This document shows positions 1 through 64,000 of a stretch of 64,000 nt of DNA, in pieces. The first letter of the stretch is position 1. Each line of letters begins with the position of its first letter. Location: NCBI GenBank assembly GCA_039208735.1, contig JBCCQY010000005.1, positions 57,744 through 121,743 of the forward strand, given 5' to 3'. The position numbers and the translations under genes were made by a program. A model generated the notes under the pieces. That model ran no database searches, was not told the DNA's origin, and was given only the letters and a program-made list of their open reading frames with translations. The DNA comes from Myxococcota bacterium. GTDB lineage: Bacteria > Myxococcota_A > UBA796 > GCA-2862545.

Positions 1-3
1 GCC

Positions 4-2079
4 GTGCCGGCCGATGACCTCGAAGCGGCCTTGCGCGATGCGCTTGAGTCCGAGCTGCGAGACTCGCGGGTTGCGCTGTCGGTGGGGTTTGCGGTGGCCC
101 TCGACAAGCTCGATGCGCATGCGCGGGAGCAGGTGCTGCATGCGCTGCCCTCCATCGTGCGGCGCTTCCCGAGCCTTCGCGAGCAGAACCTTGGCGATCC
201 GCAGGGATTCTTGTGCCTCGAAGTGAACCACGGGGCCCACGGCGTGGTCGCCATCCGCCACGAACAGCAGCTTCACCTTGCGCACGTCGAGGAGTACACC
301 GCAGCCCTGGCCTGGGCGCGGACTCACCGGGTAGCGGCGGGGGCGGTGCTCGCGATCGATGAGGATGCGCCGGTGCCGGTTGGCGGGCCGGATGCGGCGG
401 ACCTCGAGGAGATCGAGCCGCCGGGACCGCTTGCCCACTTCAGCCGCAGCAAGTTCGTCCGGCTCGGGCTGCCCGACCCATGGGCGCGGGAGATGGGCGC
501 CCTCGATGAGGACCAGATCCATGCCCTGAGCAGCGTGTTGCGGCCCCACGTTCACGATGCGCTTTACGGGCTGGCGACGGGTGAGCCCTACGAGACCGTG
601 ATTCAGCGATTCGACGAGGCGTCGTCAGAACATTCCCCGGCCCAGGCATGGCCTGGCACGCCGGCATCCGAGATCCGGCGGGCCATGCAGCGCGGGGATT
701 GGTCGGTCTACTTGCATCCCTCGCAGGTTCGTCTCATTCGGCGCGACGCGCGGGGGGCCATGAAGATCACTGGCGGACCGGGCACCGGCAAGACGGTGGT
801 GGCGGTCCATCGAGCCCGCTTTTTGGCGGAGGGGCCATTCGCGGCGACCCGGGCGCCGATCCTGCTTACTACCCCGGTGAGCCACCTGGCTGGGCCCCTA
901 CAGCAGATGGTCGACCGGGCTTGCGCAGATCGGCCCGAAGTCGCTTCCCGCATCGTGGTTCGGTCGGTGCAGGGGTTGGCTCAGGCCATCGTGGCCAAAC
1001 ATCCCCAGCCGAGGCGCTTGGCCGATGCCGCAACCCTCGGCGAACTCTGGGCGCAGGCCATGGGGCCCTCCGACCTGCCTTGGAGCAAGGACGAGCTGGC
1101 TCAGGAGCGCATCGACGTCCTCGATCGCAACGATGCGTGGACGTGGGAGGCCTACCGCGATGCCCGTCGAGAAGGTCGCCGGCGTCGCTTGGGCGCCCGG
1201 CAACGCGAAGCGGTGTGGCGCGTGCTCGAGGCGTTCGAGGGGGCCATGGCGGAGCGAGGGGTCGCCGATCCGGTCACGATGGCGCGGTTGGCACTGGGCC
1301 ACCTTCGGACCGATCCGTCGGTGGTGCGGTTTGCCGCCATCGTGTGTGACGAAGTGCAGGATGCATCCAGCGCGGAGCTGCGCTTGCTCGCAGCGTTGGC
1401 GAGCGATCCGGCTCACCCCACCATTCGCGCCAATGGCCTCACCCTATGCGGCGACGGATTTCAGCGGTTGTTTGCCAGTCCGGTGGTGCTTTCGCGGTGT
1501 GGCATCGAAGTGCGCGGACGCAGTCATCGCCTGCAGGTCAGCTACCGCACGACCGAAGGCATTCGCCGGGCGGCGGTGGCCCAGGTGGCCCAGATTCCAC
1601 CCGATCCGTTCGATCGTGTCTCGGACGACGATGACACGCCTCTCGAAGGGTTCCGGAGCTTGCTCGCGGGACGTCCGCCGCAGCGGCGCTGGTTCCGTAC
1701 TGACGCCGAGGAACTCGGGTTCATTCGGGATCGTTGGTTGGACGGCGAAGGCGGCCTTTTGGTGTTGACGCGGACCGAGGCGGATCGAGACCGGTTGGTC
1801 GAAGGACTGCGGGGCCTCGAAGACGGGACCGAACCGGTGATGCTCGATGCAAGGACCGCCAAAGAGCCCGACCCTCGCGGGCTTACCGTGTGCACGATCG
1901 CCCGTGCCAAAGGCCTTGAGGCGCCCCGGGTGGTGATCGCGGCCGCTCAACATCTCGCCGCGTTCACCGACGGGCCCGACTACGCCTCCGCCTACGAGTG
2001 TCGTCTTGCCTACACTGCGATGACGCGCGGCCGGGACTGGTTGGCCGTCACTGGAGTGCGAACCGAATCGAACCGGTGA
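4..2079 (+). CDS. UvrD/Rep-like superfamily 1 helicase (possibly 5'-partial at the window edge)
   Basis: Q motif YLHPSQ, Walker A GGPGTGKT, Walker B IVCDEVQD, SYRTT, TIARAKGLE and motif VI AYTAMTRGR. The frame is open to the window edge. Confidence 0.85.
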   Translation: MPADDLEAALRDALESELRDSRVALSVGFAVALDKLDAHAREQVLHALPSIVRRFPSLREQNLGDPQGFLCLEVNHGAHGVVAIRHEQQLHLAHVEEYTAALAWARTHRVAAGAVLAIDEDAPVPVGGPDAADLEEIEPPGPLAHFSRSKFVRLGLPDPWAREMGALDEDQIHALSSVLRPHVHDALYGLATGEPYETVIQRFDEASSEHSPAQAWPGTPASEIRRAMQRGDWSVYLHPSQVRLIRRDARGAMKITGGPGTGKTVVAVHRARFLAEGPFAATRAPILLTTPVSHLAGPLQQMVDRACADRPEVASRIVVRSVQGLAQAIVAKHPQPRRLADAATLGELWAQAMGPSDLPWSKDELAQERIDVLDRNDAWTWEAYRDARREGRRRRLGARQREAVWRVLEAFEGAMAERGVADPVTMARLALGHLRTDPSVVRFAAIVCDEVQDASSAELRLLAALASDPAHPTIRANGLTLCGDGFQRLFASPVVLSRCGIEVRGRSHRLQVSYRTTEGIRRAAVAQVAQIPPDPFDRVSDDDDTPLEGFRSLLAGRPPQRRWFRTDAEELGFIRDRWLDGEGGLLVLTRTEADRDRLVEGLRGLEDGTEPVMLDARTAKEPDPRGLTVCTIARAKGLEAPRVVIAAAQHLAAFTDGPDYASAYECRLAYTAMTRGRDWLAVTGVRTESNR

Positions 2080-2113
2080 AGGTCGAACGACTTTCGTGGC
2101 ATACTCGCGACCC

Positions 2114-2701
2114 ATGGACCAGTGGGCCCCCTCGCATTCCCCTCCGCCCCGCGTCATGCTGATCGTGGGTGCGTTGGCGTCGTTGTTGGGGGCGCTGTCG
2201 ATGATGGGTCCACCGACGGTGGCGGAGTCGTCGGCGCGGAGTTCGACGACCCTGTTTGGCGCCGCGTTCGTCGCGCAGCCGCGAGCCCTTGGTTCAATCC
2301 GTTCCGTCGAGGCGCCCGACGACCCCGAGCCCTCGGATGGGATCGACACCGGCGCACCGCCGATTCGGTTCGACCCGACGCCGCCCGATGTCGTGCTTGT
2401 GGCCACCTCGGTGAGTCCGAATCCCAGGCTCCATACGGTGGCCCTTCGCCGACGCGATGCGGCGGTCTCCAAGTTCCTCAACCTTGGCGATCGGGTGGAT
2501 GGCTACGTCGTCAAGGTCATCGACCGCCGCGAAGTGACGTTGGAAGCACCCGATGGCACAGGGTGGATCTACAGCTTGTCGTTCTACCCCGACGATGTAC
2601 CCGAGCCCCGAAGAGTGGGAGAGCCCGAACCGCCTCCTCGCGAACGGGGGGTCTCCGAAGAGGCAGAGCCGTCTGCCGAAACCGGCGACACCGGGCTTTG
2701 A
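2114..2701 (+). CDS. Membrane-anchored protein with a GspC/PilP-like beta domain
   Basis: N-terminal hydrophobic helix and Pro/acidic linker, then VLVATSVS...LNLGDRVDGYVVKVIDRREVTL, which resembles the T2SS-C/PilP pattern. CATACT lies 8 nt before the ATG. Confidence 0.45.
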   Translation: MDQWAPSHSPPPRVMLIVGALASLLGALSMMGPPTVAESSARSSTTLFGAAFVAQPRALGSIRSVEAPDDPEPSDGIDTGAPPIRFDPTPPDVVLVATSVSPNPRLHTVALRRRDAAVSKFLNLGDRVDGYVVKVIDRREVTLEAPDGTGWIYSLSFYPDDVPEPRRVGEPEPPPRERGVSEEAEPSAETGDTGL

Positions 2702-2730
2702 GCCTCAGGTGCGTGAAATCACCTGACGGC
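2702..2730. terminator. Hairpin between convergent genes
   Basis: GCC-TCAGGTG / CACCTGA-C-GGC inverted repeat between the stops at 2701 and 2739. No strong U tract. Confidence 0.45.
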
Positions 2731-2738
2731 GCATGACC

Positions 2739-3173
2739 TTACATCGTGGCTTGCCACGCCCGCAGCTGCGGCAGCATCGGCCACAGGTTGATGGCGAGGG
2801 CCATGAAAAACAGGGGCAGGTGGAACGGCAGCAGCGTCACCGAAAAGAACGTCATCAGCCAAGGCGAGACATCGCCTGTGTAGGGCTGGATGTTCATGGT
2901 GTAGCGCTCATCGGTCTGCCCCTTGCGTACCGCGTCATAGAGCTTGCGAAACAAACGCTCCTGACGCAGGTAGTAGGCGTCGAGACCCCAGAACAACAAC
3001 GTGATGAGCAGGGTCAGCCAGCCAAGGAAGGGCTGAGCGTCAGCCTGAATGCTGGAAGCGCCGGCGATGAGCGCGGACAAAATTGCGATCGACCAACTCT
3101 TTAGGCTGAACGAGTTGTTGGCGAGCCGACCGACCACACTCTGGATGAGTTCCAGATGTTTATCGAGGGACAT
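2739..3173 (-). CDS. Small three-TM membrane protein (KHLExIQ..V.R...NSF.LK.W family)
   Basis: MSLDKHLELIQSVVGRLANNSFSLKSW...FWGLDAYYLRQERLFRKLYD, with three hydrophobic segments. Confidence 0.7.
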   Translation of the reverse strand: MSLDKHLELIQSVVGRLANNSFSLKSWSIAILSALIAGASSIQADAQPFLGWLTLLITLLFWGLDAYYLRQERLFRKLYDAVRKGQTDERYTMNIQPYTGDVSPWLMTFFSVTLLPFHLPLFFMALAINLWPMLPQLRAWQATM

Positions 3174-3216
3174 GGGGCGTCCGGAGGGAGAAGGAGGGAC
3201 GCCCTGCGTAACGCGA

Positions 3217-4185
3217 TCAGCAACATCCGCCGCCGTTGTAGTGCCAGGTCGACTCGGTCACCACGAGGTCGTCGCGGCCCAAGGCCGCGAGCGCACCGGC
3301 GGTCTTGTCGCATACCGGCGCGGGCACGTCTTGGCGCAGCTCGTGGCCTTTGCCGTCGTCGAACCAGGGGTGGGCGCCAAAGTAGATCGCGGTCTTGCCG
3401 GTGAAGATGCAAGGCCCATCTTCGGGGATGGGGTGCTTGTAGGCCACGACTTCGACCGACTCGAGCAGGATCGACGTCTCAAGTCCAAACCGGGCCTTGT
3501 CGAGGAGGCGGTAGGGGCGGCGACCTCGGATCTCGATGGTGCCAAAGCCCGCCTTTACGATGCGGTCTAGGTAGTTCTCGAGGGTCAACGAGCCCGACAG
3601 ACACATCGCACGAAGGCGGTCATCGTCGACGAGGTGCCCAGGCAACGGCACCGGCGTAATCGGATCGGACAGGGACAACGCGCCCTCGGGGGCGAGCACG
3701 CGATGCGCCTCGTTGAGCGCCTGCTGTAGCTCGTCTTCGCGGAAGATGTTGAACAAGCAGTTTTGGGCCACGAGGCCCATGGAGTTGTCCTCGAGGGGCA
3801 GATTCAAGGCATCGCCCTGACGCAGATCGATCATGGCTTCGGTGAGCCACGGGTTCTGCTCCCGTGCGGTGGCCAGGTTGCGCTGGCACACCTCGATCAT
3901 CTCGGGGACCGGGTCGACGCCCACGACGCCCTGGGGGCGCCGCGCAAGCGAGGCAAACTGGATCAGCTCGAGTCCCCCGCCGACCCCGATGTAGAGCACC
4001 GGAGCGTCATCCGGAATGTCGCGTGGATGGACGGTGGTTCCGCAGCCGTAGTTCATCTCGACCATGACTTCGGGAATCGTGAGGTCGGGCATGTGCCAGG
4101 GCGGCGTCGACACACAACAGAGCTGGTCGTCTGGGGTGAGGGCCGCCGCTGCGTAGAGATCCTTGGCGGCCTGCAGGTAGGTCAT
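3217..4185 (-). CDS. arsM: Arsenite S-adenosylmethionine methyltransferase (arsenosugar-type ArsM-like)
   Basis: LCC near the N-terminus, MNYGCG, SAM motif YIGVGGG, QNCLFN, AMCLSG, PVCDKTA and C-terminal GGGCC. RBS GAGGA precedes the ATG at 4185. Confidence 0.8.
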   Translation of the reverse strand: MTYLQAAKDLYAAAALTPDDQLCCVSTPPWHMPDLTIPEVMVEMNYGCGTTVHPRDIPDDAPVLYIGVGGGLELIQFASLARRPQGVVGVDPVPEMIEVCQRNLATAREQNPWLTEAMIDLRQGDALNLPLEDNSMGLVAQNCLFNIFREDELQQALNEAHRVLAPEGALSLSDPITPVPLPGHLVDDDRLRAMCLSGSLTLENYLDRIVKAGFGTIEIRGRRPYRLLDKARFGLETSILLESVEVVAYKHPIPEDGPCIFTGKTAIYFGAHPWFDDGKGHELRQDVPAPVCDKTAGALAALGRDDLVVTESTWHYNGGGCC

Positions 4186-4250
4186 CTTTTCCTCGGGGCG
4201 AACACGGTCGTGTAGACGTCTCCGAGGCCTTGGTTTCGTTGCGTTCGCGA

Positions 4251-5642
4251 TCAGGGGAAGATGCTGCGGAACGTTCCGATGAGATCGCGGTACTCGGGGG
4301 TCAGGCGAAGCGCGGCGAGGGGTCGGTCCTCGAGATCGCCCTCGCAAGGCTCATCTTCTTCGGTCTTTCCGCAATGACTGAAGAAATGCACGGCCGCCAC
4401 CGCCGGGGTGCCGCGGTGGTAGACATACAGCGGCGATCCGCTGTCACCCGCCGATGCGTCACAGCTATGGTGCACGATTCTGGACCACCCATCGTTGTCG
4501 ACCTCCTCGAACTCGCCTACGTCGCACGTCGCCGCATTGCCGTAGAGGTGGTCATCCTCGCAGGGCGTGGGGTCGTCGATGCGCTCGACGCCATCCGAGA
4601 CGAAGTCGCAAATGGGGTAGCCGCGGCGGTAGATGTTGGCGTCTTGGAGGTCGGCCGCTCCATAGGTCACGCGACCCATCCAACCCACTTCGTCGCCCAG
4701 TCGAGCGGGGAGCACCAGGATGCCGTAGTCGGAGCCCCAGGTCCGGCTCGCGTTGCGCCAGGCGGAGGGGGTGTAGTACCAGAGCGCCTGGCCAGCGGGG
4801 ATGTCGTTGACGTCGATGCGAACCTTGGCCACCTCGCTGGACCCGTTGGCGCCCGCCCGAACATCGAAACCGCTGTACCAACGGTCGTCCTTGCGGCTCC
4901 ACAGACAGTGGCCCGCCGTGACCACGTGCCGAGGGCCGACCAGGGTGCCCGTACATCCGCCGCCCATCTGCACGATGCGGCGGTGGGCGGACAGGGTCAC
5001 GTCAGCATCGATGCCGTAGATGCGGGTCCGGTCGTCTGCACCATTGCTCCAGGCCTGGGGGTCGGGGTAGGCCGAACGGGCGTCGTGGTCCTCTTCGGAC
5101 GGCTCGGTACGGCTGCCCAGATCTCGGCGGTTTTCAATGTCGTACTTGCCGATCGAATCGAGGAGCCCTCCTTCGAACGACACCGAGAACTCGTTGCCGG
5201 TGGCGCCATTGAACGCGGCGATGCTGTTGAGCAGATGATCTTCGATGGCGACCGGGCCGTCATGCGGCTTGGGCTCAATCTCGCCGCTATCTCCCTTGCC
5301 AAGGTAGCTAAGGACGATCCGATGGTCGGCGTCGTCGCGAAGGGGGACGATGCCGTCCAAGGCACCCAAGATCAGGGTCCGGGCGTCCTCGATGACCGTT
5401 GGATCATCCCGGCCATCGAACAGGTCGACCACAAGATGGCCATCGTCGGCCAGCTCGGTGATGCGCGGGTCCCCGAGTCGCTCGACGTCCGATGGGTCTG
5501 GGGTGCCGGTGTCCTCTGTCGGGGGCGGGGGGGCTGGCAGAGAAGGGGTGTCGCTGGAGGGCCTTTCGGGCAAGTCGTTGACCGGCAATTCCAGGCAACC
5601 AACCAGGGCAAGCGTAAGGGCGAGGGTGGAGGTGCGAATCAT
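4251..5642 (-). CDS. Trypsin-like (V8/glutamyl endopeptidase-type) serine protease lipoprotein
   Basis: Lipobox LVGC; catalytic triad motifs CTGTLVGPRHVVTAGHC, DYGIL and GDSGSP. Confidence 0.85.
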   Translation of the reverse strand: MIRTSTLALTLALVGCLELPVNDLPERPSSDTPSLPAPPPPTEDTGTPDPSDVERLGDPRITELADDGHLVVDLFDGRDDPTVIEDARTLILGALDGIVPLRDDADHRIVLSYLGKGDSGEIEPKPHDGPVAIEDHLLNSIAAFNGATGNEFSVSFEGGLLDSIGKYDIENRRDLGSRTEPSEEDHDARSAYPDPQAWSNGADDRTRIYGIDADVTLSAHRRIVQMGGGCTGTLVGPRHVVTAGHCLWSRKDDRWYSGFDVRAGANGSSEVAKVRIDVNDIPAGQALWYYTPSAWRNASRTWGSDYGILVLPARLGDEVGWMGRVTYGAADLQDANIYRRGYPICDFVSDGVERIDDPTPCEDDHLYGNAATCDVGEFEEVDNDGWSRIVHHSCDASAGDSGSPLYVYHRGTPAVAAVHFFSHCGKTEEDEPCEGDLEDRPLAALRLTPEYRDLIGTFRSIFP

Positions 5643-5746
5643 CGTGGGCCTCGTGGGTTTCACCGAAGCCGAATCGCAAGCCCCGTGCCACGACCGCGCC
5701 GTGGCAACGACCTCGTAATGATGGGGGTCGTCGAGCAATGAGCGGA

Positions 5747-5789
5747 GCGCTTGGGATGCGCGCGATGAGCGAGCGCGCATCCCAAGCGC
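5747..5789. terminator. Perfect 17-bp inverted repeat downstream of the TSP3/VWA gene
   Basis: GCGCTTGGGATGCGCGC - 9 nt loop - GCGCGCATCCCAAGCGC, 4 nt past the stop codon at 5794. Confidence 0.6.
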
Positions 5790-5793
5790 AAGC

Positions 5794-8700
5794 TTACGGG
5801 TGGGTGAAGCGAACCACGTTGCCTTGGACCATGCCGCCGTCGAAGCAGCTGTACTCCAAGAACACGCTCTGGTTGCCCTGAATCCCTGAGGTGGCCGAGG
5901 CCCCGTTGTCGATGCCGACCCCGGCCAGGGTGTCGACGTAGCAAATCTCGATGTCGTTGGAGCCTTCGCGGAGCACCGCGCGCACGTCGATTTGGCCGCC
6001 ATTGAAGTGCGGAACCTTCCACTGCACTTCGAACTGTTGGTTTGGAGAAACGCCCGAAGTGCGCGCCCAGACCTGACCGCCCGCGGGGTTGAGGTCGTCC
6101 CACCACGCCATGATGCTGCGGCTCTGGGTGTTCACCGGCAGGCATTGGTTGTTGGGGGGTGAGACCGGCTGTTCGAAGTTCAAGGTGCCGTTCGAACCCA
6201 CCCACACGCTGCTGTAGTCGATGCCGTAGAAGTCGAAGGCGAAGTTCAGCTGAACTTCGACGGTGCCTTCATCGCCAAGCCCGAGGGTGCTGCTGCTGGC
6301 TGAGAGATCGGGGCAAAGACCGGTGACGCCGGTCTCCTCACACATGCGGTAGCCAAACACATCCGAGTCGAGTTCGGTGCAGTTCTCGTAGCGGTGAGCG
6401 GCCGAGATGCACTCCGAGTCTGCGGGGTAGTCCACGTTGCCGTCACCGTCGTCGTCCTGGCCGTTGAAGCAGGCGGGGGTGACCAACGGGTCGGTCTCAT
6501 TGGGATCGAACGGCGTTTCACAGCCCGGGTCGAACGGGTAGTCCGTGAGGCCATCGCCATCTTGGTCGATGCCATCGTTGCATCCATCCCGCACGCCTTC
6601 GCAATCTTCCACGTACTCGATGGTGACCAGGGTTCCTGAATCGGGACGGTTCGATCCGTCGAACAGCACCGCATTCTGGGACTGGTCGTAGATCCAGCCC
6701 TCAACCGGCACGCCGTTCGCGCGAGCCAGGATCGTCTCGGGAACCGGAATGTCGTTGAGCGGGAAGGCGAGACTGGCGAGCGACTGGGTCGCGATTTCAG
6801 CGAGGTCCCCACCCCAATCGACGTTCAGGATGTCGAAGAACTGGCCTGAGGCCAAGGTGATGAGCTGGTCGTAGCCTGTCGAATCGTTCGGGTTGAGAAT
6901 GCCGTTGACGACGACCTTGCCCGGATCGTTGTTCTTGAGACCAAGCCAGTAGGTGTAGGCCTGCAATGGGGTGGTTGAGCTGAAGTCGGACTCGTCGGAG
7001 ACGAAGATGACCGACAGCACGGCGTCCGACCGTAAGAAGGCGCTGCCCGGAGCACAATCGCCCCCCGGCTGGGTGCAGTCGTACGCACGCTGGATGCCTT
7101 CTTCGATACCGCTGCCCCCGGTTCCGAGATTCACCTGGGTGGCGAATTCGGCGGCGGCGCCGGGGGTGTTGGTGATGATGGGGCCCACCAGTGAGGACGA
7201 TGACGTGCTGATGACGCCGACCTGCCAGGTGGCACCCACGCTCGTCATGGCCTGAATGAAGGTGCTGAAGTTGGAGCCGAGGGCGGCCTGCTCGTTGCCC
7301 ATCGAGCAGCTGTCGTCGACCACCAGCAGCAGGTCGATGTTGTTGGCTGGGGTCTGGGGGAAGGCGTCGATCTTGTCGAGGCCTACGCAGGGGTCGCAAT
7401 CGTCGGGCACGCCATCGACGTCACGGTCGATCGAGTCGTCGAAACCGGGGCAGAGGTCGCAGGCGTCGGGCGTTTCGTCGAGGTCGGAGTCGAGGGTGTC
7501 GTCGCCATTCTCGCAGACGTCGCATCCGTCGGGCTTGCCGTCGCCATCGGCGTCTGCCGCATCGTCGAAGCCGGGGCACGCGTCGCAGTCGTTCGGCACG
7601 AGGTCGACGTCGTCATCGGCAAGGTCGTCGGCACCGGGGCAGACGTCGCACAGATCGGGGATCGTGTCGCCATCATCGTCGATGGCGTCATCGAAGCCCT
7701 CGCAAAGGTCACAGCTGTTGGCGAGCACATCTCCGTTCAGGTCAAGGCCCCCGGGCACGCCGTCGAGGTCATCGTCGATGGCGTTGTCAAGGCCGGGGCA
7801 GATGTCGCATCCTTCACGGTCGGGGAACCCGTCGCCATCGGGGTCGTCGAGGTCGTCGAAGTCGGGACACAGATCACACAGATCGGGAATGGTGTCCTGG
7901 TCGTCATCGATCGCATCGTCGAAGCCTTCGCACAGGTCGCAGCTGCCTGCGAGCACCAAACCGTTCCCATCGAGCCCCCCCGGAACGCCGTCGAGGTCGT
8001 CATCGATGGCGTCGTCGAAGCCTTCACACCGGTCGCAGAAGTCGGGGATGGTGTCGAAGTCGGCGTCGTCGAGGTCATCGCCGTTAGGGCAGACGTCGCA
8101 CTGGTTTGGAATGGTGTCTTGGTCATCGTCGAGGGCATCGTTGAAGCCTTCGCACTTGTCGCAGGCGTCGGGCACATTGTCGCCATCGGTGTCGATGTTG
8201 TTGTCGCCTAGCGTGCAGAGGTCACAATCGTCGGGGATGCCGTCCATGTCCCCGTCGAGGGCATCGTCGAAGCCTTCGCACTTGTCACAGTCGTCGGGCA
8301 CGCCATCGCCGTCGGCGTCGAGGTTGTCGGGTCCGAGGTTGCAGATGTCGCAGCCGTTCGGGACCCCGTCGAGGTCGTCGTCGAGCCGGTCGTCGAAGCC
8401 TTCGCAGAGGTCGCAGCCCCCTGGCGTGATGCCACCGTCGCCCGGCACCCCGTCGAGATCGGTGTCGATGCTGTCGTCGAAGCCCTCGCAGGCATCGCAG
8501 CTGGCCGGGCTGCCGTCGCCAGGAACCCCGTCAGAATCCAGGTCAATGGCGTCGTTGAAGCCTTCGCAAAGATCGCAGCTGTTGGGCAGGACGTTGCCGT
8601 TGGCGTCGACACCACCGGGAACGTCGTCGAAGTCGAGGTCGATGCGGTCATCGAAGTTGGGACAGGTGTCGCAACCATCGGGAATGGTGTCGGCGTCAGC

Positions 8701-9483
8701 GTCCATGAAGTTGTTGCCTTCGGGACACGAATCACAGTCGTCGGCAAAGCCGTCGTTGTCGATGTCGACGAGGTCATCGCCATCGGGGCAGCTGTCGCAC
8801 TGGTCGGGCACCGTGTCGCCGTCGACATCGATGGTGTCGTCGAAACCCACACAGCGGTCGCATGCATCGGGTACGCCGTCTTTGTCGTTGTCGCGTCGGT
8901 CATCGCCGGCCAGGCAGATGTCGCACCCGTTCGGAATCGTGTCGCCATCGTCGTCAACGTCAAGGGCCACGCTTTCGCAGACCGCAGACCCCGACATCGA
9001 GACCACGTCCTCGGGGAAGTTCTCGTCGTTGGTGGTGAGGACGAGCCGGTCCGAGAAGCTGCCGTAGCGAGGAGGCGCCACCTGAACCGTGATGTCGAAG
9101 GAGTCGGTCCCTTTGATGACGAGGGGTAGCGTCAGCTTGTCGCTGAGTTCGAAGGCGGCCGGGATGTCCTTCACCGTCGACTCGAAGGTCACCTCCGAAA
9201 TCTCGAGTTGCCCGGAGCACGGGTTGGAAACTGTGAAGGTTTGCGAAGGGGTCTCCCCGAACTCGAATTCGGCGAATTCGAGTACGCTTGGCTTGATGTC
9301 GATGCAGGGGAGTTCGAAGTCACCGAGCAAGTCGCAATCAGGGCCCGTGCAGTCCGTCGTTTCTTCGGGTGGAAGAATGATTTCGCCTTGGCAGGCAATG
9401 AGCCCCCACGTGAGTACGAACGCCCACCATTGCGACGAGGACTGGAGTATTCGAGGGTTCCGCTTCGAAAGGGCATGCTTCAC
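5794..9483 (-). CDS. Large lipoprotein adhesin: Ig-like domain, TSP3-like repeats, VWA domain, nidogen-like C-terminus
   Basis: Lipobox LIAC; Ig-like segment; 23 DxDxDxxPxxCDxC repeats; VWA MIDAS DLLLVVDDSCSM with VSDESD; C-terminal FDFYG...VGSNG...IMAWWDDL. Confidence 0.8.
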   Translation of the reverse strand: MKHALSKRNPRILQSSSQWWAFVLTWGLIACQGEIILPPEETTDCTGPDCDLLGDFELPCIDIKPSVLEFAEFEFGETPSQTFTVSNPCSGQLEISEVTFESTVKDIPAAFELSDKLTLPLVIKGTDSFDITVQVAPPRYGSFSDRLVLTTNDENFPEDVVSMSGSAVCESVALDVDDDGDTIPNGCDICLAGDDRRDNDKDGVPDACDRCVGFDDTIDVDGDTVPDQCDSCPDGDDLVDIDNDGFADDCDSCPEGNNFMDADADTIPDGCDTCPNFDDRIDLDFDDVPGGVDANGNVLPNSCDLCEGFNDAIDLDSDGVPGDGSPASCDACEGFDDSIDTDLDGVPGDGGITPGGCDLCEGFDDRLDDDLDGVPNGCDICNLGPDNLDADGDGVPDDCDKCEGFDDALDGDMDGIPDDCDLCTLGDNNIDTDGDNVPDACDKCEGFNDALDDDQDTIPNQCDVCPNGDDLDDADFDTIPDFCDRCEGFDDAIDDDLDGVPGGLDGNGLVLAGSCDLCEGFDDAIDDDQDTIPDLCDLCPDFDDLDDPDGDGFPDREGCDICPGLDNAIDDDLDGVPGGLDLNGDVLANSCDLCEGFDDAIDDDGDTIPDLCDVCPGADDLADDDVDLVPNDCDACPGFDDAADADGDGKPDGCDVCENGDDTLDSDLDETPDACDLCPGFDDSIDRDVDGVPDDCDPCVGLDKIDAFPQTPANNIDLLLVVDDSCSMGNEQAALGSNFSTFIQAMTSVGATWQVGVISTSSSSLVGPIITNTPGAAAEFATQVNLGTGGSGIEEGIQRAYDCTQPGGDCAPGSAFLRSDAVLSVIFVSDESDFSSTTPLQAYTYWLGLKNNDPGKVVVNGILNPNDSTGYDQLITLASGQFFDILNVDWGGDLAEIATQSLASLAFPLNDIPVPETILARANGVPVEGWIYDQSQNAVLFDGSNRPDSGTLVTIEYVEDCEGVRDGCNDGIDQDGDGLTDYPFDPGCETPFDPNETDPLVTPACFNGQDDDGDGNVDYPADSECISAAHRYENCTELDSDVFGYRMCEETGVTGLCPDLSASSSTLGLGDEGTVEVQLNFAFDFYGIDYSSVWVGSNGTLNFEQPVSPPNNQCLPVNTQSRSIMAWWDDLNPAGGQVWARTSGVSPNQQFEVQWKVPHFNGGQIDVRAVLREGSNDIEICYVDTLAGVGIDNGASATSGIQGNQSVFLEYSCFDGGMVQGNVVRFTHP
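7383..8960 (-). repeat. Intragenic array of 23 Asp-rich CDxC repeats (basic period about 21 aa)
   Basis: Counted in the translation, e.g. EGFDDAIDDDQDTIPDLCDLC. Three units carry a GGxDxNGxVLxxS insertion. Boundaries are approximate. Confidence 0.85.
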
Positions 9484-9800
9484 TGGTTCCTCCCGTGAGA
9501 GTCTCTGCGTGCGTCAACCGTGCGGCCGCCAGAGGGCTAGCGCGTGCAAACGAAACGGCGAAAAAAGGCCGTCAAAAGACATCGTTTGACACTACCGTAA
9601 TGAAGGTCCCACTGGCCACCGTTTTATTTTCCCACGGTGAGGCACCGAAAGAAAGAGGTCTCATCACTCTTTTCGTGAGTGGCGGATCTGAACCCACCAC
9701 AGACGGGCCACCGCATGCGGCAAAGTGCGCGCTTTGAATAGGAGTGCCCGGTCGTTCGTCCCTGGTCGATTAGGGGGATCCATCGGGTCGCGGAGGGGAT

Positions 9801-11462
9801 GTGGACGGCAGCGAGCTTCCAGCGGGCACGGTGGTCGACCGGTACACCGTGGAAGGAGTGGTCGGATACGGCGGTATGGCGGTCGTTTGGAAGGTTCGCC
9901 ATAACGATTTGGGCAGTCTTCATGCCTTGAAGGTTCTGCAGACCCGCTCGCGGGTGGTCCGGGAACGCCTCGTCCAAGAAGGCCGCTTACAGGCCTCGAT
10001 GCGCCATCCGAACCTCGTCGCCGTGACCGACTTGGTGGTGCTCGACGGCGGAGACCCCGGCCTCATCATGGAGTTGGTGCAGGGGCCTAGCCTTCGGGTC
10101 TTCCTCGACCAAGGTCCATTGACGTTGGAGCAAGCCGATGTCATTGCCGCAGGCATCCTCGCCGGGGTGGCCGAAGCGCATCGCTGTGACCTTGTGCATC
10201 GCGACCTGAAACCTGCGAACATCCTGCTTGAGCCAGGGACCGGAACGTTCGTCCCCAAGGTGGCGGATTTTGGAATCGCCAAGGCATTGGCCAACGATTC
10301 GCTCGACGACGCCTTTCGCACGCGGACGGGGGCCGTCATGGGCACTCCGCACTACATGGCGCCCGAGCAGATCCTCGACTCGAGCAATGTAGGTCCGCAG
10401 GCGGACATTTTCGCGTTGGGGGTGGTGCTCTACGAGTTGGTGACCCACCAGCGTCCTTTTGATGGTGACACCTCGCTCGCCGTGTGCAACGCCGTGACCG
10501 CAGGTCTTTACGAGCCCCCCGAACTGCATGCGCCGGAGCTGCCGCGGTCCATGCAGGAGGCCATCCGGGCCGCGCTATCCGTCGACCCCGAGGAGCGTCC
10601 GGCGTCCGTCGAAGCCTTGACCGACCTCTGGTTTGCCGATCGGCTTCCCCCGCCCTCGAACGCCAAGCCGTTTCCGGGGGTGGAGCGCATCACATCTCGG
10701 CACCAAAGCCGGGGGGCCATCACCTGGGACCCGCCCTCTCCGCCTTCGGTGCCCGCACTTGGGCGGTGGCCCCGTACGCTCGCGTTGCTTGCCGCCGGGC
10801 TCGGATTGGGCGGGTTGGGCATGCTTGGGGTGGGGGTGTACACCGTGTCGCAGCTCCTCGCGGAGCCCGCGGTGGAGGAGCCGCCAGTCGCGGTGGTGGC
10901 GGTGCCCGCGCCCGAACCACTGGCCGTGGTGGAGCCGGCGGGCCCGCCCGCGCTCGCCCCTGAGATCCCAAAGCCCGTCCCCGCGCCGGTTCCCGTGGTG
11001 CTTTCGCCCCCTGAGCCCGAAGGGATGACACTGTCGTTGGTGAGTCGACTGGCGAGACAGGGAGGCGAGGCAGCCTGGCGTCGCCTCGGGACGGCGGTTC
11101 GCGGAGACCCCGACCCCAAAGTGCGGGCCGCAGCCTGGAATGCGGTGCTTCGAGGTTGGAACGACGAGCGTCCTGGGGTCAGCGGGCTTGAAGCCACGCT
11201 GGCCTGGCAGCTGGAACGGGCGCCGCGAAACGCAGCCGTGGCCGCGGCGGTGGCGTTGGGCGACCATGGACGGCGCGCTGAGTCGTTGATTCCCGGTTTG
11301 CGGAGACGGCTGCCTCGTGTACGTTTGGCCACCTTGGACGCCGTCTTGAAGTTGCGCAGGCGGACCCCAGGGTTCAACTGGCGCCCTCACGTGCGGCCGC
11401 TCACCAAGGCGGAGAGCGCTTTGGTGCGGCAGAAGGCGTCGCGGGTGCTCCGCAAGCTGTAG
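9801..11462 (+). CDS. Membrane Ser/Thr protein kinase with C-terminal HEAT-like helices
   Basis: GYGGMAVV, ALK, HRDLKPAN, DFG and GTPHYMAPE; TM helix; Pro-rich linker; DPDPKVRAAA. Confidence 0.9.
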   Translation: MDGSELPAGTVVDRYTVEGVVGYGGMAVVWKVRHNDLGSLHALKVLQTRSRVVRERLVQEGRLQASMRHPNLVAVTDLVVLDGGDPGLIMELVQGPSLRVFLDQGPLTLEQADVIAAGILAGVAEAHRCDLVHRDLKPANILLEPGTGTFVPKVADFGIAKALANDSLDDAFRTRTGAVMGTPHYMAPEQILDSSNVGPQADIFALGVVLYELVTHQRPFDGDTSLAVCNAVTAGLYEPPELHAPELPRSMQEAIRAALSVDPEERPASVEALTDLWFADRLPPPSNAKPFPGVERITSRHQSRGAITWDPPSPPSVPALGRWPRTLALLAAGLGLGGLGMLGVGVYTVSQLLAEPAVEEPPVAVVAVPAPEPLAVVEPAGPPALAPEIPKPVPAPVPVVLSPPEPEGMTLSLVSRLARQGGEAAWRRLGTAVRGDPDPKVRAAAWNAVLRGWNDERPGVSGLEATLAWQLERAPRNAAVAAAVALGDHGRRAESLIPGLRRRLPRVRLATLDAVLKLRRRTPGFNWRPHVRPLTKAESALVRQKASRVLRKL

Positions 11463-12770
11463 TCAACCGATCGCAGGACCGAGCGTGGTGCGGAGGGCCC
11501 GGAATGCCGCACGTTCGAACGCGGTGTCGATGAGGTTGCGCTGCTCCCGTGGATCGGCTTCGAGGTCAAAGGCGCCGACCCACGAGCCGGTGCGGTGGAA
11601 GTAGACCAGCTTGTGCGTTGCGCTGCGAGCGGTCACGAGGCCCATCGATTCCGCGATGCGAGGGGTGATCGCGATGTCCAAGAGGCCTTTCGGGGGGCCG
11701 ACATCCGCGATGGCGCGCAGGGTGTGGACGATATCGATGAGATCGACTGGCTCGGTCACCGTGTGGGGTCGGGTCCCGCCAGGCGGTCGGACCACCAACG
11801 GCACGCGCAGTGCGCCCTCGTAGGGCACCACCTTGCGGGTGAGTCCGTGGTCCCCCAGTAGCTCGCCATGATCGGCGGTCACGATGACCCAGGTGTCGTC
11901 GAGTCGACCGGTGGATCGCAACGCGTCCACCACCTGGCCGATTCCTTGGTCCACGAGGGCGACTTTCGCGAAGTAGGCGGTGCGGAGGGCCCGGCGTTCG
12001 GCGTCGGTGAACCGACGAGGGCGTTGGCGCGAGGGCAGCGGGGAGCCCTCCCCAGCCGGGTCAATGGGCGGCGGAACACACGCGTCATCGGGGTCGCAGC
12101 GAAGGGAAAACGCGCGAGGCGCATCGAACGGCGGATGCGGACCGGGAAAGTTGACCTGCACGTAGAACGGAGTGTCGTCGTCGTGCGCCCGGAGCCAGGC
12201 GGCCGCGGGTCGGGCGCAAAAGGTGTCGAGCTGGTCTTCGGTAGTGAGGCGCCAAGGAGCCCCATCGGATGGGGTCAGCCCGTCACTATGGGCGAGGTAG
12301 TCCCTTCGTCGCAGGGCTTTGTCGGGTTCGCCCGGGCGCGTACTCGCGGAAAGCCAATCCGAATAGGCGCTTTGGACGTGCAGCTGCTGGGCATCGGGGA
12401 GTTCCACCACATCCTGAAATCCCCACGCCTCCAAGAGGGGGCGATGATGGTCGAGGTGGCCGCGTCCGGGGGTGAGGTGGCTCTTGCCGATGAGTGCGGT
12501 GCGGTAGCCAGCCTCGCGAAGGTCGCGAACGTGGCTCGGATGTGCCAGCGGGTCGGGAATCGCATGGTTGGTCGAGTAGCCATGGACGTGGACGGGCTGT
12601 CCTGTCATCAGGGTGACGCGAGCGGGCCGGCAGAGCGGCGCGTTTGTCAGGCACGTCGCGTAGGTGGTGCTTTCGGCTCTGAGGGTCGCCAGATGCGGGG
12701 TAAGTACGGCACTGTGCGTATCGGCACGCCACTGGTCGGCGAAGATGAGTACGATGGAGGGACGACTCAC
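11463..12770 (-). CDS. Sulfatase family protein
   Basis: IVLIFADQ, formylglycine motif CRPAR, GKSH, PGPHPPF and TADHGE. The GTG start overlaps the upstream TGA (GTGA). Confidence 0.85.
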   Translation of the reverse strand: MSRPSIVLIFADQWRADTHSAVLTPHLATLRAESTTYATCLTNAPLCRPARVTLMTGQPVHVHGYSTNHAIPDPLAHPSHVRDLREAGYRTALIGKSHLTPGRGHLDHHRPLLEAWGFQDVVELPDAQQLHVQSAYSDWLSASTRPGEPDKALRRRDYLAHSDGLTPSDGAPWRLTTEDQLDTFCARPAAAWLRAHDDDTPFYVQVNFPGPHPPFDAPRAFSLRCDPDDACVPPPIDPAGEGSPLPSRQRPRRFTDAERRALRTAYFAKVALVDQGIGQVVDALRSTGRLDDTWVIVTADHGELLGDHGLTRKVVPYEGALRVPLVVRPPGGTRPHTVTEPVDLIDIVHTLRAIADVGPPKGLLDIAITPRIAESMGLVTARSATHKLVYFHRTGSWVGAFDLEADPREQRNLIDTAFERAAFRALRTTLGPAIG

Positions 12771-14326
12771 AGGGGCCAGGTGCGATGCAGCCGATGGAGC
12801 GGCATGTTGGGTCCGTGGGGTTCGGGAAGCCGGTCGACGGACGGATGGCCAAATTCGGCGCTGGTAAGACTTTTCCCAAGTTGGGTTTGGAGAAATTTCT
12901 TGGCGGTTTGCTCGTCGAGCTGGTTCGGTGTTTGGTAGCCCTGGCCAGACACCCAAAGTGCCTCAAGGGCAGGGAGGGTATGGCTTTCACCGAACCGAAG
13001 AAGGCTCTGTGAATCGAGTTGGCTGTCGCAAAGCGCGAATCGGCGAAGCGTTGGGATGGGTGGACCCTCCGCCAACAACGACAACAAATCCGAGCTTCGC
13101 GCCCAGCTGAAGTAGGCGTTCACCTGAAGCGAATGAAGCTGTTCGAATGACGGGATCCACTGCGACCAAGTCTCGGTCGTCATGACGACTCGATCGAGGT
13201 TCAAGCGTCGCAGGGTTGAAAGAAAGGGCAAGACGCGAAAGGTAATCGCTGAACGAATCACAGCGATTTGCAAGGTTCGCAGTTGGCGAAGAGCAGGGCT
13301 GTTGGCCAGGCCATTGTCCTGTTCTGGGGTTTCTATCGAATCGAAATCTCCGACCTCCAGCGAGCGGAGTCGGAGGGCCGGTGACGCATCGCGCAAGGGA
13401 ACGAGCGGGGTGGGGTCTTCTCCAGCGCCCACGATCCAGTCCGAAATCCCGAAGATCCCGAGGTGCTCCAAGGCACGCACGTGCGGACTCTGCACGATGG
13501 CTCTCAACCCTGGTCGTTCCATCTGGATGCCGTTCAGCACGAGCCGTTTTAGGCACGCCAGGCCGGGCCACGCCGCGAGGCGCTCCATGGCGGCGGCTCC
13601 CATCGTTGGCGTGTCGCGGCCTTGGCTTTGAAAGTCGCTGAAGGTGTAGGTGGACAGGTCAAGCTCGACGAGGCCTTGGAGGTCCCGTTCGACGAGGACG
13701 TCGATGGCGGCGTCGTCGAGCAGGTTCCAGGGGAGGCAGAGGGCGTCGAGTCGGTCGAGATGCGGAGAGCCGAGCAGAATTCGAAGGTGCTCGGTGCGAA
13801 GATCGCTTGCCGTAAGGGTGAGCCGGCGCACGCTTGCGAGCAGGGGACTGTTCGCAAGCCAGCGCACTTCACGATCGTCGATCACCGTGCCCATGACCGT
13901 CAATTCGTCGATGCGAGGGTCGGCGTGCAAGGTCGGAATCGTGCCCATGCGGGGCCAGGGCAGGGTGACGCCGGTGACCAACGTAGCGTCAAGGGCCTTG
14001 CGGCCGATGTCATGCCACAACTCCGCGTTGCCGAGCCCGATGCGTCGAACGAATCCTCGATCGAATTCGCCCCAAGTGACGTTGGCATCGAGATCGGGAA
14101 GGGCTTCGCGCCACTTTGCTTCTCTGCGTTCCTGCAGGGCGCGCGCTTGCAGTTCGAGGGTGACCTGCTCGGGCGCATCGTCTTCGAGTTGGTGGCGCGC
14201 GATCTGAATGCGGATGAACGCGGCGCGGTCGCTGTCGCCTTGATCGTCGAGCCAGTCCGCATAGACCAGGCGGGCGTGGTCGTCGCCGGGATGAGTGCGA
14301 ATGGCGTCTCGCAATTCCTGGGTCAT
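12767..14326 (-). CDS. TIGR02996 domain plus leucine-rich repeat protein
   Basis: DAIRTHPGDDHARLVYADWLDDQGD..RAAFIRIQ, FDRGF, then LRR-like LxxLxL units (SPLLASVRRLTL, SPHLDRLDALCL). Confidence 0.85.
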   Translation of the reverse strand: MTQELRDAIRTHPGDDHARLVYADWLDDQGDSDRAAFIRIQIARHQLEDDAPEQVTLELQARALQERREAKWREALPDLDANVTWGEFDRGFVRRIGLGNAELWHDIGRKALDATLVTGVTLPWPRMGTIPTLHADPRIDELTVMGTVIDDREVRWLANSPLLASVRRLTLTASDLRTEHLRILLGSPHLDRLDALCLPWNLLDDAAIDVLVERDLQGLVELDLSTYTFSDFQSQGRDTPTMGAAAMERLAAWPGLACLKRLVLNGIQMERPGLRAIVQSPHVRALEHLGIFGISDWIVGAGEDPTPLVPLRDASPALRLRSLEVGDFDSIETPEQDNGLANSPALRQLRTLQIAVIRSAITFRVLPFLSTLRRLNLDRVVMTTETWSQWIPSFEQLHSLQVNAYFSWARSSDLLSLLAEGPPIPTLRRFALCDSQLDSQSLLRFGESHTLPALEALWVSGQGYQTPNQLDEQTAKKFLQTQLGKSLTSAEFGHPSVDRLPEPHGPNMPLHRLHRTWPL

Positions 14327-14441
14327 GGCATCCCACCCGCATGTAGGAATGAATTCCTGCGGAACGTACTTTTTCCCTGCAAGGTTACGACTTGGAGAAA
14401 TCGACACCGCACAGCGATTCGATTGCGACTATAGTGCGCGC

Positions 14442-15194
14442 ATGATGACGTCATGGATTGCGGTTTTGGGGCTCGGTTGTACCGAGCCAGCGCCGGACCT
14501 CGGGCCTACCACCTTGGCGGACCCGACCGTCCCCCAACCTACGGAGCCTCCGGCCCCGACGGATCCGCAGGATCCGACCGAGCCAGGTGACCCGTTCACG
14601 CCGGGTACCGGGGCGGATTGCGAGGGCGAAGAGACGTATCCGCTTGGCGCCGTCGACCCGATGGCGATCGGCCAAGTGCTATCGCCGTACGCGTGGCCAA
14701 ACGCCATCCACAACGGCACCGGAACCGCGGTGGGGCTCGACCTTGCCCTGACGCCCTGCAACCTTGATCCGAACATCGACTGGAGCGCGGCCGACGTCTT
14801 GCTCTTCATGTCGATTCCCTTTTGGTGAGGCACTTGTCGGAACCACGCCGGGGCGGTTGTGGGCATTGAAGACGAGATCGTGGCAGCCGGGGCAGAAATC
14901 ATCTGGATTGACCAGGGGAATGGCGCAACAGCACAAGAGTGCTACGAACGGTTCCAAAACCAAGACAGCACGAAGGGTTGGTGCGTGGGTGACGGCGAGA
15001 CGTTGCCGGTCGCCGGCACCTTCGACAACTCCCCACTCGCGGTGAACCGCGGCTTTGACATCATTGTCGATCGTCGTTCGATGACGATCGTGTGGGACTC
15101 AAGCCACGGGTCGACGGCCGGCAACGACAATCCGTCGGCCCAGGACGTACTCGAGGCGGTCCAGGCCGCAGTGGCCCAGTCGCGGGCGCGCTGA
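14442..15194 (+). CDS. Selenocysteine-containing thioredoxin-fold (redoxin-like) lipoprotein, UxxC motif
   Basis: The track ORFs 14295..14828 and 14859..15194 share a frame. Reading TGA 14826-14828 as Sec gives LLFMSIPFW-U-GTCRNHAG. Lipobox LGLGC; hairpin downstream of the TGA. Confidence 0.8.
14833..14876 (+). promoter_or_regulatory. Putative SECIS element
   Basis: Lower stem CTTGTC/GACGAG; upper stem CCAC-GCC [GGGGC] GGT-T-GTGG. The G-starting loop begins after 21 nt downstream of the TGA. Folded by eye. Confidence 0.55.
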
Positions 15195-15212
15195 ACCGCG
15201 GGTCGCACGGTG

Positions 15213-15890
15213 TCAGCTCGTCTGAACCAAGGTTCTGAGGCGGGCGTTCAGGTCATCCACGACGTCGTGCAGGTGCGCTGAAACGCCGTGCTGGTGCTCG
15301 ACGAACCGATGCCAGCGACCCACAGCGATCTCATCTCGCCAAAACTCGGCTCGCCCTGGACCCGTCCACCATCGCTCCCATCCCACGTCGCGGCGCATGG
15401 CATCGTCGATGGCGCCTGGGGTCACCGCTCCTGCGCGGAGGGTCCACCATACGTCGCCCAGGTCCTTTGCACGCCACGCGCGAGGCCCTCGTTCTACGAC
15501 GACCCCGAGCTTGCGGGCGACCACGGTGCTGAGTGGGCAGCCCCATACGTCGCCGAGCCATTCGATCGCTTCGGGCCACGCAAACGTGAGGTCCACCACA
15601 ACATCTCGCCACGCCCCGTCGATCGGCACCGATGTGGTCACACGCAAGCTGTCGGGCCCCGTGCGGTCGACGCGTAGCTGCGTGGCAAACCCATGGCGCA
15701 CGAGCCGGGACCGCAGCTGCTGTCGAACGAATTCGGCGTCGTTGGGCCACGTGCAGTACAGATCGATGTCGCGGGTCGGGCGTTGCATCTCGGGAAACGC
15801 GCGACGAATCCGCAGGCCGCCGCGAAGGGCAACGACCGGTCCTACGTCCTCGAGCGCGGCGAGAAGGGCACCGAGGTGGCGGTGATCTAT
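15213..15890 (-). CDS. AbiEii/AbiGii-like nucleotidyltransferase (orphan toxin-like, non-canonical or lost start)
   Basis: ALRGG...RPTRDIDL, VVVDL, TVVARKL and RAKDLGD. The nearest plausible start upstream of the motifs is an ATA overlapping the prpE stop, preceded by GAGGGG. Confidence 0.65.
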   Translation of the reverse strand: MDHRHLGALLAALEDVGPVVALRGGLRIRRAFPEMQRPTRDIDLYCTWPNDAEFVRQQLRSRLVRHGFATQLRVDRTGPDSLRVTTSVPIDGAWRDVVVDLTFAWPEAIEWLGDVWGCPLSTVVARKLGVVVERGPRAWRAKDLGDVWWTLRAGAVTPGAIDDAMRRDVGWERWWTGPGRAEFWRDEIAVGRWHRFVEHQHGVSAHLHDVVDDLNARLRTLVQTS

Positions 15891-17767
15891 CGGAGCCCCT
15901 CGATGAGCCGGGCGACCTCGTGCATCACATCTGGGTCCTCGATGGTGGCGGGCATGGACCAAGTCTGACCGTCCGCGATTTGGCGCAGGGTTCCTCGCAA
16001 GATCTTGCCGGATCGCGTCTTGGGGAGACGAGGCACGACGATGGCGTGCTTGAACGCGGCCACCGGCCCTATGGTGGACCGCACTGCGGCGACGGTGTCG
16101 GAAATGACTTGCTCGTGAGGGGTGGTGCAACCCTGATTCACCACGATGAGTCCCCACGGAAGCTGGCCCTTGGTGCCGTCGGTGACGCCAATGACGGCAC
16201 ACTCGGCCACGTCCGCGTGGCTGGCCACGACCTCCTCGAGGGCCCCCGTCGACAACCGGTGCCCTGCGACGTTGATTACATCGTCGGTCCGGGCCATCAC
16301 GAAGACATACCCGTCCTCATCGATGTAGCCTGCGTCGGCGGTGGTATAGAAGCCCGGAAAGCGCGACAAGTAGGCCTGGATGAAGCGCTCGTCTGCTCCC
16401 CAAAGGGTGGGAAGGGCACCGGGAGGCAGAGGCAGCTTCACCACGAGATTTCCGATGTCGCCCCGGGCCACCGGTTCACCCCCGTCATCGAGGACCTGCA
16501 AATCCCAGCCCGGCACCGGCACACTCGCCGATCCGGGCTTCACCGGCAGTGGTTCGATGCCCCGCGGGTTGGTCACGATGGGCCAGCCGGTTTCCGTCTG
16601 CCACCAGTGGTCGATCACGGGGACGCCAAGGTGCTCTTCGGCCCATCGCAACGTCGGCGGATCGCATCGCTCGCCCGCGAGGAAGAGGGTGCGAAGGCTG
16701 GATCGGTCGTAGGATTTCAAGTACTGGCCGGTCGGATCCTGACCCTTGATGGCACGAAAGGCGGTGGGCGCGGTGAACAACACGTTCACCTGATGATCGG
16801 CCACCACTCGCCAGAACGCGCCAGGATCGGGCGTTCCCACCGGTTTGCCTTCGTACATCACGGTGGTGCAGCGTTGCAGGAGCGGGGCGTACACGATGTA
16901 GCTATGCCCGACCACCCAACCGACATCGCTGGCGGCCCAATACACGTCGCCCGGTTGCGTCCCGTAGAGGTTGGCCATCGACCAATGCAAGGCGACGGCA
17001 TGGCCACCGTTGTCACGCACCACCCCTTTCGGCTGACCCGTCGTCCCTGACGTGTAGAGGATGTACAGAGGGTCCGTCGCCTCGACGGGAACGGGAGGAT
17101 GAGGCTTGGCTTCGGCCATGAGGGTGGCCCAATCCTGGTCACGGCCCGGTGCCAAGTCGGCCGACAGTTGCGGCCGCTGGACAACGAGACAGCGAGGCAC
17201 GATGTGAGAGGCGATACGAAGCGCCTCGTCGAGCAGCGGCTTGTAAGGAACGACGCGCTTTGGCTCGAGCCCGCAGGACGCGGTGATGACCAAGGTGGGT
17301 TGGGCATCGTCGATGCGAGCGGCGAGTTGGGCGCTCGCAAAGCCCCCAAACACCACCGAATGGACGGCCCCCAAGCGGGCGCAAGCAAGCATCGCAATGG
17401 CCGCCTCGGGAATCATGGGAAGGTAGATGACGACGCGGTCACCCTTCTGGACGCCAAGGTTGGCCAGGGCGCCGGCACAGCGTGCTACCGCATCGGTGAG
17501 TTCGGCGTAGGTGTAGCGGGTGACGGTGTTGGTCATCGCGCTGTCGTGCACCAACGCGAGTTGGTCGCCGAATCCGGCCTCCACATGACGATCGAGCGCG
17601 TTGGCACAGGTGTTGAGCTTTCCCCCGACAAACCAGCGGGCAGCGGGCGTCCGCGTTCGATCGAGGACCTGATCGAAGGGGTGGATCCAGTCGATTCCTT
17701 TGGCGGCCTCCGCCCAGAAGCCTTCAGGGTCCTGCAACGCGCGGGCGGCCAAATCGGCATAGGTCAT
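15887..17767 (-). CDS. prpE: Propionyl-CoA synthetase (acetate/propionate-CoA ligase)
   Basis: YILYTSGTTGQPKGVVRDNGGH, DHWWQTETG, ARTDDVINVAGHRLS and LPKTRSGKILR. Confidence 0.85.
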   Translation of the reverse strand: MTYADLAARALQDPEGFWAEAAKGIDWIHPFDQVLDRTRTPAARWFVGGKLNTCANALDRHVEAGFGDQLALVHDSAMTNTVTRYTYAELTDAVARCAGALANLGVQKGDRVVIYLPMIPEAAIAMLACARLGAVHSVVFGGFASAQLAARIDDAQPTLVITASCGLEPKRVVPYKPLLDEALRIASHIVPRCLVVQRPQLSADLAPGRDQDWATLMAEAKPHPPVPVEATDPLYILYTSGTTGQPKGVVRDNGGHAVALHWSMANLYGTQPGDVYWAASDVGWVVGHSYIVYAPLLQRCTTVMYEGKPVGTPDPGAFWRVVADHQVNVLFTAPTAFRAIKGQDPTGQYLKSYDRSSLRTLFLAGERCDPPTLRWAEEHLGVPVIDHWWQTETGWPIVTNPRGIEPLPVKPGSASVPVPGWDLQVLDDGGEPVARGDIGNLVVKLPLPPGALPTLWGADERFIQAYLSRFPGFYTTADAGYIDEDGYVFVMARTDDVINVAGHRLSTGALEEVVASHADVAECAVIGVTDGTKGQLPWGLIVVNQGCTTPHEQVISDTVAAVRSTIGPVAAFKHAIVVPRLPKTRSGKILRGTLRQIADGQTWSMPATIEDPDVMHEVARLIEGLR

Positions 17768-17839
17768 CGAAATCCCTCCGAGTGGATTCGACGAGCTTAC
17801 ACGCTACCCGACGCGGTTCGTCTGTCGTACAGTGCTTCC

Positions 17840-18712
17840 ATGGCAGACGGACCGACCTACAAGAACGGTGTGCAGTGGCGGGTTTCGGGGATTCCGAAGC
17901 AGCCGTTTCGAGACCTCTTCCCGCGGTTGATGGGCGCGTCTTGGACGGTCACAATCTTTTGGGCATTTGCGGCTTACGTGGGCACGTGTGTCCTGTTTGC
18001 GGGGCTATTTGCGCTCGAGCCGCACGGGGTAAGGGGTGCCAAGTCCACGGCCGACCTCATGTGGTTCAGCGTCCAGACGTTGTCGACCATCGGCTACGGC
18101 GGCATGACGCCCGCTACGGCATGGGCCAACTTCCTCGTCATTGTGGAGTCGTTCATTGGCCTTGCCGGGGTCGCGGTGGTCACGGCCATTCTCTACGCCA
18201 AGTTCTCGCTGCCGGAAGCCCGGGTTCAATTCAGTGAATGCCTCGCGGTTCACGATTGGCAAGGCGTGCCCACGCTCCACATCCGGATGGTCAACGAACG
18301 GGTCACGCCCATTCTTGATGCGGACATCCACGTGGGTGTGTTGGTCGATGAATCCGAAGAAGGTCGGCGATTTCGTCGACTTCACGACGTGCCTTTGGTC
18401 CGGAGTCGGGTGCCGTTCTTCGCCTTGTCCTTTACGATGATGCACGTCCTGGACGACTCGAGTCCGTTGCGGGTGGCGAAGAACGACCCTGAACGCTTGC
18501 ATTTCATCATCGTTACCGTGCGAGGGGTCGATGGCCGAACCCTTCAACCCGTGTTTACGCGAACGCTGTTCAACAAAGACGACTTGCGGTTTGGCATGGG
18601 GTTCGCGGACATGGTCGACGCCGACCGCGATGGCGTGGCGATTTTGGATATGACGCGCATCAATGCCATGGTTCCCCGCCCCTTCACGAAGTCCACGGAA
18701 CGAGGTTCGTGA
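17840..18712 (+). CDS. Inward-rectifier potassium channel (KirBac-like)
   Basis: Two TM helices around FSVQTLSTIGYG, AKFS.P.ARVQFS, cytoplasmic Kir domain (RMVNER, MHVLDDSSPL). TACAGT lies 6 nt before the ATG. Confidence 0.9.
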   Translation: MADGPTYKNGVQWRVSGIPKQPFRDLFPRLMGASWTVTIFWAFAAYVGTCVLFAGLFALEPHGVRGAKSTADLMWFSVQTLSTIGYGGMTPATAWANFLVIVESFIGLAGVAVVTAILYAKFSLPEARVQFSECLAVHDWQGVPTLHIRMVNERVTPILDADIHVGVLVDESEEGRRFRRLHDVPLVRSRVPFFALSFTMMHVLDDSSPLRVAKNDPERLHFIIVTVRGVDGRTLQPVFTRTLFNKDDLRFGMGFADMVDADRDGVAILDMTRINAMVPRPFTKSTERGS

Positions 18713-19434
18713 TCGGCACCGTGGATGGGCTGCTCTACGCGCTTGTCGGCCTGACCTTGGTGGGCGCGCCGATCTGGAGCCGCCTACGCTCCGAAGAGCG
18801 GGTGGCCAAGCTGGCCGAGGGCGATGGCCCCACCCGACGTCGCATGACGCTTCGCTCTATCGCGATTCAGTGGACGGCCGCTGCGGTTCTGGGGAGCGCG
18901 TGGTTCGCATCTGGCCGTGGTCTAGCACCCCTCCGGCTGGCCTCTTTACCGGAAGGACCGGTGGCGTGGGGCACCGTTGCCGCGACACTGGCCGTCGTGG
19001 GCTTGCTGACCGTATCTTGGTTGCGTGCCATGCGGTCTTCGGCGGCGCTGGCCCACCTGCGTAGCACCGTCGAGCCTGCGGTGTTGGGGCTCATGCCGCG
19101 AACGTCGGCCGACTTCATCCGCTTCGTGGGACTTTCGGTCACCGCTGGACTCTGTGAGGAGTTCGTGTACCGCGGGGTCGCGCTTGCTCTGCTGACCGAA
19201 GGGCTCGGGCTATGGCCGGCCCTCGCCCTCACGACGGTCGCATTTGGGGCAAGCCACGCCTACCAGGGGCCCCGCGGCATGCTCCGCACCGGTGTGGTGG
19301 GACTCGTCTTCGCGGGGATGGTGGTGGTGACGGGCGCGTTGAGCCTGGCCATGGCCGTGCACGCCTGGGTCGACATCGTGCAGGGGCGTCTCCTCGCCGA
19401 GGCCGTCAAGGCCCCTGACGAGGTCGACGACTAG
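18709..19434 (+). CDS. CPBP (CAAX/Abi family) intramembrane glutamic protease
   Basis: GLCEEFVYRG, FGASHAYQG and AVHAWVD. GTGA overlap with the channel gene. Confidence 0.88.
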   Translation: MIGTVDGLLYALVGLTLVGAPIWSRLRSEERVAKLAEGDGPTRRRMTLRSIAIQWTAAAVLGSAWFASGRGLAPLRLASLPEGPVAWGTVAATLAVVGLLTVSWLRAMRSSAALAHLRSTVEPAVLGLMPRTSADFIRFVGLSVTAGLCEEFVYRGVALALLTEGLGLWPALALTTVAFGASHAYQGPRGMLRTGVVGLVFAGMVVVTGALSLAMAVHAWVDIVQGRLLAEAVKAPDEVDD

Positions 19435-20966
19435 GGCGTGGCGGTGCCGTTGAAGTAGGGCAAGAGGAAGTGGTAGCCGGCCGCACCGACCACCCGACCA
19501 ATGTCCTGACCCGCGGGAATCGAGTCCGCGAAGTGCACCCCGCCCCAGAACCGGGTCAGGCCGCACTCGTCTCGCAGATCATCCCACGTCTGGTAGGTCA
19601 GGGTCACGTCGTGGGGCGGGCTGTTGGGCTCGACAAACGAGCTACCCGTCAACTTGGTAATGCTCCAGTCGAGCGTGTTGCCCGTGGGGTTGAGCGGCGA
19701 ATTGCGCGCTCCAAGGTACAACTTCGCGGCTTCGGCGTGGGCCGCGCAGAAGCTTGCTGTGGCCGAGGGATACTCGGGGTGGTTGGCCACGTTGAGGTAG
19801 GACCGCCATTCGGCACCGGTGATGTCATGCACGGTGCCCTGGCCAGGCCCGCCCCAAGCGGTCAGCTGGGTGTTCTCGTAGAGGAGCTCGATCGCACTGA
19901 ACGGGCGAACGGCGTCAAAACGTCGCTTCTCCTTCCAAATCACGATGGCGGTGTCGAACGCGGCCGCATTCACCAGAAAGTCCACCTCGAGGAACTCCTG
20001 GAGGGTGAGCTGCTGCTGGAAGGACGCCACGGCGATCGACAGCCCAAGGCTGTTGATCTTGTCCTCGAAGACTTCGGCGGCCATCTTCTGCTCGAGGGTC
20101 AGGTTGGCCGACGCATCGATGACCTCGTCGGCCTGGTCGATGTAGCGCCTACGGGGGTTGCCGTTGGGAGCCACCGCGAAGCTCCGGCCTGGGCGAGGGG
20201 CCCGAAGGTTGGGGTGCGCAGTAAGGAAGGGATCGGTGATTTCCATTTGCGGCGTGACGAAGCTCTGAACCGAAAACAGGCCATTGCCCGCTGTCACGAT
20301 GGCCGGCTGCCAACGTCGTGGATCGCGAAGTCGGGTGGCTCGGTTGAAGGGCCGGTAGTTTGTGTAGTCCGCGTAGGGCTGGCGGTTGTAGATGGCGCCA
20401 TTTTCGTCGCCGAGCTGATTCATGCCGTCCTGCAGACGGGCGTTCATGACGGCTTGGCCCGCGGCCGTACCGATGCTCATGGCCATCTGCTCGGCCGGGT
20501 CGTGCTCGTCGACATGCAGCGCGGCAATCATCGCATCCCAGTCATCCGCGAACTGGGGAATCAGGCTGTCCACGACGGGCTTGCTCGCGTAGACCAACGC
20601 AATGTCACAATTCCGGGAGGTCTGCTCGGCCACCGGGCGGCGAGTCGTGTTGTAGATCAGCCCGATGGCATTGTCGTCGTAGGGCGCGCAGGCGTCATAC
20701 CAGGCGTTCGTAATCGTGGCCGTCAGGCGAAGCACCAAGGTCGCATCGCCGGGATTTACGACGTTGAGCATCCGCGTGCCGACAACGGGAATCACCAACG
20801 TGAAAGGGGTTGTATTCTGTAAAATCGGTTCACCGGGCTGGATGGAGTCCGGTGCGGGGATGGGGGCAAGCTCTGGAGATTGTGCTAATGCCGCCGGGGA
20901 AATCGACAGGAAGCCGGCAATCGCAAGCCCTGCCACCCAGCGAGACCGGGCCAAGGTAGTGAACAT
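19431..20966 (-). CDS. Secreted vanadium-dependent haloperoxidase-like protein
   Basis: Signal peptide; KRRFDAVRP, HPEYPSATA and RFWGGVHF vanadate-binding motifs. RBS GGAGAG. Confidence 0.8.
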   Translation of the reverse strand: MFTTLARSRWVAGLAIAGFLSISPAALAQSPELAPIPAPDSIQPGEPILQNTTPFTLVIPVVGTRMLNVVNPGDATLVLRLTATITNAWYDACAPYDDNAIGLIYNTTRRPVAEQTSRNCDIALVYASKPVVDSLIPQFADDWDAMIAALHVDEHDPAEQMAMSIGTAAGQAVMNARLQDGMNQLGDENGAIYNRQPYADYTNYRPFNRATRLRDPRRWQPAIVTAGNGLFSVQSFVTPQMEITDPFLTAHPNLRAPRPGRSFAVAPNGNPRRRYIDQADEVIDASANLTLEQKMAAEVFEDKINSLGLSIAVASFQQQLTLQEFLEVDFLVNAAAFDTAIVIWKEKRRFDAVRPFSAIELLYENTQLTAWGGPGQGTVHDITGAEWRSYLNVANHPEYPSATASFCAAHAEAAKLYLGARNSPLNPTGNTLDWSITKLTGSSFVEPNSPPHDVTLTYQTWDDLRDECGLTRFWGGVHFADSIPAGQDIGRVVGAAGYHFLLPYFNGTATP

Positions 20967-21080
20967 GTGCTCTCCAAGACCAGACGGCGCCGAAGCGCTG
21001 GCCGTCAAGAGTTGACGGCAAGGCCAAGGTAGGGCGTGGCTGGGAGGCTGTCGATAATGGCTGCTTTCCATTACTGTAAA

Positions 21081-21230
21081 TCAGCTGTTGGGGGACTTTC
21101 CAATGCCTCCCAGGCCCGTCGAGGTCAGACGCGGGCGCCCCGCATCGACGGCCCCACGGACGACCGTGATCTCAGCTGTACGCCCGACGAAGGAGCTGCC
21201 GGATGAGGGAACGGGGGACGAGGAGCGCAT
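21081..21230 (-). pseudogene. Relic N-terminus of an NB-ARC-like ATPase regulator
   Basis: PSSGSSFVGRTAEI..VRGAVDAGRPRLTSTGLGGIGKS followed by a stop three codons later. Same motif as the gene at 47242. Confidence 0.6.
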
Positions 21231-21403
21231 GCGGACCGATATCGTTGTTGGATCGCGGGGTTGCACGCCGTCGAACCTGGGGGCGTCCTTCGCCCAGGCA
21301 GAACCTGGGCAACAAATAGTCAAGTGTCTACCCGCCTGCTCGAGCGCCGGCGGCTCGACTGCGGCGCCTGGTCACAGGTATTCTCCGCAGAGGAGGTCGC
21401 CGG

Positions 21404-22924
21404 ATGGAAAAGAAGGGGGCCCAACGGGACCAACTTCCCGAACTTCTCGAGCATCACGGTGGTTTGCGGGTCGGCGTTGCAGGAGACGTCAGCGCCCAAA
21501 CCGGGGTGCCCGAAGCGGATGTCTACGGGGTGGCGTCGTTCTACACGTTGCTCGCCCAGCCCGATGCGGGCGTACGGGTCTGCCAGGGGCTGTCCTGTCA
21601 GCTGGCGGGGACCGAGGCGCGCGCACAGGAGCTGGCGGCAGTCGGGACGCCCTTTACGAAGGTGAGCTGTCTTGGGCAGTGCGACCGGGCTCCCGTGGCC
21701 TTGGATCCCACCCTCGAGCTCCTGGCGTGGGGCGGGGCCGGAACCGTGACGTCTGCCAATTCGGACCTGCCCATGAACCTCGCGGGGGCGGACGACGCCT
21801 CCTACTCCGCCTTGAAGCAGGCGCGAGAACGCGGGGCCGAGGCGCTGCTCGCCGAGCTGAAGGCGAGCGGCCTGCAGGGGCGAGGCGGCGCCGGGTTTCC
21901 GGCCCACATCAAGTGGCAGGCCGTGCGCAACGAGCGGGAACTCGAGCGTTTTGTCGTGGTCAACGCCGATGAAAGCGAACCGGGCACCTTCAAGGACCGG
22001 GAGCTTCTGCTGCGGCGGCCGCACCTGGTGCTTGAGGGGGCGGCGATCGCCGCTTGGTTCGCCAAGGCATCGGTCGTCTACCTCTACCTGCGAGGAGAGT
22101 TCACCGACTGTCGGCGTCGCCTGGAGACGGCGGTGGCCGAGGCGCAACCCCATCTTGGGGACCTCGAGATTCGGCTTTCGTTGGGGCACGGTGCCTATAT
22201 CTGTGGCGAAGAAACGGCGTTACTCGAGGCGATTGAAGGCAAGCGAGGCATGCCGCGGCACAAGCCTCCGTTCCCGACCCAGCGAGGGCTCTTTGGCAAA
22301 CCCACGTTGATGAACAACGTGGAGACATTGGCGTGTGTGCCCAGCATCGTGAAGCGAGGTGGAGACTGGTTCCGCGCGCAGGGTCGCACCGAGGCCGGCA
22401 CCAAACTGTATTGCATCTCGGGCCATGTGGAGCGACCGGGGGTGTACGAGCTGCCGCTCGGAGTGACGCTCGATGAACTGGTGCAGGCCGCGGGTGGCTA
22501 CGTGGGCACGCCAAAGGCGTTTTCGCCGGGCGGGGCCGCCTCGGGGTTTCTGCCCATCACGAAACGTGATGTACCGCTTGACATGGGCCATCTCAAAGCC
22601 GAAGGATCCATGCTCGGAAGTGCCGGGGTGGTGGTCCTGAACGACACGGTCGACATGGCCCAAGCTGCGCTCTGGCAACAGATCTTCTTTGAAGACGAGA
22701 CCTGCGGCCAATGTGCCCCGTGTCGCATCGGGTGTTCCCTTCAGCGGCAGGCCCTCGAGGGCTACGTAGGCGACCGTTCCGTGCCCAGCCGGCTCGATGC
22801 GGTCGAAGACGTCCACTGGGAGATGGAGGAAGGATCGATTTGCGGCCTCGGGGTCACGGCGAGCCTGCCGCTGGTCACAGCGATGCGCCATTTCCCTGAG
22901 GATTTTGGCCGATCTGAACCGTAA
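21404..22924 (+). CDS. NuoE-NuoF-like fused diaphorase subunit (NAD-linked formate dehydrogenase gamma/beta type)
   Basis: VYGVASFY; 2Fe-2S ligands CQGLSC and [32 protein letters not shown]; 4Fe-4[10 protein letters not shown]...ICGLG. RBS GAGGAGG. Confidence 0.88.
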
Positions 22925-23729
22925 ATCCGCCTTCCACACGAAGATAGAAGGAACAGTCCTCCGACGAGCGACACGACACATGGTGCAGGGATGGACCTTT
23001 CGAATGGAAGGTGCTGCCAAGCTCCAAGCCGATGGCTTCAACCTCGCCCAGGACGGGCTGCCCTTGCAGAACCACGGCTCGAAACGCAGGACCGTCGGTC
23101 AGGATCGAGCCCTCGAACCCTGCGGGAAATCGAAGCAGCGACCCGCTCGGATGTTCGTCTTCGGGTTGCCCCCACAGGTACGCCACCTTTGGCATTGGGC
23201 CCATTGCGGTGCGATCGAGGGCGCTCAACCACACGAGGTTGGACCGGTCTACGTTGATCGGCACCTCTTCGGTCGAGAAGGCGGCCTCCACGGGCTTGAC
23301 GAGGTAAGGCCCCTCGTCGATCTCGATGTAAGCCAGCACATCGGCCCCCTTGGCGGAAGTGATGTGGACCTGGCCCTTCGGTTGCGTCCAAAAGGACCCT
23401 GCGGGCATCCACTGCACCGCTGCGTCGGGGTCATCGTTGTGAAGCAGTCCGCGAAGGACGACGCCCCGGTACGTCACGTTGTGGATGTGGGGAGGGGACT
23501 CGAAGCCGTCGACGGGCTTGAGCAGAAACCCCGTCGCCTCAGTGCCATTTCGATCGCCCCAAAGGGTGCCCGCCATCGGGCTTTGGTCGCCGCGGGCGGG
23601 ATTGAGGGCTTCCCACTGGACGTCCGACGAAAGCAACACCGTCGCTTCGGTGCTTCGGGCATACGGCGTCGGTAGCGCGGATGTCTTGGAACATCCCACG
23701 GCAAGCGACGAAGCCAGGAGCGCGCTCAT
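22875..23729 (-). CDS. DUF4437-like double-cupin lipoprotein
   Basis: [45 protein letters not shown] and GPYLV; lipobox LAVGC. Start uncertain; overlaps the 3' end of the nuoEF-like gene. Confidence 0.75.
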
Positions 23730-23815
23730 GAGCAACCCGGGACTGGATCGCCCCCACAATTCCCGGATGATAAATGGCTGTGAAGCTCGAATGTCTATGC
23801 TTTGAATACACTCAG

Positions 23816-23830
23816 TATACACTTTGTATA
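23816..23830. promoter_or_regulatory. AT-rich palindrome in a divergent promoter region (possible operator)
   Basis: TATACA-CTT-TGTATA between the divergent DUF4437-like and fasciclin genes. Confidence 0.35.
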
Positions 23831-23906
23831 GCCTTCGCCTTTCAGAACTTGGTCAGAATTGGCACTCCCCTCTTGAGCGTCGAGATTGGCGCGACGGGAG
23901 GACGGA

Positions 23907-26708
23907 ATGACTCGAGCCCTTCAAGTAGTCTTCTTCGTGACAGGCTTACTCGCCTGTTCGGGCGATGACGAGATGCCCGAAGATACGGGAATGCCTGACA
24001 TGGAGACCGAGACGGATACTGGTGATCCGCCCCCTCCGCCTCCGCCCCCGCAGAACATCGTGGAACTCGCGCAGGACAATGATGCGCTGTCGACGCTCGT
24101 GAGCCTGCTCGAGCGGGTGGACCTCGATGACACGTTGTCCGGCGAAGGCCCCTTCACGGTGTTCGCGCCAGTCAACAGTGCGTTCATGGGCATTGACCCA
24201 TCGATGCTCTCGGATGAAGAACTCACCGAAATCCTGTCTTACCATGTGGTTTCAGGCGAAGTGGACTCGGCGTCGATTCCCGAGCGGGCCACGTCGGAAG
24301 CCACCTTTACCTTGTTCTTCGATACCGATGGTGGGGTCCGGGTCAACGATGCGAATGTGACCGAAGCGGACATCGATGCCACCAACGGCATCGTGCACGT
24401 GATCGACAGCGTTCTCATGCCGCCCAACATTGTTGAAGCGGCCGGATTTGCTGGTTTGACCGAACTCACCGCAGCGGTGGGGGCCGCCGATCCGCTGGTC
24501 GCGGCTACGCTTTCGGCACCGGGCAACCTTACGGTCTTCGCCCCGACCGATACGGCGTTCCAGGGCATCACCGCCCCGAGCGACCCCGAAGACCTCGCCG
24601 AGATCCTCACCTACCACGTGCTGCCCACCGCGGTGAATTCGACGGAGATTCCCGCACTGGCCACGAGCTTCGCGGGCTTCACGCTGTTCTTCGACACCTC
24701 GGCCGGCGTGATGGTGAATGACGCCACCGTCGTGGTCGCCGATGTTCAGACCACGAACGGCGTGGTGCACGTCATTGACCAGGTGTTGCTGCCGCCCGAC
24801 ATCCTAACCGCAGCTGGGTTTGCGGGGCTCAACGAGCTTGCCACGGCGGTGGGAGCCGCCAACGCTTCGGTGGCCAACACGCTTTCGGGTCCGGGTCCGT
24901 TCACCGTCTTCGCGCCGACCGACATGGCGTTCCAGAACATCACCGCGCCCACGGATCCCGATGAACTGGCCGAGATCCTCTTCTACCACGCGCTCACCGA
25001 AGAGGTGGATTCCACCACGATTCCCGATCTCGCCGATAGCGCGGCGGGGTTCACGATGTTCTTCGACACCACGGCCGGGGTGATGGTCAACGACGCGACC
25101 GTGGTGGTCGCCGATGTTCGAACCACCAACGGCATCGTCCATGTCATCGACACCGTGCTCACGCCGCCGGACATCTTGGATGCGGCGGGTTTCGCAGGTC
25201 TGAACGAACTTGCCACCGCAGTGGGGGCTGCCGACCCGTCCGTGCTCAAGACGCTTGACGGCCGGGGCCCCTTCACGGTGTTCGCGCCCACCGATGCGGC
25301 GTTCCAGTCCATCAAGGCCCCGACCGATCCCGCGGCCCTCGCCGAGATCCTCTTCTACCACGCGCTGACGAGCGAAGTAGATTCCACGGCCATTCCCGAC
25401 ATTGCCGATAGCGCCGCTGGTTTCACGCTATTCTTCGACACCACGGCCGGCGTTCAGGTCAACCAGGCCAACGTGGTGATTGCCGACGTTCGCACCACGA
25501 ACGGCATCGTCCACGTCATCGATGACGTTCTGCTGCCCCCCGACATCGCAACGGCGGCGGGCTTCGCGGGACTCAACGAACTCGTCAATGCGGCTCTCGC
25601 GGCTGACCCCATCGTGCTCAAGACGCTGGCGGGACCGGGGCCCTTCACGGTGTTTGCGCCGACCGACGCGGCGTTCCAGAGCATCACCGCGCCCACCGAT
25701 CCCGCAGCTCTCGCGGAGATCCTCTTCTACCACGCGCTGACGAGCGAAGTGGATTCCACGGCCATTCCGGCCTTGGCCGATAGTGCGGCTGGTTTCACGT
25801 TGTTCTTCGATACGACGGCGGGTGTTCAGGTCAACCAGGCCAGCGTCGTGATTGCGGACGTGCGCACCACGAATGGCATCGTGCATGTCATCGATGACGT
25901 TTTGTTGCCGCCGGACATCGTTGAGGCTGCGGGATTCGCGGGCCTCAACGAGCTTGCTGCCGCGGTGGGCGCAGCGGACGCCTCGGTGGTCGCCGCCCTG
26001 CAGGGCCCGGGTCCGTTGACCGTGTTTGCCCCGACCGACACCGCCTTCCAGGCCATTACCGCGCCGACCGACCCCGGTGAACTCGCGGACATCCTCTTCT
26101 ACCACGCCTACCCGGGTAGCTTCGACGCCGCGTCGATCCCGGCCAAGGCCGATAGTGCATTCGCTAACGACTTCGGCATTCCGGTCAGCGCGCTGTTCGA
26201 CACCTCGAATGGGGTCGACATCAACAACGCCTCGGTCGTTGTCGCGGATGTCCGGACGACCAACGGCATTGTGCACGTGATCGACGAAGTCCTGCTTCCG
26301 CCTTCGATCCTCGATCTCGCGGGCATTGCGGGGCTCAACAGCTTGGCCGGGGCGCTCATGGCGGCGCCAGGCGACCTCGACGTGCTCCTGTCGGGCTCGG
26401 GTCCCTTCACGGTGTTCGCTCCGACCGACGACGCGTTTTCGGGGGCTCCGGCGGTGACGGGTCAGGACCTGACCGACGTTTTGCTCTTCCACGTCGTCGA
26501 CCTTGACATTGCGACGCCGGTGCTTGCCGCGGACCTCGTGGATGGCGAAGTCGACACGGCCCTGACCGAGACCAACGCCATCGACACCATCACCGTAGAT
26601 ACGGTGGCCGGTACGGTCGAAGGGGCGAATCTGGTGCTCACGGACGTCAATGGCACGAACGGCACGGTCCACGTCATCGACGCGGTCATGATTCCTCCGA
26701 GCTTCTAG
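23907..26708 (+). CDS. Fasciclin (FAS1) repeat lipoprotein with seven domains
   Basis: Lipobox LLAC; seven TVFAP...YH/FH...NGxVHVID units. RBS GGAGG. Confidence 0.92.
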   Translation: MTRALQVVFFVTGLLACSGDDEMPEDTGMPDMETETDTGDPPPPPPPPQNIVELAQDNDALSTLVSLLERVDLDDTLSGEGPFTVFAPVNSAFMGIDPSMLSDEELTEILSYHVVSGEVDSASIPERATSEATFTLFFDTDGGVRVNDANVTEADIDATNGIVHVIDSVLMPPNIVEAAGFAGLTELTAAVGAADPLVAATLSAPGNLTVFAPTDTAFQGITAPSDPEDLAEILTYHVLPTAVNSTEIPALATSFAGFTLFFDTSAGVMVNDATVVVADVQTTNGVVHVIDQVLLPPDILTAAGFAGLNELATAVGAANASVANTLSGPGPFTVFAPTDMAFQNITAPTDPDELAEILFYHALTEEVDSTTIPDLADSAAGFTMFFDTTAGVMVNDATVVVADVRTTNGIVHVIDTVLTPPDILDAAGFAGLNELATAVGAADPSVLKTLDGRGPFTVFAPTDAAFQSIKAPTDPAALAEILFYHALTSEVDSTAIPDIADSAAGFTLFFDTTAGVQVNQANVVIADVRTTNGIVHVIDDVLLPPDIATAAGFAGLNELVNAALAADPIVLKTLAGPGPFTVFAPTDAAFQSITAPTDPAALAEILFYHALTSEVDSTAIPALADSAAGFTLFFDTTAGVQVNQASVVIADVRTTNGIVHVIDDVLLPPDIVEAAGFAGLNELAAAVGAADASVVAALQGPGPLTVFAPTDTAFQAITAPTDPGELADILFYHAYPGSFDAASIPAKADSAFANDFGIPVSALFDTSNGVDINNASVVVADVRTTNGIVHVIDEVLLPPSILDLAGIAGLNSLAGALMAAPGDLDVLLSGSGPFTVFAPTDDAFSGAPAVTGQDLTDVLLFHVVDLDIATPVLAADLVDGEVDTALTETNAIDTITVDTVAGTVEGANLVLTDVNGTNGTVHVIDAVMIPPSF

Positions 26709-26782
26709 CCCGCCGCGCGTTGCGTGGCACGAGTCGTGAGGGGCGACCGCCCTGATCTATACTCCTCCGAGGAGTTGGGTCG

Positions 26783-29509
26783 ATGAAGAACACGATTCGC
26801 GTCCGCATCGATGGCGAAGAGGTGGAGGTTCCCGCTGGCTCCACGGTACTGACCGCGGCGGCGATGGCCGGCCGAGACGTACCGACACTCTGCCACGATC
26901 CGCGGGTGGACCCTATGGGGTCCTGTCGCATGTGCCTGGTCGAGATCGAGGGCCAGCGCCGACTGCAGCCGAGCTGTCGGTTCGAGGCGACCCCTGACAT
27001 GGTCGTCCACACGAGCAGTGAGCGGGTTCAGCGGCATCGCCAGATGCTGCTTTCGTTCTACCTCGCGGACCATGAACTCGATGCCGATGGCCTGCCGAAA
27101 GAGCGCGGTACCGGCAATCGACTGCGCGAGCACGTGATGGAGCACGGGACCGCAGGGCCGCTTCCCTCCATCGCCGCGCCACGGGGCTACCGCGAAGACG
27201 CGAACCCCTACATCCATTTCGACCCCGAAGCCTGCGTGCTGTGCAACCTATGCGTGCGCTACTGCGACGAGATCGAGGCCGTCTCGGCGATCACCTTGGC
27301 CCATCGGGGGGCGGAAACCACCATCGCCACGGCCGATCAGCGCAGCCTTCTCGACACGAGCTGCGAGATGTGCGGCGGGTGCATCGCGGTGTGCCCCACC
27401 GGGGCGATGACCGAAAAGCCGAGCCTCGCATCCGATTGGCGAGAGGAGACGCAGGTGCGAACCACCTGCAACTTCTGTGGGGTAGGCTGCCAGCTCGATC
27501 TTCACGTCAAAGACGACCGCATCGTCCGGATCACCTCCCCAGATCCCGGTGAAACCGTCAACGACGGCAACACGTGCATCAAGGGGCGGTTCGCCTACGA
27601 GTTCGTGCACCACGATGAGCGACTTACCCAGCCACTGGTGAGGGGCGCCGACGGGGAGCTTCGGCCGACCACCTGGGCGCACGCGCTCGAGACCGCAGCC
27701 AAGGGGCTCCTTGGCGTCAAGGAGCGCCACGGGGCCGATGCGCTCGGCTTCATCAGCAGCAGCCGTTGCACCGGTGAAGAGAACTACCTGATGCAGAAGC
27801 TCGCCCGAGCGGCCTTCGGCACCAACAACTGTCACCAGTGTGCAGCTACGTGACACGCGCCGACGGTCGCCGGTCTGGTGACCATGTTTGGCGCGGGTGC
27901 GATGACGAACTCGATCCCCGAAATTCGGGACACCGAGTTGATGTTCGTGATCGGTTCGAACACCACCGAGGCCCATCCCGTCATCGCGATGGAGATGAAA
28001 CGAGCCGCGCGGAATGGCGCGAAGCTCATCGTGGCTGACCCTCGGAAGATCTGGCTGTCCGAGATTGCCGATCTGCACCTGCAGTTGAAGCCGGGGACCG
28101 ATGTGGCCCTGCTTTCGGCCATGGGCCACGTGATCTTGGACGAAGGACTCGTCGATCAGGGCTTCATCGATGCGCACACCGAGAACCTAAGTGCAGTCGT
28201 CGAAGCCTACCGCGAGACCACCCCCGAGTGGGCCGAGGCCATCACGGGAGTGCCGGCCGACGACATTCGCACGGCAGCGCGGATGTACGCCACGACCGAA
28301 CGCGCCGGCATTTACTACACCTTGGGCATCACCGAGCACACCCACGGTACCGACAACGTTTACGGACTTGCGAACCTCGTGCTCATGACCGGTCACTTAG
28401 GCAAACCGTCGGCCGGGATGAACCCGCTGCGGGGCCAGAACAACGTGCAAGGCGCGAACGATGCCGGGGCGAGCCCCGTGTTCTACCCGGGCTACCAGCG
28501 GGTGACTGACGGTGCCGCCCGGGCCAAGTTCGAGGCTGCTTGGGGGGTGCCGCTATCTCCCGATGAAGGCCTCAACCTGAACGTGATGATGAAGGCGATG
28601 GCCCACGGGTCGATCAAAGGCCTCTACGTGGTGGGCGAAGACATCGTGTTGTCGGAACCCAACGCCGAGAAGGTGGAGCGCGGGCTCAACCAGTGTGAGT
28701 TCGTCGTCCTCCAAGACATCTTCCTCAACGAAACCGCACGATTCGCCGACGTCATCCTTCCTGCGGCGTGTTTTGCGGAAAAGGACGGAGTGTTCACCAA
28801 CTCCGACCGCCGGGTCCAGCGGGTTCGCAAGGCGGTGTCGCCCCCCGGCGAAGCCCGTGCGGACTGGGAAATCTTGTGTGATCTGGCGCGGGCGGTGGGC
28901 TACCCGATGCCGCACTATCCAGGCCCAGCCGAGGTTTACACCGAGATGGCGTCGCTCTCCGACAAGTTTTCGGGCATCAGCCACGCCCGGCTTGAGGTCG
29001 ACACCCAAGGCTTGCAGTGGCCGTGTCCCACCGCGGACCACCCCGGCACGCCCACCCTTCATGGCGACGGTCCCATCAAGGGCAAGGCAAGCTTCCAGCC
29101 CATCGCCTACCGGCCGAGTGACGAGTTGCCGGATGAGACCTACCCGTTGCTGTTGTCGACGGGTCGCACGCTGTACCACTACAACGCGGGCACGCAGACC
29201 CGGCGGGCGAGCGGTCCTATGGCGAAGCAACGCGAGAACTTCATCGAGATGCATCGCAAGGACGCGGCGACACGCGGTTTGCGCGATGGCGATCGGGTGA
29301 GGGTGACGTCGCGTCGCGGCGAGGTGGAGGCGGTGGTTTGGGTAAGCCCGCGCATGCGGCGAGGTTGTGTCTGGATGCCCCTGCACTTCCCGGAGTCGCT
29401 CACCAACCGACTCACGAACGACGCTGGAGACACCATCACAGGCACCGGTGAGTACAAGGTGTGCGCGGTTCGCGTCATGCCGGCCACGCAAGGCGCGGCT
29501 GCGAAGTAG
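26783..29509 (+). CDS. fdhF: Selenocysteine-containing formate dehydrogenase alpha subunit
   Basis: N-terminal 2Fe-2S and 2x4Fe-4S domains, TTCNFCGVGC. TGA 27851-27853 reads CAAT-U-HAPTVAGL and joins in frame to 27878..29509 (PLRGQNNVQG, molybdopterin-binding tail). Confidence 0.93.
27856..27895 (+). promoter_or_regulatory. SECIS element of fdhF
   Basis: CGCGCCGA/TTGGCGCG lower stem and GGTCGCC [GGTCT] GGTGACC upper stem. The loop begins after 18 nt downstream of the TGA, in the same register as the E. coli fdhF SECIS. Confidence 0.85.
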
Positions 29510-29520
29510 CACCTCGACGG

Positions 29521-29548
29521 AGGGCCGTGGCATGATTGCGGCCCTTTT
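29521..29548 (+). terminator. Hairpin plus short T run between fdhF and fhs
   Basis: AGGGCCGTGG-CATGA-TTGCGGCCCT then TTT, just before the fhs RBS. Confidence 0.4.
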
Positions 29549-29565
29549 GCCAGGAGGTTGCCTTG

Positions 29566-31200
29566 GTGCGTGCCCTGTCCGACGTGGCCCAATCTTTGGG
29601 GCTTTCGCCCGAAGACTACGACTTGTGGGGCCCCGAACGGGCCAAGATCCGCCCTGATGTGCTGATGCGCCGCCGAAGCCGTGAGGGGCAGGGGCGGCTC
29701 GTCCTTGTCAGCGCCATGACGCCGACCCCGGCGGGAGAGGGCAAGACGACGACGTCGATCGGACTTGCGCAGGGGCTAAGCCAGCTCGGCGACAGCGTGG
29801 TCACCTGCCTTCGCGAACCCTCTCTGGGCCCCATCTTTGGGGTCAAGGGCGGCGGCACCGGAGGGGGGAAGAGCCAGCTCCACCCGGCTGTCGACATCAA
29901 CTTGCACTTCACGGGCGACTTGCATGCGGTTTCGGCGGCGAACAACCTCCTTGCCGCGATGATCGACAACCACCTGCACTTCCGCCTCGAGCCGAGGCTC
30001 CACCCCGGACGCATCCAGTGGCGGCGCGTCGTCGACATGAACGACCGTGCGCTGCGGCAAATCGTGGTCGGGTTGGGCGGGGCCAAAAACGGTACGACGG
30101 GCGAACGCCACTTCGACATTACGGCTGCGAGCGAGGTCATGGCCATTCTGTGCCTCGCCGATAGCGTCGACGACCTGCGGACGCGTCTAGGGCGCATCCT
30201 CGTGGGGTTCGACGAAGGCGGCAAACCTGTCACGGCCGACACCTTAGGCGCCACCGGGGGCATGCTCGCGTTGCTCAAGGATGCGATGCGGCCCAATCTC
30301 GTCCAAACCTCCGAAGGGGTGCCCGCCATCGTGCACGGGGGGCCCTTTGCGAACATCGCGCATGGCTGTTCGAGCGTACTGGGAACGAGGCTCGGTCTGC
30401 AGCTTGCCGACTGGGTGATCACCGAAGCGGGCTTTGGCTTCGATCTGGGTGCGGAGAAGTTCTTCGACATCAAGTGCCGTTCGGCGGGTCTCGACACCGC
30501 GGCGGTGGTGTTGGTGGCGACGGCCCGGGCGCTCAAGCACCACGGCGGTGCCGAGGCCGATGCCTACGGAGTGCCCAATCCCGATCGGGTGGCCGCGGGG
30601 CTTGGCAACCTTGAAAAGCATCTCGAAAGCGTCCGTCACTTTGGTGAGACGCCCATCGTGGCGCTGAACCGGCGGCTCGAAGACACCGAGGAGGAGATTG
30701 CCGTGGTTCGGGAACGGTGCGCCGAGCTTGGGGTGGCCTTCGCCGTGGCCGATCCTTACGGGACCGGCGGTCCGGGGTGCACCGATTTGGCCCGGCTCGT
30801 GAAGCAGCATGCCAAGACCACCGACGACCCCTACCGGCCCGTCTACACGCTCGAGCAGCCCGTGGAAGAGAAGATCGCGGCGATTGCCAAGTCGATCTAC
30901 GGTGCTTCAGGGGTGGCGTGGACGGGTGCGGCGCGCACCGCCGCAAACCGGGCGCGTCGCCTGGGCTACGGGGACCTTCCCGTGTGCGTCGCCAAGACCC
31001 AGAGTTCGCTGTCTGACAATCCAAAGCTTCGGAATCGGCCGACCGACTTCGAGGTCACGGTGCGCGATCTGCGCATCAACGCAGGCGCGGGCTTTCTTGT
31101 TGCCCTCTTAGGGGATGTGGTTCGCATGCCCGGCCTACCCAAACGCCCCACCGCCTGGGACATCGACGTCGTCGATGGAACCATCCATGGCGTGGGCTGA
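29566..31200 (+). CDS. fhs: Formate--tetrahydrofolate ligase
   Basis: TPTPAGEGKTTT, LREPSLGP, INLHFTGD, HGGPFANIAHG, EAGFG.DLGAEKF, AKTQ.SLSD and MPGLP. RBS AGGAGG. Confidence 0.95.
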   Translation: MRALSDVAQSLGLSPEDYDLWGPERAKIRPDVLMRRRSREGQGRLVLVSAMTPTPAGEGKTTTSIGLAQGLSQLGDSVVTCLREPSLGPIFGVKGGGTGGGKSQLHPAVDINLHFTGDLHAVSAANNLLAAMIDNHLHFRLEPRLHPGRIQWRRVVDMNDRALRQIVVGLGGAKNGTTGERHFDITAASEVMAILCLADSVDDLRTRLGRILVGFDEGGKPVTADTLGATGGMLALLKDAMRPNLVQTSEGVPAIVHGGPFANIAHGCSSVLGTRLGLQLADWVITEAGFGFDLGAEKFFDIKCRSAGLDTAAVVLVATARALKHHGGAEADAYGVPNPDRVAAGLGNLEKHLESVRHFGETPIVALNRRLEDTEEEIAVVRERCAELGVAFAVADPYGTGGPGCTDLARLVKQHAKTTDDPYRPVYTLEQPVEEKIAAIAKSIYGASGVAWTGAARTAANRARRLGYGDLPVCVAKTQSSLSDNPKLRNRPTDFEVTVRDLRINAGAGFLVALLGDVVRMPGLPKRPTAWDIDVVDGTIHGVG

Positions 31201-31203
31201 CCG

Positions 31204-31674
31204 CTAAGGACCGAAGGTGTTGTTCAGCGAGCTGCCAATCGCCATGACCGCGATGAAGCCGCCGCAGTAGAGCACCATGAAGACGAGGCTCGTGATGCCC
31301 ATCAGCCGCCAAAAGTTGCGATGGGCGCGCAGCACGTTGGCCAGCGCAGGAAGTCCGCCCCCATTGGCCAACGCCGTGATCGCGGTGCTCTGTTGGATGA
31401 GCAACCACGCGAACGCACCGTAGAGCAGCACGATGGCCAAGTAGGGAATCGCCAGTCCCAACAGCAGGAGGTTCTCGCTCGAGCCGGTCGCTAGCCCGGC
31501 CAGACCTCCCAGCACCGTGACGGCGGTTGCGAGGCCGCCAAGACCCGCCACCAGCGCGGTTAGCACACCGATGAGGAGCAGCCACGGCCGCGTCTGCGTC
31601 AGCAGCCGTTGGTGTTCTTCCGTTCTGGCGTCGTCAGGGGTGTCGAACGCCTGAAACGGGTTGTCATCCGCCAT
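31204..31674 (-). CDS. Three-TM membrane protein (DUF5362-like)
   Basis: NPF N-terminus, LTQTRPWLLLIG, FWRLMGI; three hydrophobic helices. RBS GGAGG. Confidence 0.6.
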   Translation of the reverse strand: MADDNPFQAFDTPDDARTEEHQRLLTQTRPWLLLIGVLTALVAGLGGLATAVTVLGGLAGLATGSSENLLLLGLAIPYLAIVLLYGAFAWLLIQQSTAITALANGGGLPALANVLRAHRNFWRLMGITSLVFMVLYCGGFIAVMAIGSSLNNTFGP

Positions 31675-31787
31675 GTCTTCGTCCTCCGAGGTTCCCACGA
31701 TAGCTCGGAGGAGGTCGTGGAAGGTCCCAGGGAAACGTCCCAGCAACGCAGTGCCCAGAGCGTCAGATCCGTCCCAAGGAGGAGCGC

Positions 31788-32567
31788 ATGCTGTGGTGGA
31801 TTAGCGCGTTGGCATGGGGGCAGGTCAATGCCGAAGATCTCGCAGACAAGGCCGGCTCGCCCGGACTCGCTGGAGACCTCTCGGCGCGTGGCGCGTTCTT
31901 TTTGGGGAACCTCGATTTGGTCGATGTTGAAGGGGTGGCTCGCGGCCATTGGACGCGCGTGGACCCCAAGACCGAAGCCCTCCGCACACGCCTGCTCGCC
32001 CAGATCAGTGGTGCTTTGCGCACGTTGGCGGGGCGTCGCCTGCTCGACCAACGGTTGATCCACCTTCGTGCCACGCACTTTGACCGCGCCCGTTTCGGCC
32101 CCGATGTCTTCGCGCAGCTCAACAATGACGTCATACGGCTCCTGAGGTGGCGAGCGGTGGGTGGGGTTGGGGTCTCGGCGCGCCCTTTCGTGTTCGATGC
32201 CTGGGAGGTGGGGTTCGGCACCGCCTACATGGCGGAGTTTGAAGACCGCAATGTGACGGATGAACCAAGGCAAGTCCTGAATCACCGGTGGTCGACCTAC
32301 GTGTCTTGGACCGCCCAACTGCACGAAACGTTCTCCTGGACCAACACGGTCTACGTCCAACCCCGATTCGACCGGTTTGCCGACCTTCAGGTGCTCAATG
32401 AAACCGCCGTTCGGTTTGCGGTCGCCAAGTGGTTGTCGTACGTCACCACGGTTCAGCTGCGCGTCGATACCGAGCCCCCGATGGGTGTGGTACCCGTCGA
32501 TGCCAGGTTCATCGTTGGCTTAATGCTGCATGGGGCTCGGCCGCCGCACCTTCGTGCACCCCTCTGA
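31788..32567 (+). CDS. DUF481-like outer-membrane beta-barrel protein
   Basis: Signal peptide, QVNAE, GNLD, amphipathic strands, NTVYVQPRFD and DTEPP. Confidence 0.7.
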   Translation: MLWWISALAWGQVNAEDLADKAGSPGLAGDLSARGAFFLGNLDLVDVEGVARGHWTRVDPKTEALRTRLLAQISGALRTLAGRRLLDQRLIHLRATHFDRARFGPDVFAQLNNDVIRLLRWRAVGGVGVSARPFVFDAWEVGFGTAYMAEFEDRNVTDEPRQVLNHRWSTYVSWTAQLHETFSWTNTVYVQPRFDRFADLQVLNETAVRFAVAKWLSYVTTVQLRVDTEPPMGVVPVDARFIVGLMLHGARPPHLRAPL

Positions 32568-32662
32568 CGGGGGCGAGGGTTCGAATTGTCCCAAGGCGTC
32601 GTCCTAGAGGCGGCCACTCGGAGTCGGCAGATTGGTCGGGCAACTTGAATGAAGGAGCATCC

Positions 32663-33409
32663 ATGAGTGGCGACCTGAATCCGACGTTTCCTGGCCGGCC
32701 CAAGCGCGTGTTGATCATCGCGGCAAACCCCACGGTCAGCGAGCAGACGGGCTTTCCGATTGGGTTTTGGTGGGCTGAACTGACCCATCCGTATTGGGTC
32801 TTCATCGAGGCCGGCTACGACGTTGAAATCCGCAGCCCTAAGGGGGGGCGTCTCGAGGGTGACAAGTGGTCCGACCCTCGGGATGAGAGCGGGTATTCGG
32901 CGGACGATGTTCTGAGCCTTGGCTTCATTGAATCTCAAAAGCACCGTGCACTGGTCGAAAATACGGCCAGCATCGAAGACGTGAACATCGACAACTACGA
33001 CGCGATCTTCCTCGTGGGCGGCCAGTCGCCAATGTATACGTTTTACCGGAACGAAGCGTTGACCAACCTTCTGGTGCGGTTTTACGAATCGGGTAAGGTC
33101 ACCGCAGTCGTGTGCCATGCCACGTGCATGTTGCTCGATGCCAAGCTGTCCAGCGGCGATCTGATGGTGAAAGGAAAGACCTGGACGGGATTCGCGAACA
33201 GTGAAGAAATCTTTGCGGACGAATTCGTGGGGAAGAAGATCCAGCCGTTCTGGATCGAAGAAGAAGCGCGCAAACTGACCGACACCAACTTCGTAGTGGA
33301 CCAGCAATTCAGGCATTTCGCGGTGCGCGACGGCCACCTCATCACAGGGCAGCAACAGCACTCCGGTGCGGCAGCGGCGCAGCTCGTTGTGGAAGCCCTG
33401 GGACGCTGA
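32663..33409 (+). CDS. DJ-1/PfpI (type 1 glutamine amidotransferase-like) protein
   Basis: GFWWAELTHPY, SPKGG, YDAIFLVGGQ, nucleophile VCHA, TGF, LITGQQ. RBS AAGGAG. Confidence 0.88.
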   Translation: MSGDLNPTFPGRPKRVLIIAANPTVSEQTGFPIGFWWAELTHPYWVFIEAGYDVEIRSPKGGRLEGDKWSDPRDESGYSADDVLSLGFIESQKHRALVENTASIEDVNIDNYDAIFLVGGQSPMYTFYRNEALTNLLVRFYESGKVTAVVCHATCMLLDAKLSSGDLMVKGKTWTGFANSEEIFADEFVGKKIQPFWIEEEARKLTDTNFVVDQQFRHFAVRDGHLITGQQQHSGAAAAQLVVEALGR

Positions 33410-33430
33410 CCCATCGCTTGGGAGAGACGA

Positions 33431-34681
33431 ATGACGCAAACGCCGCTCGAGCCCGAGATTGTAGTCAATAGCCGTGAAGAACTCATCTTCTTGCTTCAGG
33501 AAGCCGCCGAGATCGAACACGGGCTGATGTGCACGTATCTCTACGCGTCTTGGAGCCTCAAAGGTGCAGACGATGGGCTTTCCTCGGCGCAGGCGGAGGC
33601 CGTGGAACGGTGGCGAAAAGCCATCGTGAGCGTGGCGGTGGATGAAATGCTTCACCTGGCGGTCGTAAGCAATTTGCTGACGGCGGTGGGCGCAGGGCCT
33701 CATCTGTCAAGGCAGAACCTCCCCGTCACGCCGGGCTACCACCCCGGCGCCCTGGTGGTGAAGCTCGCTGCATTCAACGAAAGTACCATCGATCACTTCG
33801 TCTACCTCGAGCGTCCGGAAGGGGTGGAGCTGCCGGATGGCGCCGAGTTTGTCCACGGCACGTGGGTTCGGCCTTCCCTTTCGAGGGACACCTGGATGCC
33901 CACCGCGCAGGACTACCTCACCGTGGGCCACTTCTACCGCTCTCTGCGGGCTGCGTTTACGCGCTTGGCGAACCGGCTGGGAGAGCAGGCGCTGTTTTGT
34001 GGAGACCCCGCTCGACAAGTCGGGCCCGGCATCTTGGATTGGGACGGACTTGAACCGGTGGTCGATGTCGTGTCGGCCCACCGGGCCATTGACCTGATCG
34101 TTGAGCAAGGGGAGGGGTCCCCAGGTCACGTCGAGAATTCGCATTACGCGCGGTTTTGCACGATTCAGGAAGAGCGCAAGGCGCTGCAGCAGGCCGATCC
34201 GAGGTTCGAACCCGCGCATCGATGCGCCACCAACCCGGTCCAGAAACGGCCCCCGAAGCCGGAAGGGCGGGTCCACATCGTGCACCCTCCGGCCGCACAG
34301 CTGCTCGATCTAGGCAATGCGACCTACAATTTGATGCTTCGGACGCTCGCCCAAGGACTGGGGGCGGATGCCTCCATCGAAGCACGGCGTGGCTACATTG
34401 ATGCGGCGATCGATGGGATGAAGCTACTGGATCGGATCGGTCGACAGTTAGCTCGAATGCCGGCGGACCCCGAACGGCATCCGGGTATCCACGCGGGGTT
34501 GAGCTTTGCGGTCACCCGGGGTCAGGCCTTCCTTCCCGAGGCCGGCGCTGCCAAACGACTCTTGAGTGAGCGGTATCGTGAGTTGGCCAGTGCGTTTCGG
34601 CAGGTCGAAGGCCAACTTGGGGGCGTCGAGATGGTGGCGACCCAACTTGCAGAACTTGGCGCCGGATTGCCCACCGTGTAG
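33431..34681 (+). CDS. Ferritin-like domain protein (VioB-like ferritin fold)
   Basis: LQEAAEIEH, YLYA.WSLK, DEMLHL..VSNLL, LERP, IVEQGEG and SHYARF. Confidence 0.8.
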   Translation: MTQTPLEPEIVVNSREELIFLLQEAAEIEHGLMCTYLYASWSLKGADDGLSSAQAEAVERWRKAIVSVAVDEMLHLAVVSNLLTAVGAGPHLSRQNLPVTPGYHPGALVVKLAAFNESTIDHFVYLERPEGVELPDGAEFVHGTWVRPSLSRDTWMPTAQDYLTVGHFYRSLRAAFTRLANRLGEQALFCGDPARQVGPGILDWDGLEPVVDVVSAHRAIDLIVEQGEGSPGHVENSHYARFCTIQEERKALQQADPRFEPAHRCATNPVQKRPPKPEGRVHIVHPPAAQLLDLGNATYNLMLRTLAQGLGADASIEARRGYIDAAIDGMKLLDRIGRQLARMPADPERHPGIHAGLSFAVTRGQAFLPEAGAAKRLLSERYRELASAFRQVEGQLGGVEMVATQLAELGAGLPTV

Positions 34682-34718
34682 GTCGCGAAGGGATACGCGT
34701 CCGGCATCAGGAGGAAAC

Positions 34719-35198
34719 ATGGGCTTCCACGATTTCACAATGAACTCGATCACCGGTGAACCGGTCGATTTTCGCCAATTCGCCGGGAAGTTCAGCCTGG
34801 TGGTCAACGTCGCCAGTTTTTGAGGCTTCACTCCGCAGTACGCAGGTCTGCGTACCCTTCACGATGAAGTTGACGACATCCAGGTGCTTGGCTTTCCGTG
34901 CAACCAGTTCGGGGGGCAAGAGCCGGGCAGCAACGAAGAAATCCTCGCCTTTGCGACCGAGAAGTACGGCGTGACGTTCCCGATGTTCGCCAAAATCGAG
35001 GTCAATGGGCCTGGGGCAGCGCCGCTCTACGGTTGGCTGAAGGAACAACAGCCAGGGACCGGTGACGCTCCCGACATTCCCTGGAACTTTGCAAAGTTCC
35101 TCGTGAACCCTGAGGGGCAGGCGGTCGCCCGTTGGGAGCCGTCCACCACGCCTGAACAAATCCGCGCCGAACTCGATCGGTACCGCAGCGGCGCTTAG
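34719..35198 (+). CDS. gpx: Selenocysteine-containing glutathione peroxidase
   Basis: LVVNVASF-U-GFTPQY (TGA 34821-34823), LGFPCNQFGGQEPG, FPMFAKIEVNG and WNFAKFLV. RBS AGGAGG. Confidence 0.93.
34824..34871 (+). promoter_or_regulatory. SECIS element of the glutathione peroxidase
   Basis: GGCTTCA/TGAAGTT lower stem and perfect GTACGCA [GGTC] TGCGTAC upper stem. Its GCAGGTCTGC apex matches the E. coli fdhF SECIS apex. Confidence 0.85.
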
Positions 35199-35476
35199 TC
35201 GTCCTTTCCGCCGCCGCGCAAGCCAAGCACCCGGATGAGGATGAGCAGGACGATGGCCCCGCCGATCGACCCGACGAGGTTCGCGGGTTCAAAGGCCATG
35301 GGGTCGCTGCTCTGGTTGACGAGCAGGTTCCAAGCGAACCCGCCGCCGAAGGAGCCCGCGATGCCGAGCAGGATGGTGCCGATGAGCCCCATGGGGTCGC
35401 GGCCGGGGACGAGGAAGCGGGCGATCAGCCCCGCGAGTAGCCCAAATCCACTGTAGCTAAGAATCGTCCACACCAT
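35195..35476 (-). CDS. GlsB/YeaQ/YmgE family (transglycosylase-associated) membrane protein
   Basis: GLLAGLIARFLVPGRDPMG.IGTILLGIAGSFGGG...SIGGAIVLL. Confidence 0.85.
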   Translation of the reverse strand: MVWTILSYSGFGLLAGLIARFLVPGRDPMGLIGTILLGIAGSFGGGFAWNLLVNQSSDPMAFEPANLVGSIGGAIVLLILIRVLGLRGGGKDD

Positions 35477-35547
35477 GTTGTCCATCCTTACGGCAAGCAT
35501 CTGGACGTGAGGACTACCGGATGTGGCAGGCTCCGACAACCGGATGG

Positions 35548-36747
35548 TTACTCGGGTGTCGCCGGGGCGGCCGGGTAGCCGTCAACTTTCTCATCGTGGC
35601 ACGACTGGCACGGAGCGGTCGAGTGCGCCCCCGTGAGCGGGAAGCTCACCGTGCCGTGGTCGAACGACGAGGGGGCGAAGCCCTGGGGACGGTGGCAGGG
35701 TTCGCAAGCGCCAAAGTCGCCGTGCGCCTCGTCGCCGGCCGCGGCGTGGCATCCGGCGCAGTCCTTCGGCACCCCACGAAAGCGGTTCTGGTGGCACTGG
35801 TCGCAACTCACGGCAAGGTGCTTCCCGCTCAAGGCAAACGCCGCCTTGGAGTGGTCGAACCGGCCTTCGCTCCAAGACAGTGCAGTGTGGCACTGGCTGC
35901 ATTCGCCGAGCGGTTCATGCGGCCGCTCCGCCTCGTGACACCCCGAACACAGCTCTGGCGTATCCGTGAAGCGGAACTTCTCGTGGCACGCGAGGCAGGG
36001 GACCGTCTGATGCTTCCCGGGAAAGGAACATCCACAGGGGCCATGGTCGAAGGAGGCGGGTTTGAAGCCACTCACCTGGTGGCACTGGCTGCACTCGCTC
36101 GTGGTTCCACCGTGGGCCCGGTCGTGGCAGTCCGAACACACCGTGTTGGGGTCGAGGTGTTCGCCGTGCAGGTGGCAGTCGACGCAGGCCAGGCCTGAAT
36201 GACCACCGGTGGTCTCGATGAAGTGAGCTTCGAGCGTCTTGATCTGGATCCGCCAGCCCGCGTCGACATGACAGGCTTCGCACTCGGGTCCAAACTCGCT
36301 TTGGTGCACATCGTCATGGCACTCCGCACAGCTACCCCCAAGTTCGTCGAGGGGACCGTCGTGGCAGGCTTCGCACTTGAGCCGGCGGTGTCGTCCGCCA
36401 AGTGTGAACCCGGTTTCGGCGTGGTCAAAGGCGGCGAGCACCTCGGGCTTGGTCGCAGGACCCTTGGCCCCTCCGTGGTCGGGATGGCAGGCCACGCATG
36501 CTTCCGCGATGACGCTTGCGTGGTAGCCCTCGCCCTGACGTTCGCGCTCGGCAACTCCGGTGTGACAGGCCAGACAGCGATCGTCGGGCACGCCGTCGAA
36601 CACCGCGTGGCACTTGTCGCATTGACCGGCAATGTCCTCATGGGCGGAGAGCACATGGCCTGGCGAGAGCATCGCTCGCCAGTCGGCTCCCAAGAGAACG
36701 AAGGCAGCGACGATGAGCCACGTCGCCCTCATGCGTGTTGCGAACAT
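35548..36747 (-). CDS. Periplasmic multiheme cytochrome c (16 CxxCH)
   Basis: Signal/anchor, LSPGH..SAH, 16 CxxCH counted, FDH..T.F.L.G.H repeats. The ATG overlaps the upstream TGA. Confidence 0.9.
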   Translation of the reverse strand: MFATRMRATWLIVAAFVLLGADWRAMLSPGHVLSAHEDIAGQCDKCHAVFDGVPDDRCLACHTGVAERERQGEGYHASVIAEACVACHPDHGGAKGPATKPEVLAAFDHAETGFTLGGRHRRLKCEACHDGPLDELGGSCAECHDDVHQSEFGPECEACHVDAGWRIQIKTLEAHFIETTGGHSGLACVDCHLHGEHLDPNTVCSDCHDRAHGGTTSECSQCHQVSGFKPASFDHGPCGCSFPGKHQTVPCLACHEKFRFTDTPELCSGCHEAERPHEPLGECSQCHTALSWSEGRFDHSKAAFALSGKHLAVSCDQCHQNRFRGVPKDCAGCHAAAGDEAHGDFGACEPCHRPQGFAPSSFDHGTVSFPLTGAHSTAPCQSCHDEKVDGYPAAPATPE

Positions 36748-37556
36748 CACCAAAGCTCCGACCAGGGGTTGAACAAGATGCCCAGCACGACGTGCACCAG
36801 CGTGATCACGTAGAAGGCAGCGGCCATGGGCCGATGCACCTGAATCCAGGTGCTGAAGATGCGTCGCGCCGTTTGCAGGACGGCACGCTGGCGTACGAGC
36901 ACAATGCGTCGAGCCGCGAGCCGCTCCATCTCCGGGTCCACCGAAAGCAATTGGAGTTCGCGCAAGGCGCGCCCACGGGCAAATCCAGCCGCGACCATGC
37001 CCATGAAGCCTTGGCGGGCCGGCGGGCGCTGCCAAAGGGCGGTGACCTCGTCTGGCATCGCATGGGGAAGCCCTGCGATCTCGGCCTCGAGTTCGCGTTC
37101 CGAGAGGTGCTGGCCCGCCAGCGTTTTGGGCACCTGCGCAAAGAGGTAGCGGCCAAACACGCCGGAAGCGAAGACCACGGTGAGCGCGTAGAGGTTGAGC
37201 ATGCCGGGGTTGACGAGAATAGGGGTTCCGTGACGCCAAAACAGCGGCAAGCAGTGCAGGTACGAAAGAAAGATGCCTTCGAGGCCCAAGAAGATGTGCA
37301 GGTGGAGCCACCACGACAGCCGCATCCAACGCCGAAGGGTCGCGTTGCGGCGCGCCACCGAGTACACGTGCATCGCCAACATGCAGACCAGCCCGATGGT
37401 GCCGACCAGCCCATTGAGGATCGACCCGGCTGATGGGCGGACCACGAGATAGGTCGGCACGAGAACCGCGATCTGGGCCGCGATGAAGGCGAGGTACGCG
37501 GCGGCAATCATCCGGCCCGCGTCGCGCCGCCCTAGTCGTTTCGAGGAGTCAGCCAT
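36747..37556 (-). CDS. Integral membrane protein with conserved His pairs (cytochrome b / ferric reductase-like)
   Basis: About five TM helices; YSVARR, WLHLHIFLG...SYLH and WIQVH.P...LVHV. Start is 37556 or 37511. Confidence 0.65.
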   Translation of the reverse strand: MADSSKRLGRRDAGRMIAAAYLAFIAAQIAVLVPTYLVVRPSAGSILNGLVGTIGLVCMLAMHVYSVARRNATLRRWMRLSWWLHLHIFLGLEGIFLSYLHCLPLFWRHGTPILVNPGMLNLYALTVVFASGVFGRYLFAQVPKTLAGQHLSERELEAEIAGLPHAMPDEVTALWQRPPARQGFMGMVAAGFARGRALRELQLLSVDPEMERLAARRIVLVRQRAVLQTARRIFSTWIQVHRPMAAAFYVITLVHVVLGILFNPWSELW

Positions 37557-38883
37557 GGTCGTTTCCGTCCTCGGTGGTGTGTTGGTCGTGGGGTTGTTGG
37601 CCGTCGTGGTCGCAACGGTGGTCGCGGGTCGGCAGACCCAGCGGCAGATCACGAAGGCGCGGGCGGATCAGTCCGATGCCAAGGCCAAAGGAGCGCTTCC
37701 GCCCAGTCTTCATCCCAAGATCGACCCCGACCGCTGCATCGGGTCCGGGTCGTGCGTCACCGTCTGCCCCGAAACCGACGTCCTCGCGGTCCTGGACGGA
37801 CGGGCGGAAGTCGTGAATCCGACCTCCTGCATCGGGCATGGGGAGTGCCTGCGAGCATGCCCCGTTGACGCCATTGCCCTGGTGTTGGGCAACGAACGGC
37901 GCGGTGTCGATATTCCCATGGTCGCGGCTGACTTCCAGACCAACGTCCCTGGGCTGTACGTGGTGGGGGAGCTGGGCGGCATGGGGCTCGTCCACAACGC
38001 GATGACCCAGGCCCTCCAGTGTGTTGAAGGGCTGCGGCGACAGGTTCCTGCGGCCCAAGCGGGGGTTCACCAACTGATCATCGTCGGGGCCGGGCCTGCA
38101 GGCTTGGCCGCGGGTCTGGCCGCCAAAGAGGCAGGGCTCGACTTCGTGGTCCTCGAACAACATTCGCTCGGGGGCAGTGTGCTGCACTACCCGAGGCACA
38201 AGATCGTGATGACCCGCCCCGTCAAGCTCCCACTCTACGGGTCGCTCCAGCTCGGCGAGGTGCGAAAAGAAGCCTTGCTCGAGACTTGGCACGACATTCA
38301 GGCACGTGCCGAACTGCCGTTGCGCGCTGGGGTTCGCGTCGATGCGGTCACGCGAGAGGCCGATGAGACGTTTCGGGTGACCACCAGCGAAGGTGAATTT
38401 TGCGCCCACCGGTTGATGTTGGCCATGGGACGTCGGGGCACGCCTCGCAAGCTGGGGGTGCCCGGCGAAGAGCAGGGCAAGGTCGTCTACCGCCTCATCG
38501 AGCCCGAAGCGTATCGGGGCCTCCGTTGCGTGGTCGTAGGGGGTGGAGATGCGGGCGTTGAAGCCGCGATCACGCTCGGTGAGGTCGGAGCGGCCGTCCA
38601 CCTGGCACATCGGAAAGGCGTGTTCGACCGCATCAAACGGAAGAATCAAGAACGGCTCGATGCCGCCGTAGCGGCGGGCACGGTCACGGTGCTGATCCAC
38701 ACCACCGTTTCGGCGATCGGGAAGGCGACCATCGACCTGTCCGTCAACGGGGCTCCCCAGACCCTCGACAACGACCACGTCTTGATTTTCGCTGGAGGCG
38801 TGTTGCCCACCGACTTCCTCACCCAAGCGGGGGTCGAGATCTCGACCTACCGCGGAGAAGCGTACGCTCCGGCCAACCTCTGA
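37555..38883 (+). CDS. Membrane-anchored ferredoxin plus thioredoxin-reductase-like FAD/NAD(P)H oxidoreductase
   Basis: N-terminal TM; CIGSGSCVTVCP and CIGHGECLRACP; GAGPAG, GRRGTPRKLGVPGE and GGGDAGVE. RBS GAGGAG. Confidence 0.85.
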   Translation: MVVSVLGGVLVVGLLAVVVATVVAGRQTQRQITKARADQSDAKAKGALPPSLHPKIDPDRCIGSGSCVTVCPETDVLAVLDGRAEVVNPTSCIGHGECLRACPVDAIALVLGNERRGVDIPMVAADFQTNVPGLYVVGELGGMGLVHNAMTQALQCVEGLRRQVPAAQAGVHQLIIVGAGPAGLAAGLAAKEAGLDFVVLEQHSLGGSVLHYPRHKIVMTRPVKLPLYGSLQLGEVRKEALLETWHDIQARAELPLRAGVRVDAVTREADETFRVTTSEGEFCAHRLMLAMGRRGTPRKLGVPGEEQGKVVYRLIEPEAYRGLRCVVVGGGDAGVEAAITLGEVGAAVHLAHRKGVFDRIKRKNQERLDAAVAAGTVTVLIHTTVSAIGKATIDLSVNGAPQTLDNDHVLIFAGGVLPTDFLTQAGVEISTYRGEAYAPANL

Positions 38884-38888
38884 TCGTT

Positions 38889-39866
38889 TCACAGTTCGAA
38901 GGTCCACTGGTTGTGGCAGTCGCCACAATTGGAGAACGGCGTGAGGTGGGCGGGAATGTTGGCGGGGGCGCGTCGTAGGGTCCTTTGGTGGCAGGTGAAG
39001 CACTGATCTGAAAGGCCGATCCAGACGTTGGTGGTGTGGCATGAGGCACAGGGCGCAACGAAGTGGCGCCCTCGCAGCGCGAAGCTGGTCTGGTCATGGT
39101 CGAAGCGCGCCACCGACCATCGGTCGGGACGGTGGCAGTCGGCGCACACCGTGCCCAGCTGGCCCGCATGGACGTCGGCATGGCAGGATCGACAGGACGG
39201 ATCGGGGGATTCGGTCAGCCCCACGGGGTGACAGGACCGACACGGAAGTGTCCGGTGTCGGCGTTCAAGCGGGAATGATGTCACGCGGTGGTCGTAGCCC
39301 TTCCGGGCGTCTGCGAACGCCTTGTGATCTTCGGCATGGCAGTCGCGACAGGTGCCGATGGTCCCGTGCCCATCCGCATGGCACGTCTCGCAGGTCGCAT
39401 TCGCCGTCATCCGCATGGCGGTGCCGTTGGAACCTTCGTGGCAGCGGTCGCAAGCCAGATCGTCGTGCTGACCCGTCAGCGCAAAGCCGGTTCGTTTCGT
39501 GTGGGCGAAGTTCGCGACGGGGGTGAAGCCGGTGACGTTGTGGCATTCGGTACAGTCGTCGCCCAGCTTGCCCCGGTGCCGATCGACGTGGCAGCCGGCG
39601 CATTCGGTTGGAAGGCCCTTGAGCTTGACGTCGATGTGGCAGCTGCGGCACGGGGCGTCAGCATGGCGACCGGTCAGCGCGAAGGGCGTTTCGGCATGGT
39701 CTTCGAGGGTGAACGTCGAAGGTGTCCAACCCGAAAGCGTATGGCAGGCCACACAGGGCTGTTCGCCTACCGGGTGGGGATCGGTGTGGCAGTGGGTGCA
39801 GCTGGCCGCATCGAGAGGATGAGGCTGGGCCATCGCTGCGCTCGCGATCCAGATGAAGGCGCTCAC
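38889..39866 (-). CDS. Exported multiheme cytochrome c (14 CxxCH)
   Basis: Short signal ending AMA-Q; 14 CxxCH counted; H..T.F.L.G.H repeats. GTGA overlap with the upstream gene; RBS GGGAGG. Confidence 0.9.
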   Translation of the reverse strand: MSAFIWIASAAMAQPHPLDAASCTHCHTDPHPVGEQPCVACHTLSGWTPSTFTLEDHAETPFALTGRHADAPCRSCHIDVKLKGLPTECAGCHVDRHRGKLGDDCTECHNVTGFTPVANFAHTKRTGFALTGQHDDLACDRCHEGSNGTAMRMTANATCETCHADGHGTIGTCRDCHAEDHKAFADARKGYDHRVTSFPLERRHRTLPCRSCHPVGLTESPDPSCRSCHADVHAGQLGTVCADCHRPDRWSVARFDHDQTSFALRGRHFVAPCASCHTTNVWIGLSDQCFTCHQRTLRRAPANIPAHLTPFSNCGDCHNQWTFEL

Positions 39867-41188
39867 CACGAGGTCCTCCCGATGATGCCGACCTGAAGGA
39901 AAGCCCTCAGCTCGCGGTCCAAGAGATTGGCTTCCATGTCGAGGCCTCCGAACCACCCGCGTGAGGTAAAGAAACCTCGTAGAAAGGCGACGTTTTGGGC
40001 TTCGAGGACGAAGGGGGAAAGGTCCTCACTTTCGAGGCCGGCGGCCGTCGACGATCGCGACGACACAGGCCCTGCGGTTCGATCGACCATCCCGACCCCG
40101 GCTTCGATCTGGCCGGGCCCACGTTCGAAGCCGGCTCCGATCTGCCAACGCACGTGCTGGACGAACGATGGGTCGTCCAGTCGTTGTTCGAGCCATCCTC
40201 GGGCGAGTCCGTAGGCGCCTCGGAGCGCCGGAGGATGGGCCTCGGTGGCGACGCCAAACCGCAGCTCGAACCGCTCGGTTCGCGCGCGGAATCGGACGTC
40301 GGGCCGAACGAAGCCCACCGCCGGGTTGCCGAGCACCGTCTGAACGCGCAAGTCGGTGAAGGAGGGGTCAACGAGGGGCAGCCCCAGGGAAGCGTCGGGA
40401 GCCACCGCCACCTGTTGGTGCAAGAAGGTGGTGCGGAGCCGAATCTTGGGAGCCATGCGCCAGCTGGCAAACGCTTGGGCCCGGTAGAGCGAAAGCGCTT
40501 GAACCGTCAGGCTTAGATCACCTACGTTAGGACCTACAAGGAAGTTTGCTTCATTGGCAAGGCTCGTGCTGGCGCCGAGGAGTGTGCGCTCGGAGGCACG
40601 AACGCTCACTTGCGCCTGGACCGCTCCCGCCTGGACGTCTTCGGTCAGTCCGGGCAACTCGATCCGATCCCCGGCCAGCCCTCCGTTCAGGCTGGCCGAG
40701 ATCGTCTTCGTGGTCGCACGAATCTCACCTCCGACGACGGGTAGGAAGACGTTGAGGGGCACGTTTCGACGGGAGGTGCTCAGCCCTCTGCGTCCTACGA
40801 ATCCCGTGATGCCCAAGGTCTTCGACCGCCAGGTGGCCCGCACGCCATCCATCGACACCCATAGGGCATTCGGTACGGTGAATCGGCCGAGGCCCACTTC
40901 CCATGGGCCACTTTGCCAAGCTGCTTCGGCGCGGAACAACAGGTGCTGTTCGCGGTTGCGGAAGACCCCCGCCACCGGCACCCGACCCCGGTAGTCCACC
41001 CCGATCGTGAGTCGTCCGTCGAGTTCCGACAGCTCACCACGGGCTTGAATCCCAACATCCATGGCGGAGGATTGAGGAACGCCGGCACCGGGATCCTCGG
41101 TCCGTGACGTGGCGGCGAGGGTATCGAACGCGACGCGACCGTCTAGATCCCCGCCCATGGCCTTGGCCAGCAAGAGCAAGCCGATCAT
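39863..41188 (-). CDS. Putative outer-membrane beta-barrel protein
   Basis: Short signal peptide, many alternating hydrophobic/polar strands, no internal TM helix, C-terminal Trp. Translationally coupled to the cytochrome gene. Confidence 0.6.
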   Translation of the reverse strand: MIGLLLLAKAMGGDLDGRVAFDTLAATSRTEDPGAGVPQSSAMDVGIQARGELSELDGRLTIGVDYRGRVPVAGVFRNREQHLLFRAEAAWQSGPWEVGLGRFTVPNALWVSMDGVRATWRSKTLGITGFVGRRGLSTSRRNVPLNVFLPVVGGEIRATTKTISASLNGGLAGDRIELPGLTEDVQAGAVQAQVSVRASERTLLGASTSLANEANFLVGPNVGDLSLTVQALSLYRAQAFASWRMAPKIRLRTTFLHQQVAVAPDASLGLPLVDPSFTDLRVQTVLGNPAVGFVRPDVRFRARTERFELRFGVATEAHPPALRGAYGLARGWLEQRLDDPSFVQHVRWQIGAGFERGPGQIEAGVGMVDRTAGPVSSRSSTAAGLESEDLSPFVLEAQNVAFLRGFFTSRGWFGGLDMEANLLDRELRAFLQVGIIGRTSW

Positions 41189-41401
41189 GGGGTGACTTCC
41201 CGCTCGGAATTTCCGGGGCTGTCGAGGGCAACGCGATGGGGCGGTGGGTGGGCCATCTTCCTCTCGGAGCGATGGCGCACATGTAGGCATGCCCTAGGAA
41301 GCGGGCCGCATAATCCGGCTTAATCGCACCGCCTTCCGAACGGTGAACCGACGGCTACACCCACGGGAACGGGCCCCAAACACGAGCTAATCTGCACGCT
41401 C

Positions 41402-42883
41402 ATGAACGACGCCACCCATCGTGCCTACGAAATCTTGGCCTGCCTTGGGCGGGGCGCGTTCGCCGAGGTGTACCATGCCCAGGCCCAGGGCGTGCCCGAG
41501 GCCGAGGCCGACGTTGCACTCAAGATCGCAAGGTCTAACGTCGATTCCTCGACGCTCGCCCGATTCAGGGACGAAGCTCGGATCCTCGCGCTGCTCGAAG
41601 ATCCGGCCGTCGTATCGGCAGCTGCCCCGCGTCAAATCGACGGCCACTGGGTCATGGTCATGGAGTACGTCGACGGCGCGACGGTCAAGCAGATGATGGT
41701 CCACGAGCTGTTTCCTCCGCGGGCCGCCGTCGAGATTCTCGCCGAGGTCACGCGGGCGCTCGACAAGGCGCACCACCAGCCGGGCCCCTACGGAGAGCCC
41801 CTTGCGTTGGTCCATCGCGACTTGAAGCCCGGCAACCTGATGGTGACGCGCGACGGTCAGGTCAAGGTGTTGGATTTTGGCATCGCCCGTGCTGAATTCC
41901 CGAATCGCGAGGCCGACACCATGGGCACGTTCGTCGGCACACCGGGCTACATCGCGCCCGAGCGCGTTCGTGGCGTCGATGGGCCGTCGAGCGACATCTA
42001 CTCCTTGGGGGTGTTGTTGCACGTATTGGTGACGGGCCAGCCCGCGAACGAGGTCGACGTTGAGGATCTGACGTGGACCGAAGGAGGCGCGCTCGACGCG
42101 GTGTTGAAGTACGCGCGCACCTTGCGAGCGGCTCATCCCTTCGATCGACCGACGGCGGCCGAGGTTGCGGAGCACTGCCGCGCGTGGGCCGAGACCATCC
42201 CGGGCGCAGATCTCCTGACGTTCGCCAAGAAGGTGGTTCCCCGCTCTCAGCGCCGTTTCACAGCACCGTTGGTGGGCCATGTGTTGGGGGCCACGCGAGC
42301 CCCTACGCCTCTGCCACTCGAGCGGTCTTTGCCCGTGCTCCGGCACGAGCCCCTACCGCCCTCTCCGCCACCCGCGCCGCCGCGATGGACGTTCGTAGGC
42401 GTTGCGGTCGGCGTCAGCGTGGTGGGGTTGATGGCGGCGGCGCTCATTGGACTTGCGGTGGTGTGGCAGGCAGCCCCTTCCTCGCGGTCCTACGTGGCCC
42501 CTTCGCCCCGACTGGCCGATCAAGAGAAGGTCGTGCGTCCTCCGGTTCGACCGACCCGTTCTGCTCCGGTGAAGCCCGATCCCGTGCCGGTTCCGCGCAC
42601 GCCGCCTCCTCCGGTCACGGCCCCGACGGAGGCCCCCAAGCCCGCACCCGCTGCTGCGCGTCTCGAGCCGGTGAGTTTCTTTTCCCAGCCGCCAGGGGCC
42701 GAGGTGCTCATTGATGGCGTGGTGGTAGGCCGCACCCCGTTGCGCGATCACCCCGTCTCCGTCGGGAACTGCATGCTTGCGTTTCGGCGGGGAAACGAGA
42801 CGGTCCGTCAGTCGGTCCGGGTGGGCGGACGCCACGGCGCCCGGGCCTTTACGTGGACCCCCGCCGGCGTCGTCGCCGAATAG
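41402..42883 (+). CDS. Membrane Ser/Thr protein kinase with C-terminal PEGA domain
   Basis: GRGAFAEV, VALK, HRDLKPGN, DFG and GTPGYIAPE; TM helix; SQPPGAEVLIDGVVVGRTPL. Confidence 0.9.
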   Translation: MNDATHRAYEILACLGRGAFAEVYHAQAQGVPEAEADVALKIARSNVDSSTLARFRDEARILALLEDPAVVSAAAPRQIDGHWVMVMEYVDGATVKQMMVHELFPPRAAVEILAEVTRALDKAHHQPGPYGEPLALVHRDLKPGNLMVTRDGQVKVLDFGIARAEFPNREADTMGTFVGTPGYIAPERVRGVDGPSSDIYSLGVLLHVLVTGQPANEVDVEDLTWTEGGALDAVLKYARTLRAAHPFDRPTAAEVAEHCRAWAETIPGADLLTFAKKVVPRSQRRFTAPLVGHVLGATRAPTPLPLERSLPVLRHEPLPPSPPPAPPRWTFVGVAVGVSVVGLMAAALIGLAVVWQAAPSSRSYVAPSPRLADQEKVVRPPVRPTRSAPVKPDPVPVPRTPPPPVTAPTEAPKPAPAAARLEPVSFFSQPPGAEVLIDGVVVGRTPLRDHPVSVGNCMLAFRRGNETVRQSVRVGGRHGARAFTWTPAGVVAE

Positions 42884-44570
42884 CCAACAGACCGAGGCCT
42901 GCGACCCCTACGCCGAGCGGGGAGGCCCCACTCTGGTTGCAGAACCATCCGCGTGGCACGAGTTCGGTGTTGGCGGGGTCGTCGCATCCGGTGGTCTCGT
43001 TTGGATCCAGCGGGTTGCAATCCTCTTCGATCAATCCGTCTTCGTCGAGATCCCACGCAATGGCGCCTGGACCTCCGTAGGCCCCGATATCCGAACGGGT
43101 GCCATCGATGTCGAGGATCGCTTCATCTCCTGCATCGACCAACGGACTCCCCGGGGGGTACCTGAAGTTGGCGTCGCAGTCGAGGGTCGCATCCTCGAAG
43201 GCGGGATCGGCGAGCACGTCGCTGCCCATCTTGACCGAAGGCTCGGTGTCGTTGTCCCAGTACAGATTGAACGACGGGGTCACCGACCCGAGTGAGACCA
43301 GTGCGCTGCCTTGATTGGCCACCAACGCATTGTTTTGGAAGGTGAGGGTGGAGTCCTCATCGGCCCAGATCAGCGAATTATCGGATTGGCTGCCATGGAT
43401 CGTGTTGTTCACGACCGTCATGTTGGTGCCCGGCCACAACAGAAAGGTCGCAGCATTCGTCATGCCTCGGCTCGACACGATCAGGTTGTTGCTGGCCGTG
43501 ACGTCGATCGGCCCTGACCAAGGGTTGCTCGTGAGCAGTCCGCCTTCGGGTGCTGAAGAATTGCAAAAGCGATTGCCCTGCAAATCGACGTCGCCCATCC
43601 CACCGACGTACACAGCGCCTGCATAGTTGGCTGCGATGTGGTTGGAGAAGGTGTTTTGTCGGACGGAGGTGTTTTGCATGCGAACGAGCGAGAGGCCTCC
43701 GCCCGTCTTGGCCTTGTTGTCTTCGAAGTGCGTGTCCTCGATGAGGCTGCCATCGGTGAACGTCATGTCGATGGCTCCACCGTTCTCGCTCGCCACGTTG
43801 TTGCGAAAGAACGACCGGTGGATGTGTGCGGAGGCCCCGTACACCGCAACCGCACCCCCAACGCCGGCGAACGTCTTGCCCGTCATTTCGGCTTCGTTGC
43901 GTTCAAAGGTGCTTCGTTCCAGGGTCAGGAGACTGTGGGCGGGGCCGCCAGACCACAATGCACCCCCAGATTGAGCGCGGTTGTCTTCAAAGATGGCGTT
44001 TCGGAAGGTGACCTCCGCCCCCCAACTGTGGATGGCGCCTCCGGTCTGGGTGGCGGTTCCGTTCCGGAACGTGCAGTCCGAACAGCTCAGAGCGCCGCTG
44101 GTCAGTTCCAAAAGCCCACCCTTCTCGGCGGTGGCTCCGGTACCATCGAAGTCCATATTGAACATGATGAGTTCGGAAAGCTCTGCTTTGAACAGGCCTG
44201 ACGTGTTCGGCTCACCCTTGGATGCTACGACGTCCGACGCCGACACTACGACACGGGCTTCCTGGACGTCGAGGGCCGGTTCGGTCTCGGCCGCCATGAA
44301 GGTGAAACCCCGCATCTCTACATTGCTCGTGAAACGGACGCGGACGGCCGGCTCGTCACCAGGACTTTGTAGGATCGTGGACTTCCGACCCTCACCGCGC
44401 AGCCAAAGCGGGGTGTTGATGACGATCGCCTCGGTGTACGTACCTGCCTCGATCTCGATGATATCGCCGGGCTCGGCCTCATCGACCGCGGCTTGAATCG
44501 TCTGGTAGTCGCCGTTGGAACCGACCGTGAGGGTCGCGGCGAAGGCGGAAGACGGCAAGACCAACCACAT
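42849..44570 (-). CDS. Secreted parallel beta-helix (polymorphic-repeat) protein with MYXO-CTERM-like tail
   Basis: YQTIQAAVD..GTY.E, repeated F.xN.A..GGA, GSPLVDAG...DIGAYGG; tail GWFC...LGLLAIRRRRR. Confidence 0.8.
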   Translation of the reverse strand: MWLVLPSSAFAATLTVGSNGDYQTIQAAVDEAEPGDIIEIEAGTYTEAIVINTPLWLRGEGRKSTILQSPGDEPAVRVRFTSNVEMRGFTFMAAETEPALDVQEARVVVSASDVVASKGEPNTSGLFKAELSELIMFNMDFDGTGATAEKGGLLELTSGALSCSDCTFRNGTATQTGGAIHSWGAEVTFRNAIFEDNRAQSGGALWSGGPAHSLLTLERSTFERNEAEMTGKTFAGVGGAVAVYGASAHIHRSFFRNNVASENGGAIDMTFTDGSLIEDTHFEDNKAKTGGGLSLVRMQNTSVRQNTFSNHIAANYAGAVYVGGMGDVDLQGNRFCNSSAPEGGLLTSNPWSGPIDVTASNNLIVSSRGMTNAATFLLWPGTNMTVVNNTIHGSQSDNSLIWADEDSTLTFQNNALVANQGSALVSLGSVTPSFNLYWDNDTEPSVKMGSDVLADPAFEDATLDCDANFRYPPGSPLVDAGDEAILDIDGTRSDIGAYGGPGAIAWDLDEDGLIEEDCNPLDPNETTGCDDPANTELVPRGWFCNQSGASPLGVGVAGLGLLAIRRRRRRGST

Positions 44571-44700
44571 GGTACCTCCGGCTCGGCCACCACTCCTTGC
44601 TCGTGCAGCATGGATTGTCCATCCGAGTGCAACGGTCGCATTACGCAATCGGGTTGCCGCAGGAACGATGCGCGGAATAGGCCGCGTCCCGGAGGTGCGC

Positions 44701-45756
44701 ATGGGACCGTTGTGGATGTTCCTCGTGACTGCGCATGCGAGCGCATCTTCCTGCGATCCGAACGTGTCGATTCAGACGGCTTTGGAGGCCCTGATCGAGG
44801 AGCGGCAGGACGACGCCGACGTTGCCCTGCAGCAAGCCCTCGAGGGGTTCCAGTGTAGCGGCGTTGCCGATCGTCAGACCCTGGCCCGCTTTTGGATCGT
44901 CGATGGCGTATTGTCGGAAGCGTCCGGGGATCCCCAAGCCGCCCTCGATGCCTTCGCGGCAGCCCGGGCGTTGTCTCCCGACCTGTGGCTGGCTCCGTTG
45001 TCAGGCAAGCTGCGCGAGATGCACCAAACTGCGCCCGCAGTGGAGGGCTCGGGGGCTTTGCTCTTCGAACCGGCCTTGGGGGTTCGGGAGGTGTGGGTCG
45101 ACGGAGCCCAAATCGTGGGTCCGGCCCAGGTGAGTGCGGGCATTCATCTCGTTCAGGTCGGTGATGGGGCGGGGCAGGTTGTGCACGCGAGCACCGTGTT
45201 TGTGAGCCCCGGCCTTTCCGTCCGGGTGCCGACGGGTCTTGCGCCGATCGATGCCCCTCCGCCGCCTCCGGCTCCGCCGCCGCCTCCTGTCGAGCCCGAG
45301 GCTCCTTCGGTTCGTTTGGTCGTTCAGCTCATGACGGGAGCGGATGTTGCCCAAGGACAGGCCGTCGAGGTGGGGTTCGCGCAGGAACCCGAGTTGCGGG
45401 TGGCGGTTCCGCTGGAGCTGACCGTGGGGGTGCGGACCGAACGGTTCCTCGGGCGTCTCCACGCGGGAACGGCCTGGCTTACGAATGGCCGCTACGCTGT
45501 GCGGTCGGACTTTGGCGACCCCTTTGCCGTCGACTGGCGAGTCGCGGCCGGGGTCAGCGGTGCCGTCACCACGGGCACCGTTCATGTCGGGGGGTTGGGA
45601 GGGCTGCAATGGCCTGGCCGCATCACGCTCCGCGGTCTTGTGGGCACGGTGCAGTTCGAACGGCTCTTCGCGGAGTTGCGCGGTGGAGTCAACCTCGCCA
45701 CCGACCGGCCGGTCGAGCCTGTGGCGGGCTTGTTTGTTGGCATCGAGTTGGATTGA
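44701..45756 (+). CDS. Exported hypothetical protein (helical domain, PEGA-like domain, Pro linker, beta-rich C-terminus)
   Basis: Signal peptide, VWVDG...GIHLVQ, poly-Pro linker. RBS GGAGG. Confidence 0.6.
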   Translation: MGPLWMFLVTAHASASSCDPNVSIQTALEALIEERQDDADVALQQALEGFQCSGVADRQTLARFWIVDGVLSEASGDPQAALDAFAAARALSPDLWLAPLSGKLREMHQTAPAVEGSGALLFEPALGVREVWVDGAQIVGPAQVSAGIHLVQVGDGAGQVVHASTVFVSPGLSVRVPTGLAPIDAPPPPPAPPPPPVEPEAPSVRLVVQLMTGADVAQGQAVEVGFAQEPELRVAVPLELTVGVRTERFLGRLHAGTAWLTNGRYAVRSDFGDPFAVDWRVAAGVSGAVTTGTVHVGGLGGLQWPGRITLRGLVGTVQFERLFAELRGGVNLATDRPVEPVAGLFVGIELD

Positions 45757-45765
45757 CCCGCGGGT

Positions 45766-47073
45766 CTAAACGCGTGGTCCACATACGGTGACTCGCACCC
45801 CATGTTTGGGGCCCATGGTGATGTTTCGGCGTACGGCCCGCTCGGGCCCTCTCAAGGCGAAAGACCACCGTGGCAATACGGTGCCCAACACAACCTTCAT
45901 TTCCCACGTGGCAAGCGCTGCCCCGATGCATCGGCGGACCCCTCCGCCAAAGGGCAGCAGCTCCCAGGGCCGGAACGTGTGGTCCACGAACCGTTCGGGT
46001 CGAAACGCGTCGGGGTCTGGAAAGAGGTCGTCTCGGGCGTGAACCAAGGCGGCAACGGGGGCCACGTGGGTACCCGCAGCAAAGGCGTGCCCCCCGAGTT
46101 CAAGGTCGACCGTAAGCGTTCGGACGATGTCCGGAACGATCGGCTGAAGGCGAAGGGTCTCCTGGACTACTGCATCGAGCCAGGGCAGCGTGGCCAGGGT
46201 CTCCGGAGCCCCGTCGGAGGCGTCGAGTTCAGCCAGCAGACGTTCGAGCGCATCGGGTCGCTGCAAGAGCCGATACACCGCCCAAGCCATGGCGATCTGT
46301 GTCGTTTCGTGGCCCGCGAAGAGCATCGTCACGAGTTCATCGCGAATGGCGCGGTCGGTCATGGGGGAGCCGTCGTCGTAGGTGGCGTCCAACATCAGGG
46401 ACAGCAGATCGGGGCCCCGCTCGTTCGTGGCTCTGCGGTGGGCGATGGTCTCTACGATGAGGGCATCGAAGCGGTCTCGAGCGGCAATGAAGCGATCCCA
46501 GGGGGACAGGCCAAACATCGAGAACTGGAGGACCGGGGCGAACAATGCGGCCGGCAAAATGCTCTTCACCAAGGTGCGAATCGCCGCTTCCCAACGCTGC
46601 TGGGCGGCAGGATCGACCATTCCGAACACCGCCCTCACGATCACATCGAGACTGATGGTGAGAAAGACGTCACTCAGCACGATGTTCGCCCCAGGGCGGA
46701 AGTGGGCCGTGGCTCGCTCGGCGGCGTCCTGCATGATTTGCCCGTACGCATGCATGCGACGCCCATGAAAGGGAGGGGTGAGCAGCTCTCGCTCCCGACG
46801 GTGCTGATCGCCCGACACGACCAACAGACTCTGACGACCCAGCAACGGTTCAGCAGCTTCAACCCTGAACGGCGCAACTTCATGGGTGCGCGCGCGGAAC
46901 AGGTCGCGAATGAGGTTCGGGTCGGCGGTCACGACAACATCGCCATTGATCGCACGGACGATAAAGGTGTCGCCGTAGGCCTTTCGCAACTTGAGGTACG
47001 TGCGAAAGGGGTCACGAGCGATTTGTAGAGTTGTCCACCAGCGAGGTCCGGGTACTGTGGGGATCGTGGTCAT
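45766..47073 (-). CDS. Cytochrome P450
   Basis: FAGHETT, ETLR, FRPERF and heme loop PFGGGVRRCIG. Confidence 0.95.
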   Translation of the reverse strand: MTTIPTVPGPRWWTTLQIARDPFRTYLKLRKAYGDTFIVRAINGDVVVTADPNLIRDLFRARTHEVAPFRVEAAEPLLGRQSLLVVSGDQHRRERELLTPPFHGRRMHAYGQIMQDAAERATAHFRPGANIVLSDVFLTISLDVIVRAVFGMVDPAAQQRWEAAIRTLVKSILPAALFAPVLQFSMFGLSPWDRFIAARDRFDALIVETIAHRRATNERGPDLLSLMLDATYDDGSPMTDRAIRDELVTMLFAGHETTQIAMAWAVYRLLQRPDALERLLAELDASDGAPETLATLPWLDAVVQETLRLQPIVPDIVRTLTVDLELGGHAFAAGTHVAPVAALVHARDDLFPDPDAFRPERFVDHTFRPWELLPFGGGVRRCIGAALATWEMKVVLGTVLPRWSFALRGPERAVRRNITMGPKHGVRVTVCGPRV

Positions 47074-47241
47074 GCGTGCTCCCTCAAAGAGCGGCTACCA
47101 CGCCCCTTACTAGGGTGGCGGCGCAGCACGTGGCTGCTTAGGGAACCATCCCCCTCCGATCGATGTCGACTCGTGCGCATCGCGTTGTGGCGTGTTGAAT
47201 AGTGACTTGGCCGCAAAGTTTGGCCCCCCTGTCGGAGCAGC

Positions 47242-49740
47242 ATGGGCATCGCCATTGGAAGTTGGACGTGGGACGACGAAACCCGAGAGCTGCGACGAGG
47301 AGACGAGCAGCTTGAGCTGACAAAGCTCGAGCGGGACCTGTTGGCGTTCCTGATCCAGCGTTCAGGTCAGACGGCAAGCCGCGCCGAGTTGCTTCGTGAG
47401 GTCTGGAAGTACGCGCCCTCGGTGCGCTCGCGAGCCGATGCGAAGACGGTCGCCCGTCTGCGCTCCAAGCTTGGTGACGACGGAGCGTGTTTGGTCACGG
47501 TCTACGGTCGCGGCTACCGTCTCGACATCGCGAGTGACGTCGATCTTGTGGGTCGGGAAGACGAGCTGCTGGCAGCTCGCGAGGCGCTCCACCAACACCG
47601 GCTCGTGACCCTCCATGGGGTGGGGGGCGTAGGAAAGACGCGTCTGGCGCGCTCGCTTGTCCAGGGGTGGGCGTCGACCTTGTGGATTCCGGCCCGTGAA
47701 CGAGAGACCGTCGACGCCGTGGTGTTGGGGGTGGCAGGGGCTCTCGAATTGGGTCCGGTCTCCTCTCCCGATGCCATCGATGCCGCGCTGGCCGAAGCGG
47801 GGCGGGTGCTGTTGGTTCTCGACGAGGTTGAACACGTGGTCGAAGGGCTCATGCCGCGGGTTCATCGCTGGCTCGAGCTGGCCCCTGACATCGCCGTGTT
47901 GTTGACGTCGCGGGTCCTCGCCGATGACTCCCCTTGGGTCGCCGTGTCTCCGTTGAGCCCGGAGGCCTCGGTGGAGCTGTTTCAGCGTCGGGCGAGGCGC
48001 GTGCGACCACAGCTCGAGGTCCCGACCGAGCAGCTCGAACCTCTGATGCGAATCTTGGAAGGGGTTCCCCTGGCCATCGAACTCGCGGCCGCGCGGCTGC
48101 GGGTGCTCGATTTGAAGCGGTTGACCGAGCGGGTCCGGCGGAACTTCGAGTTGCTGCGTGACCGAAAACGAAGTCTCCATGCGACGTTGCATTCGTCCTG
48201 GGACTTGTTGCAGCCCGCGGAGCGGGAGGTGCTCGCCGCGGCCTCGCTGTTCCCGGGGTCATTCACCACGGAAGCCCTCGAGGAGTTGGTGGACACCCAC
48301 GACGTGCTCGATGCCCTGGATGGGCTCGTTCGAGCTGCGCTGATCGTGGATGAAGGCGCGCAGTGGCGACTGCTCGAGATGGTGCGGTCGTTCGCGCGGC
48401 CTCGTGTGGACGAGGCTCAAGTCGCGGCGTTCGTCTCTTGGGCCGCCCGGTTGGCCCGCAAGCGCTGGCGAGGTGCGGAGGTCAATGGCGAGCCGGTCTT
48501 CCACGCGCTGGTGCGCGAGTCGTCGATTTTCGATGAGGCGGCTGCACTCTGTACGAACCCCCAAGACCTCGCCTGGCTTGCCTCGGCCCTTGCGTCGACC
48601 GACGAACGTACAGGATGGCGCGTTTCAACCGCCAACGTCCTCGACGCCGTTGACGTCGATGGGATCGATGCGGAGCCGGCCGTGGCCATCTCCCTGATGC
48701 GAGCCGTCCGGTGCTTTGTGACCGGCGTGCCGAGGGACGGTCTGCCTCACGCGCGGAAGGCGTGGGAGCGCGCACAGTCGAGTCAGGACCCGATTCTCCA
48801 AGGCGTAGCTTGGATTCCACTCGTGGGCGGCACGCACTTTGCTCTGGGTTCGGAAGCCGCCGAGCCACTCGTCAACGACCTGACGCAATGGCTCGCCACC
48901 CAGTCGTTGCCTCCGTTTTTGCACGCACGGGTGCTTGGACGAATCGCGGAGTTCGAACGAGCCCAAGGGCTACCCCAGTTCAAGGACCGGGTGATGAAAG
49001 CGCTGGCGTTGTTGGGCGACAGCGATGACTCCAATCTACGGTTTCTTTTGCTCAATTTGCTGGCGCTTTCGTTGAGTCGAGAGGGCCGTGCGGCCGAGGC
49101 CCTTTCCATTCTTCAAGATGCGTTTGCCGGCGCGGTGGAGTCAGGGGCTCGTTGTGCGGTGCAACTGGGACGTATTCTCTCGACGACTCACCTCGCGATG
49201 GGCAACCGTGAACAGGCGCGTGAAGCGGCGCTTTGGGTCACCGAACGTGCTCGCCAGGTCGGCGATGTATTCAACCATTTGGCGTCACGGTTCAACTATG
49301 CCGCCTTGATCGATGAGCCTCTTGAAAAGGAACTCGTGTTCCGTGAAATCAAAGAGGGGAGCATTCGTCATGGCTTGCCTCGTCTCGCCGCCCAGGCCGT
49401 GTTGTTCATTGGGTACATGCGCCATGCCGATGGCCGGCTTGATGAGGCGATTGTGTGCTATCGCGAAACCCGTGAGCTTGGAACCGATGCGCCCCCCATC
49501 GTGACGGATTTTAGCCGCTGTACCGAATCGTTGGCCCTTGCCGAGCAAGGGCAGCACGCTCTTTCGGAACAGCGATGGCGTGAGACGCTCGACGCGGTGG
49601 AGCCGCTCGTCGTCGTAGCGCGGGAGATGACCCGAGCGGCGTTGGACGGCCGCTGGGCTTACCTGGATGAAGAGCAAGCCAACGAACCGCACATGTCGAT
49701 ACGTCAGCTCCTCGACCTGGCGGGACGCCTACGCCCCTGA
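47242..49740 (+). CDS. OmpR-type winged-helix plus NB-ARC-like ATPase plus TPR regulator
   Basis: LT.LE..LL, ELLREVW, LRSKL, TVYGRGYR; LVGRE, GVGGVGKT, VLDEVE, GVPLAIELAAAR; helical C-terminus. Confidence 0.88.
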   Translation: MGIAIGSWTWDDETRELRRGDEQLELTKLERDLLAFLIQRSGQTASRAELLREVWKYAPSVRSRADAKTVARLRSKLGDDGACLVTVYGRGYRLDIASDVDLVGREDELLAAREALHQHRLVTLHGVGGVGKTRLARSLVQGWASTLWIPARERETVDAVVLGVAGALELGPVSSPDAIDAALAEAGRVLLVLDEVEHVVEGLMPRVHRWLELAPDIAVLLTSRVLADDSPWVAVSPLSPEASVELFQRRARRVRPQLEVPTEQLEPLMRILEGVPLAIELAAARLRVLDLKRLTERVRRNFELLRDRKRSLHATLHSSWDLLQPAEREVLAAASLFPGSFTTEALEELVDTHDVLDALDGLVRAALIVDEGAQWRLLEMVRSFARPRVDEAQVAAFVSWAARLARKRWRGAEVNGEPVFHALVRESSIFDEAAALCTNPQDLAWLASALASTDERTGWRVSTANVLDAVDVDGIDAEPAVAISLMRAVRCFVTGVPRDGLPHARKAWERAQSSQDPILQGVAWIPLVGGTHFALGSEAAEPLVNDLTQWLATQSLPPFLHARVLGRIAEFERAQGLPQFKDRVMKALALLGDSDDSNLRFLLLNLLALSLSREGRAAEALSILQDAFAGAVESGARCAVQLGRILSTTHLAMGNREQAREAALWVTERARQVGDVFNHLASRFNYAALIDEPLEKELVFREIKEGSIRHGLPRLAAQAVLFIGYMRHADGRLDEAIVCYRETRELGTDAPPIVTDFSRCTESLALAEQGQHALSEQRWRETLDAVEPLVVVAREMTRAALDGRWAYLDEEQANEPHMSIRQLLDLAGRLRP

Positions 49741-49780
49741 CCTTCCGTGCCTCGTTTGGGACGCCCCTCCCGGCCAATTG

Positions 49781-49802
49781 GGACACCTTTGAGACACTTT
49801 GA
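49781..49802 (+). promoter_or_regulatory. 11-bp-period direct repeat, candidate winged-helix binding site
   Basis: GACAC at 49782 and 49793 (GGACACCTTTGAGACACTTTGA), between the two wHTH-ATPase genes. Confidence 0.4.
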
Positions 49803-49923
49803 TTCGTCAGCTTGAGACTGCTCTATGGGTTGAGATTTCCGCGAGGGACGGCCTCAGGGCTCCCGTTGACTAGCGCCTCCCCCTTGGCACGGGAAAGATG
49901 GACGAACCATTGGGGAGGACGTC

Positions 49924-51270
49924 ATGGACCCATCTACTGGGGACGCAGGGCCGCGTACGTTGTCACTAATCGACGGCGTGGTGGACATCCGGAACCGCAC
50001 CATCGAACGGAGCGGTCGGGAACGGCTGTTGTTGACGAACCTCGAAGCCGATTTGTTGGCCTATCTTGCCGAACGGACCGAACCGGTTCCCGTCCAGCGC
50101 TTGTTGACGGACGTTTGGGGATACCACGCACGGTCGAGGTCGCGGGCGCCCTACACGACGATTCAGCGTCTTCGAAAGAAAATCGAGGTCGAGCCACGGG
50201 AACCTCGACACCTCCGCTCGATTTTTGGGCAGGGCTATGTGTTTGTCGGCGCGCGTTTTGGAGGTCCAGACCAGGGGAATCGGTCTGCGGACGGTGCGTC
50301 AGATGAGCATCCGCTCCATCAGGCGTTTTCTCGCGCCCGGCTGGTGACCGTCATCGGTCCGCCCGGGATTGGAAAGTCCAGGCTCACCCTTGACTACTTC
50401 GAGAGTCAGCCCGGAGCCGCCTGCCGGTTGGTCAACCTTGGGGATGTCAACGAAGAGGAAGTCCTCGCCGATCGGCTTGGAAGCACCTACGGATTGACCG
50501 AGATACACGACCTCTCCACCATGGGCCGAGCGATGGACTTGGTGGGACCTCACACGTTGGTGCTCGATGATGCAGAAGCGATGGTGCCCATGCTTCATCA
50601 CCACGTCGAGCGCTGGTTGTTCGAGGCGCCGGCGATGCGCATCGTGGTGACGTCACGGCGCAGGCTCGCCCTTGCCGATGAGCACCTGCATCGGGTGGGG
50701 CCGTTGGATCTCGATGAAGCCACCACGTTCCTCGAACGCTGCATTCAGCGTACGGAAGGCGTCGCTGCCGCTGTGAACGCCGATCGCGATGCGTTGCGTC
50801 GTCTGGCGCGCGCACTCGACGGGATTCCCCTGTCGCTCGAGATGGCGGCGAGTCGGTTGGTGGTGTTCTCGTTGCAGCAGCTCAACCATCGCCTGCCCAA
50901 CGACACGGCATTGCTCCGCGGACCGTCTCGGGGACGATTTGAAAGCGTGGACGAGGCGGTGGACTGGTCCTGGCGAAACCTGAAGTGCGAAGAGCAGGCC
51001 GCACTGGCCCAGTGTTCGCTGTTTCGAGGCCAGTTCGATCTCACCGCGGCGGAGCGCATCGTGGACTGTGGTTCGGTGCCTGTCGTCGATGTGATGCAGT
51101 CGCTGGTCGAGCATTCGCTGATCACACGTACGCCCTCGGGAGGGTTCGTCTTGCTGCATCCGGTCCGCCAGCGAGCGCTGCGGGACCTGCGTGCGGAGCC
51201 CGTACTGTGGCGGGAGACGGAGGAGCGTCACCGGGCCTCGGAAGAGCCGCGCCGGCAGCTCCCCAACTAA
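49924..51270 (+). CDS. Winged-helix plus NB-ARC-like ATPase regulator lacking a TPR tail
   Basis: LLTDVWGY, RLRKKIE, GQGY; GPPGIGKS, VLDDAE, VTSR and GIPLSLEMAA. Confidence 0.82.
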   Translation: MDPSTGDAGPRTLSLIDGVVDIRNRTIERSGRERLLLTNLEADLLAYLAERTEPVPVQRLLTDVWGYHARSRSRAPYTTIQRLRKKIEVEPREPRHLRSIFGQGYVFVGARFGGPDQGNRSADGASDEHPLHQAFSRARLVTVIGPPGIGKSRLTLDYFESQPGAACRLVNLGDVNEEEVLADRLGSTYGLTEIHDLSTMGRAMDLVGPHTLVLDDAEAMVPMLHHHVERWLFEAPAMRIVVTSRRRLALADEHLHRVGPLDLDEATTFLERCIQRTEGVAAAVNADRDALRRLARALDGIPLSLEMAASRLVVFSLQQLNHRLPNDTALLRGPSRGRFESVDEAVDWSWRNLKCEEQAALAQCSLFRGQFDLTAAERIVDCGSVPVVDVMQSLVEHSLITRTPSGGFVLLHPVRQRALRDLRAEPVLWRETEERHRASEEPRRQLPN

Positions 51271-51875
51271 GCGGGATCCCAGAGCCCTTCCACGATGCGG
51301 CTGACCTCGGCGCGAAAGCCTGGGGTATCAAGCCATTCGGGTTGCTCGAGAGCGGCCTCGTTGAGCACCCACCGCAAGGCACGCATCACCACGAACACCG
51401 CCTGGTCGAGCCGGACCTCATCGGCGAGTTCGGGACGAAGGCCAGGCTCCTGAATGAGCCGGTCTCGAAGCCACTTCGCCATCGTCGAAAACGCCTGACG
51501 GGCCAAGGCATCCCGCTCGATGACGGGCAGACGAGGCAGCAAGGAGGCCAACAGGGCGGCGTTCGCCCGTTGACGCGTGCAGATCGCTTCGATGAGGTGA
51601 GGCACTTGGGGGCGAAGGGGCCCGGGTTCGAGTTGGTCGGCGACCCACGCGAGGTCCTCGGCGAGTGTGCGTTCCACGAGCGCCGCGACCAGCGCATCTT
51701 TGTCAGGAAAGTACTGGTAGAGCGACCCGATCGACACCCCGGCGACTTCCGCCACCCGGTTGGTGGTCAGCGACTCGTCCTGCCGCAGAATGTGAGCCGT
51801 CGCATCCAGGATGGCGCGGACGGTTTCACGAGCACGGCGTTGGCGGGGGACTTTTCGGGGATCGTGTGGCGGCAT
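51267..51875 (-). CDS. TetR family transcriptional regulator
   Basis: PRKVPRQRRA, TTNRVAEVAGVSIGSLYQYFPDK; divergent from the monooxygenase. Confidence 0.93.
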   Translation of the reverse strand: MPPHDPRKVPRQRRARETVRAILDATAHILRQDESLTTNRVAEVAGVSIGSLYQYFPDKDALVAALVERTLAEDLAWVADQLEPGPLRPQVPHLIEAICTRQRANAALLASLLPRLPVIERDALARQAFSTMAKWLRDRLIQEPGLRPELADEVRLDQAVFVVMRALRWVLNEAALEQPEWLDTPGFRAEVSRIVEGLWDPA

Positions 51876-51930
51876 GGATGCGAGCGGTCAGGAGGTTGGA
51901 CTCAGCGTACCTGAGAGGCAGGAGGTCGTG

Positions 51931-53025
51931 ATGATCGGCATAATCGGGGCGGGCCCCGGTGGGCTTGTCGCCGCCGTCGCGTTGCGCCGGGCGGGGTTTG
52001 AGGTGGAGGTGCTGGAGCGCACGCCGGAGGCGCGAGAGGTCGGGGCGGGTCTGACGTTGCAGGTCAATGCCATGCGCATGCTCGATGCGACTGGCCTGGG
52101 CGAGGCCGTCGAAGCCGAAGGGTGGGTGCTTGGTGGGCTCCAGCTGACCCGGCCCGATGGACGGGTGTTGGTTGCGATGCCTTCGAATCGGGAGCGTCCT
52201 GGGGTGGCGATTCACCGAGGTGCACTGTCCCGGGTGCTCATCGACGCGCTACCCGCAGGAACCGTGCGCTACGGCAAGGCGGTCACCGCCGTGACGCCCG
52301 ATGGCACGGTGACCTTTGCGGATGGATCGAACCAATCCTACGACCTGGTGGTTGGGGCAGATGGCATCCATAGTGCGGTACGAACCGCGTTGTTTGGTGA
52401 ACAACGCCTTCGCGACAGTGGCACCATCTGCTGGAGAGGGCTTGCCCGTCTCGAAAGCGAGGCTCCGCTGACCGAGCGTTGGGGTTTGGGGCTACGGTTT
52501 GGCACCGTGCCCGTCGCCAAAAAGCTCGTCTACTGGTTCGCCTGCAGCAAGTCGCCTCGACTGCGTCATGGGGCGGGCATCGCGGAACTGCGAGACGGCT
52601 TTTCCGACTTCGAACCCGAGGTTGACGCAGTGCTTGCTGCGACTCCGCGGGCCCTGCAACACGATCTGTACGATCTCGCTCCGCTCCGCCAATGGACCAA
52701 AGGTCGGGTCACCTTGCTCGGCGATGCGGCCCATGCCATGACGCCGAACCTGGGCCAAGGAGCGGGCCAAGCCATTGAAGATGGGGTGGTGCTGGCCCAC
52801 GCGCTCGCGACGCACGGCATGGATCAGGGACTGGTTGCCTACGAAGCGGTGCGCAAGCCCCGGGCCCGGTCGTTCGTGCAGCGGTCCTGGTGGACGGGTC
52901 AGGTGGCGCAGTGGTCCAATCCGGTGGCCTGCTGGGCCCGCAATCAGCTGCTCGCGTGGACGCCTTCGTTTCTGGTCCAGCGTCAGATGAAGGACGACTA
53001 CGGGGTGTCCGTGCCCCAGCTGTAG
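51931..53025 (+). CDS. FAD-dependent monooxygenase
   Basis: IIGAGPGG, VGADGIHSAVR and LLGDAAHAMTPNLGQG. RBS GGAGG. Confidence 0.92.
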   Translation: MIGIIGAGPGGLVAAVALRRAGFEVEVLERTPEAREVGAGLTLQVNAMRMLDATGLGEAVEAEGWVLGGLQLTRPDGRVLVAMPSNRERPGVAIHRGALSRVLIDALPAGTVRYGKAVTAVTPDGTVTFADGSNQSYDLVVGADGIHSAVRTALFGEQRLRDSGTICWRGLARLESEAPLTERWGLGLRFGTVPVAKKLVYWFACSKSPRLRHGAGIAELRDGFSDFEPEVDAVLAATPRALQHDLYDLAPLRQWTKGRVTLLGDAAHAMTPNLGQGAGQAIEDGVVLAHALATHGMDQGLVAYEAVRKPRARSFVQRSWWTGQVAQWSNPVACWARNQLLAWTPSFLVQRQMKDDYGVSVPQL

Positions 53026-53052
53026 CGAGCTACGAAGACGTCGGGAGTACCG

Positions 53053-53862
53053 ATGCGAGAGCCACACGGTGGGCCGCTTTACAAGATCGTGCCCAAGGCG
53101 GATTGGGACGCAGCCGAGGGCCGCATCCCTTGGGCGCCTATCGATCGGAGCGACGGGTTCATTCACTTGAGTGCCGCTCACCAGGTGCGCGAGACCGCCG
53201 CAAGGCACTTCGCGGATCGTGATGATCTCGTGATTGTGGACATTGATCCCCAGCACATCACTCCCACGACCCTCCGGTGGGAGATCTCTCGTAGCGGCCA
53301 GCACTTTCCGCACGTCTACGGTGACATTCCGCGGGCTGCGGTGGGTCGGGTGACGCCGTTGTCGACGGTGGGTGAGACGGTCCGTGTCGACCCCCACATT
53401 CCCCAACCGTTAGGCGCATCCCCAGATCCTGAAGCGGTGGCGCGCCGTTTGGAGCGTGCTCATGAGGCCTACCTTCGGTCTCATGGCGACGGAGGCACCT
53501 CCCGGCTCATCGTGGCGACACGTTCGCTCGATGCGATCGTCGCGAGCAGCGACCGACCCCTTTCGGTTCACGACGTTTACGTCCGCTGGCTCGACGAACC
53601 CCCGAACTCACCCCACGAAGCGGTACCCGAGTGGCGACCCGCAGGTCCGCAGGTTCGAACCTTCGTGGGGGGAGGGGCGGTCCACATCGATCATGAGGTC
53701 GCCCAGTTGCTTGCATCGCCATCGGGAACGGTGCTTGAACCACTGGCCATGGCGTACGCCCTTGGTTGTCGTCTGGCGACGCTCGCCGTCCCTTCCGACG
53801 AACCCGCTCCGACCGAGTCAGGCTTTAGGCTGAGCCACGTACGCCTGACATTCGGTGGTTGA
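53053..53862 (+). CDS. DUF952 domain protein with C-terminal extension
   Basis: LYKIV...W, DRSDGFIHLS..HQV, LRWE and FPHVYG, followed by about 150 aa of unassigned sequence. Confidence 0.8.
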   Translation: MREPHGGPLYKIVPKADWDAAEGRIPWAPIDRSDGFIHLSAAHQVRETAARHFADRDDLVIVDIDPQHITPTTLRWEISRSGQHFPHVYGDIPRAAVGRVTPLSTVGETVRVDPHIPQPLGASPDPEAVARRLERAHEAYLRSHGDGGTSRLIVATRSLDAIVASSDRPLSVHDVYVRWLDEPPNSPHEAVPEWRPAGPQVRTFVGGGAVHIDHEVAQLLASPSGTVLEPLAMAYALGCRLATLAVPSDEPAPTESGFRLSHVRLTFGG

Positions 53863-53864
53863 GC

Positions 53865-54650
53865 TTAAGGCAGCGCACTTATGACGTCGCCCGAGTTGGG
53901 GCGGCCGTCGGCGATGAGCACTTCGGCCCCTGGGCCGAGGAGCGACAGGCTAGGCAGGCCGATGGAGCCGCCCGGCACGAAGCTTCCACCAACCCCGAAG
54001 CCCGGGTCTGCCACGACGGGGTGGGTCAAACCGAACCGGTCGACCCACTGCTGCAGCTCGGCCTGTGATGGGGGGCTACCACCGTTGTTCTCACCCACGA
54101 GGGTGATGACGATGAATCCCTGATCGCTATATTCCTTGTACAGAGCTTCCAGCTCTGGGGCTTCCGCCGCACAAGGTCCTCACCAGAATGCGGCGGCCAC
54201 GAGCATCACTGCACGATCACAAAAGTCGTGCAGGCGCAGCGTGTCGCCGAACTGGTCCCGAAGTTCGAAGTCGAAGGCCACCGAGCCGACCGTGCTGCCT
54301 GTGCCCGTGAGGTCATTGCGACAGTCCCCAATCGCCCAGCCACCCAGGTATGGGCGATCGTCGGCATTGGTAGGGTCGGTGTTGCCGGCGACTTCTTCAC
54401 CGTCGTTAAAGCCATCGCCGTCGGTGTCAGCCACGGCAGGATCACTGCCGAACGCTTCTTCCTCGGAACGGAGCAGGCCATCACCGTCTTCGTCGGTGTC
54501 GGCGGCTCCGCCGGGGCCGCTAAGGACGTTGTCTTCGATGAACTGGTCCCAGAAATCGCCGTCAATCGGTTCCCCGACCGCGTTCCCACCACCCCCGAAG
54601 AAGCAGCCGCTGGTCAGCAGGAGCGCGGCGACGCCCCATCGTGTCGTCAT
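53865..54650 (-). CDS. Selenocysteine-containing TlpA/AhpC-type redoxin lipoprotein with bacterial TSP3 repeats
   Basis: Lipobox LTSGC; DxDGDG repeats; DFELRDQFG..LRLHDF; AAFW-U-GPCAAEAPEL (TGA at 54180-54182), in frame with 53865..54098; cis-Pro GLP. Confidence 0.88.
54134..54176 (-). promoter_or_regulatory. Putative SECIS element
   Basis: On the minus strand: CCTTGT/ACAAGG lower stem and perfect CAGAGCT [GGA] AGCTCTG upper stem. The loop begins after 29 nt downstream of the TGA. Confidence 0.7.
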
Positions 54651-54725
54651 GACACCTCCCCTATACGAGCACGAAGGCCAGTGTACCCGATTCCTGGGCT
54701 ACCCGATGCAATGGCCCCTTGACGT

Positions 54726-56540
54726 TTACCACCACCGGGCGTTGCGGCCTTCCGTCACCAGAAACGCGGCGGCGCCGACGGTGATCGCGACGATCGCTCC
54801 TCCGGCCACCATCAGCCCACCCGCCGGCCAGACAATCGGGAGGGCGAAGGCGGCAAGATCGAGCACAATGTGCAGACCTACGGCGAAGAGGAACCACGGC
54901 ATGCCCCGGCCTCCGTTTTGCCAGGTCTTGACGGCACGCCACACGAGGAGCGTGAACCCGACGTGAACGAGGAGGAGCGCCACACGAGAAATGCCCATCA
55001 GGACGTGGCCCCACGGCTCCATCACCGCGCCTTCGGGCAGCGGCGTGCCACTGGCTACGGCAAGCAGCCCGAACAATGCAGGAAGGCCAAAGAGCACCGC
55101 CTCCACGCCGCCGTGACCGATCCCCAGCACCACCGCGAGGTTCCAACCGCTCTGTGGGCGGCGATTGGAAATGCGCCGGTAGAGGAGGGCTCGGCTTGAT
55201 TCTTCAACGACTCCGGCGGTCAGTGACAACGCGATGGCCCCGACGAGGGGGCTGGTACCCAACGCTTGGCCCGCCGCCCACGGCACGGCCATAAGGAAGG
55301 GTGCGGCAAGCAGCCATGAAACGGATCCCAGGGCGACTTGGCTCCGTGGCACGCCAAGTACGGGCGGGACGATCCATGCGAGCAAGAGTGGGACTCCGAC
55401 GAAGCCCAGCGCTTGGACGATGAGGGCCGCCGTCAACGCATCGAGGTGTCCCGACGCGACCAGTCCTCCCAACGCACCCCCCAGTCCGCCCGCACTTCCC
55501 CCCAACAAACCCACCAGGCTCCACGCCGATTGCCGGCGGTGGCGACGCGGGGCCTCGACGGGATCTTCTTCGATCTCGGCCGCATACCGAGGCGCGAGAA
55601 TGCGGGGCAGCCACACCCGCTGATTGAGCCACAACGCGCCGAGGAGCACGATCATGCCTGTGAGAACACCCGGAATGGGTTCGAGCAGGGTGAACGAAGC
55701 CCCCGCAATGGCGACGGCAAGCGCGTTGGCCCCGGCAAACCAGCGAAGCTGGCGACGTTCCTCCGGCGTTCGCGCCCCGTGGCGAACCCCTTGGTAGCCG
55801 GCCCATACGCCGATCAATCCAAATCCCGTGCCCAACAAGGCACCCGTGCCGACCACCTTGGCCACACCGAGGCCCCCACTGGCCGCCATGGCGGTCGATG
55901 GCGATGCCGTGGCGAGGGCGGCCCCCACTGTAGCGAGGAACGCAGTGCCCGGAGCGGTCTGGGTGAGGTGCTCGCCAAGGCGCTGAAGGACGTCTTCGCG
56001 CAGAAGGGCGCGAGCCCGCGACAGTCGCTTGCGGACGGTGGGCTCCTGCAGGTCGAGCAGATCAGCCACTTGCTTGACCGAACGGCCTTCCCGGTAGAAG
56101 AGCGTGAGCACTTCCCGTGCGTCGACGGGCAAGGTCTCGAGTGCCTCGTCGAGGGCCTGGGCCCGCTCATGGGCCGCCAGGGCTTCGTCGGCGCCGGGTG
56201 TGGACTCCGAGGGTTCTTGCGTGGCGGCTTCGATCAGGTGGCGATGTCGGATGTGCTTTCGCAGGTGGTCGGCAGCCCGATTGCGGGCCAGCTGACGAAG
56301 CCATCCCCGGAAGCTCTGGGGGTTGCGAAGCTTCCCGATGCCGCGCCAGGCTTGCAGAAACACCTCCTGCGCGACCTCTTCGCTCGCCTGCACATCGCCA
56401 ATCGCCGACAGCACGACGCTGCAGACGAGGTTCGCGTGTTGGGCCACGAGGCGAGAGAATGCGCCTTCGTCACCGTCGGCTGCCGCACGAACATCCATGG
56501 TCAGAGGATGGGCCAGCGTGGGCTCGAACGTGGTGGACAT
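54726..56540 (-). CDS. ECF sigma factor fused to TM helices and a YhfC/PrsW-like intramembrane glutamic protease
   Basis: Sigma region 2 (EEVAQEVFLQAW...FRGWLRQLARN) and region 4 (LP...REVLTLFY...TVRKRLSRAR); C-terminal AGVVEESSR, GIGHGGVEA, LVH and GLH. RBS AGGAG. Confidence 0.8.
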   Translation of the reverse strand: MSTTFEPTLAHPLTMDVRAAADGDEGAFSRLVAQHANLVCSVVLSAIGDVQASEEVAQEVFLQAWRGIGKLRNPQSFRGWLRQLARNRAADHLRKHIRHRHLIEAATQEPSESTPGADEALAAHERAQALDEALETLPVDAREVLTLFYREGRSVKQVADLLDLQEPTVRKRLSRARALLREDVLQRLGEHLTQTAPGTAFLATVGAALATASPSTAMAASGGLGVAKVVGTGALLGTGFGLIGVWAGYQGVRHGARTPEERRQLRWFAGANALAVAIAGASFTLLEPIPGVLTGMIVLLGALWLNQRVWLPRILAPRYAAEIEEDPVEAPRRHRRQSAWSLVGLLGGSAGGLGGALGGLVASGHLDALTAALIVQALGFVGVPLLLAWIVPPVLGVPRSQVALGSVSWLLAAPFLMAVPWAAGQALGTSPLVGAIALSLTAGVVEESSRALLYRRISNRRPQSGWNLAVVLGIGHGGVEAVLFGLPALFGLLAVASGTPLPEGAVMEPWGHVLMGISRVALLLVHVGFTLLVWRAVKTWQNGGRGMPWFLFAVGLHIVLDLAAFALPIVWPAGGLMVAGGAIVAITVGAAAFLVTEGRNARWW

Positions 56541-56632
56541 CGTTGACTCCTGTTCGTTGCCCACCAAGGCGCTCGAGTCTCGAAAAGGTGACCGGGTCTA
56601 CCCAAATTGGTTCGATGGGAGCGTCGAACCTA

Positions 56633-57553
56633 TCACTTCGCGGCAATGGCGCCTTTCTTGGACGACTCCCGCCATCGTAGGTACGCGAGGATCGAGTCGT
56701 CGCTCGGGACGGGGAGTCCCAAGGTTCGTAGCTCCGCCGGACCCTTCGGCTGCGAGTCGACCACCCGATGGTCCTGGGCCAGCACGATGGGATTGAACAG
56801 AGCCTGCACGGCGCCAAAGAGCTGGTCTATCGGCCAGCCGTACATCGCTTGGTAGGCGCGGGAGATGTAGAGCATGGAGCCGTCATCGATGGGGACGAAC
56901 GCGAGAAAGAGCTTCAGCCGGTCGGAAAGTTGTAGGGTCCACACGTTGGGCGTGATGAAGTGAATTGCATCGACGCTCTGTGCGGTGCCGCTGAAGAGGT
57001 GGGGACCTTCCCAGCGGGAGGTCACCTCGACTTCTGGCGCGACGAAGCGACCGATGGTCGTTCGATGCACGAATGGCAGATGGGCCCAGTCAAGCTGGTT
57101 TTCGATGGAACGTGTGTAGTGCACGTTCCAGGTGACCATCCGTTGTGACCCTGCCCACGAAAACCCGTCAAACTCGAAGAACGGGATGTCCTCGGCCGGC
57201 GGAGCGTCGCCGTTCCACAACCAAACCAGGTCGTGAGCCTCGCGAACCGGCCAGGTTCGCAGAGCCATCGCGGGGCTGATGCTTCGCCCGGGATGCGCTG
57301 GCATGTGGGTGCAACGACCGTCCGCATCGAAGACGAACCCATGAAACGGGCACTCGAGGCAGCCGTCCTTGACGACGCCGAGGCTCATCGCGGCGCCCCG
57401 ATGGGGACAGCGGTCGAGGGCGGCGCGGATGCGGCCTTGGGTGTCGCGCCAAAACACGAGGTCTTCGCCGAGTCGCCGTCGTTGAATCGGCCGATCGGAA
57501 GGAACTTCACGTGGATCGAGCACTGCGTACCACTGATTGGGGACCAGATCCAT
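56633..57553 (-). CDS. Rieske non-heme iron oxygenase (VanA-like)
   Basis: CPHRG...CPFHG Rieske site; ENQLDWAHLPFVH; QD. Confidence 0.9.
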   Translation of the reverse strand: MDLVPNQWYAVLDPREVPSDRPIQRRRLGEDLVFWRDTQGRIRAALDRCPHRGAAMSLGVVKDGCLECPFHGFVFDADGRCTHMPAHPGRSISPAMALRTWPVREAHDLVWLWNGDAPPAEDIPFFEFDGFSWAGSQRMVTWNVHYTRSIENQLDWAHLPFVHRTTIGRFVAPEVEVTSRWEGPHLFSGTAQSVDAIHFITPNVWTLQLSDRLKLFLAFVPIDDGSMLYISRAYQAMYGWPIDQLFGAVQALFNPIVLAQDHRVVDSQPKGPAELRTLGLPVPSDDSILAYLRWRESSKKGAIAAK

Positions 57554-57712
57554 CGCCACCTCTTTGGGAATATACAGTTGTGGCTATGAAATTTCAGTCC
57601 GCTTAGCCACGGTCGGCGTAGGACGTCCCCGTGACGACTTTAGGGCGCTGTGACACCGCTGAGCCACCGACGTTCGCTCGCATGATCCGTCGTGCGAGGG
57701 ACGGAGGGTTGC

Positions 57713-58249
57713 ATGAGCATCACAAGAACCTGGACACTCGCATTTTCGGTCCTTGTTGCCATTTTTACGGGCCCCACGGCGTGGGCCGAGCCTGCCCCCG
57801 ACTCCGGCGATGCGGTCGTGTTTGCCGAGCCCGAGGCCCAGTTGACGTTTGCAAGAGAATCTCAGGCGGAAGTTGCGACGGTCGTGGCCCGTTTGGCCAC
57901 GGTGTTGAAGACGAAAGAGGGTGACCTTGATCCCAAGGAGTTGCAGTGCTTGGCCACGCGGCTTGTGTCGGCCCAAGCGCTTTCGAGTGTCACGTCCAAT
58001 GGGCTCGATGCGCTAAGCAAAGCGATCGTAGATGGCGAGACCGAGCAGGCTCGGTTCGAGGTTCGGAAGTCCCTCACCGCATTGGGCAAGAGTCGGGCCT
58101 TGCTCATCGATGCACAGCAGTGCGTGATGTGGCTCGACGTGGTGCTGAGCGACCTCGGCGAGCAGCCTTCGCCGCTCGTGTCAGACAACCCGGATGAGGT
58201 GTCCCTCGATGTGGGCCTCGCTCCGCCTTCGGTGAGCCCGTTCCGGTGA
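57713..58249 (+). CDS. Secreted helical hypothetical protein
   Basis: Signal peptide ending AWA, Cys pair, C-terminal SPFR. RBS GGAGG. Confidence 0.65.
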   Translation: MSITRTWTLAFSVLVAIFTGPTAWAEPAPDSGDAVVFAEPEAQLTFARESQAEVATVVARLATVLKTKEGDLDPKELQCLATRLVSAQALSSVTSNGLDALSKAIVDGETEQARFEVRKSLTALGKSRALLIDAQQCVMWLDVVLSDLGEQPSPLVSDNPDEVSLDVGLAPPSVSPFR

Positions 58250-58348
58250 AACCGATGGGCGACGGTCCACTGTGGCACACTTCCCGCGCCCCTCATCTCT
58301 ACGCGCGTGGACAGATGAGGTCGAATTGGCGTTTCGTGGGAGTGTGCC

Positions 58349-59557
58349 GTGCGGTCGACATCGCGTCCTCGGTCTTCGTTGGGTTGGTGGTTGTGGACCG
58401 CCCTGTTCTGGGTGGGATTCTTCACGGTTGGGTGCAACGAAGCCCCTGCCCCGGTGAAGGCAGAGGTTCCGGCGGCGCGAGTGGGTCCACCCCGCGGCGC
58501 CTGTCTCGACGCCGCACCTTCGCCGGGTCATGCCCAGAACCTCGATTCGTTGCCGCTGCCCGAACTGCTCGTGCGTCTTCAGAAGCCGCACTTTGTGACT
58601 CCACCCGAGGCCCCCACCGAGGTGGGCATCGCCCTGCAGGTGTTTGAGATTGCCGAGATTGACCCGGCGACCAATACCTTCGAGATGGAAGGGTACCTCG
58701 ACCTGGTGTGGTGTGACCCGCGAGAGGGGTTTGATCCAGCGGTGGTGGGCACAGACCGGGAGATTTTTCTCGAGAACGACGCCGAGCGAGAACTCGACTT
58801 CATTTGGTGGCCGGACTTCTACTTTGTCAACGAGGTCGGACCTCGCCGGACCGAGAATCGGGAACTCATCCTCAAGCCGAACGGGACGGTGGAGTACCGC
58901 GAGAAGTTCGGGGTCAGGCTGGCGGCGAACTACGACATGCGACGATTTCCCTTCGATCAGCAAACGCTCGAAGTCGAGATCGAGTCGTTCGCGTGGTCAA
59001 CCGAGGATCTGAGGTTCGTCCTGCAAGATCAGATCATCACGTTCACCGATGACTTCGAAATCCCGGAATGGTCCATCATCGATGTCGAAGAGTCGATCAA
59101 ACAGAAGACCGAACCGCGCGACCAGCACGAATACTCGGAGTTGTTGGCTGAGATCGAGGTTCGTCGGGACCCGGGGTTCTACGTGACCAAAATCATGCTG
59201 CCGCTCGGCATCATTGTGGCCATTAGCTGGGCGGTCTTCTGGATGATTGGCGACACGCTCGCGGACCGCATGAGCGTGTCGTTTACGGGCGTCCTCACCT
59301 CGGTGGCCTACCAATTCATCGTCTCGGAAAGCCTGCCACGGCACATCTACGACACCTTTCTCGATGGCTTCGTACTGCTCTCGTTCCTCATGATGGTGTT
59401 CACCATCATGGAAAACATCGTGGTCAACTCGCTAAGCCTCGGGGGGCGAGACCAGGTTGCAACGCGCGTCGACCAAGCCTCACGCGTGCTGTTTCCCACG
59501 TTGTATGTGGGCTCGCTCACATGGCTGTACTTTGTCTACTTGAGCCCACCTTCGTAG
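58349..59557 (+). CDS. Prokaryotic pentameric ligand-gated ion channel (GLIC/ELIC-like)
   Basis: W.DPR, IWWPDFYFVN, Pro-loop DMRRFPFDQQ, EW, RRDPGFY and four TM helices. Start uncertain. Confidence 0.9.
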   Translation: MRSTSRPRSSLGWWLWTALFWVGFFTVGCNEAPAPVKAEVPAARVGPPRGACLDAAPSPGHAQNLDSLPLPELLVRLQKPHFVTPPEAPTEVGIALQVFEIAEIDPATNTFEMEGYLDLVWCDPREGFDPAVVGTDREIFLENDAERELDFIWWPDFYFVNEVGPRRTENRELILKPNGTVEYREKFGVRLAANYDMRRFPFDQQTLEVEIESFAWSTEDLRFVLQDQIITFTDDFEIPEWSIIDVEESIKQKTEPRDQHEYSELLAEIEVRRDPGFYVTKIMLPLGIIVAISWAVFWMIGDTLADRMSVSFTGVLTSVAYQFIVSESLPRHIYDTFLDGFVLLSFLMMVFTIMENIVVNSLSLGGRDQVATRVDQASRVLFPTLYVGSLTWLYFVYLSPPS

Positions 59558-59660
59558 GGCCAAGCCGTTTGCGGTTCATGGGGTCTCTGGGTAAGTCACC
59601 CGCCCAACGGCGCGCCGAGGCGAGACCTTACACCGGCCCCCCGCGCCTTCCGGAGCCCCT

Positions 59661-62012
59661 GTGGCCTTCGACTGGTTCAAGCGGATGCTGGGCATCGCCG
59701 AGCCCGAGCCACCATCCCTCGAAGACGGCTCTCCTGAGGATCTGCTCGGCTACTACGCGTGGCTGCGCAAACGCAGGAACCATGAGCAACACGCGTGGCT
59801 CTCCCGAATGGCGTCTCTCCCTCCGGAGCGGCGTCGGGATCTCGTGCTTGCCGCCTACCCCGACGATGCCGACGGTCCCGATTCCGCGCGCGAGCAGCTT
59901 GTGGGGCGGCTCCTGGCCAGCAACCGGCGGTTTCCCTTTGACGAACGGCAAATGGCGAAGCTCGTCCGTCGGGCGGGCCAAGCCAAAGAACCCAAGACGT
60001 TCGTACGGCAGGTCGAACGGTTCTTGGGCAATCAACCCCCGGCTCGAGGGCTTCGGCAAGCCCTGCTCGATGCACGAGCCATCCTGGTTCGGCGAGGGGC
60101 CGACCCCAAATTCATCCAGCGCATCGAGGTGATGCTTCGGCGCGGGGGGGCGGAGGATGTGCCGCTGGTCGCCCCTGGGGTTTGGGGAACGCCCTTTCTG
60201 GCCTGGCTCGCGAGCCTGCCCGACGAGGTGCAAACGGCTTGGCGTCGGCTGTTCGAGCACGCCTACAGCATCGCGAATCGGACGCGCCCCGACAAGGGGT
60301 GGCTCGAGGAGGGTGACCGGTGCATCCAACGGGTGGGGAGCGAGGCGGTCGAAGCCCGCTGCCGGGAGATTTTCCCCAGTGCCACGCTCCGTGATGCCAT
60401 CTCGGACCGCGCGTTTCGCGATGGCTCCCTCATCCGGGGACTGCTCTTCGCGGGGTCCCGTGTAGCGACGCAAGACCTCGCCCATGTCTATGGCACCTTC
60501 GTCGAAACCTGCTTTGTGAAGGTGAAAGGTACGGGGCCGCGTAACCAGAAAATCGGGAACGCCGCGATTGCGGCATTGGCGATGATGCCGAATGGGGTTG
60601 GACTTGCCGAGCTGACCCGGTTGCAAACCGCCCTTCGCTACGCAAGTGCCCGCACTCAGGTCGAGCGGTCCTTGGAGCGAACGGCCGAAGCTGCGGGCAC
60701 CACGGTCGAAGTGCTGCAGGACTCGGCTCTACCCGACTTCGACCTCGACCATGAGGGCACGACCACCATGCGGTTTGGCGACGTCGAGGCGGCGTTGCGC
60801 TTGGTGCGCGGAGTGGTCGAGGTGCGTTGGACCCAACCGAACGGCAAGGTCACCAAGGGGGCGCCCGCCGCGGTCAAACGGAGCCATCCCGAGGCGCCAA
60901 GGGCCGTGAAGACCCGTCGGCAGGCCATCGAAAGTGCCGTGCAGGGCCAACGGGATCGGCTCGATCGAGCGATGTGGCGCGAACTGCGTTGGCCTTGGGC
61001 TCAGTTCAAGAAGGAGATCCTGACGCATCCCTTGCGGGCCCCCCTCGCCAATGGGTTGTTGTGGTCCTTTGATGAGGAACTCGGAACGGTGCGAGGGGGA
61101 CGTCCGGTGGGGTTGAAGGGCGAGCTTACAGAGCCTTCGCGCGTGACCCTTTGGCATCCTGCGGAGGCCTCGGACGAGACGGTCGCGGTGTTCAGGGATT
61201 GGTTCCTCGAACTCGACATTCGGCAGCCGTTTCCACAGCTTTGGCGAGGCCGGCATGCGCCGACCGCCCAAGAACTCGAGGCCAAGACCTCGGACCGCGT
61301 CGCGGGGCACGTCTTGGACCAACGACGACTCAAGGACCATGGGCGAGCCATGGAGTGGTCGTACACCCTTAGGGATTCGTGGGAGGGCGACAGCGTGGCT
61401 TCGCGTACCTACGGGGACGTGAGGGCGCTCCTGCGGCTCGAGCCACTCGAATCGGGGGAGCCCGGGATCTACGGGCAGGTGGAGACGGGAGTGCTCTCAC
61501 TGGTGGGGCAGGAAGGCGCTTCCGCCCCGAGTTTGGTCTCGGTGCGCCTGTGGTCCGAGATCCTGCGCGACGTCGATGAATTGGTGGCTCGGTGCACGGT
61601 CGCGAACGACCCGCTGCCGCCCTCCAACCACCGAAGCTGGCTTTCGTACTGGACGACGTTCCACTCTCGAGCGTTACTGCCGTCCGCGAAAGCCCGGCGC
61701 GAGGCCTTGGTTCGACTATTGGTCGAGCACCCCAATGCGTCGCGACTCACCCTCGAAGACCGTCACCTCGCCGTTCAGGGTAAGCGGCACCGCTACGCGG
61801 TTCACTTGGCCACGGCCCACATCTTCATCGAACCTGAGCATCGCGCGCTTGCCTTGCCGAAGGCCCAGTTGCGGAAGCTGTTTCCGCCCCGCGAAGACCT
61901 GCGCATCGGCGACGCGACGCTCGCCGCCATCGTGGGGCGGGCCGAGGCCTTGCTCCACGACGACACTATCGACCATGCCGCGTTCAACGCGCAGGTCGGG
62001 GGAGGGGAGTGA
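59661..62012 (+). CDS. DUF4132 domain protein
   Basis: KIGNA...L, LQD..LPDFDL, RLDRAM...RW, HPL....GLLW, LWHP, QPFPQLWR, SEILRDVD and V.GK...Y.VHL. Confidence 0.8.
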   Translation: MAFDWFKRMLGIAEPEPPSLEDGSPEDLLGYYAWLRKRRNHEQHAWLSRMASLPPERRRDLVLAAYPDDADGPDSAREQLVGRLLASNRRFPFDERQMAKLVRRAGQAKEPKTFVRQVERFLGNQPPARGLRQALLDARAILVRRGADPKFIQRIEVMLRRGGAEDVPLVAPGVWGTPFLAWLASLPDEVQTAWRRLFEHAYSIANRTRPDKGWLEEGDRCIQRVGSEAVEARCREIFPSATLRDAISDRAFRDGSLIRGLLFAGSRVATQDLAHVYGTFVETCFVKVKGTGPRNQKIGNAAIAALAMMPNGVGLAELTRLQTALRYASARTQVERSLERTAEAAGTTVEVLQDSALPDFDLDHEGTTTMRFGDVEAALRLVRGVVEVRWTQPNGKVTKGAPAAVKRSHPEAPRAVKTRRQAIESAVQGQRDRLDRAMWRELRWPWAQFKKEILTHPLRAPLANGLLWSFDEELGTVRGGRPVGLKGELTEPSRVTLWHPAEASDETVAVFRDWFLELDIRQPFPQLWRGRHAPTAQELEAKTSDRVAGHVLDQRRLKDHGRAMEWSYTLRDSWEGDSVASRTYGDVRALLRLEPLESGEPGIYGQVETGVLSLVGQEGASAPSLVSVRLWSEILRDVDELVARCTVANDPLPPSNHRSWLSYWTTFHSRALLPSAKARREALVRLLVEHPNASRLTLEDRHLAVQGKRHRYAVHLATAHIFIEPEHRALALPKAQLRKLFPPREDLRIGDATLAAIVGRAEALLHDDTIDHAAFNAQVGGGE

Positions 62013-62212
62013 GCGGGATTCGAGCGCCGGCGGCATTCGTGTACACGAGCTGGCAGGCAGAGAGAAATCAACCCGCCGGCGCTCGACGTCCCCTACCCAC
62101 ATTGACCGCCCCCGGTCTCGACCTTCGGTACGCGAGCAGTTGTTGACAATCTCTGGTCATGCTGAATTGAAGCTGGCTTTCGACCGTCAGTCGCGGGGCT
62201 TCGCTACGAGCT

Positions 62213-62239
62213 AAACCCTTTGGGGGTCGAGGCCGTCCA
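62213..62239 (+). promoter_or_regulatory. Candidate ECF-type autoregulatory promoter
   Basis: AAACCC (-35-like) and CGTCCA (-10-like), 15 nt apart, upstream of the sigma gene. Confidence 0.4.
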
Positions 62240-62259
62240 ATGGGTCGAACGGGGGGCCA

Positions 62260-62796
62260 ATGGTGGTGAGCCGAGCCAAGCACGACGCTGAGGCGGCGAT
62301 GATTGCCCGGGCTGCGGAAGGCGATGCGGATGCGTACCGCATTCTCTATGAAGCCCACGTCGCACGCATCTACGGGCTTTGTCTTCGCATGACGGCCGAT
62401 GACGTTCAGGCCGAGGAGTTCACGCAGCGGACGTTTGTACGCGCCTGGGACCGACTCTCCTCTTTTCGAGGGGCCAGCAAGTTTTCGACCTGGCTACACA
62501 CGCTCGCCGTTCGCCTGATTCTCGACGATCGACGGAGCACGAAACTACGCGAGCGTCGGCGACCGCCCTTCCGACGGCCGCCACCTTCGGCAAGGGGAGC
62601 GGACCCCGATGGGACCGACCTCGACCGTGCGGTGGCGCGCCTTCCCGAGCGGGCCCGTCAGGTGCTGGTCCTCCATGACGTCGAAGGACTCAAGCATGCC
62701 GAGATTGCGGAAGTGATGGGAATCAGCACTGGAACGAGCAAAGCCCATCTTCATCGAGCACGACGCCAGTTGCGCGAGTGGTTGGAGGGACGGTGA
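62260..62796 (+). CDS. ECF RNA polymerase sigma factor
   Basis: AEEFTQRTFVRAW..L.SFRG.SKFSTWL; LPERARQVLVLHDVEG..HAEIA...GTSKAHLHRAR. Confidence 0.92.
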   Translation: MVVSRAKHDAEAAMIARAAEGDADAYRILYEAHVARIYGLCLRMTADDVQAEEFTQRTFVRAWDRLSSFRGASKFSTWLHTLAVRLILDDRRSTKLRERRRPPFRRPPPSARGADPDGTDLDRAVARLPERARQVLVLHDVEGLKHAEIAEVMGISTGTSKAHLHRARRQLREWLEGR

Positions 62797-63383
62797 TGGA
62801 CTGTGATCGCCTTGATGACTACATCGATGGGGAGATGACGCCGGCCGAGATGGCCGCGTTCCGCAATCACCTCGCCACTTGCGAAGCGTGTCGCACTGCG
62901 GAAGCTGCTCAGCGGTCGCTCATCGAGCAACTCGCCACGCGGCGCATTGACCGGTCGCCGCCTCGTCCCTTGTGGGACGGCATCGTGTCCCAAATCGAAG
63001 CGTCTCCTGCCGCCGAGCCGACGGTGGGATGGTGGCGCACCTACGCCTTGGCGGCCATGATCTTGTTCGCCCTGGGGGCGGCCGCTGGGATGGGAAGGGT
63101 GGAGACCGAAGCCACTACGGTCGCATGGACCGCGAACCCCTCCGACGTCGATTCCATGGAGCGAGAGATCGATCGACATCTCGCGCACCTCGAAAAGACG
63201 CTCGATCGGGACTCCTTCGCGGTGTTGACCCGCAATCTCTCGGCGATCGACGAGGCGATTGCCGAGATCGAGGCCCTCGACGTGCCGGTGACCGACCAGG
63301 AGGGGGTGTCGTCGATCCTCCTCGCCACCACCCAACGGAAGCTCGAGATTGTGCGTGGTGCAACCATGGATTTTGGAGGCTGA
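62796..63383 (+). CDS. zf-HC2 anti-sigma factor
   Basis: DYIDGE...HLATCEAC and a single TM helix. TGATG coupling to the sigma gene. Confidence 0.88.
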   Translation: MDCDRLDDYIDGEMTPAEMAAFRNHLATCEACRTAEAAQRSLIEQLATRRIDRSPPRPLWDGIVSQIEASPAAEPTVGWWRTYALAAMILFALGAAAGMGRVETEATTVAWTANPSDVDSMEREIDRHLAHLEKTLDRDSFAVLTRNLSAIDEAIAEIEALDVPVTDQEGVSSILLATTQRKLEIVRGATMDFGG

Positions 63384-63384
63384 C

Positions 63385-64000
63385 ATGATTCTGTCGATGC
63401 TGATGCTCGGAACATTCGAGGCTTCCGCGGTGACCCCCGCCAGCGATGCATTCGTCTCTCTGGAGACCGAGAGTTCGCCATTGCTTTACGTGCTAGGCGT
63501 CACCTGCCTGGATTTGACGATTCGGGGGCAAGAGAACCCTGGGGTGCGGGTTCGCGGCGATCTGGACCCTGAGCTGAAGGTACGGCTTTACCCCGAGAAG
63601 AACGCCACGATCCTTGCGGTGGAGCCGAAGAATGGTAAGAACGTCACCTTTGGCTCCGTGAATTGGAAGGTGAAGCGAAACGGCCGCACGGTCGTGGTCA
63701 AGCCTTCGGGCGTGGCGCCAACCGAGACATTGGCTCCCTGCGGGAGCTTGTTGGTCGAAGTCCCCACCGAGATGGCGTTGTTCCTACACGATCAAGAGCT
63801 GTTGCTCGATGGTCGGATCGATCAGTTCAAAGTGACGGGTACGGATTTGGAGGTGACCAGTCGCGCCAAGGCGGCAAGCCTCAAGTTCCTTGCCTTGGGA
63901 GCCCTCGACGTCGACTTTGAGCAAGCCCCGGAGGTCGCGCAGGTGACCTCCTACGAGGGGGCGGTGAAGCTATCCGGCAATGGGCCCCAGGACCTTGACG
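63385..64000 (+). CDS. Exported protein, third gene of the sigma/anti-sigma operon (3'-partial, adhesin/DUF4097-like)
   Basis: Not in the ORF track because it runs off the window. ATG after GGAGG; signal peptide; beta-rich, LLVEVP; open to the end. Confidence 0.65.
   Translation, partial: MILSMLMLGTFEASAVTPASDAFVSLETESSPLLYVLGVTCLDLTIRGQENPGVRVRGDLDPELKVRLYPEKNATILAVEPKNGKNVTFGSVNWKVKRNGRTVVVKPSGVAPTETLAPCGSLLVEVPTEMALFLHDQELLLDGRIDQFKVTGTDLEVTSRAKAASLKFLALGALDVDFEQAPEVAQVTSYEGAVKLSGNGPQDLD

Follow-up and report, generated by a model that had tools for sequence, protein, structure and literature searches.

Four in-frame TGA codons in the window (the whole 64,000-nt stretch of DNA analysed here) are very probably decoded as selenocysteine (Sec, U) by the SelA, SelB, SelD and tRNA-Sec of the same genome, marked by intragenic hairpins 18-29 nt downstream; the four genes belong to a selenoproteome with 14 or more members. 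A preliminary description of the window had placed these codons at 14826-14828, 27851-27853 and 34821-34823 of the plus strand and at 54182-54180 of the minus strand, and all four were found as claimed: read as U, each TGA leaves its gene as one unbroken frame, each aligns with the redox-active or metal-ligand Cys of its fold, and behind each stands a hairpin with a G-starting loop at the described distance of 18-29 nt. Judged from the sequence, actual insertion of selenium at the four sites is likely. The genes, their hairpins and the relevant neighbours are the following.

14442..15194, plus strand: gene 1, predicted lipoprotein (signal ...LGLGC) of 250 aa, thioredoxin-fold, motif W-U-G-T-C
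14843..14862, plus strand: SECIS-like hairpin of gene 1, CCACGCC-GGG-GCGGUUGUGG, -8.0 kcal/mol, loop GGG starting 22 nt past the UGA
21404..22924, plus strand: NuoE/NuoF-like fusion (FdsG/FdsB-like) with the Pfam domains Complex1_51K, NADH_4Fe-4S and 2Fe-2S_thioredx
26783..29509, plus strand: gene 2, formate dehydrogenase alpha of the FdsA/NuoG-fusion type (2Fe-2S, 4Fe-4S, molybdopterin)
27862..27888, plus strand: SECIS-like hairpin of gene 2, -11.1 kcal/mol, loop GGUCU starting 18 nt past the UGA
29536..31200, plus strand: formate-tetrahydrofolate ligase (PF01268, 753 bits), directly downstream of gene 2
34719..35198, plus strand: gene 3, glutathione peroxidase of 159 aa with the motif NVASF-U-GFT, Sec codon 34821-34823
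34838..34855, plus strand: SECIS-like hairpin of gene 3, GUACGCA-GGUC-UGCGUAC, -8.5 kcal/mol, loop starting 21 nt past the UGA
53865..54650, minus strand: gene 4, predicted lipoprotein of 261 aa that combines TSP3 repeats with an AhpC/TSA-ResA-like domain, Sec codon 54182-54180
54141..54157, minus strand: SECIS-like hairpin of gene 4, CAGAGCU-GGA-AGCUCUG, -8.3 kcal/mol, loop starting 29 nt past the UGA

Hairpins were scanned for with at least 5 bp, a loop of 3-8 nt, a G in the first two loop places and a loop start 16-37 nt past the UGA, which is reportedly the UGA-to-loop range of bSECISearch. At -8.0 kcal/mol or better, such hairpins also accompany 15.7% of 3000 in-frame TGC/TGT/TGG control codons, drawn from the 3531 that lie in confident long ORFs of this genome, so that a hairpin taken singly is weak evidence; the chance of all four reaching this value is ~6e-4. 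Whole 60-nt folds were ordinary when compared with shuffles (z = +0.47, -1.37, -0.33 and -1.86 for genes 1-4). The comparative data are strong evidence for the four Sec sites. All 45 Sec-form loci examined (20 + 14 + 4 + 7) retain the position and loop of the hairpin, compensatory pairs are seen in the hairpins of genes 1 and 4, and the same columns are mostly unpaired in Cys forms of the peroxidase and of gene 4, these per-column pair counts resting on structures defined from the very sequences counted. PMC1794560 describes a G of the apical loop as conserved in bacterial SECIS elements.

The machinery expected for such decoding is complete. Profile searches of the genome returned selA (380 bits), selB (313 bits, above its cut-off) and selD (373 bits), the last with an in-frame TGA of its own in the motif G-U-ASK and a hairpin of -17.9 kcal/mol, and a tRNA-Sec with anticodon TCA (selC) was found as well; all of these genes lie on contigs other than that of the window. 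Together with the Cys or Sec homologues that alignment reveals at each of the four positions, they support the SelB/SECIS-type insertion proposed in the preliminary description. The SelA/SelB/SelD/tRNA-Sec system would decode the four TGAs as Sec, with SelB predicted to bind the hairpin inside the coding sequence, 18-29 nt past the UGA. This arrangement, with an active-site UGA, an intragenic hairpin carrying an apical-loop G and four machinery genes, does not differ in principle from Sec insertion in E. coli fdhF. The Sec trait is nearly universal in the host order (SelA in 134 of 151 genomes). TGA is also the main ordinary stop codon of the genome: among 7478 ORFs of at least 300 aa, 4349 end in TGA, 2248 in TAG and 881 in TAA. 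The assembly comprises 288 contigs (9.4 Mb, 64% GC) and is 92.7% complete with an estimated contamination of 6.15%.

Gene 2 scores 799 bits against the formate dehydrogenase model TIGR01591 (cut-off 666), with Sec followed by His at the metal site (Sec codon 27851-27853, context ...CAAT-U-HAPTVAG). In an alignment of 279 bits over 300 aa around the active site, U-H coincides with C386-H387 of chain 6tg9_A, where we take Cys386 to be the Mo ligand. The codon is TGA in 20 of 20 FdhA orthologues at 70% identity or more, and loop and position of the hairpin are identical in 14 of 14 orthologue loci. The protein resembles FdsA of Rhodobacter capsulatus (6tg9/6tga) in being the same fusion of N-terminal NuoG-like Fe-S and molybdopterin domains with a NuoE/F-like partner nearby, but differs in having Sec for the Cys ligand and in that the partner gene is not adjacent: the NuoE/NuoF-like fusion lies 3.9 kb upstream, behind two unrelated genes, and is probably the diaphorase partner of the formate dehydrogenase. 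Gene 2 would encode an NAD-linked, FdsA-type Mo/W formate dehydrogenase with Sec as the metal ligand, beside the formate-tetrahydrofolate ligase. The GGUC and GGUCU loops of genes 3 and 2 presumably resemble that of E. coli fdhF.

Gene 3 belongs to PF00255 (127 bits, cut-off 27, match over the entire profile, 1-108 of 108), and its U falls on the active-site Cys of the 6vpd sequence NTASKCGFT, within what we take to be the glutathione peroxidase motif N-x-A-S-x-[UC]-G-x-T. It is predicted to be a Sec glutathione/thioredoxin peroxidase. A GPX-like family is among the known bacterial selenoproteins (pfam00255, UxxT; PMC9312934 Table 1), and gene 3 resembles both this family and animal GPX4 in its full-length PF00255 match and its U-G-F-T motif; it differs from the family in that the Sec form is rare in its own order. 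The Sec column holds TGA in 4 and Cys in 8 of the best 12 loci, and across 151 genomes of the order TGA occurs in 4 of the ~150 peroxidase matches listed, the closest listed match (72%) being one of the 4. The six inner pairs of the hairpin and its GGUC loop are identical in all 4 Sec forms, at 55-71% protein identity, and 3 of them retain the outermost pair as well (A-C in the other, locus L076). In the 8 Cys forms, the corresponding columns pair in 0-6 of 8 sequences, and 3 of the 8 also have strong hairpins under loose criteria (-9.7 to -14.5 kcal/mol), with other loops.

Gene 4 carries its Sec in the context ...AAAFW-U-GPC and matches PF00578 (50.7 bits, cut-off 26) and PF18884 (38.8 bits); its W-U-G-P-C aligns with W-C-S-I-C of 4hqs, which puts U at the first Cys of CxxC. 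By sequence it falls in the class of Prx-like thiol:disulfide oxidoreductase selenoproteins (pfam00578, UxxC; PMC9312934 Table 1), and it is like these and the ResA/TlpA/Etrx lipoproteins in combining PF00578, UxxC and a lipoprotein signal. Unlike the Prx-like selenoproteins, it has N-terminal TSP3 repeats, and with its FWUGPC motif it falls below the cut-off of NF041054, the model for ResA-like WAxxUGC selenoproteins (36 bits against 300). TGA occupies the Sec column in 7 of the best 12 loci and Cys in 5, and by hand count ~113 of the 150 listed matches have one TGA. A Cys paralogue, 53% identical, is encoded in the same genome (contig C105). All 7 Sec forms share the hairpin with a GGA or UGGA loop 28-29 nt past the UGA and show compensatory exchanges (GC<->CG, AU<->GC); in the 5 Cys forms, pairing of these columns is seen in 0-3 of 5 sequences.

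Gene 1 stands apart from the other three. Its Sec residue, U129 (TGA 14826-14828, context ...SIPFW-U-GTC; true stop TGA 15192-15194), lies in a protein that matched no Pfam family and no NCBIfam model above its cut-off; against NF040769 (SelL-related redox protein) it reaches 19.7-20.8 bits where the cut-off is 120, and this model is matched by only 1 of 21 members of the gene 1 family. An AF2 model (pLDDT 90.7, pTM 0.90) has a strand at model positions 64-70, U at 74 and a helix at 75-85, and Foldseek relates it to the ResA-like thiol-disulfide oxidoreductase 4nmu (E 1.7e-6, TM 0.75-0.80 on the target), with ResA, AhpC and PrxQ also among the top matches. The predicted structure thus assigns gene 1 to the thioredoxin-fold thiol-disulfide oxidoreductases, with [UC]xxC at the N-terminus of helix 1. 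As modelled, it shares fold and motif with the Prx-like selenoproteins and the ResA/TlpA/Etrx lipoproteins, but unlike the former it has no match to any Pfam or NCBIfam model. Genes 1 and 4 may both encode ResA/TlpA-like exported lipoproteins whose CxxC has Sec in place of the attacking Cys.

The use of Sec in close relatives of gene 1 is uniform. TGA is present in all 32 full-length homologues, from 24 genomes (31 with one, 1 with two), and stands at the identical column in 20 of 20 fetched loci; two short partial matches are without TGA, and 35 distant homologues have W-C-x-x-C at the place of Sec. The hairpin recurs in 20 of 20 orthologue loci, 20-22 nt past the UGA, with compensatory changes (CG->UA, GC->CG). 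RNAalifold on the 20 sequences gave only 4 pairs, without covariation, because two hairpin registers coexist. A search for protein homologues of similar length found none, because database entries are split at the TGA: 87 of the best 150 database clusters end exactly at the W that precedes it. Mechanical ORF lists break all four genes of the window in the same way, which bears out the earlier claim that standard gene callers would split them. A search with gene 1 for related loci in a collection of genome contigs found none, and the family appears uncurated. According to PMC1794560, there are few families in which Cys is never found among close members (FdhA, SelW-like, GrdA and GrdB).

Of the TGAs in the window, 34 survived a loose coding filter; 18 of the other 30 were read through in a Pfam search, and no domain spanned the TGA. 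A possible fifth site, at 33407, proved to be where a DJ-1 gene ends, with a ferritin-like gene behind it, and the two Trans_reg_C regulators (47242-49740 and 49924-51270) contain no in-frame Sec. Contigs of another assembly, of run X1, match the window at 14500-16625 and 25721-30013, around the TGAs at 14826 and 27851, with 0 differences; X1 is possibly the source sample and hence counts as a second assembly rather than independent data. Small-share runs X2, X4 and X5 gave short, diverged pieces only, which say nothing about habitat.

Genome-wide, at least 14 selenoprotein genes have direct support and one more, a TPR/STAND gene on contig C90, is partly supported; at least 10 Sec genes besides the four of the window lie on 9 other contigs, which agrees with the genome-wide trait suggested by the preliminary description. 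The set comprises FdhA, SelD, GPx, SelW-like, DsbA-like, ArsC-like, OsmC-like and ArsM-like proteins and redoxins; the Grd, Hdr and Frh families of anaerobes are not among the genes identified by the families searched. The total is a lower bound: the coding filters missed GPx, selD, SelW, DsbA and ArsC, and 228 of 301 filtered sites were left out. Of the 13 Sec sites scored, 12 have hairpins of -8.0 kcal/mol or better, compared with 15.7% for control codons; the same is true of 7 of the 8 sites found by family search alone. Homology-free comparisons of TGA with TAG as control, requiring coding on both sides, showed no excess of TGA, with 631 against 587 sites (>15 bits), 1374 against 1452, and 301 against 286 after a best-frame test; these sets are dominated by shadow frames and adjacent same-frame genes, and UxxC/CxxU motifs were not in excess at in-frame TGA sites. 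A paralogue test aligned TGA to C or U in 20 candidates, compared with 1 for TAG, of which only ~6 are real; most of its U-U pairs are a true stop aligned to a true stop. Searches of the genome with PF00085, PF13905, PF02627, PF13462, PF02635, PF00462 and PF00581 yielded no TGA-bearing match. The PF00837 search had no match anywhere, controls included.

The preliminary description had also spoken of an unusually large selenoproteome, which holds in one sense only: 14 or more genes exceed the threshold of 6 given for "selenoprotein-rich" bacteria in PMC5029168, but are far below the record of 39 or more that the same paper reports for Syntrophobacter fumaroxidans. The genome resembles that of S. 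fumaroxidans, as described there, in having many unlinked Sec genes mostly of thiol-redox families with UxxC or CxxU; a further likeness is that the lineage of the window was formerly, on weak evidence, placed in the Deltaproteobacteria. A search with the formate-tetrahydrofolate ligase matched MAGs labelled 'delta proteobacterium' or 'Myxococcota' at only 61-62%, which leaves the taxonomic assignment weak. Selenoprotein-rich bacteria are mostly anaerobes (78%) according to PMC5029168. Within a limited literature collection, we found no work on selenoproteins in myxobacteria.

Several other readings of the four TGAs deserve consideration. If they were nonsense mutations or assembly errors, the genes would be pseudogenes, and a fragmented, metagenome-type assembly of 288 contigs with 6.15% contamination might lend itself to such errors; moreover, paralogues have sense codons opposite many other in-frame stops, though largely in shadow frames. 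Yet the TGA recurs at the same column in 20/20, 20/20, 4/12 and 7/12 loci of other genomes with the downstream frame conserved, it always falls on the catalytic Cys position, and assembly X1 is identical around 14826 and 27851, all of which leaves this reading with practically no credence. Hardly more credible is a genome-wide reassignment of TGA, for example to Trp or Gly, which would make it an ordinary sense codon and account for frames open across it: TGA terminates 4349 of the 7478 long ORFs, the 53 of 53 further read-through candidates have no Pfam domain across the TGA and are mostly adjacent genes (such as L31/RF1 and L9/DnaB), the four codons align with Cys and not with Trp or Gly, and the genome has the Sec machinery. 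Cys can enter at UGA via the Sec pathway under Se scarcity, and the four products could then be effectively Cys enzymes, with UGA read mostly as Cys or by near-cognate read-through. We regard this as very unlikely, given that the conserved SECIS-like hairpins and the Sec-containing SelD suggest a working Sec pathway and that none of the 32 genomic copies of gene 1 has a Cys codon, which is not what one would expect if Cys did as well.

A different question is whether the four make up a local selenoprotein island that was co-acquired or is co-regulated. Of at least 14 Sec genes, 4 fall within 39.4 kb of a 9.4-Mb genome: random placement of 14 genes produces such a cluster in 0.034% of 50,000 trials, and in 2.3% with 40 genes. 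However, the window was picked for holding four, which is a selection effect, and the genes have no functional link, lie on both strands and are separated by unrelated ones (kinases, P450, cytochromes, regulators). In the single-contig relative G059 their homologues are found at 1.15, 1.24, 4.46, 5.12 and 9.03 Mb, and at least 10 other Sec genes of the present genome sit on 9 other contigs. We thus consider an island unlikely; the earlier statement that the four genes are unlinked stands functionally, whereas statistically they are more clustered than random placement predicts.

Decoding of the four TGAs as Sec follows a known mechanism, which these findings leave unchanged, and involves mostly known families, three of the four genes being members of known selenoprotein families. 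For gene 1, we lean, by a small measure, towards a broader view: that it founds an uncatalogued, essentially obligate-Sec family of exported W-U-x-x-C thioredoxin-fold lipoproteins, represented by at least 87 clusters at 50% identity in public metagenomes, halved at the TGA by every standard gene call and so invisible in protein databases, and that the host order, as a selenoprotein-rich clade so far unrecognised, also uses Sec in most gene 4 copies and in all close copies of the NAD-type formate dehydrogenase. Gene 1 is in any case a candidate for a new selenoprotein family whose close members lack Cys forms.

All four genes, and at least 10 more in the genome, would be miscalled as fragments, and with the TGAs read through, the organism's metabolic picture regains a formate dehydrogenase, a peroxidase and two redox proteins of the envelope. 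The peroxidase and the ResA-like gene provide clean natural Sec/Cys pairs that can be used for studying the gain and loss of SECIS elements, and a large-genome lineage, probably myxobacterial, is added to the selenoprotein-rich bacteria.

The preliminary description had placed in-frame TGA codons at 14826, 27851 and 34821 on the plus strand and at 54182 on the minus strand, and the codons were found exactly there in the window sequence. Its claim that the frames run on past them was also borne out: with TGA read as selenocysteine (Sec, U), each of the four genes forms a single continuous frame. Standard callers were expected to split these genes, and a standard-code ORF list does interrupt all four (gene 2 becomes two ORFs, 26783-27853 and 27878-29509, in this mechanical list). 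Judged from their sequences, the four are very probably genuine selenoprotein genes; they are conserved, belong to a kind already known in bacteria, and lie in a genome, and a lineage, rich in selenoproteins. These four, with two neighbours of gene 2, are as follows.

14442-15194, plus strand: gene 1, predicted thioredoxin-fold lipoprotein, 250 aa; lipoprotein-type signal ..LGLGC; motif SIPFW-U-GTC; predicted Sec peptide ...SIPFW-U-GTCR
21404-22924: NuoE/NuoF-like fusion, 3.9 kb upstream of gene 2
26783-29509, plus strand: gene 2, formate dehydrogenase alpha subunit (FdhA); CHQCAAT-U-HAPTVAG; predicted Sec peptide ...CAAT-U-HAPTVAGLVTMFGAGAMTNSIPEIR
29536-31200: formate-tetrahydrofolate ligase, directly downstream of gene 2
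34719-35198, plus strand: gene 3, glutathione peroxidase (GPx), 159 aa; NVASF-U-GFTPQY; predicted Sec peptide ...FSLVVNVASF-U-GFTPQYAGLR
53865-54650, minus strand: gene 4, predicted ResA-like lipoprotein, 261 aa; signal ..LLLTSGC; AAAFW-U-GPC; predicted Sec peptide ...AVMLVAAAFW-U-GPCAAEAPELEALYK

Gene 2 scores 799 bits against TIGR01591 (cut-off 666), and its N-terminal 2Fe-2S and 4Fe-4S domains (Pfam) mark it as an FdsA/NuoG fusion. In an alignment with Rhodobacter capsulatus FdsA (chain 6tg9_A), its U falls on Cys386, which is taken to be a metal ligand and is followed by His387. Gene 3 covers the whole glutathione peroxidase profile PF00255 (127 bits), with U opposite the Cys in NTASKCGFT of 6vpd. 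Gene 4 combines bacterial TSP3 repeats with an AhpC/TSA-ResA-like domain (PF00578, 50.7 bits); in the alignment with 4hqs, a thioredoxin-family lipoprotein, U stands where the CxxC motif has its first Cys. For gene 1, an AlphaFold model based on 21 family members (pLDDT 90.7, pTM 0.90) places U74 between a strand (64-70) and a helix (75-85), and Foldseek returned ResA-like thiol-disulfide oxidoreductases, AhpC and PrxQ. These three alignments and the gene 1 model locate all four TGA codons at the catalytic Cys position of the respective fold, as had been proposed. The TSP3 region of gene 4 also gave weak matches to myxobacterial MtsD and CglD, and the best relatives of the formate-tetrahydrofolate ligase (61-62% identical) come from MAGs labelled delta proteobacterium or Myxococcota; a placement drawn from these matches is weak. 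The sequencing run that best matches this DNA is a marine metagenome.

Comparison with 151 genomes of the window organism's order is the decisive part of the case for Sec. Gene 1 was found in 24 of these genomes, all within the organism's own family, with an in-frame TGA in 32/32 full-length matches (43-59% identity) and none in two short partial matches. The FdhA search covered 46 genomes from that family: the TGA is present in all 20 orthologues at ≥70% identity and in 6 of 9 more distant matches, the other 3 having none. GPx occurs in 108 genomes, and only 4 of about 150 matches listed carry the TGA: the window gene, its closest relative among the matches listed (72%) and two at 58-59%. The gene 4 family is present in 149/151 genomes, with one TGA in about 113 of the 150 matches listed (hand count) and none in the others. 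Column alignments, which took in the best-matching loci only, gave TGA at the U column in 20/20 gene 1 loci, TGA in 4/12 and Cys in 8/12 for GPx, and TGA in 7/12 and Cys in 5/12 for gene 4. Around 14826 and 27851, another assembly, made from the run that is probably the source, shows 0 differences.

Gene 1 matched no family in Pfam and gave only a sub-threshold match in NCBIfam (20 bits vs 120). A 21-member profile run against 1.84 billion cluster representatives retrieved 347 proteins at E ≤ 0.001; among the best 150 of these, 87 stop exactly at the W preceding the TGA, about 20 begin just past the hairpin and 36 span the Sec site. One of the 36, the database protein P0004, is close (262 bits, ..SIPAW-C-PDC); the search output prints U as C, and the protein could either have a real Cys or have been annotated with Sec taken into account. 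The remaining 35 are distant, longer and carry a true W-C-x-x-C. A near-length search with gene 1 of a 5.8-billion-protein index returned no match. The close family would therefore, as far as seen among the sequences examined, always use Sec. Gene callers consistently cut it in two, neither Pfam nor NCBIfam includes it, and its distant cousins use Cys.

The hairpins downstream of the TGA codons have the loops GGG, GGUCU, GGUC and GGA in genes 1-4, starting 22, 18, 21 and 29 nt after the UGA, which matches the 18-29 nt of the preliminary description, and energies of -8.0, -11.1, -8.5 and -8.3 kcal/mol. Such hairpins are common in this 64% GC genome, where 15.7% of 3000 Cys/Trp codons in confident ORFs reach -8.0 kcal/mol or better, and 60-nt folds after the four TGA codons show no significance against shuffles; from sequence alone, the chance of four of four would hence be about 6e-4, which is no more than suggestive.

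Among relatives, the hairpins of genes 1-4 behave as expected of SECIS elements, the pair counts being scored on structures derived from the very sequences counted. The 20/20 gene 1 loci have a hairpin with a loop start at 20-22 nt after the UGA, in two registers (10 sequences with CACGC-N5-GCGUG, 8 with GGCACGCC-N3-5-GGUGGCC, and two variants, one of them gene 1 itself); the core pairs are retained in every member, with the double changes CG->UA and GC->CG. Because the two registers coexist, RNAalifold on all 20 sequences gave only four pairs and no covariation. In FdhA, the loop GGUCU lies 18 nt after the UGA in 14/14 loci. The GPx hairpin, GUACGCA-GGUC-UGCGUAC, has its GGUC loop and six inner pairs identical in 4/4 Sec forms that are only 55-71% identical as proteins, and its outermost pair is retained in three of them (A-C in the locus L076); in Cys forms the same columns are mostly unpaired (0-6 of 8 sequences pair) because synonymous sites differ. 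In 7/7 Sec forms of gene 4 the loop is GGA or UGGA and lies 28-29 nt past the UGA, with compensatory pairs GC<->CG and AU<->GC; the same columns pair in 0-3 of 5 Cys forms. Three of the eight Cys-form GPx loci (L078, L081 and L077) have strong hairpins of their own (-13.6, -14.5 and -9.7 kcal/mol) 21-25 nt after the Cys codon, with loops unlike GGUC; these may be relics of SECIS elements or have arisen by chance.

The genome (9.4 Mb, 288 contigs, 92.7% complete, 6.15% estimated contamination) was checked for selA, selB, selC and selD, as had been suggested, and has all of them: profile searches found SelA (380 bits), SelB (313 bits, above cut-off) and SelD (373 bits), and a tRNA-Sec with anticodon TCA is encoded. 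The SelD gene itself contains a TGA, in ..ACAG-U-ASKLG, with a hairpin of -17.9 kcal/mol and a GGU loop. Reassignment of the genetic code is excluded, since TGA is the commonest ordinary stop codon of the genome and none of 53 further read-through candidates has a Pfam domain across the TGA. SelA was found in 134/151 genomes of the order (58/61 among high-quality ones), and the Sec trait is therefore a property of the lineage, not of the window genome alone.

Homology-free TGA statistics were without power, TAG control counts matching TGA counts, and three homology-based routes were therefore taken: paralogue alignment (route a); Pfam on the read-through frames of 73 candidates, mainly from 301 filtered TGA sites (picked for a nearby Cys or a hairpin ≤ -6 kcal/mol) but including selD and one paralogue-test site (route b); and searches of the genome itself with 15 families in which selenoproteins are known (route c). 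The genome has at least 14 selenoprotein genes, the four of the window included. The further ten lie on other contigs, in keeping with the genome-wide trait that had been predicted.

C24: gene 1 paralogue, AW-U-PAC
C45: AhpC/TSA-like, HW-U-GHC
C172: AhpC/TSA-like, LW-U-SRC
C47: member of the curated NF053656 ('TUGYCR motif thioredoxin fold (seleno)protein'), 171 bits
C90:1162-1980: ArsM-like methyltransferase, from route b
C94: OsmC-like, U-LTGT
C188: SelD, own TGA
C78: SelW-like, C-GS-U
C215: DsbA-like, U-PWC
C263: ArsC-like, U-TTC, GGUC loop

Fourteen is a lower bound, as the tests took in all but 228 of the 301 filtered sites, and the filters missed five genes later recovered by family searches. 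Hairpins of -8.0 kcal/mol or better follow 12/13 scored Sec sites (7/8 among those from family search alone). By the figures quoted in PMC5029168, organisms with at least 6 selenoprotein genes count as selenoprotein-rich, 78% of such organisms are anaerobes, and the record reported for a bacterium is 39 genes or more; the proposed unusually large selenoproteome thus stands against the threshold and falls short of the record. All families found here but that of gene 1 appear in the prokaryotic selenoprotein family list of PMC9312934 (Table 1).

Three further observations concern TGA sites elsewhere in the genome. A 1116-aa TPR/STAND frame (C90:2005-5352, minus strand) with a single TGA (830 codons before, 285 after) and a hairpin of -7.2 kcal/mol adjoins the Sec methyltransferase at C90:1162-1980, and a DsrE gene lies at C90:5467-5802. 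An ATP-grasp ORF (L192; C44:40044-41270, minus strand) has an in-frame TGA at residue 355 and a hairpin of -8.6 kcal/mol; the 54 codons past the TGA look strongly coding, no Pfam or NCBIfam domain extends across it, and a Sec site, a pseudogene and a pair of genes are all conceivable readings of the locus. Genome-wide, in-frame TAG and TGA sites flanked on either side by apparent coding sequence are about equally frequent (1452 vs 1374); paralogues have sense codons opposite many of them, and shadow frames of paralogous genes are the tentative explanation.

The four window genes had been called unlinked. This holds in that they lie on both strands amid unrelated genes (Ser/Thr kinases, a sulfatase, acetyl-CoA synthetase, a Kir-like channel, a fasciclin-repeat protein, multihaem cytochromes, a P450 and regulators), with no operon or shared function apparent in the window. 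It does not hold for their spacing: four of the at least 14 Sec genes fall within 39.4 kb (14826-54182), which random placement yields in 0.034% of cases for 14 genes, 2.3% for 40 and 10% for 60. In G059, a relative assembled as a single contig, the homologues lie megabases apart. Possible causes of the clustering are chance plus window selection, or a large number of Sec genes that escaped detection. Other genes of the window include the following.

15213-16202, minus strand: AbiEii-type nucleotidyltransferase toxin domain (type IV toxin-antitoxin); opposite strand to gene 1, immediately downstream of it
17099-18712, plus strand: Kir-like potassium channel, IRK_C domain
19431-21071, minus strand: DUF6851 and second helical bundle of vanadium chloroperoxidase; may be a haloperoxidase or an enzyme similar to acid phosphatase
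23886-26708, plus strand: 940-aa protein with seven fasciclin (FAS1) domains, between the NuoE/F-like gene and formate dehydrogenase; read contigs have many internal joints here, as expected of repeats
58349-59557, plus strand: prokaryotic pentameric ligand-gated ion channel, Neur_chan_LBD and Neur_chan_memb

A limited literature search found no paper on myxobacterial selenoproteins. The mechanism is the established one, and all but one of the four families are already listed. What is gained is correct annotation for all four genes; natural pairs of Sec and Cys forms, the former keeping the SECIS hairpin and the latter leaving its columns mostly unpaired; a Sec form of FdsA-type formate dehydrogenase, fixed in one bacterial family; and one selenoprotein family, that of gene 1, which is apparently uncatalogued.
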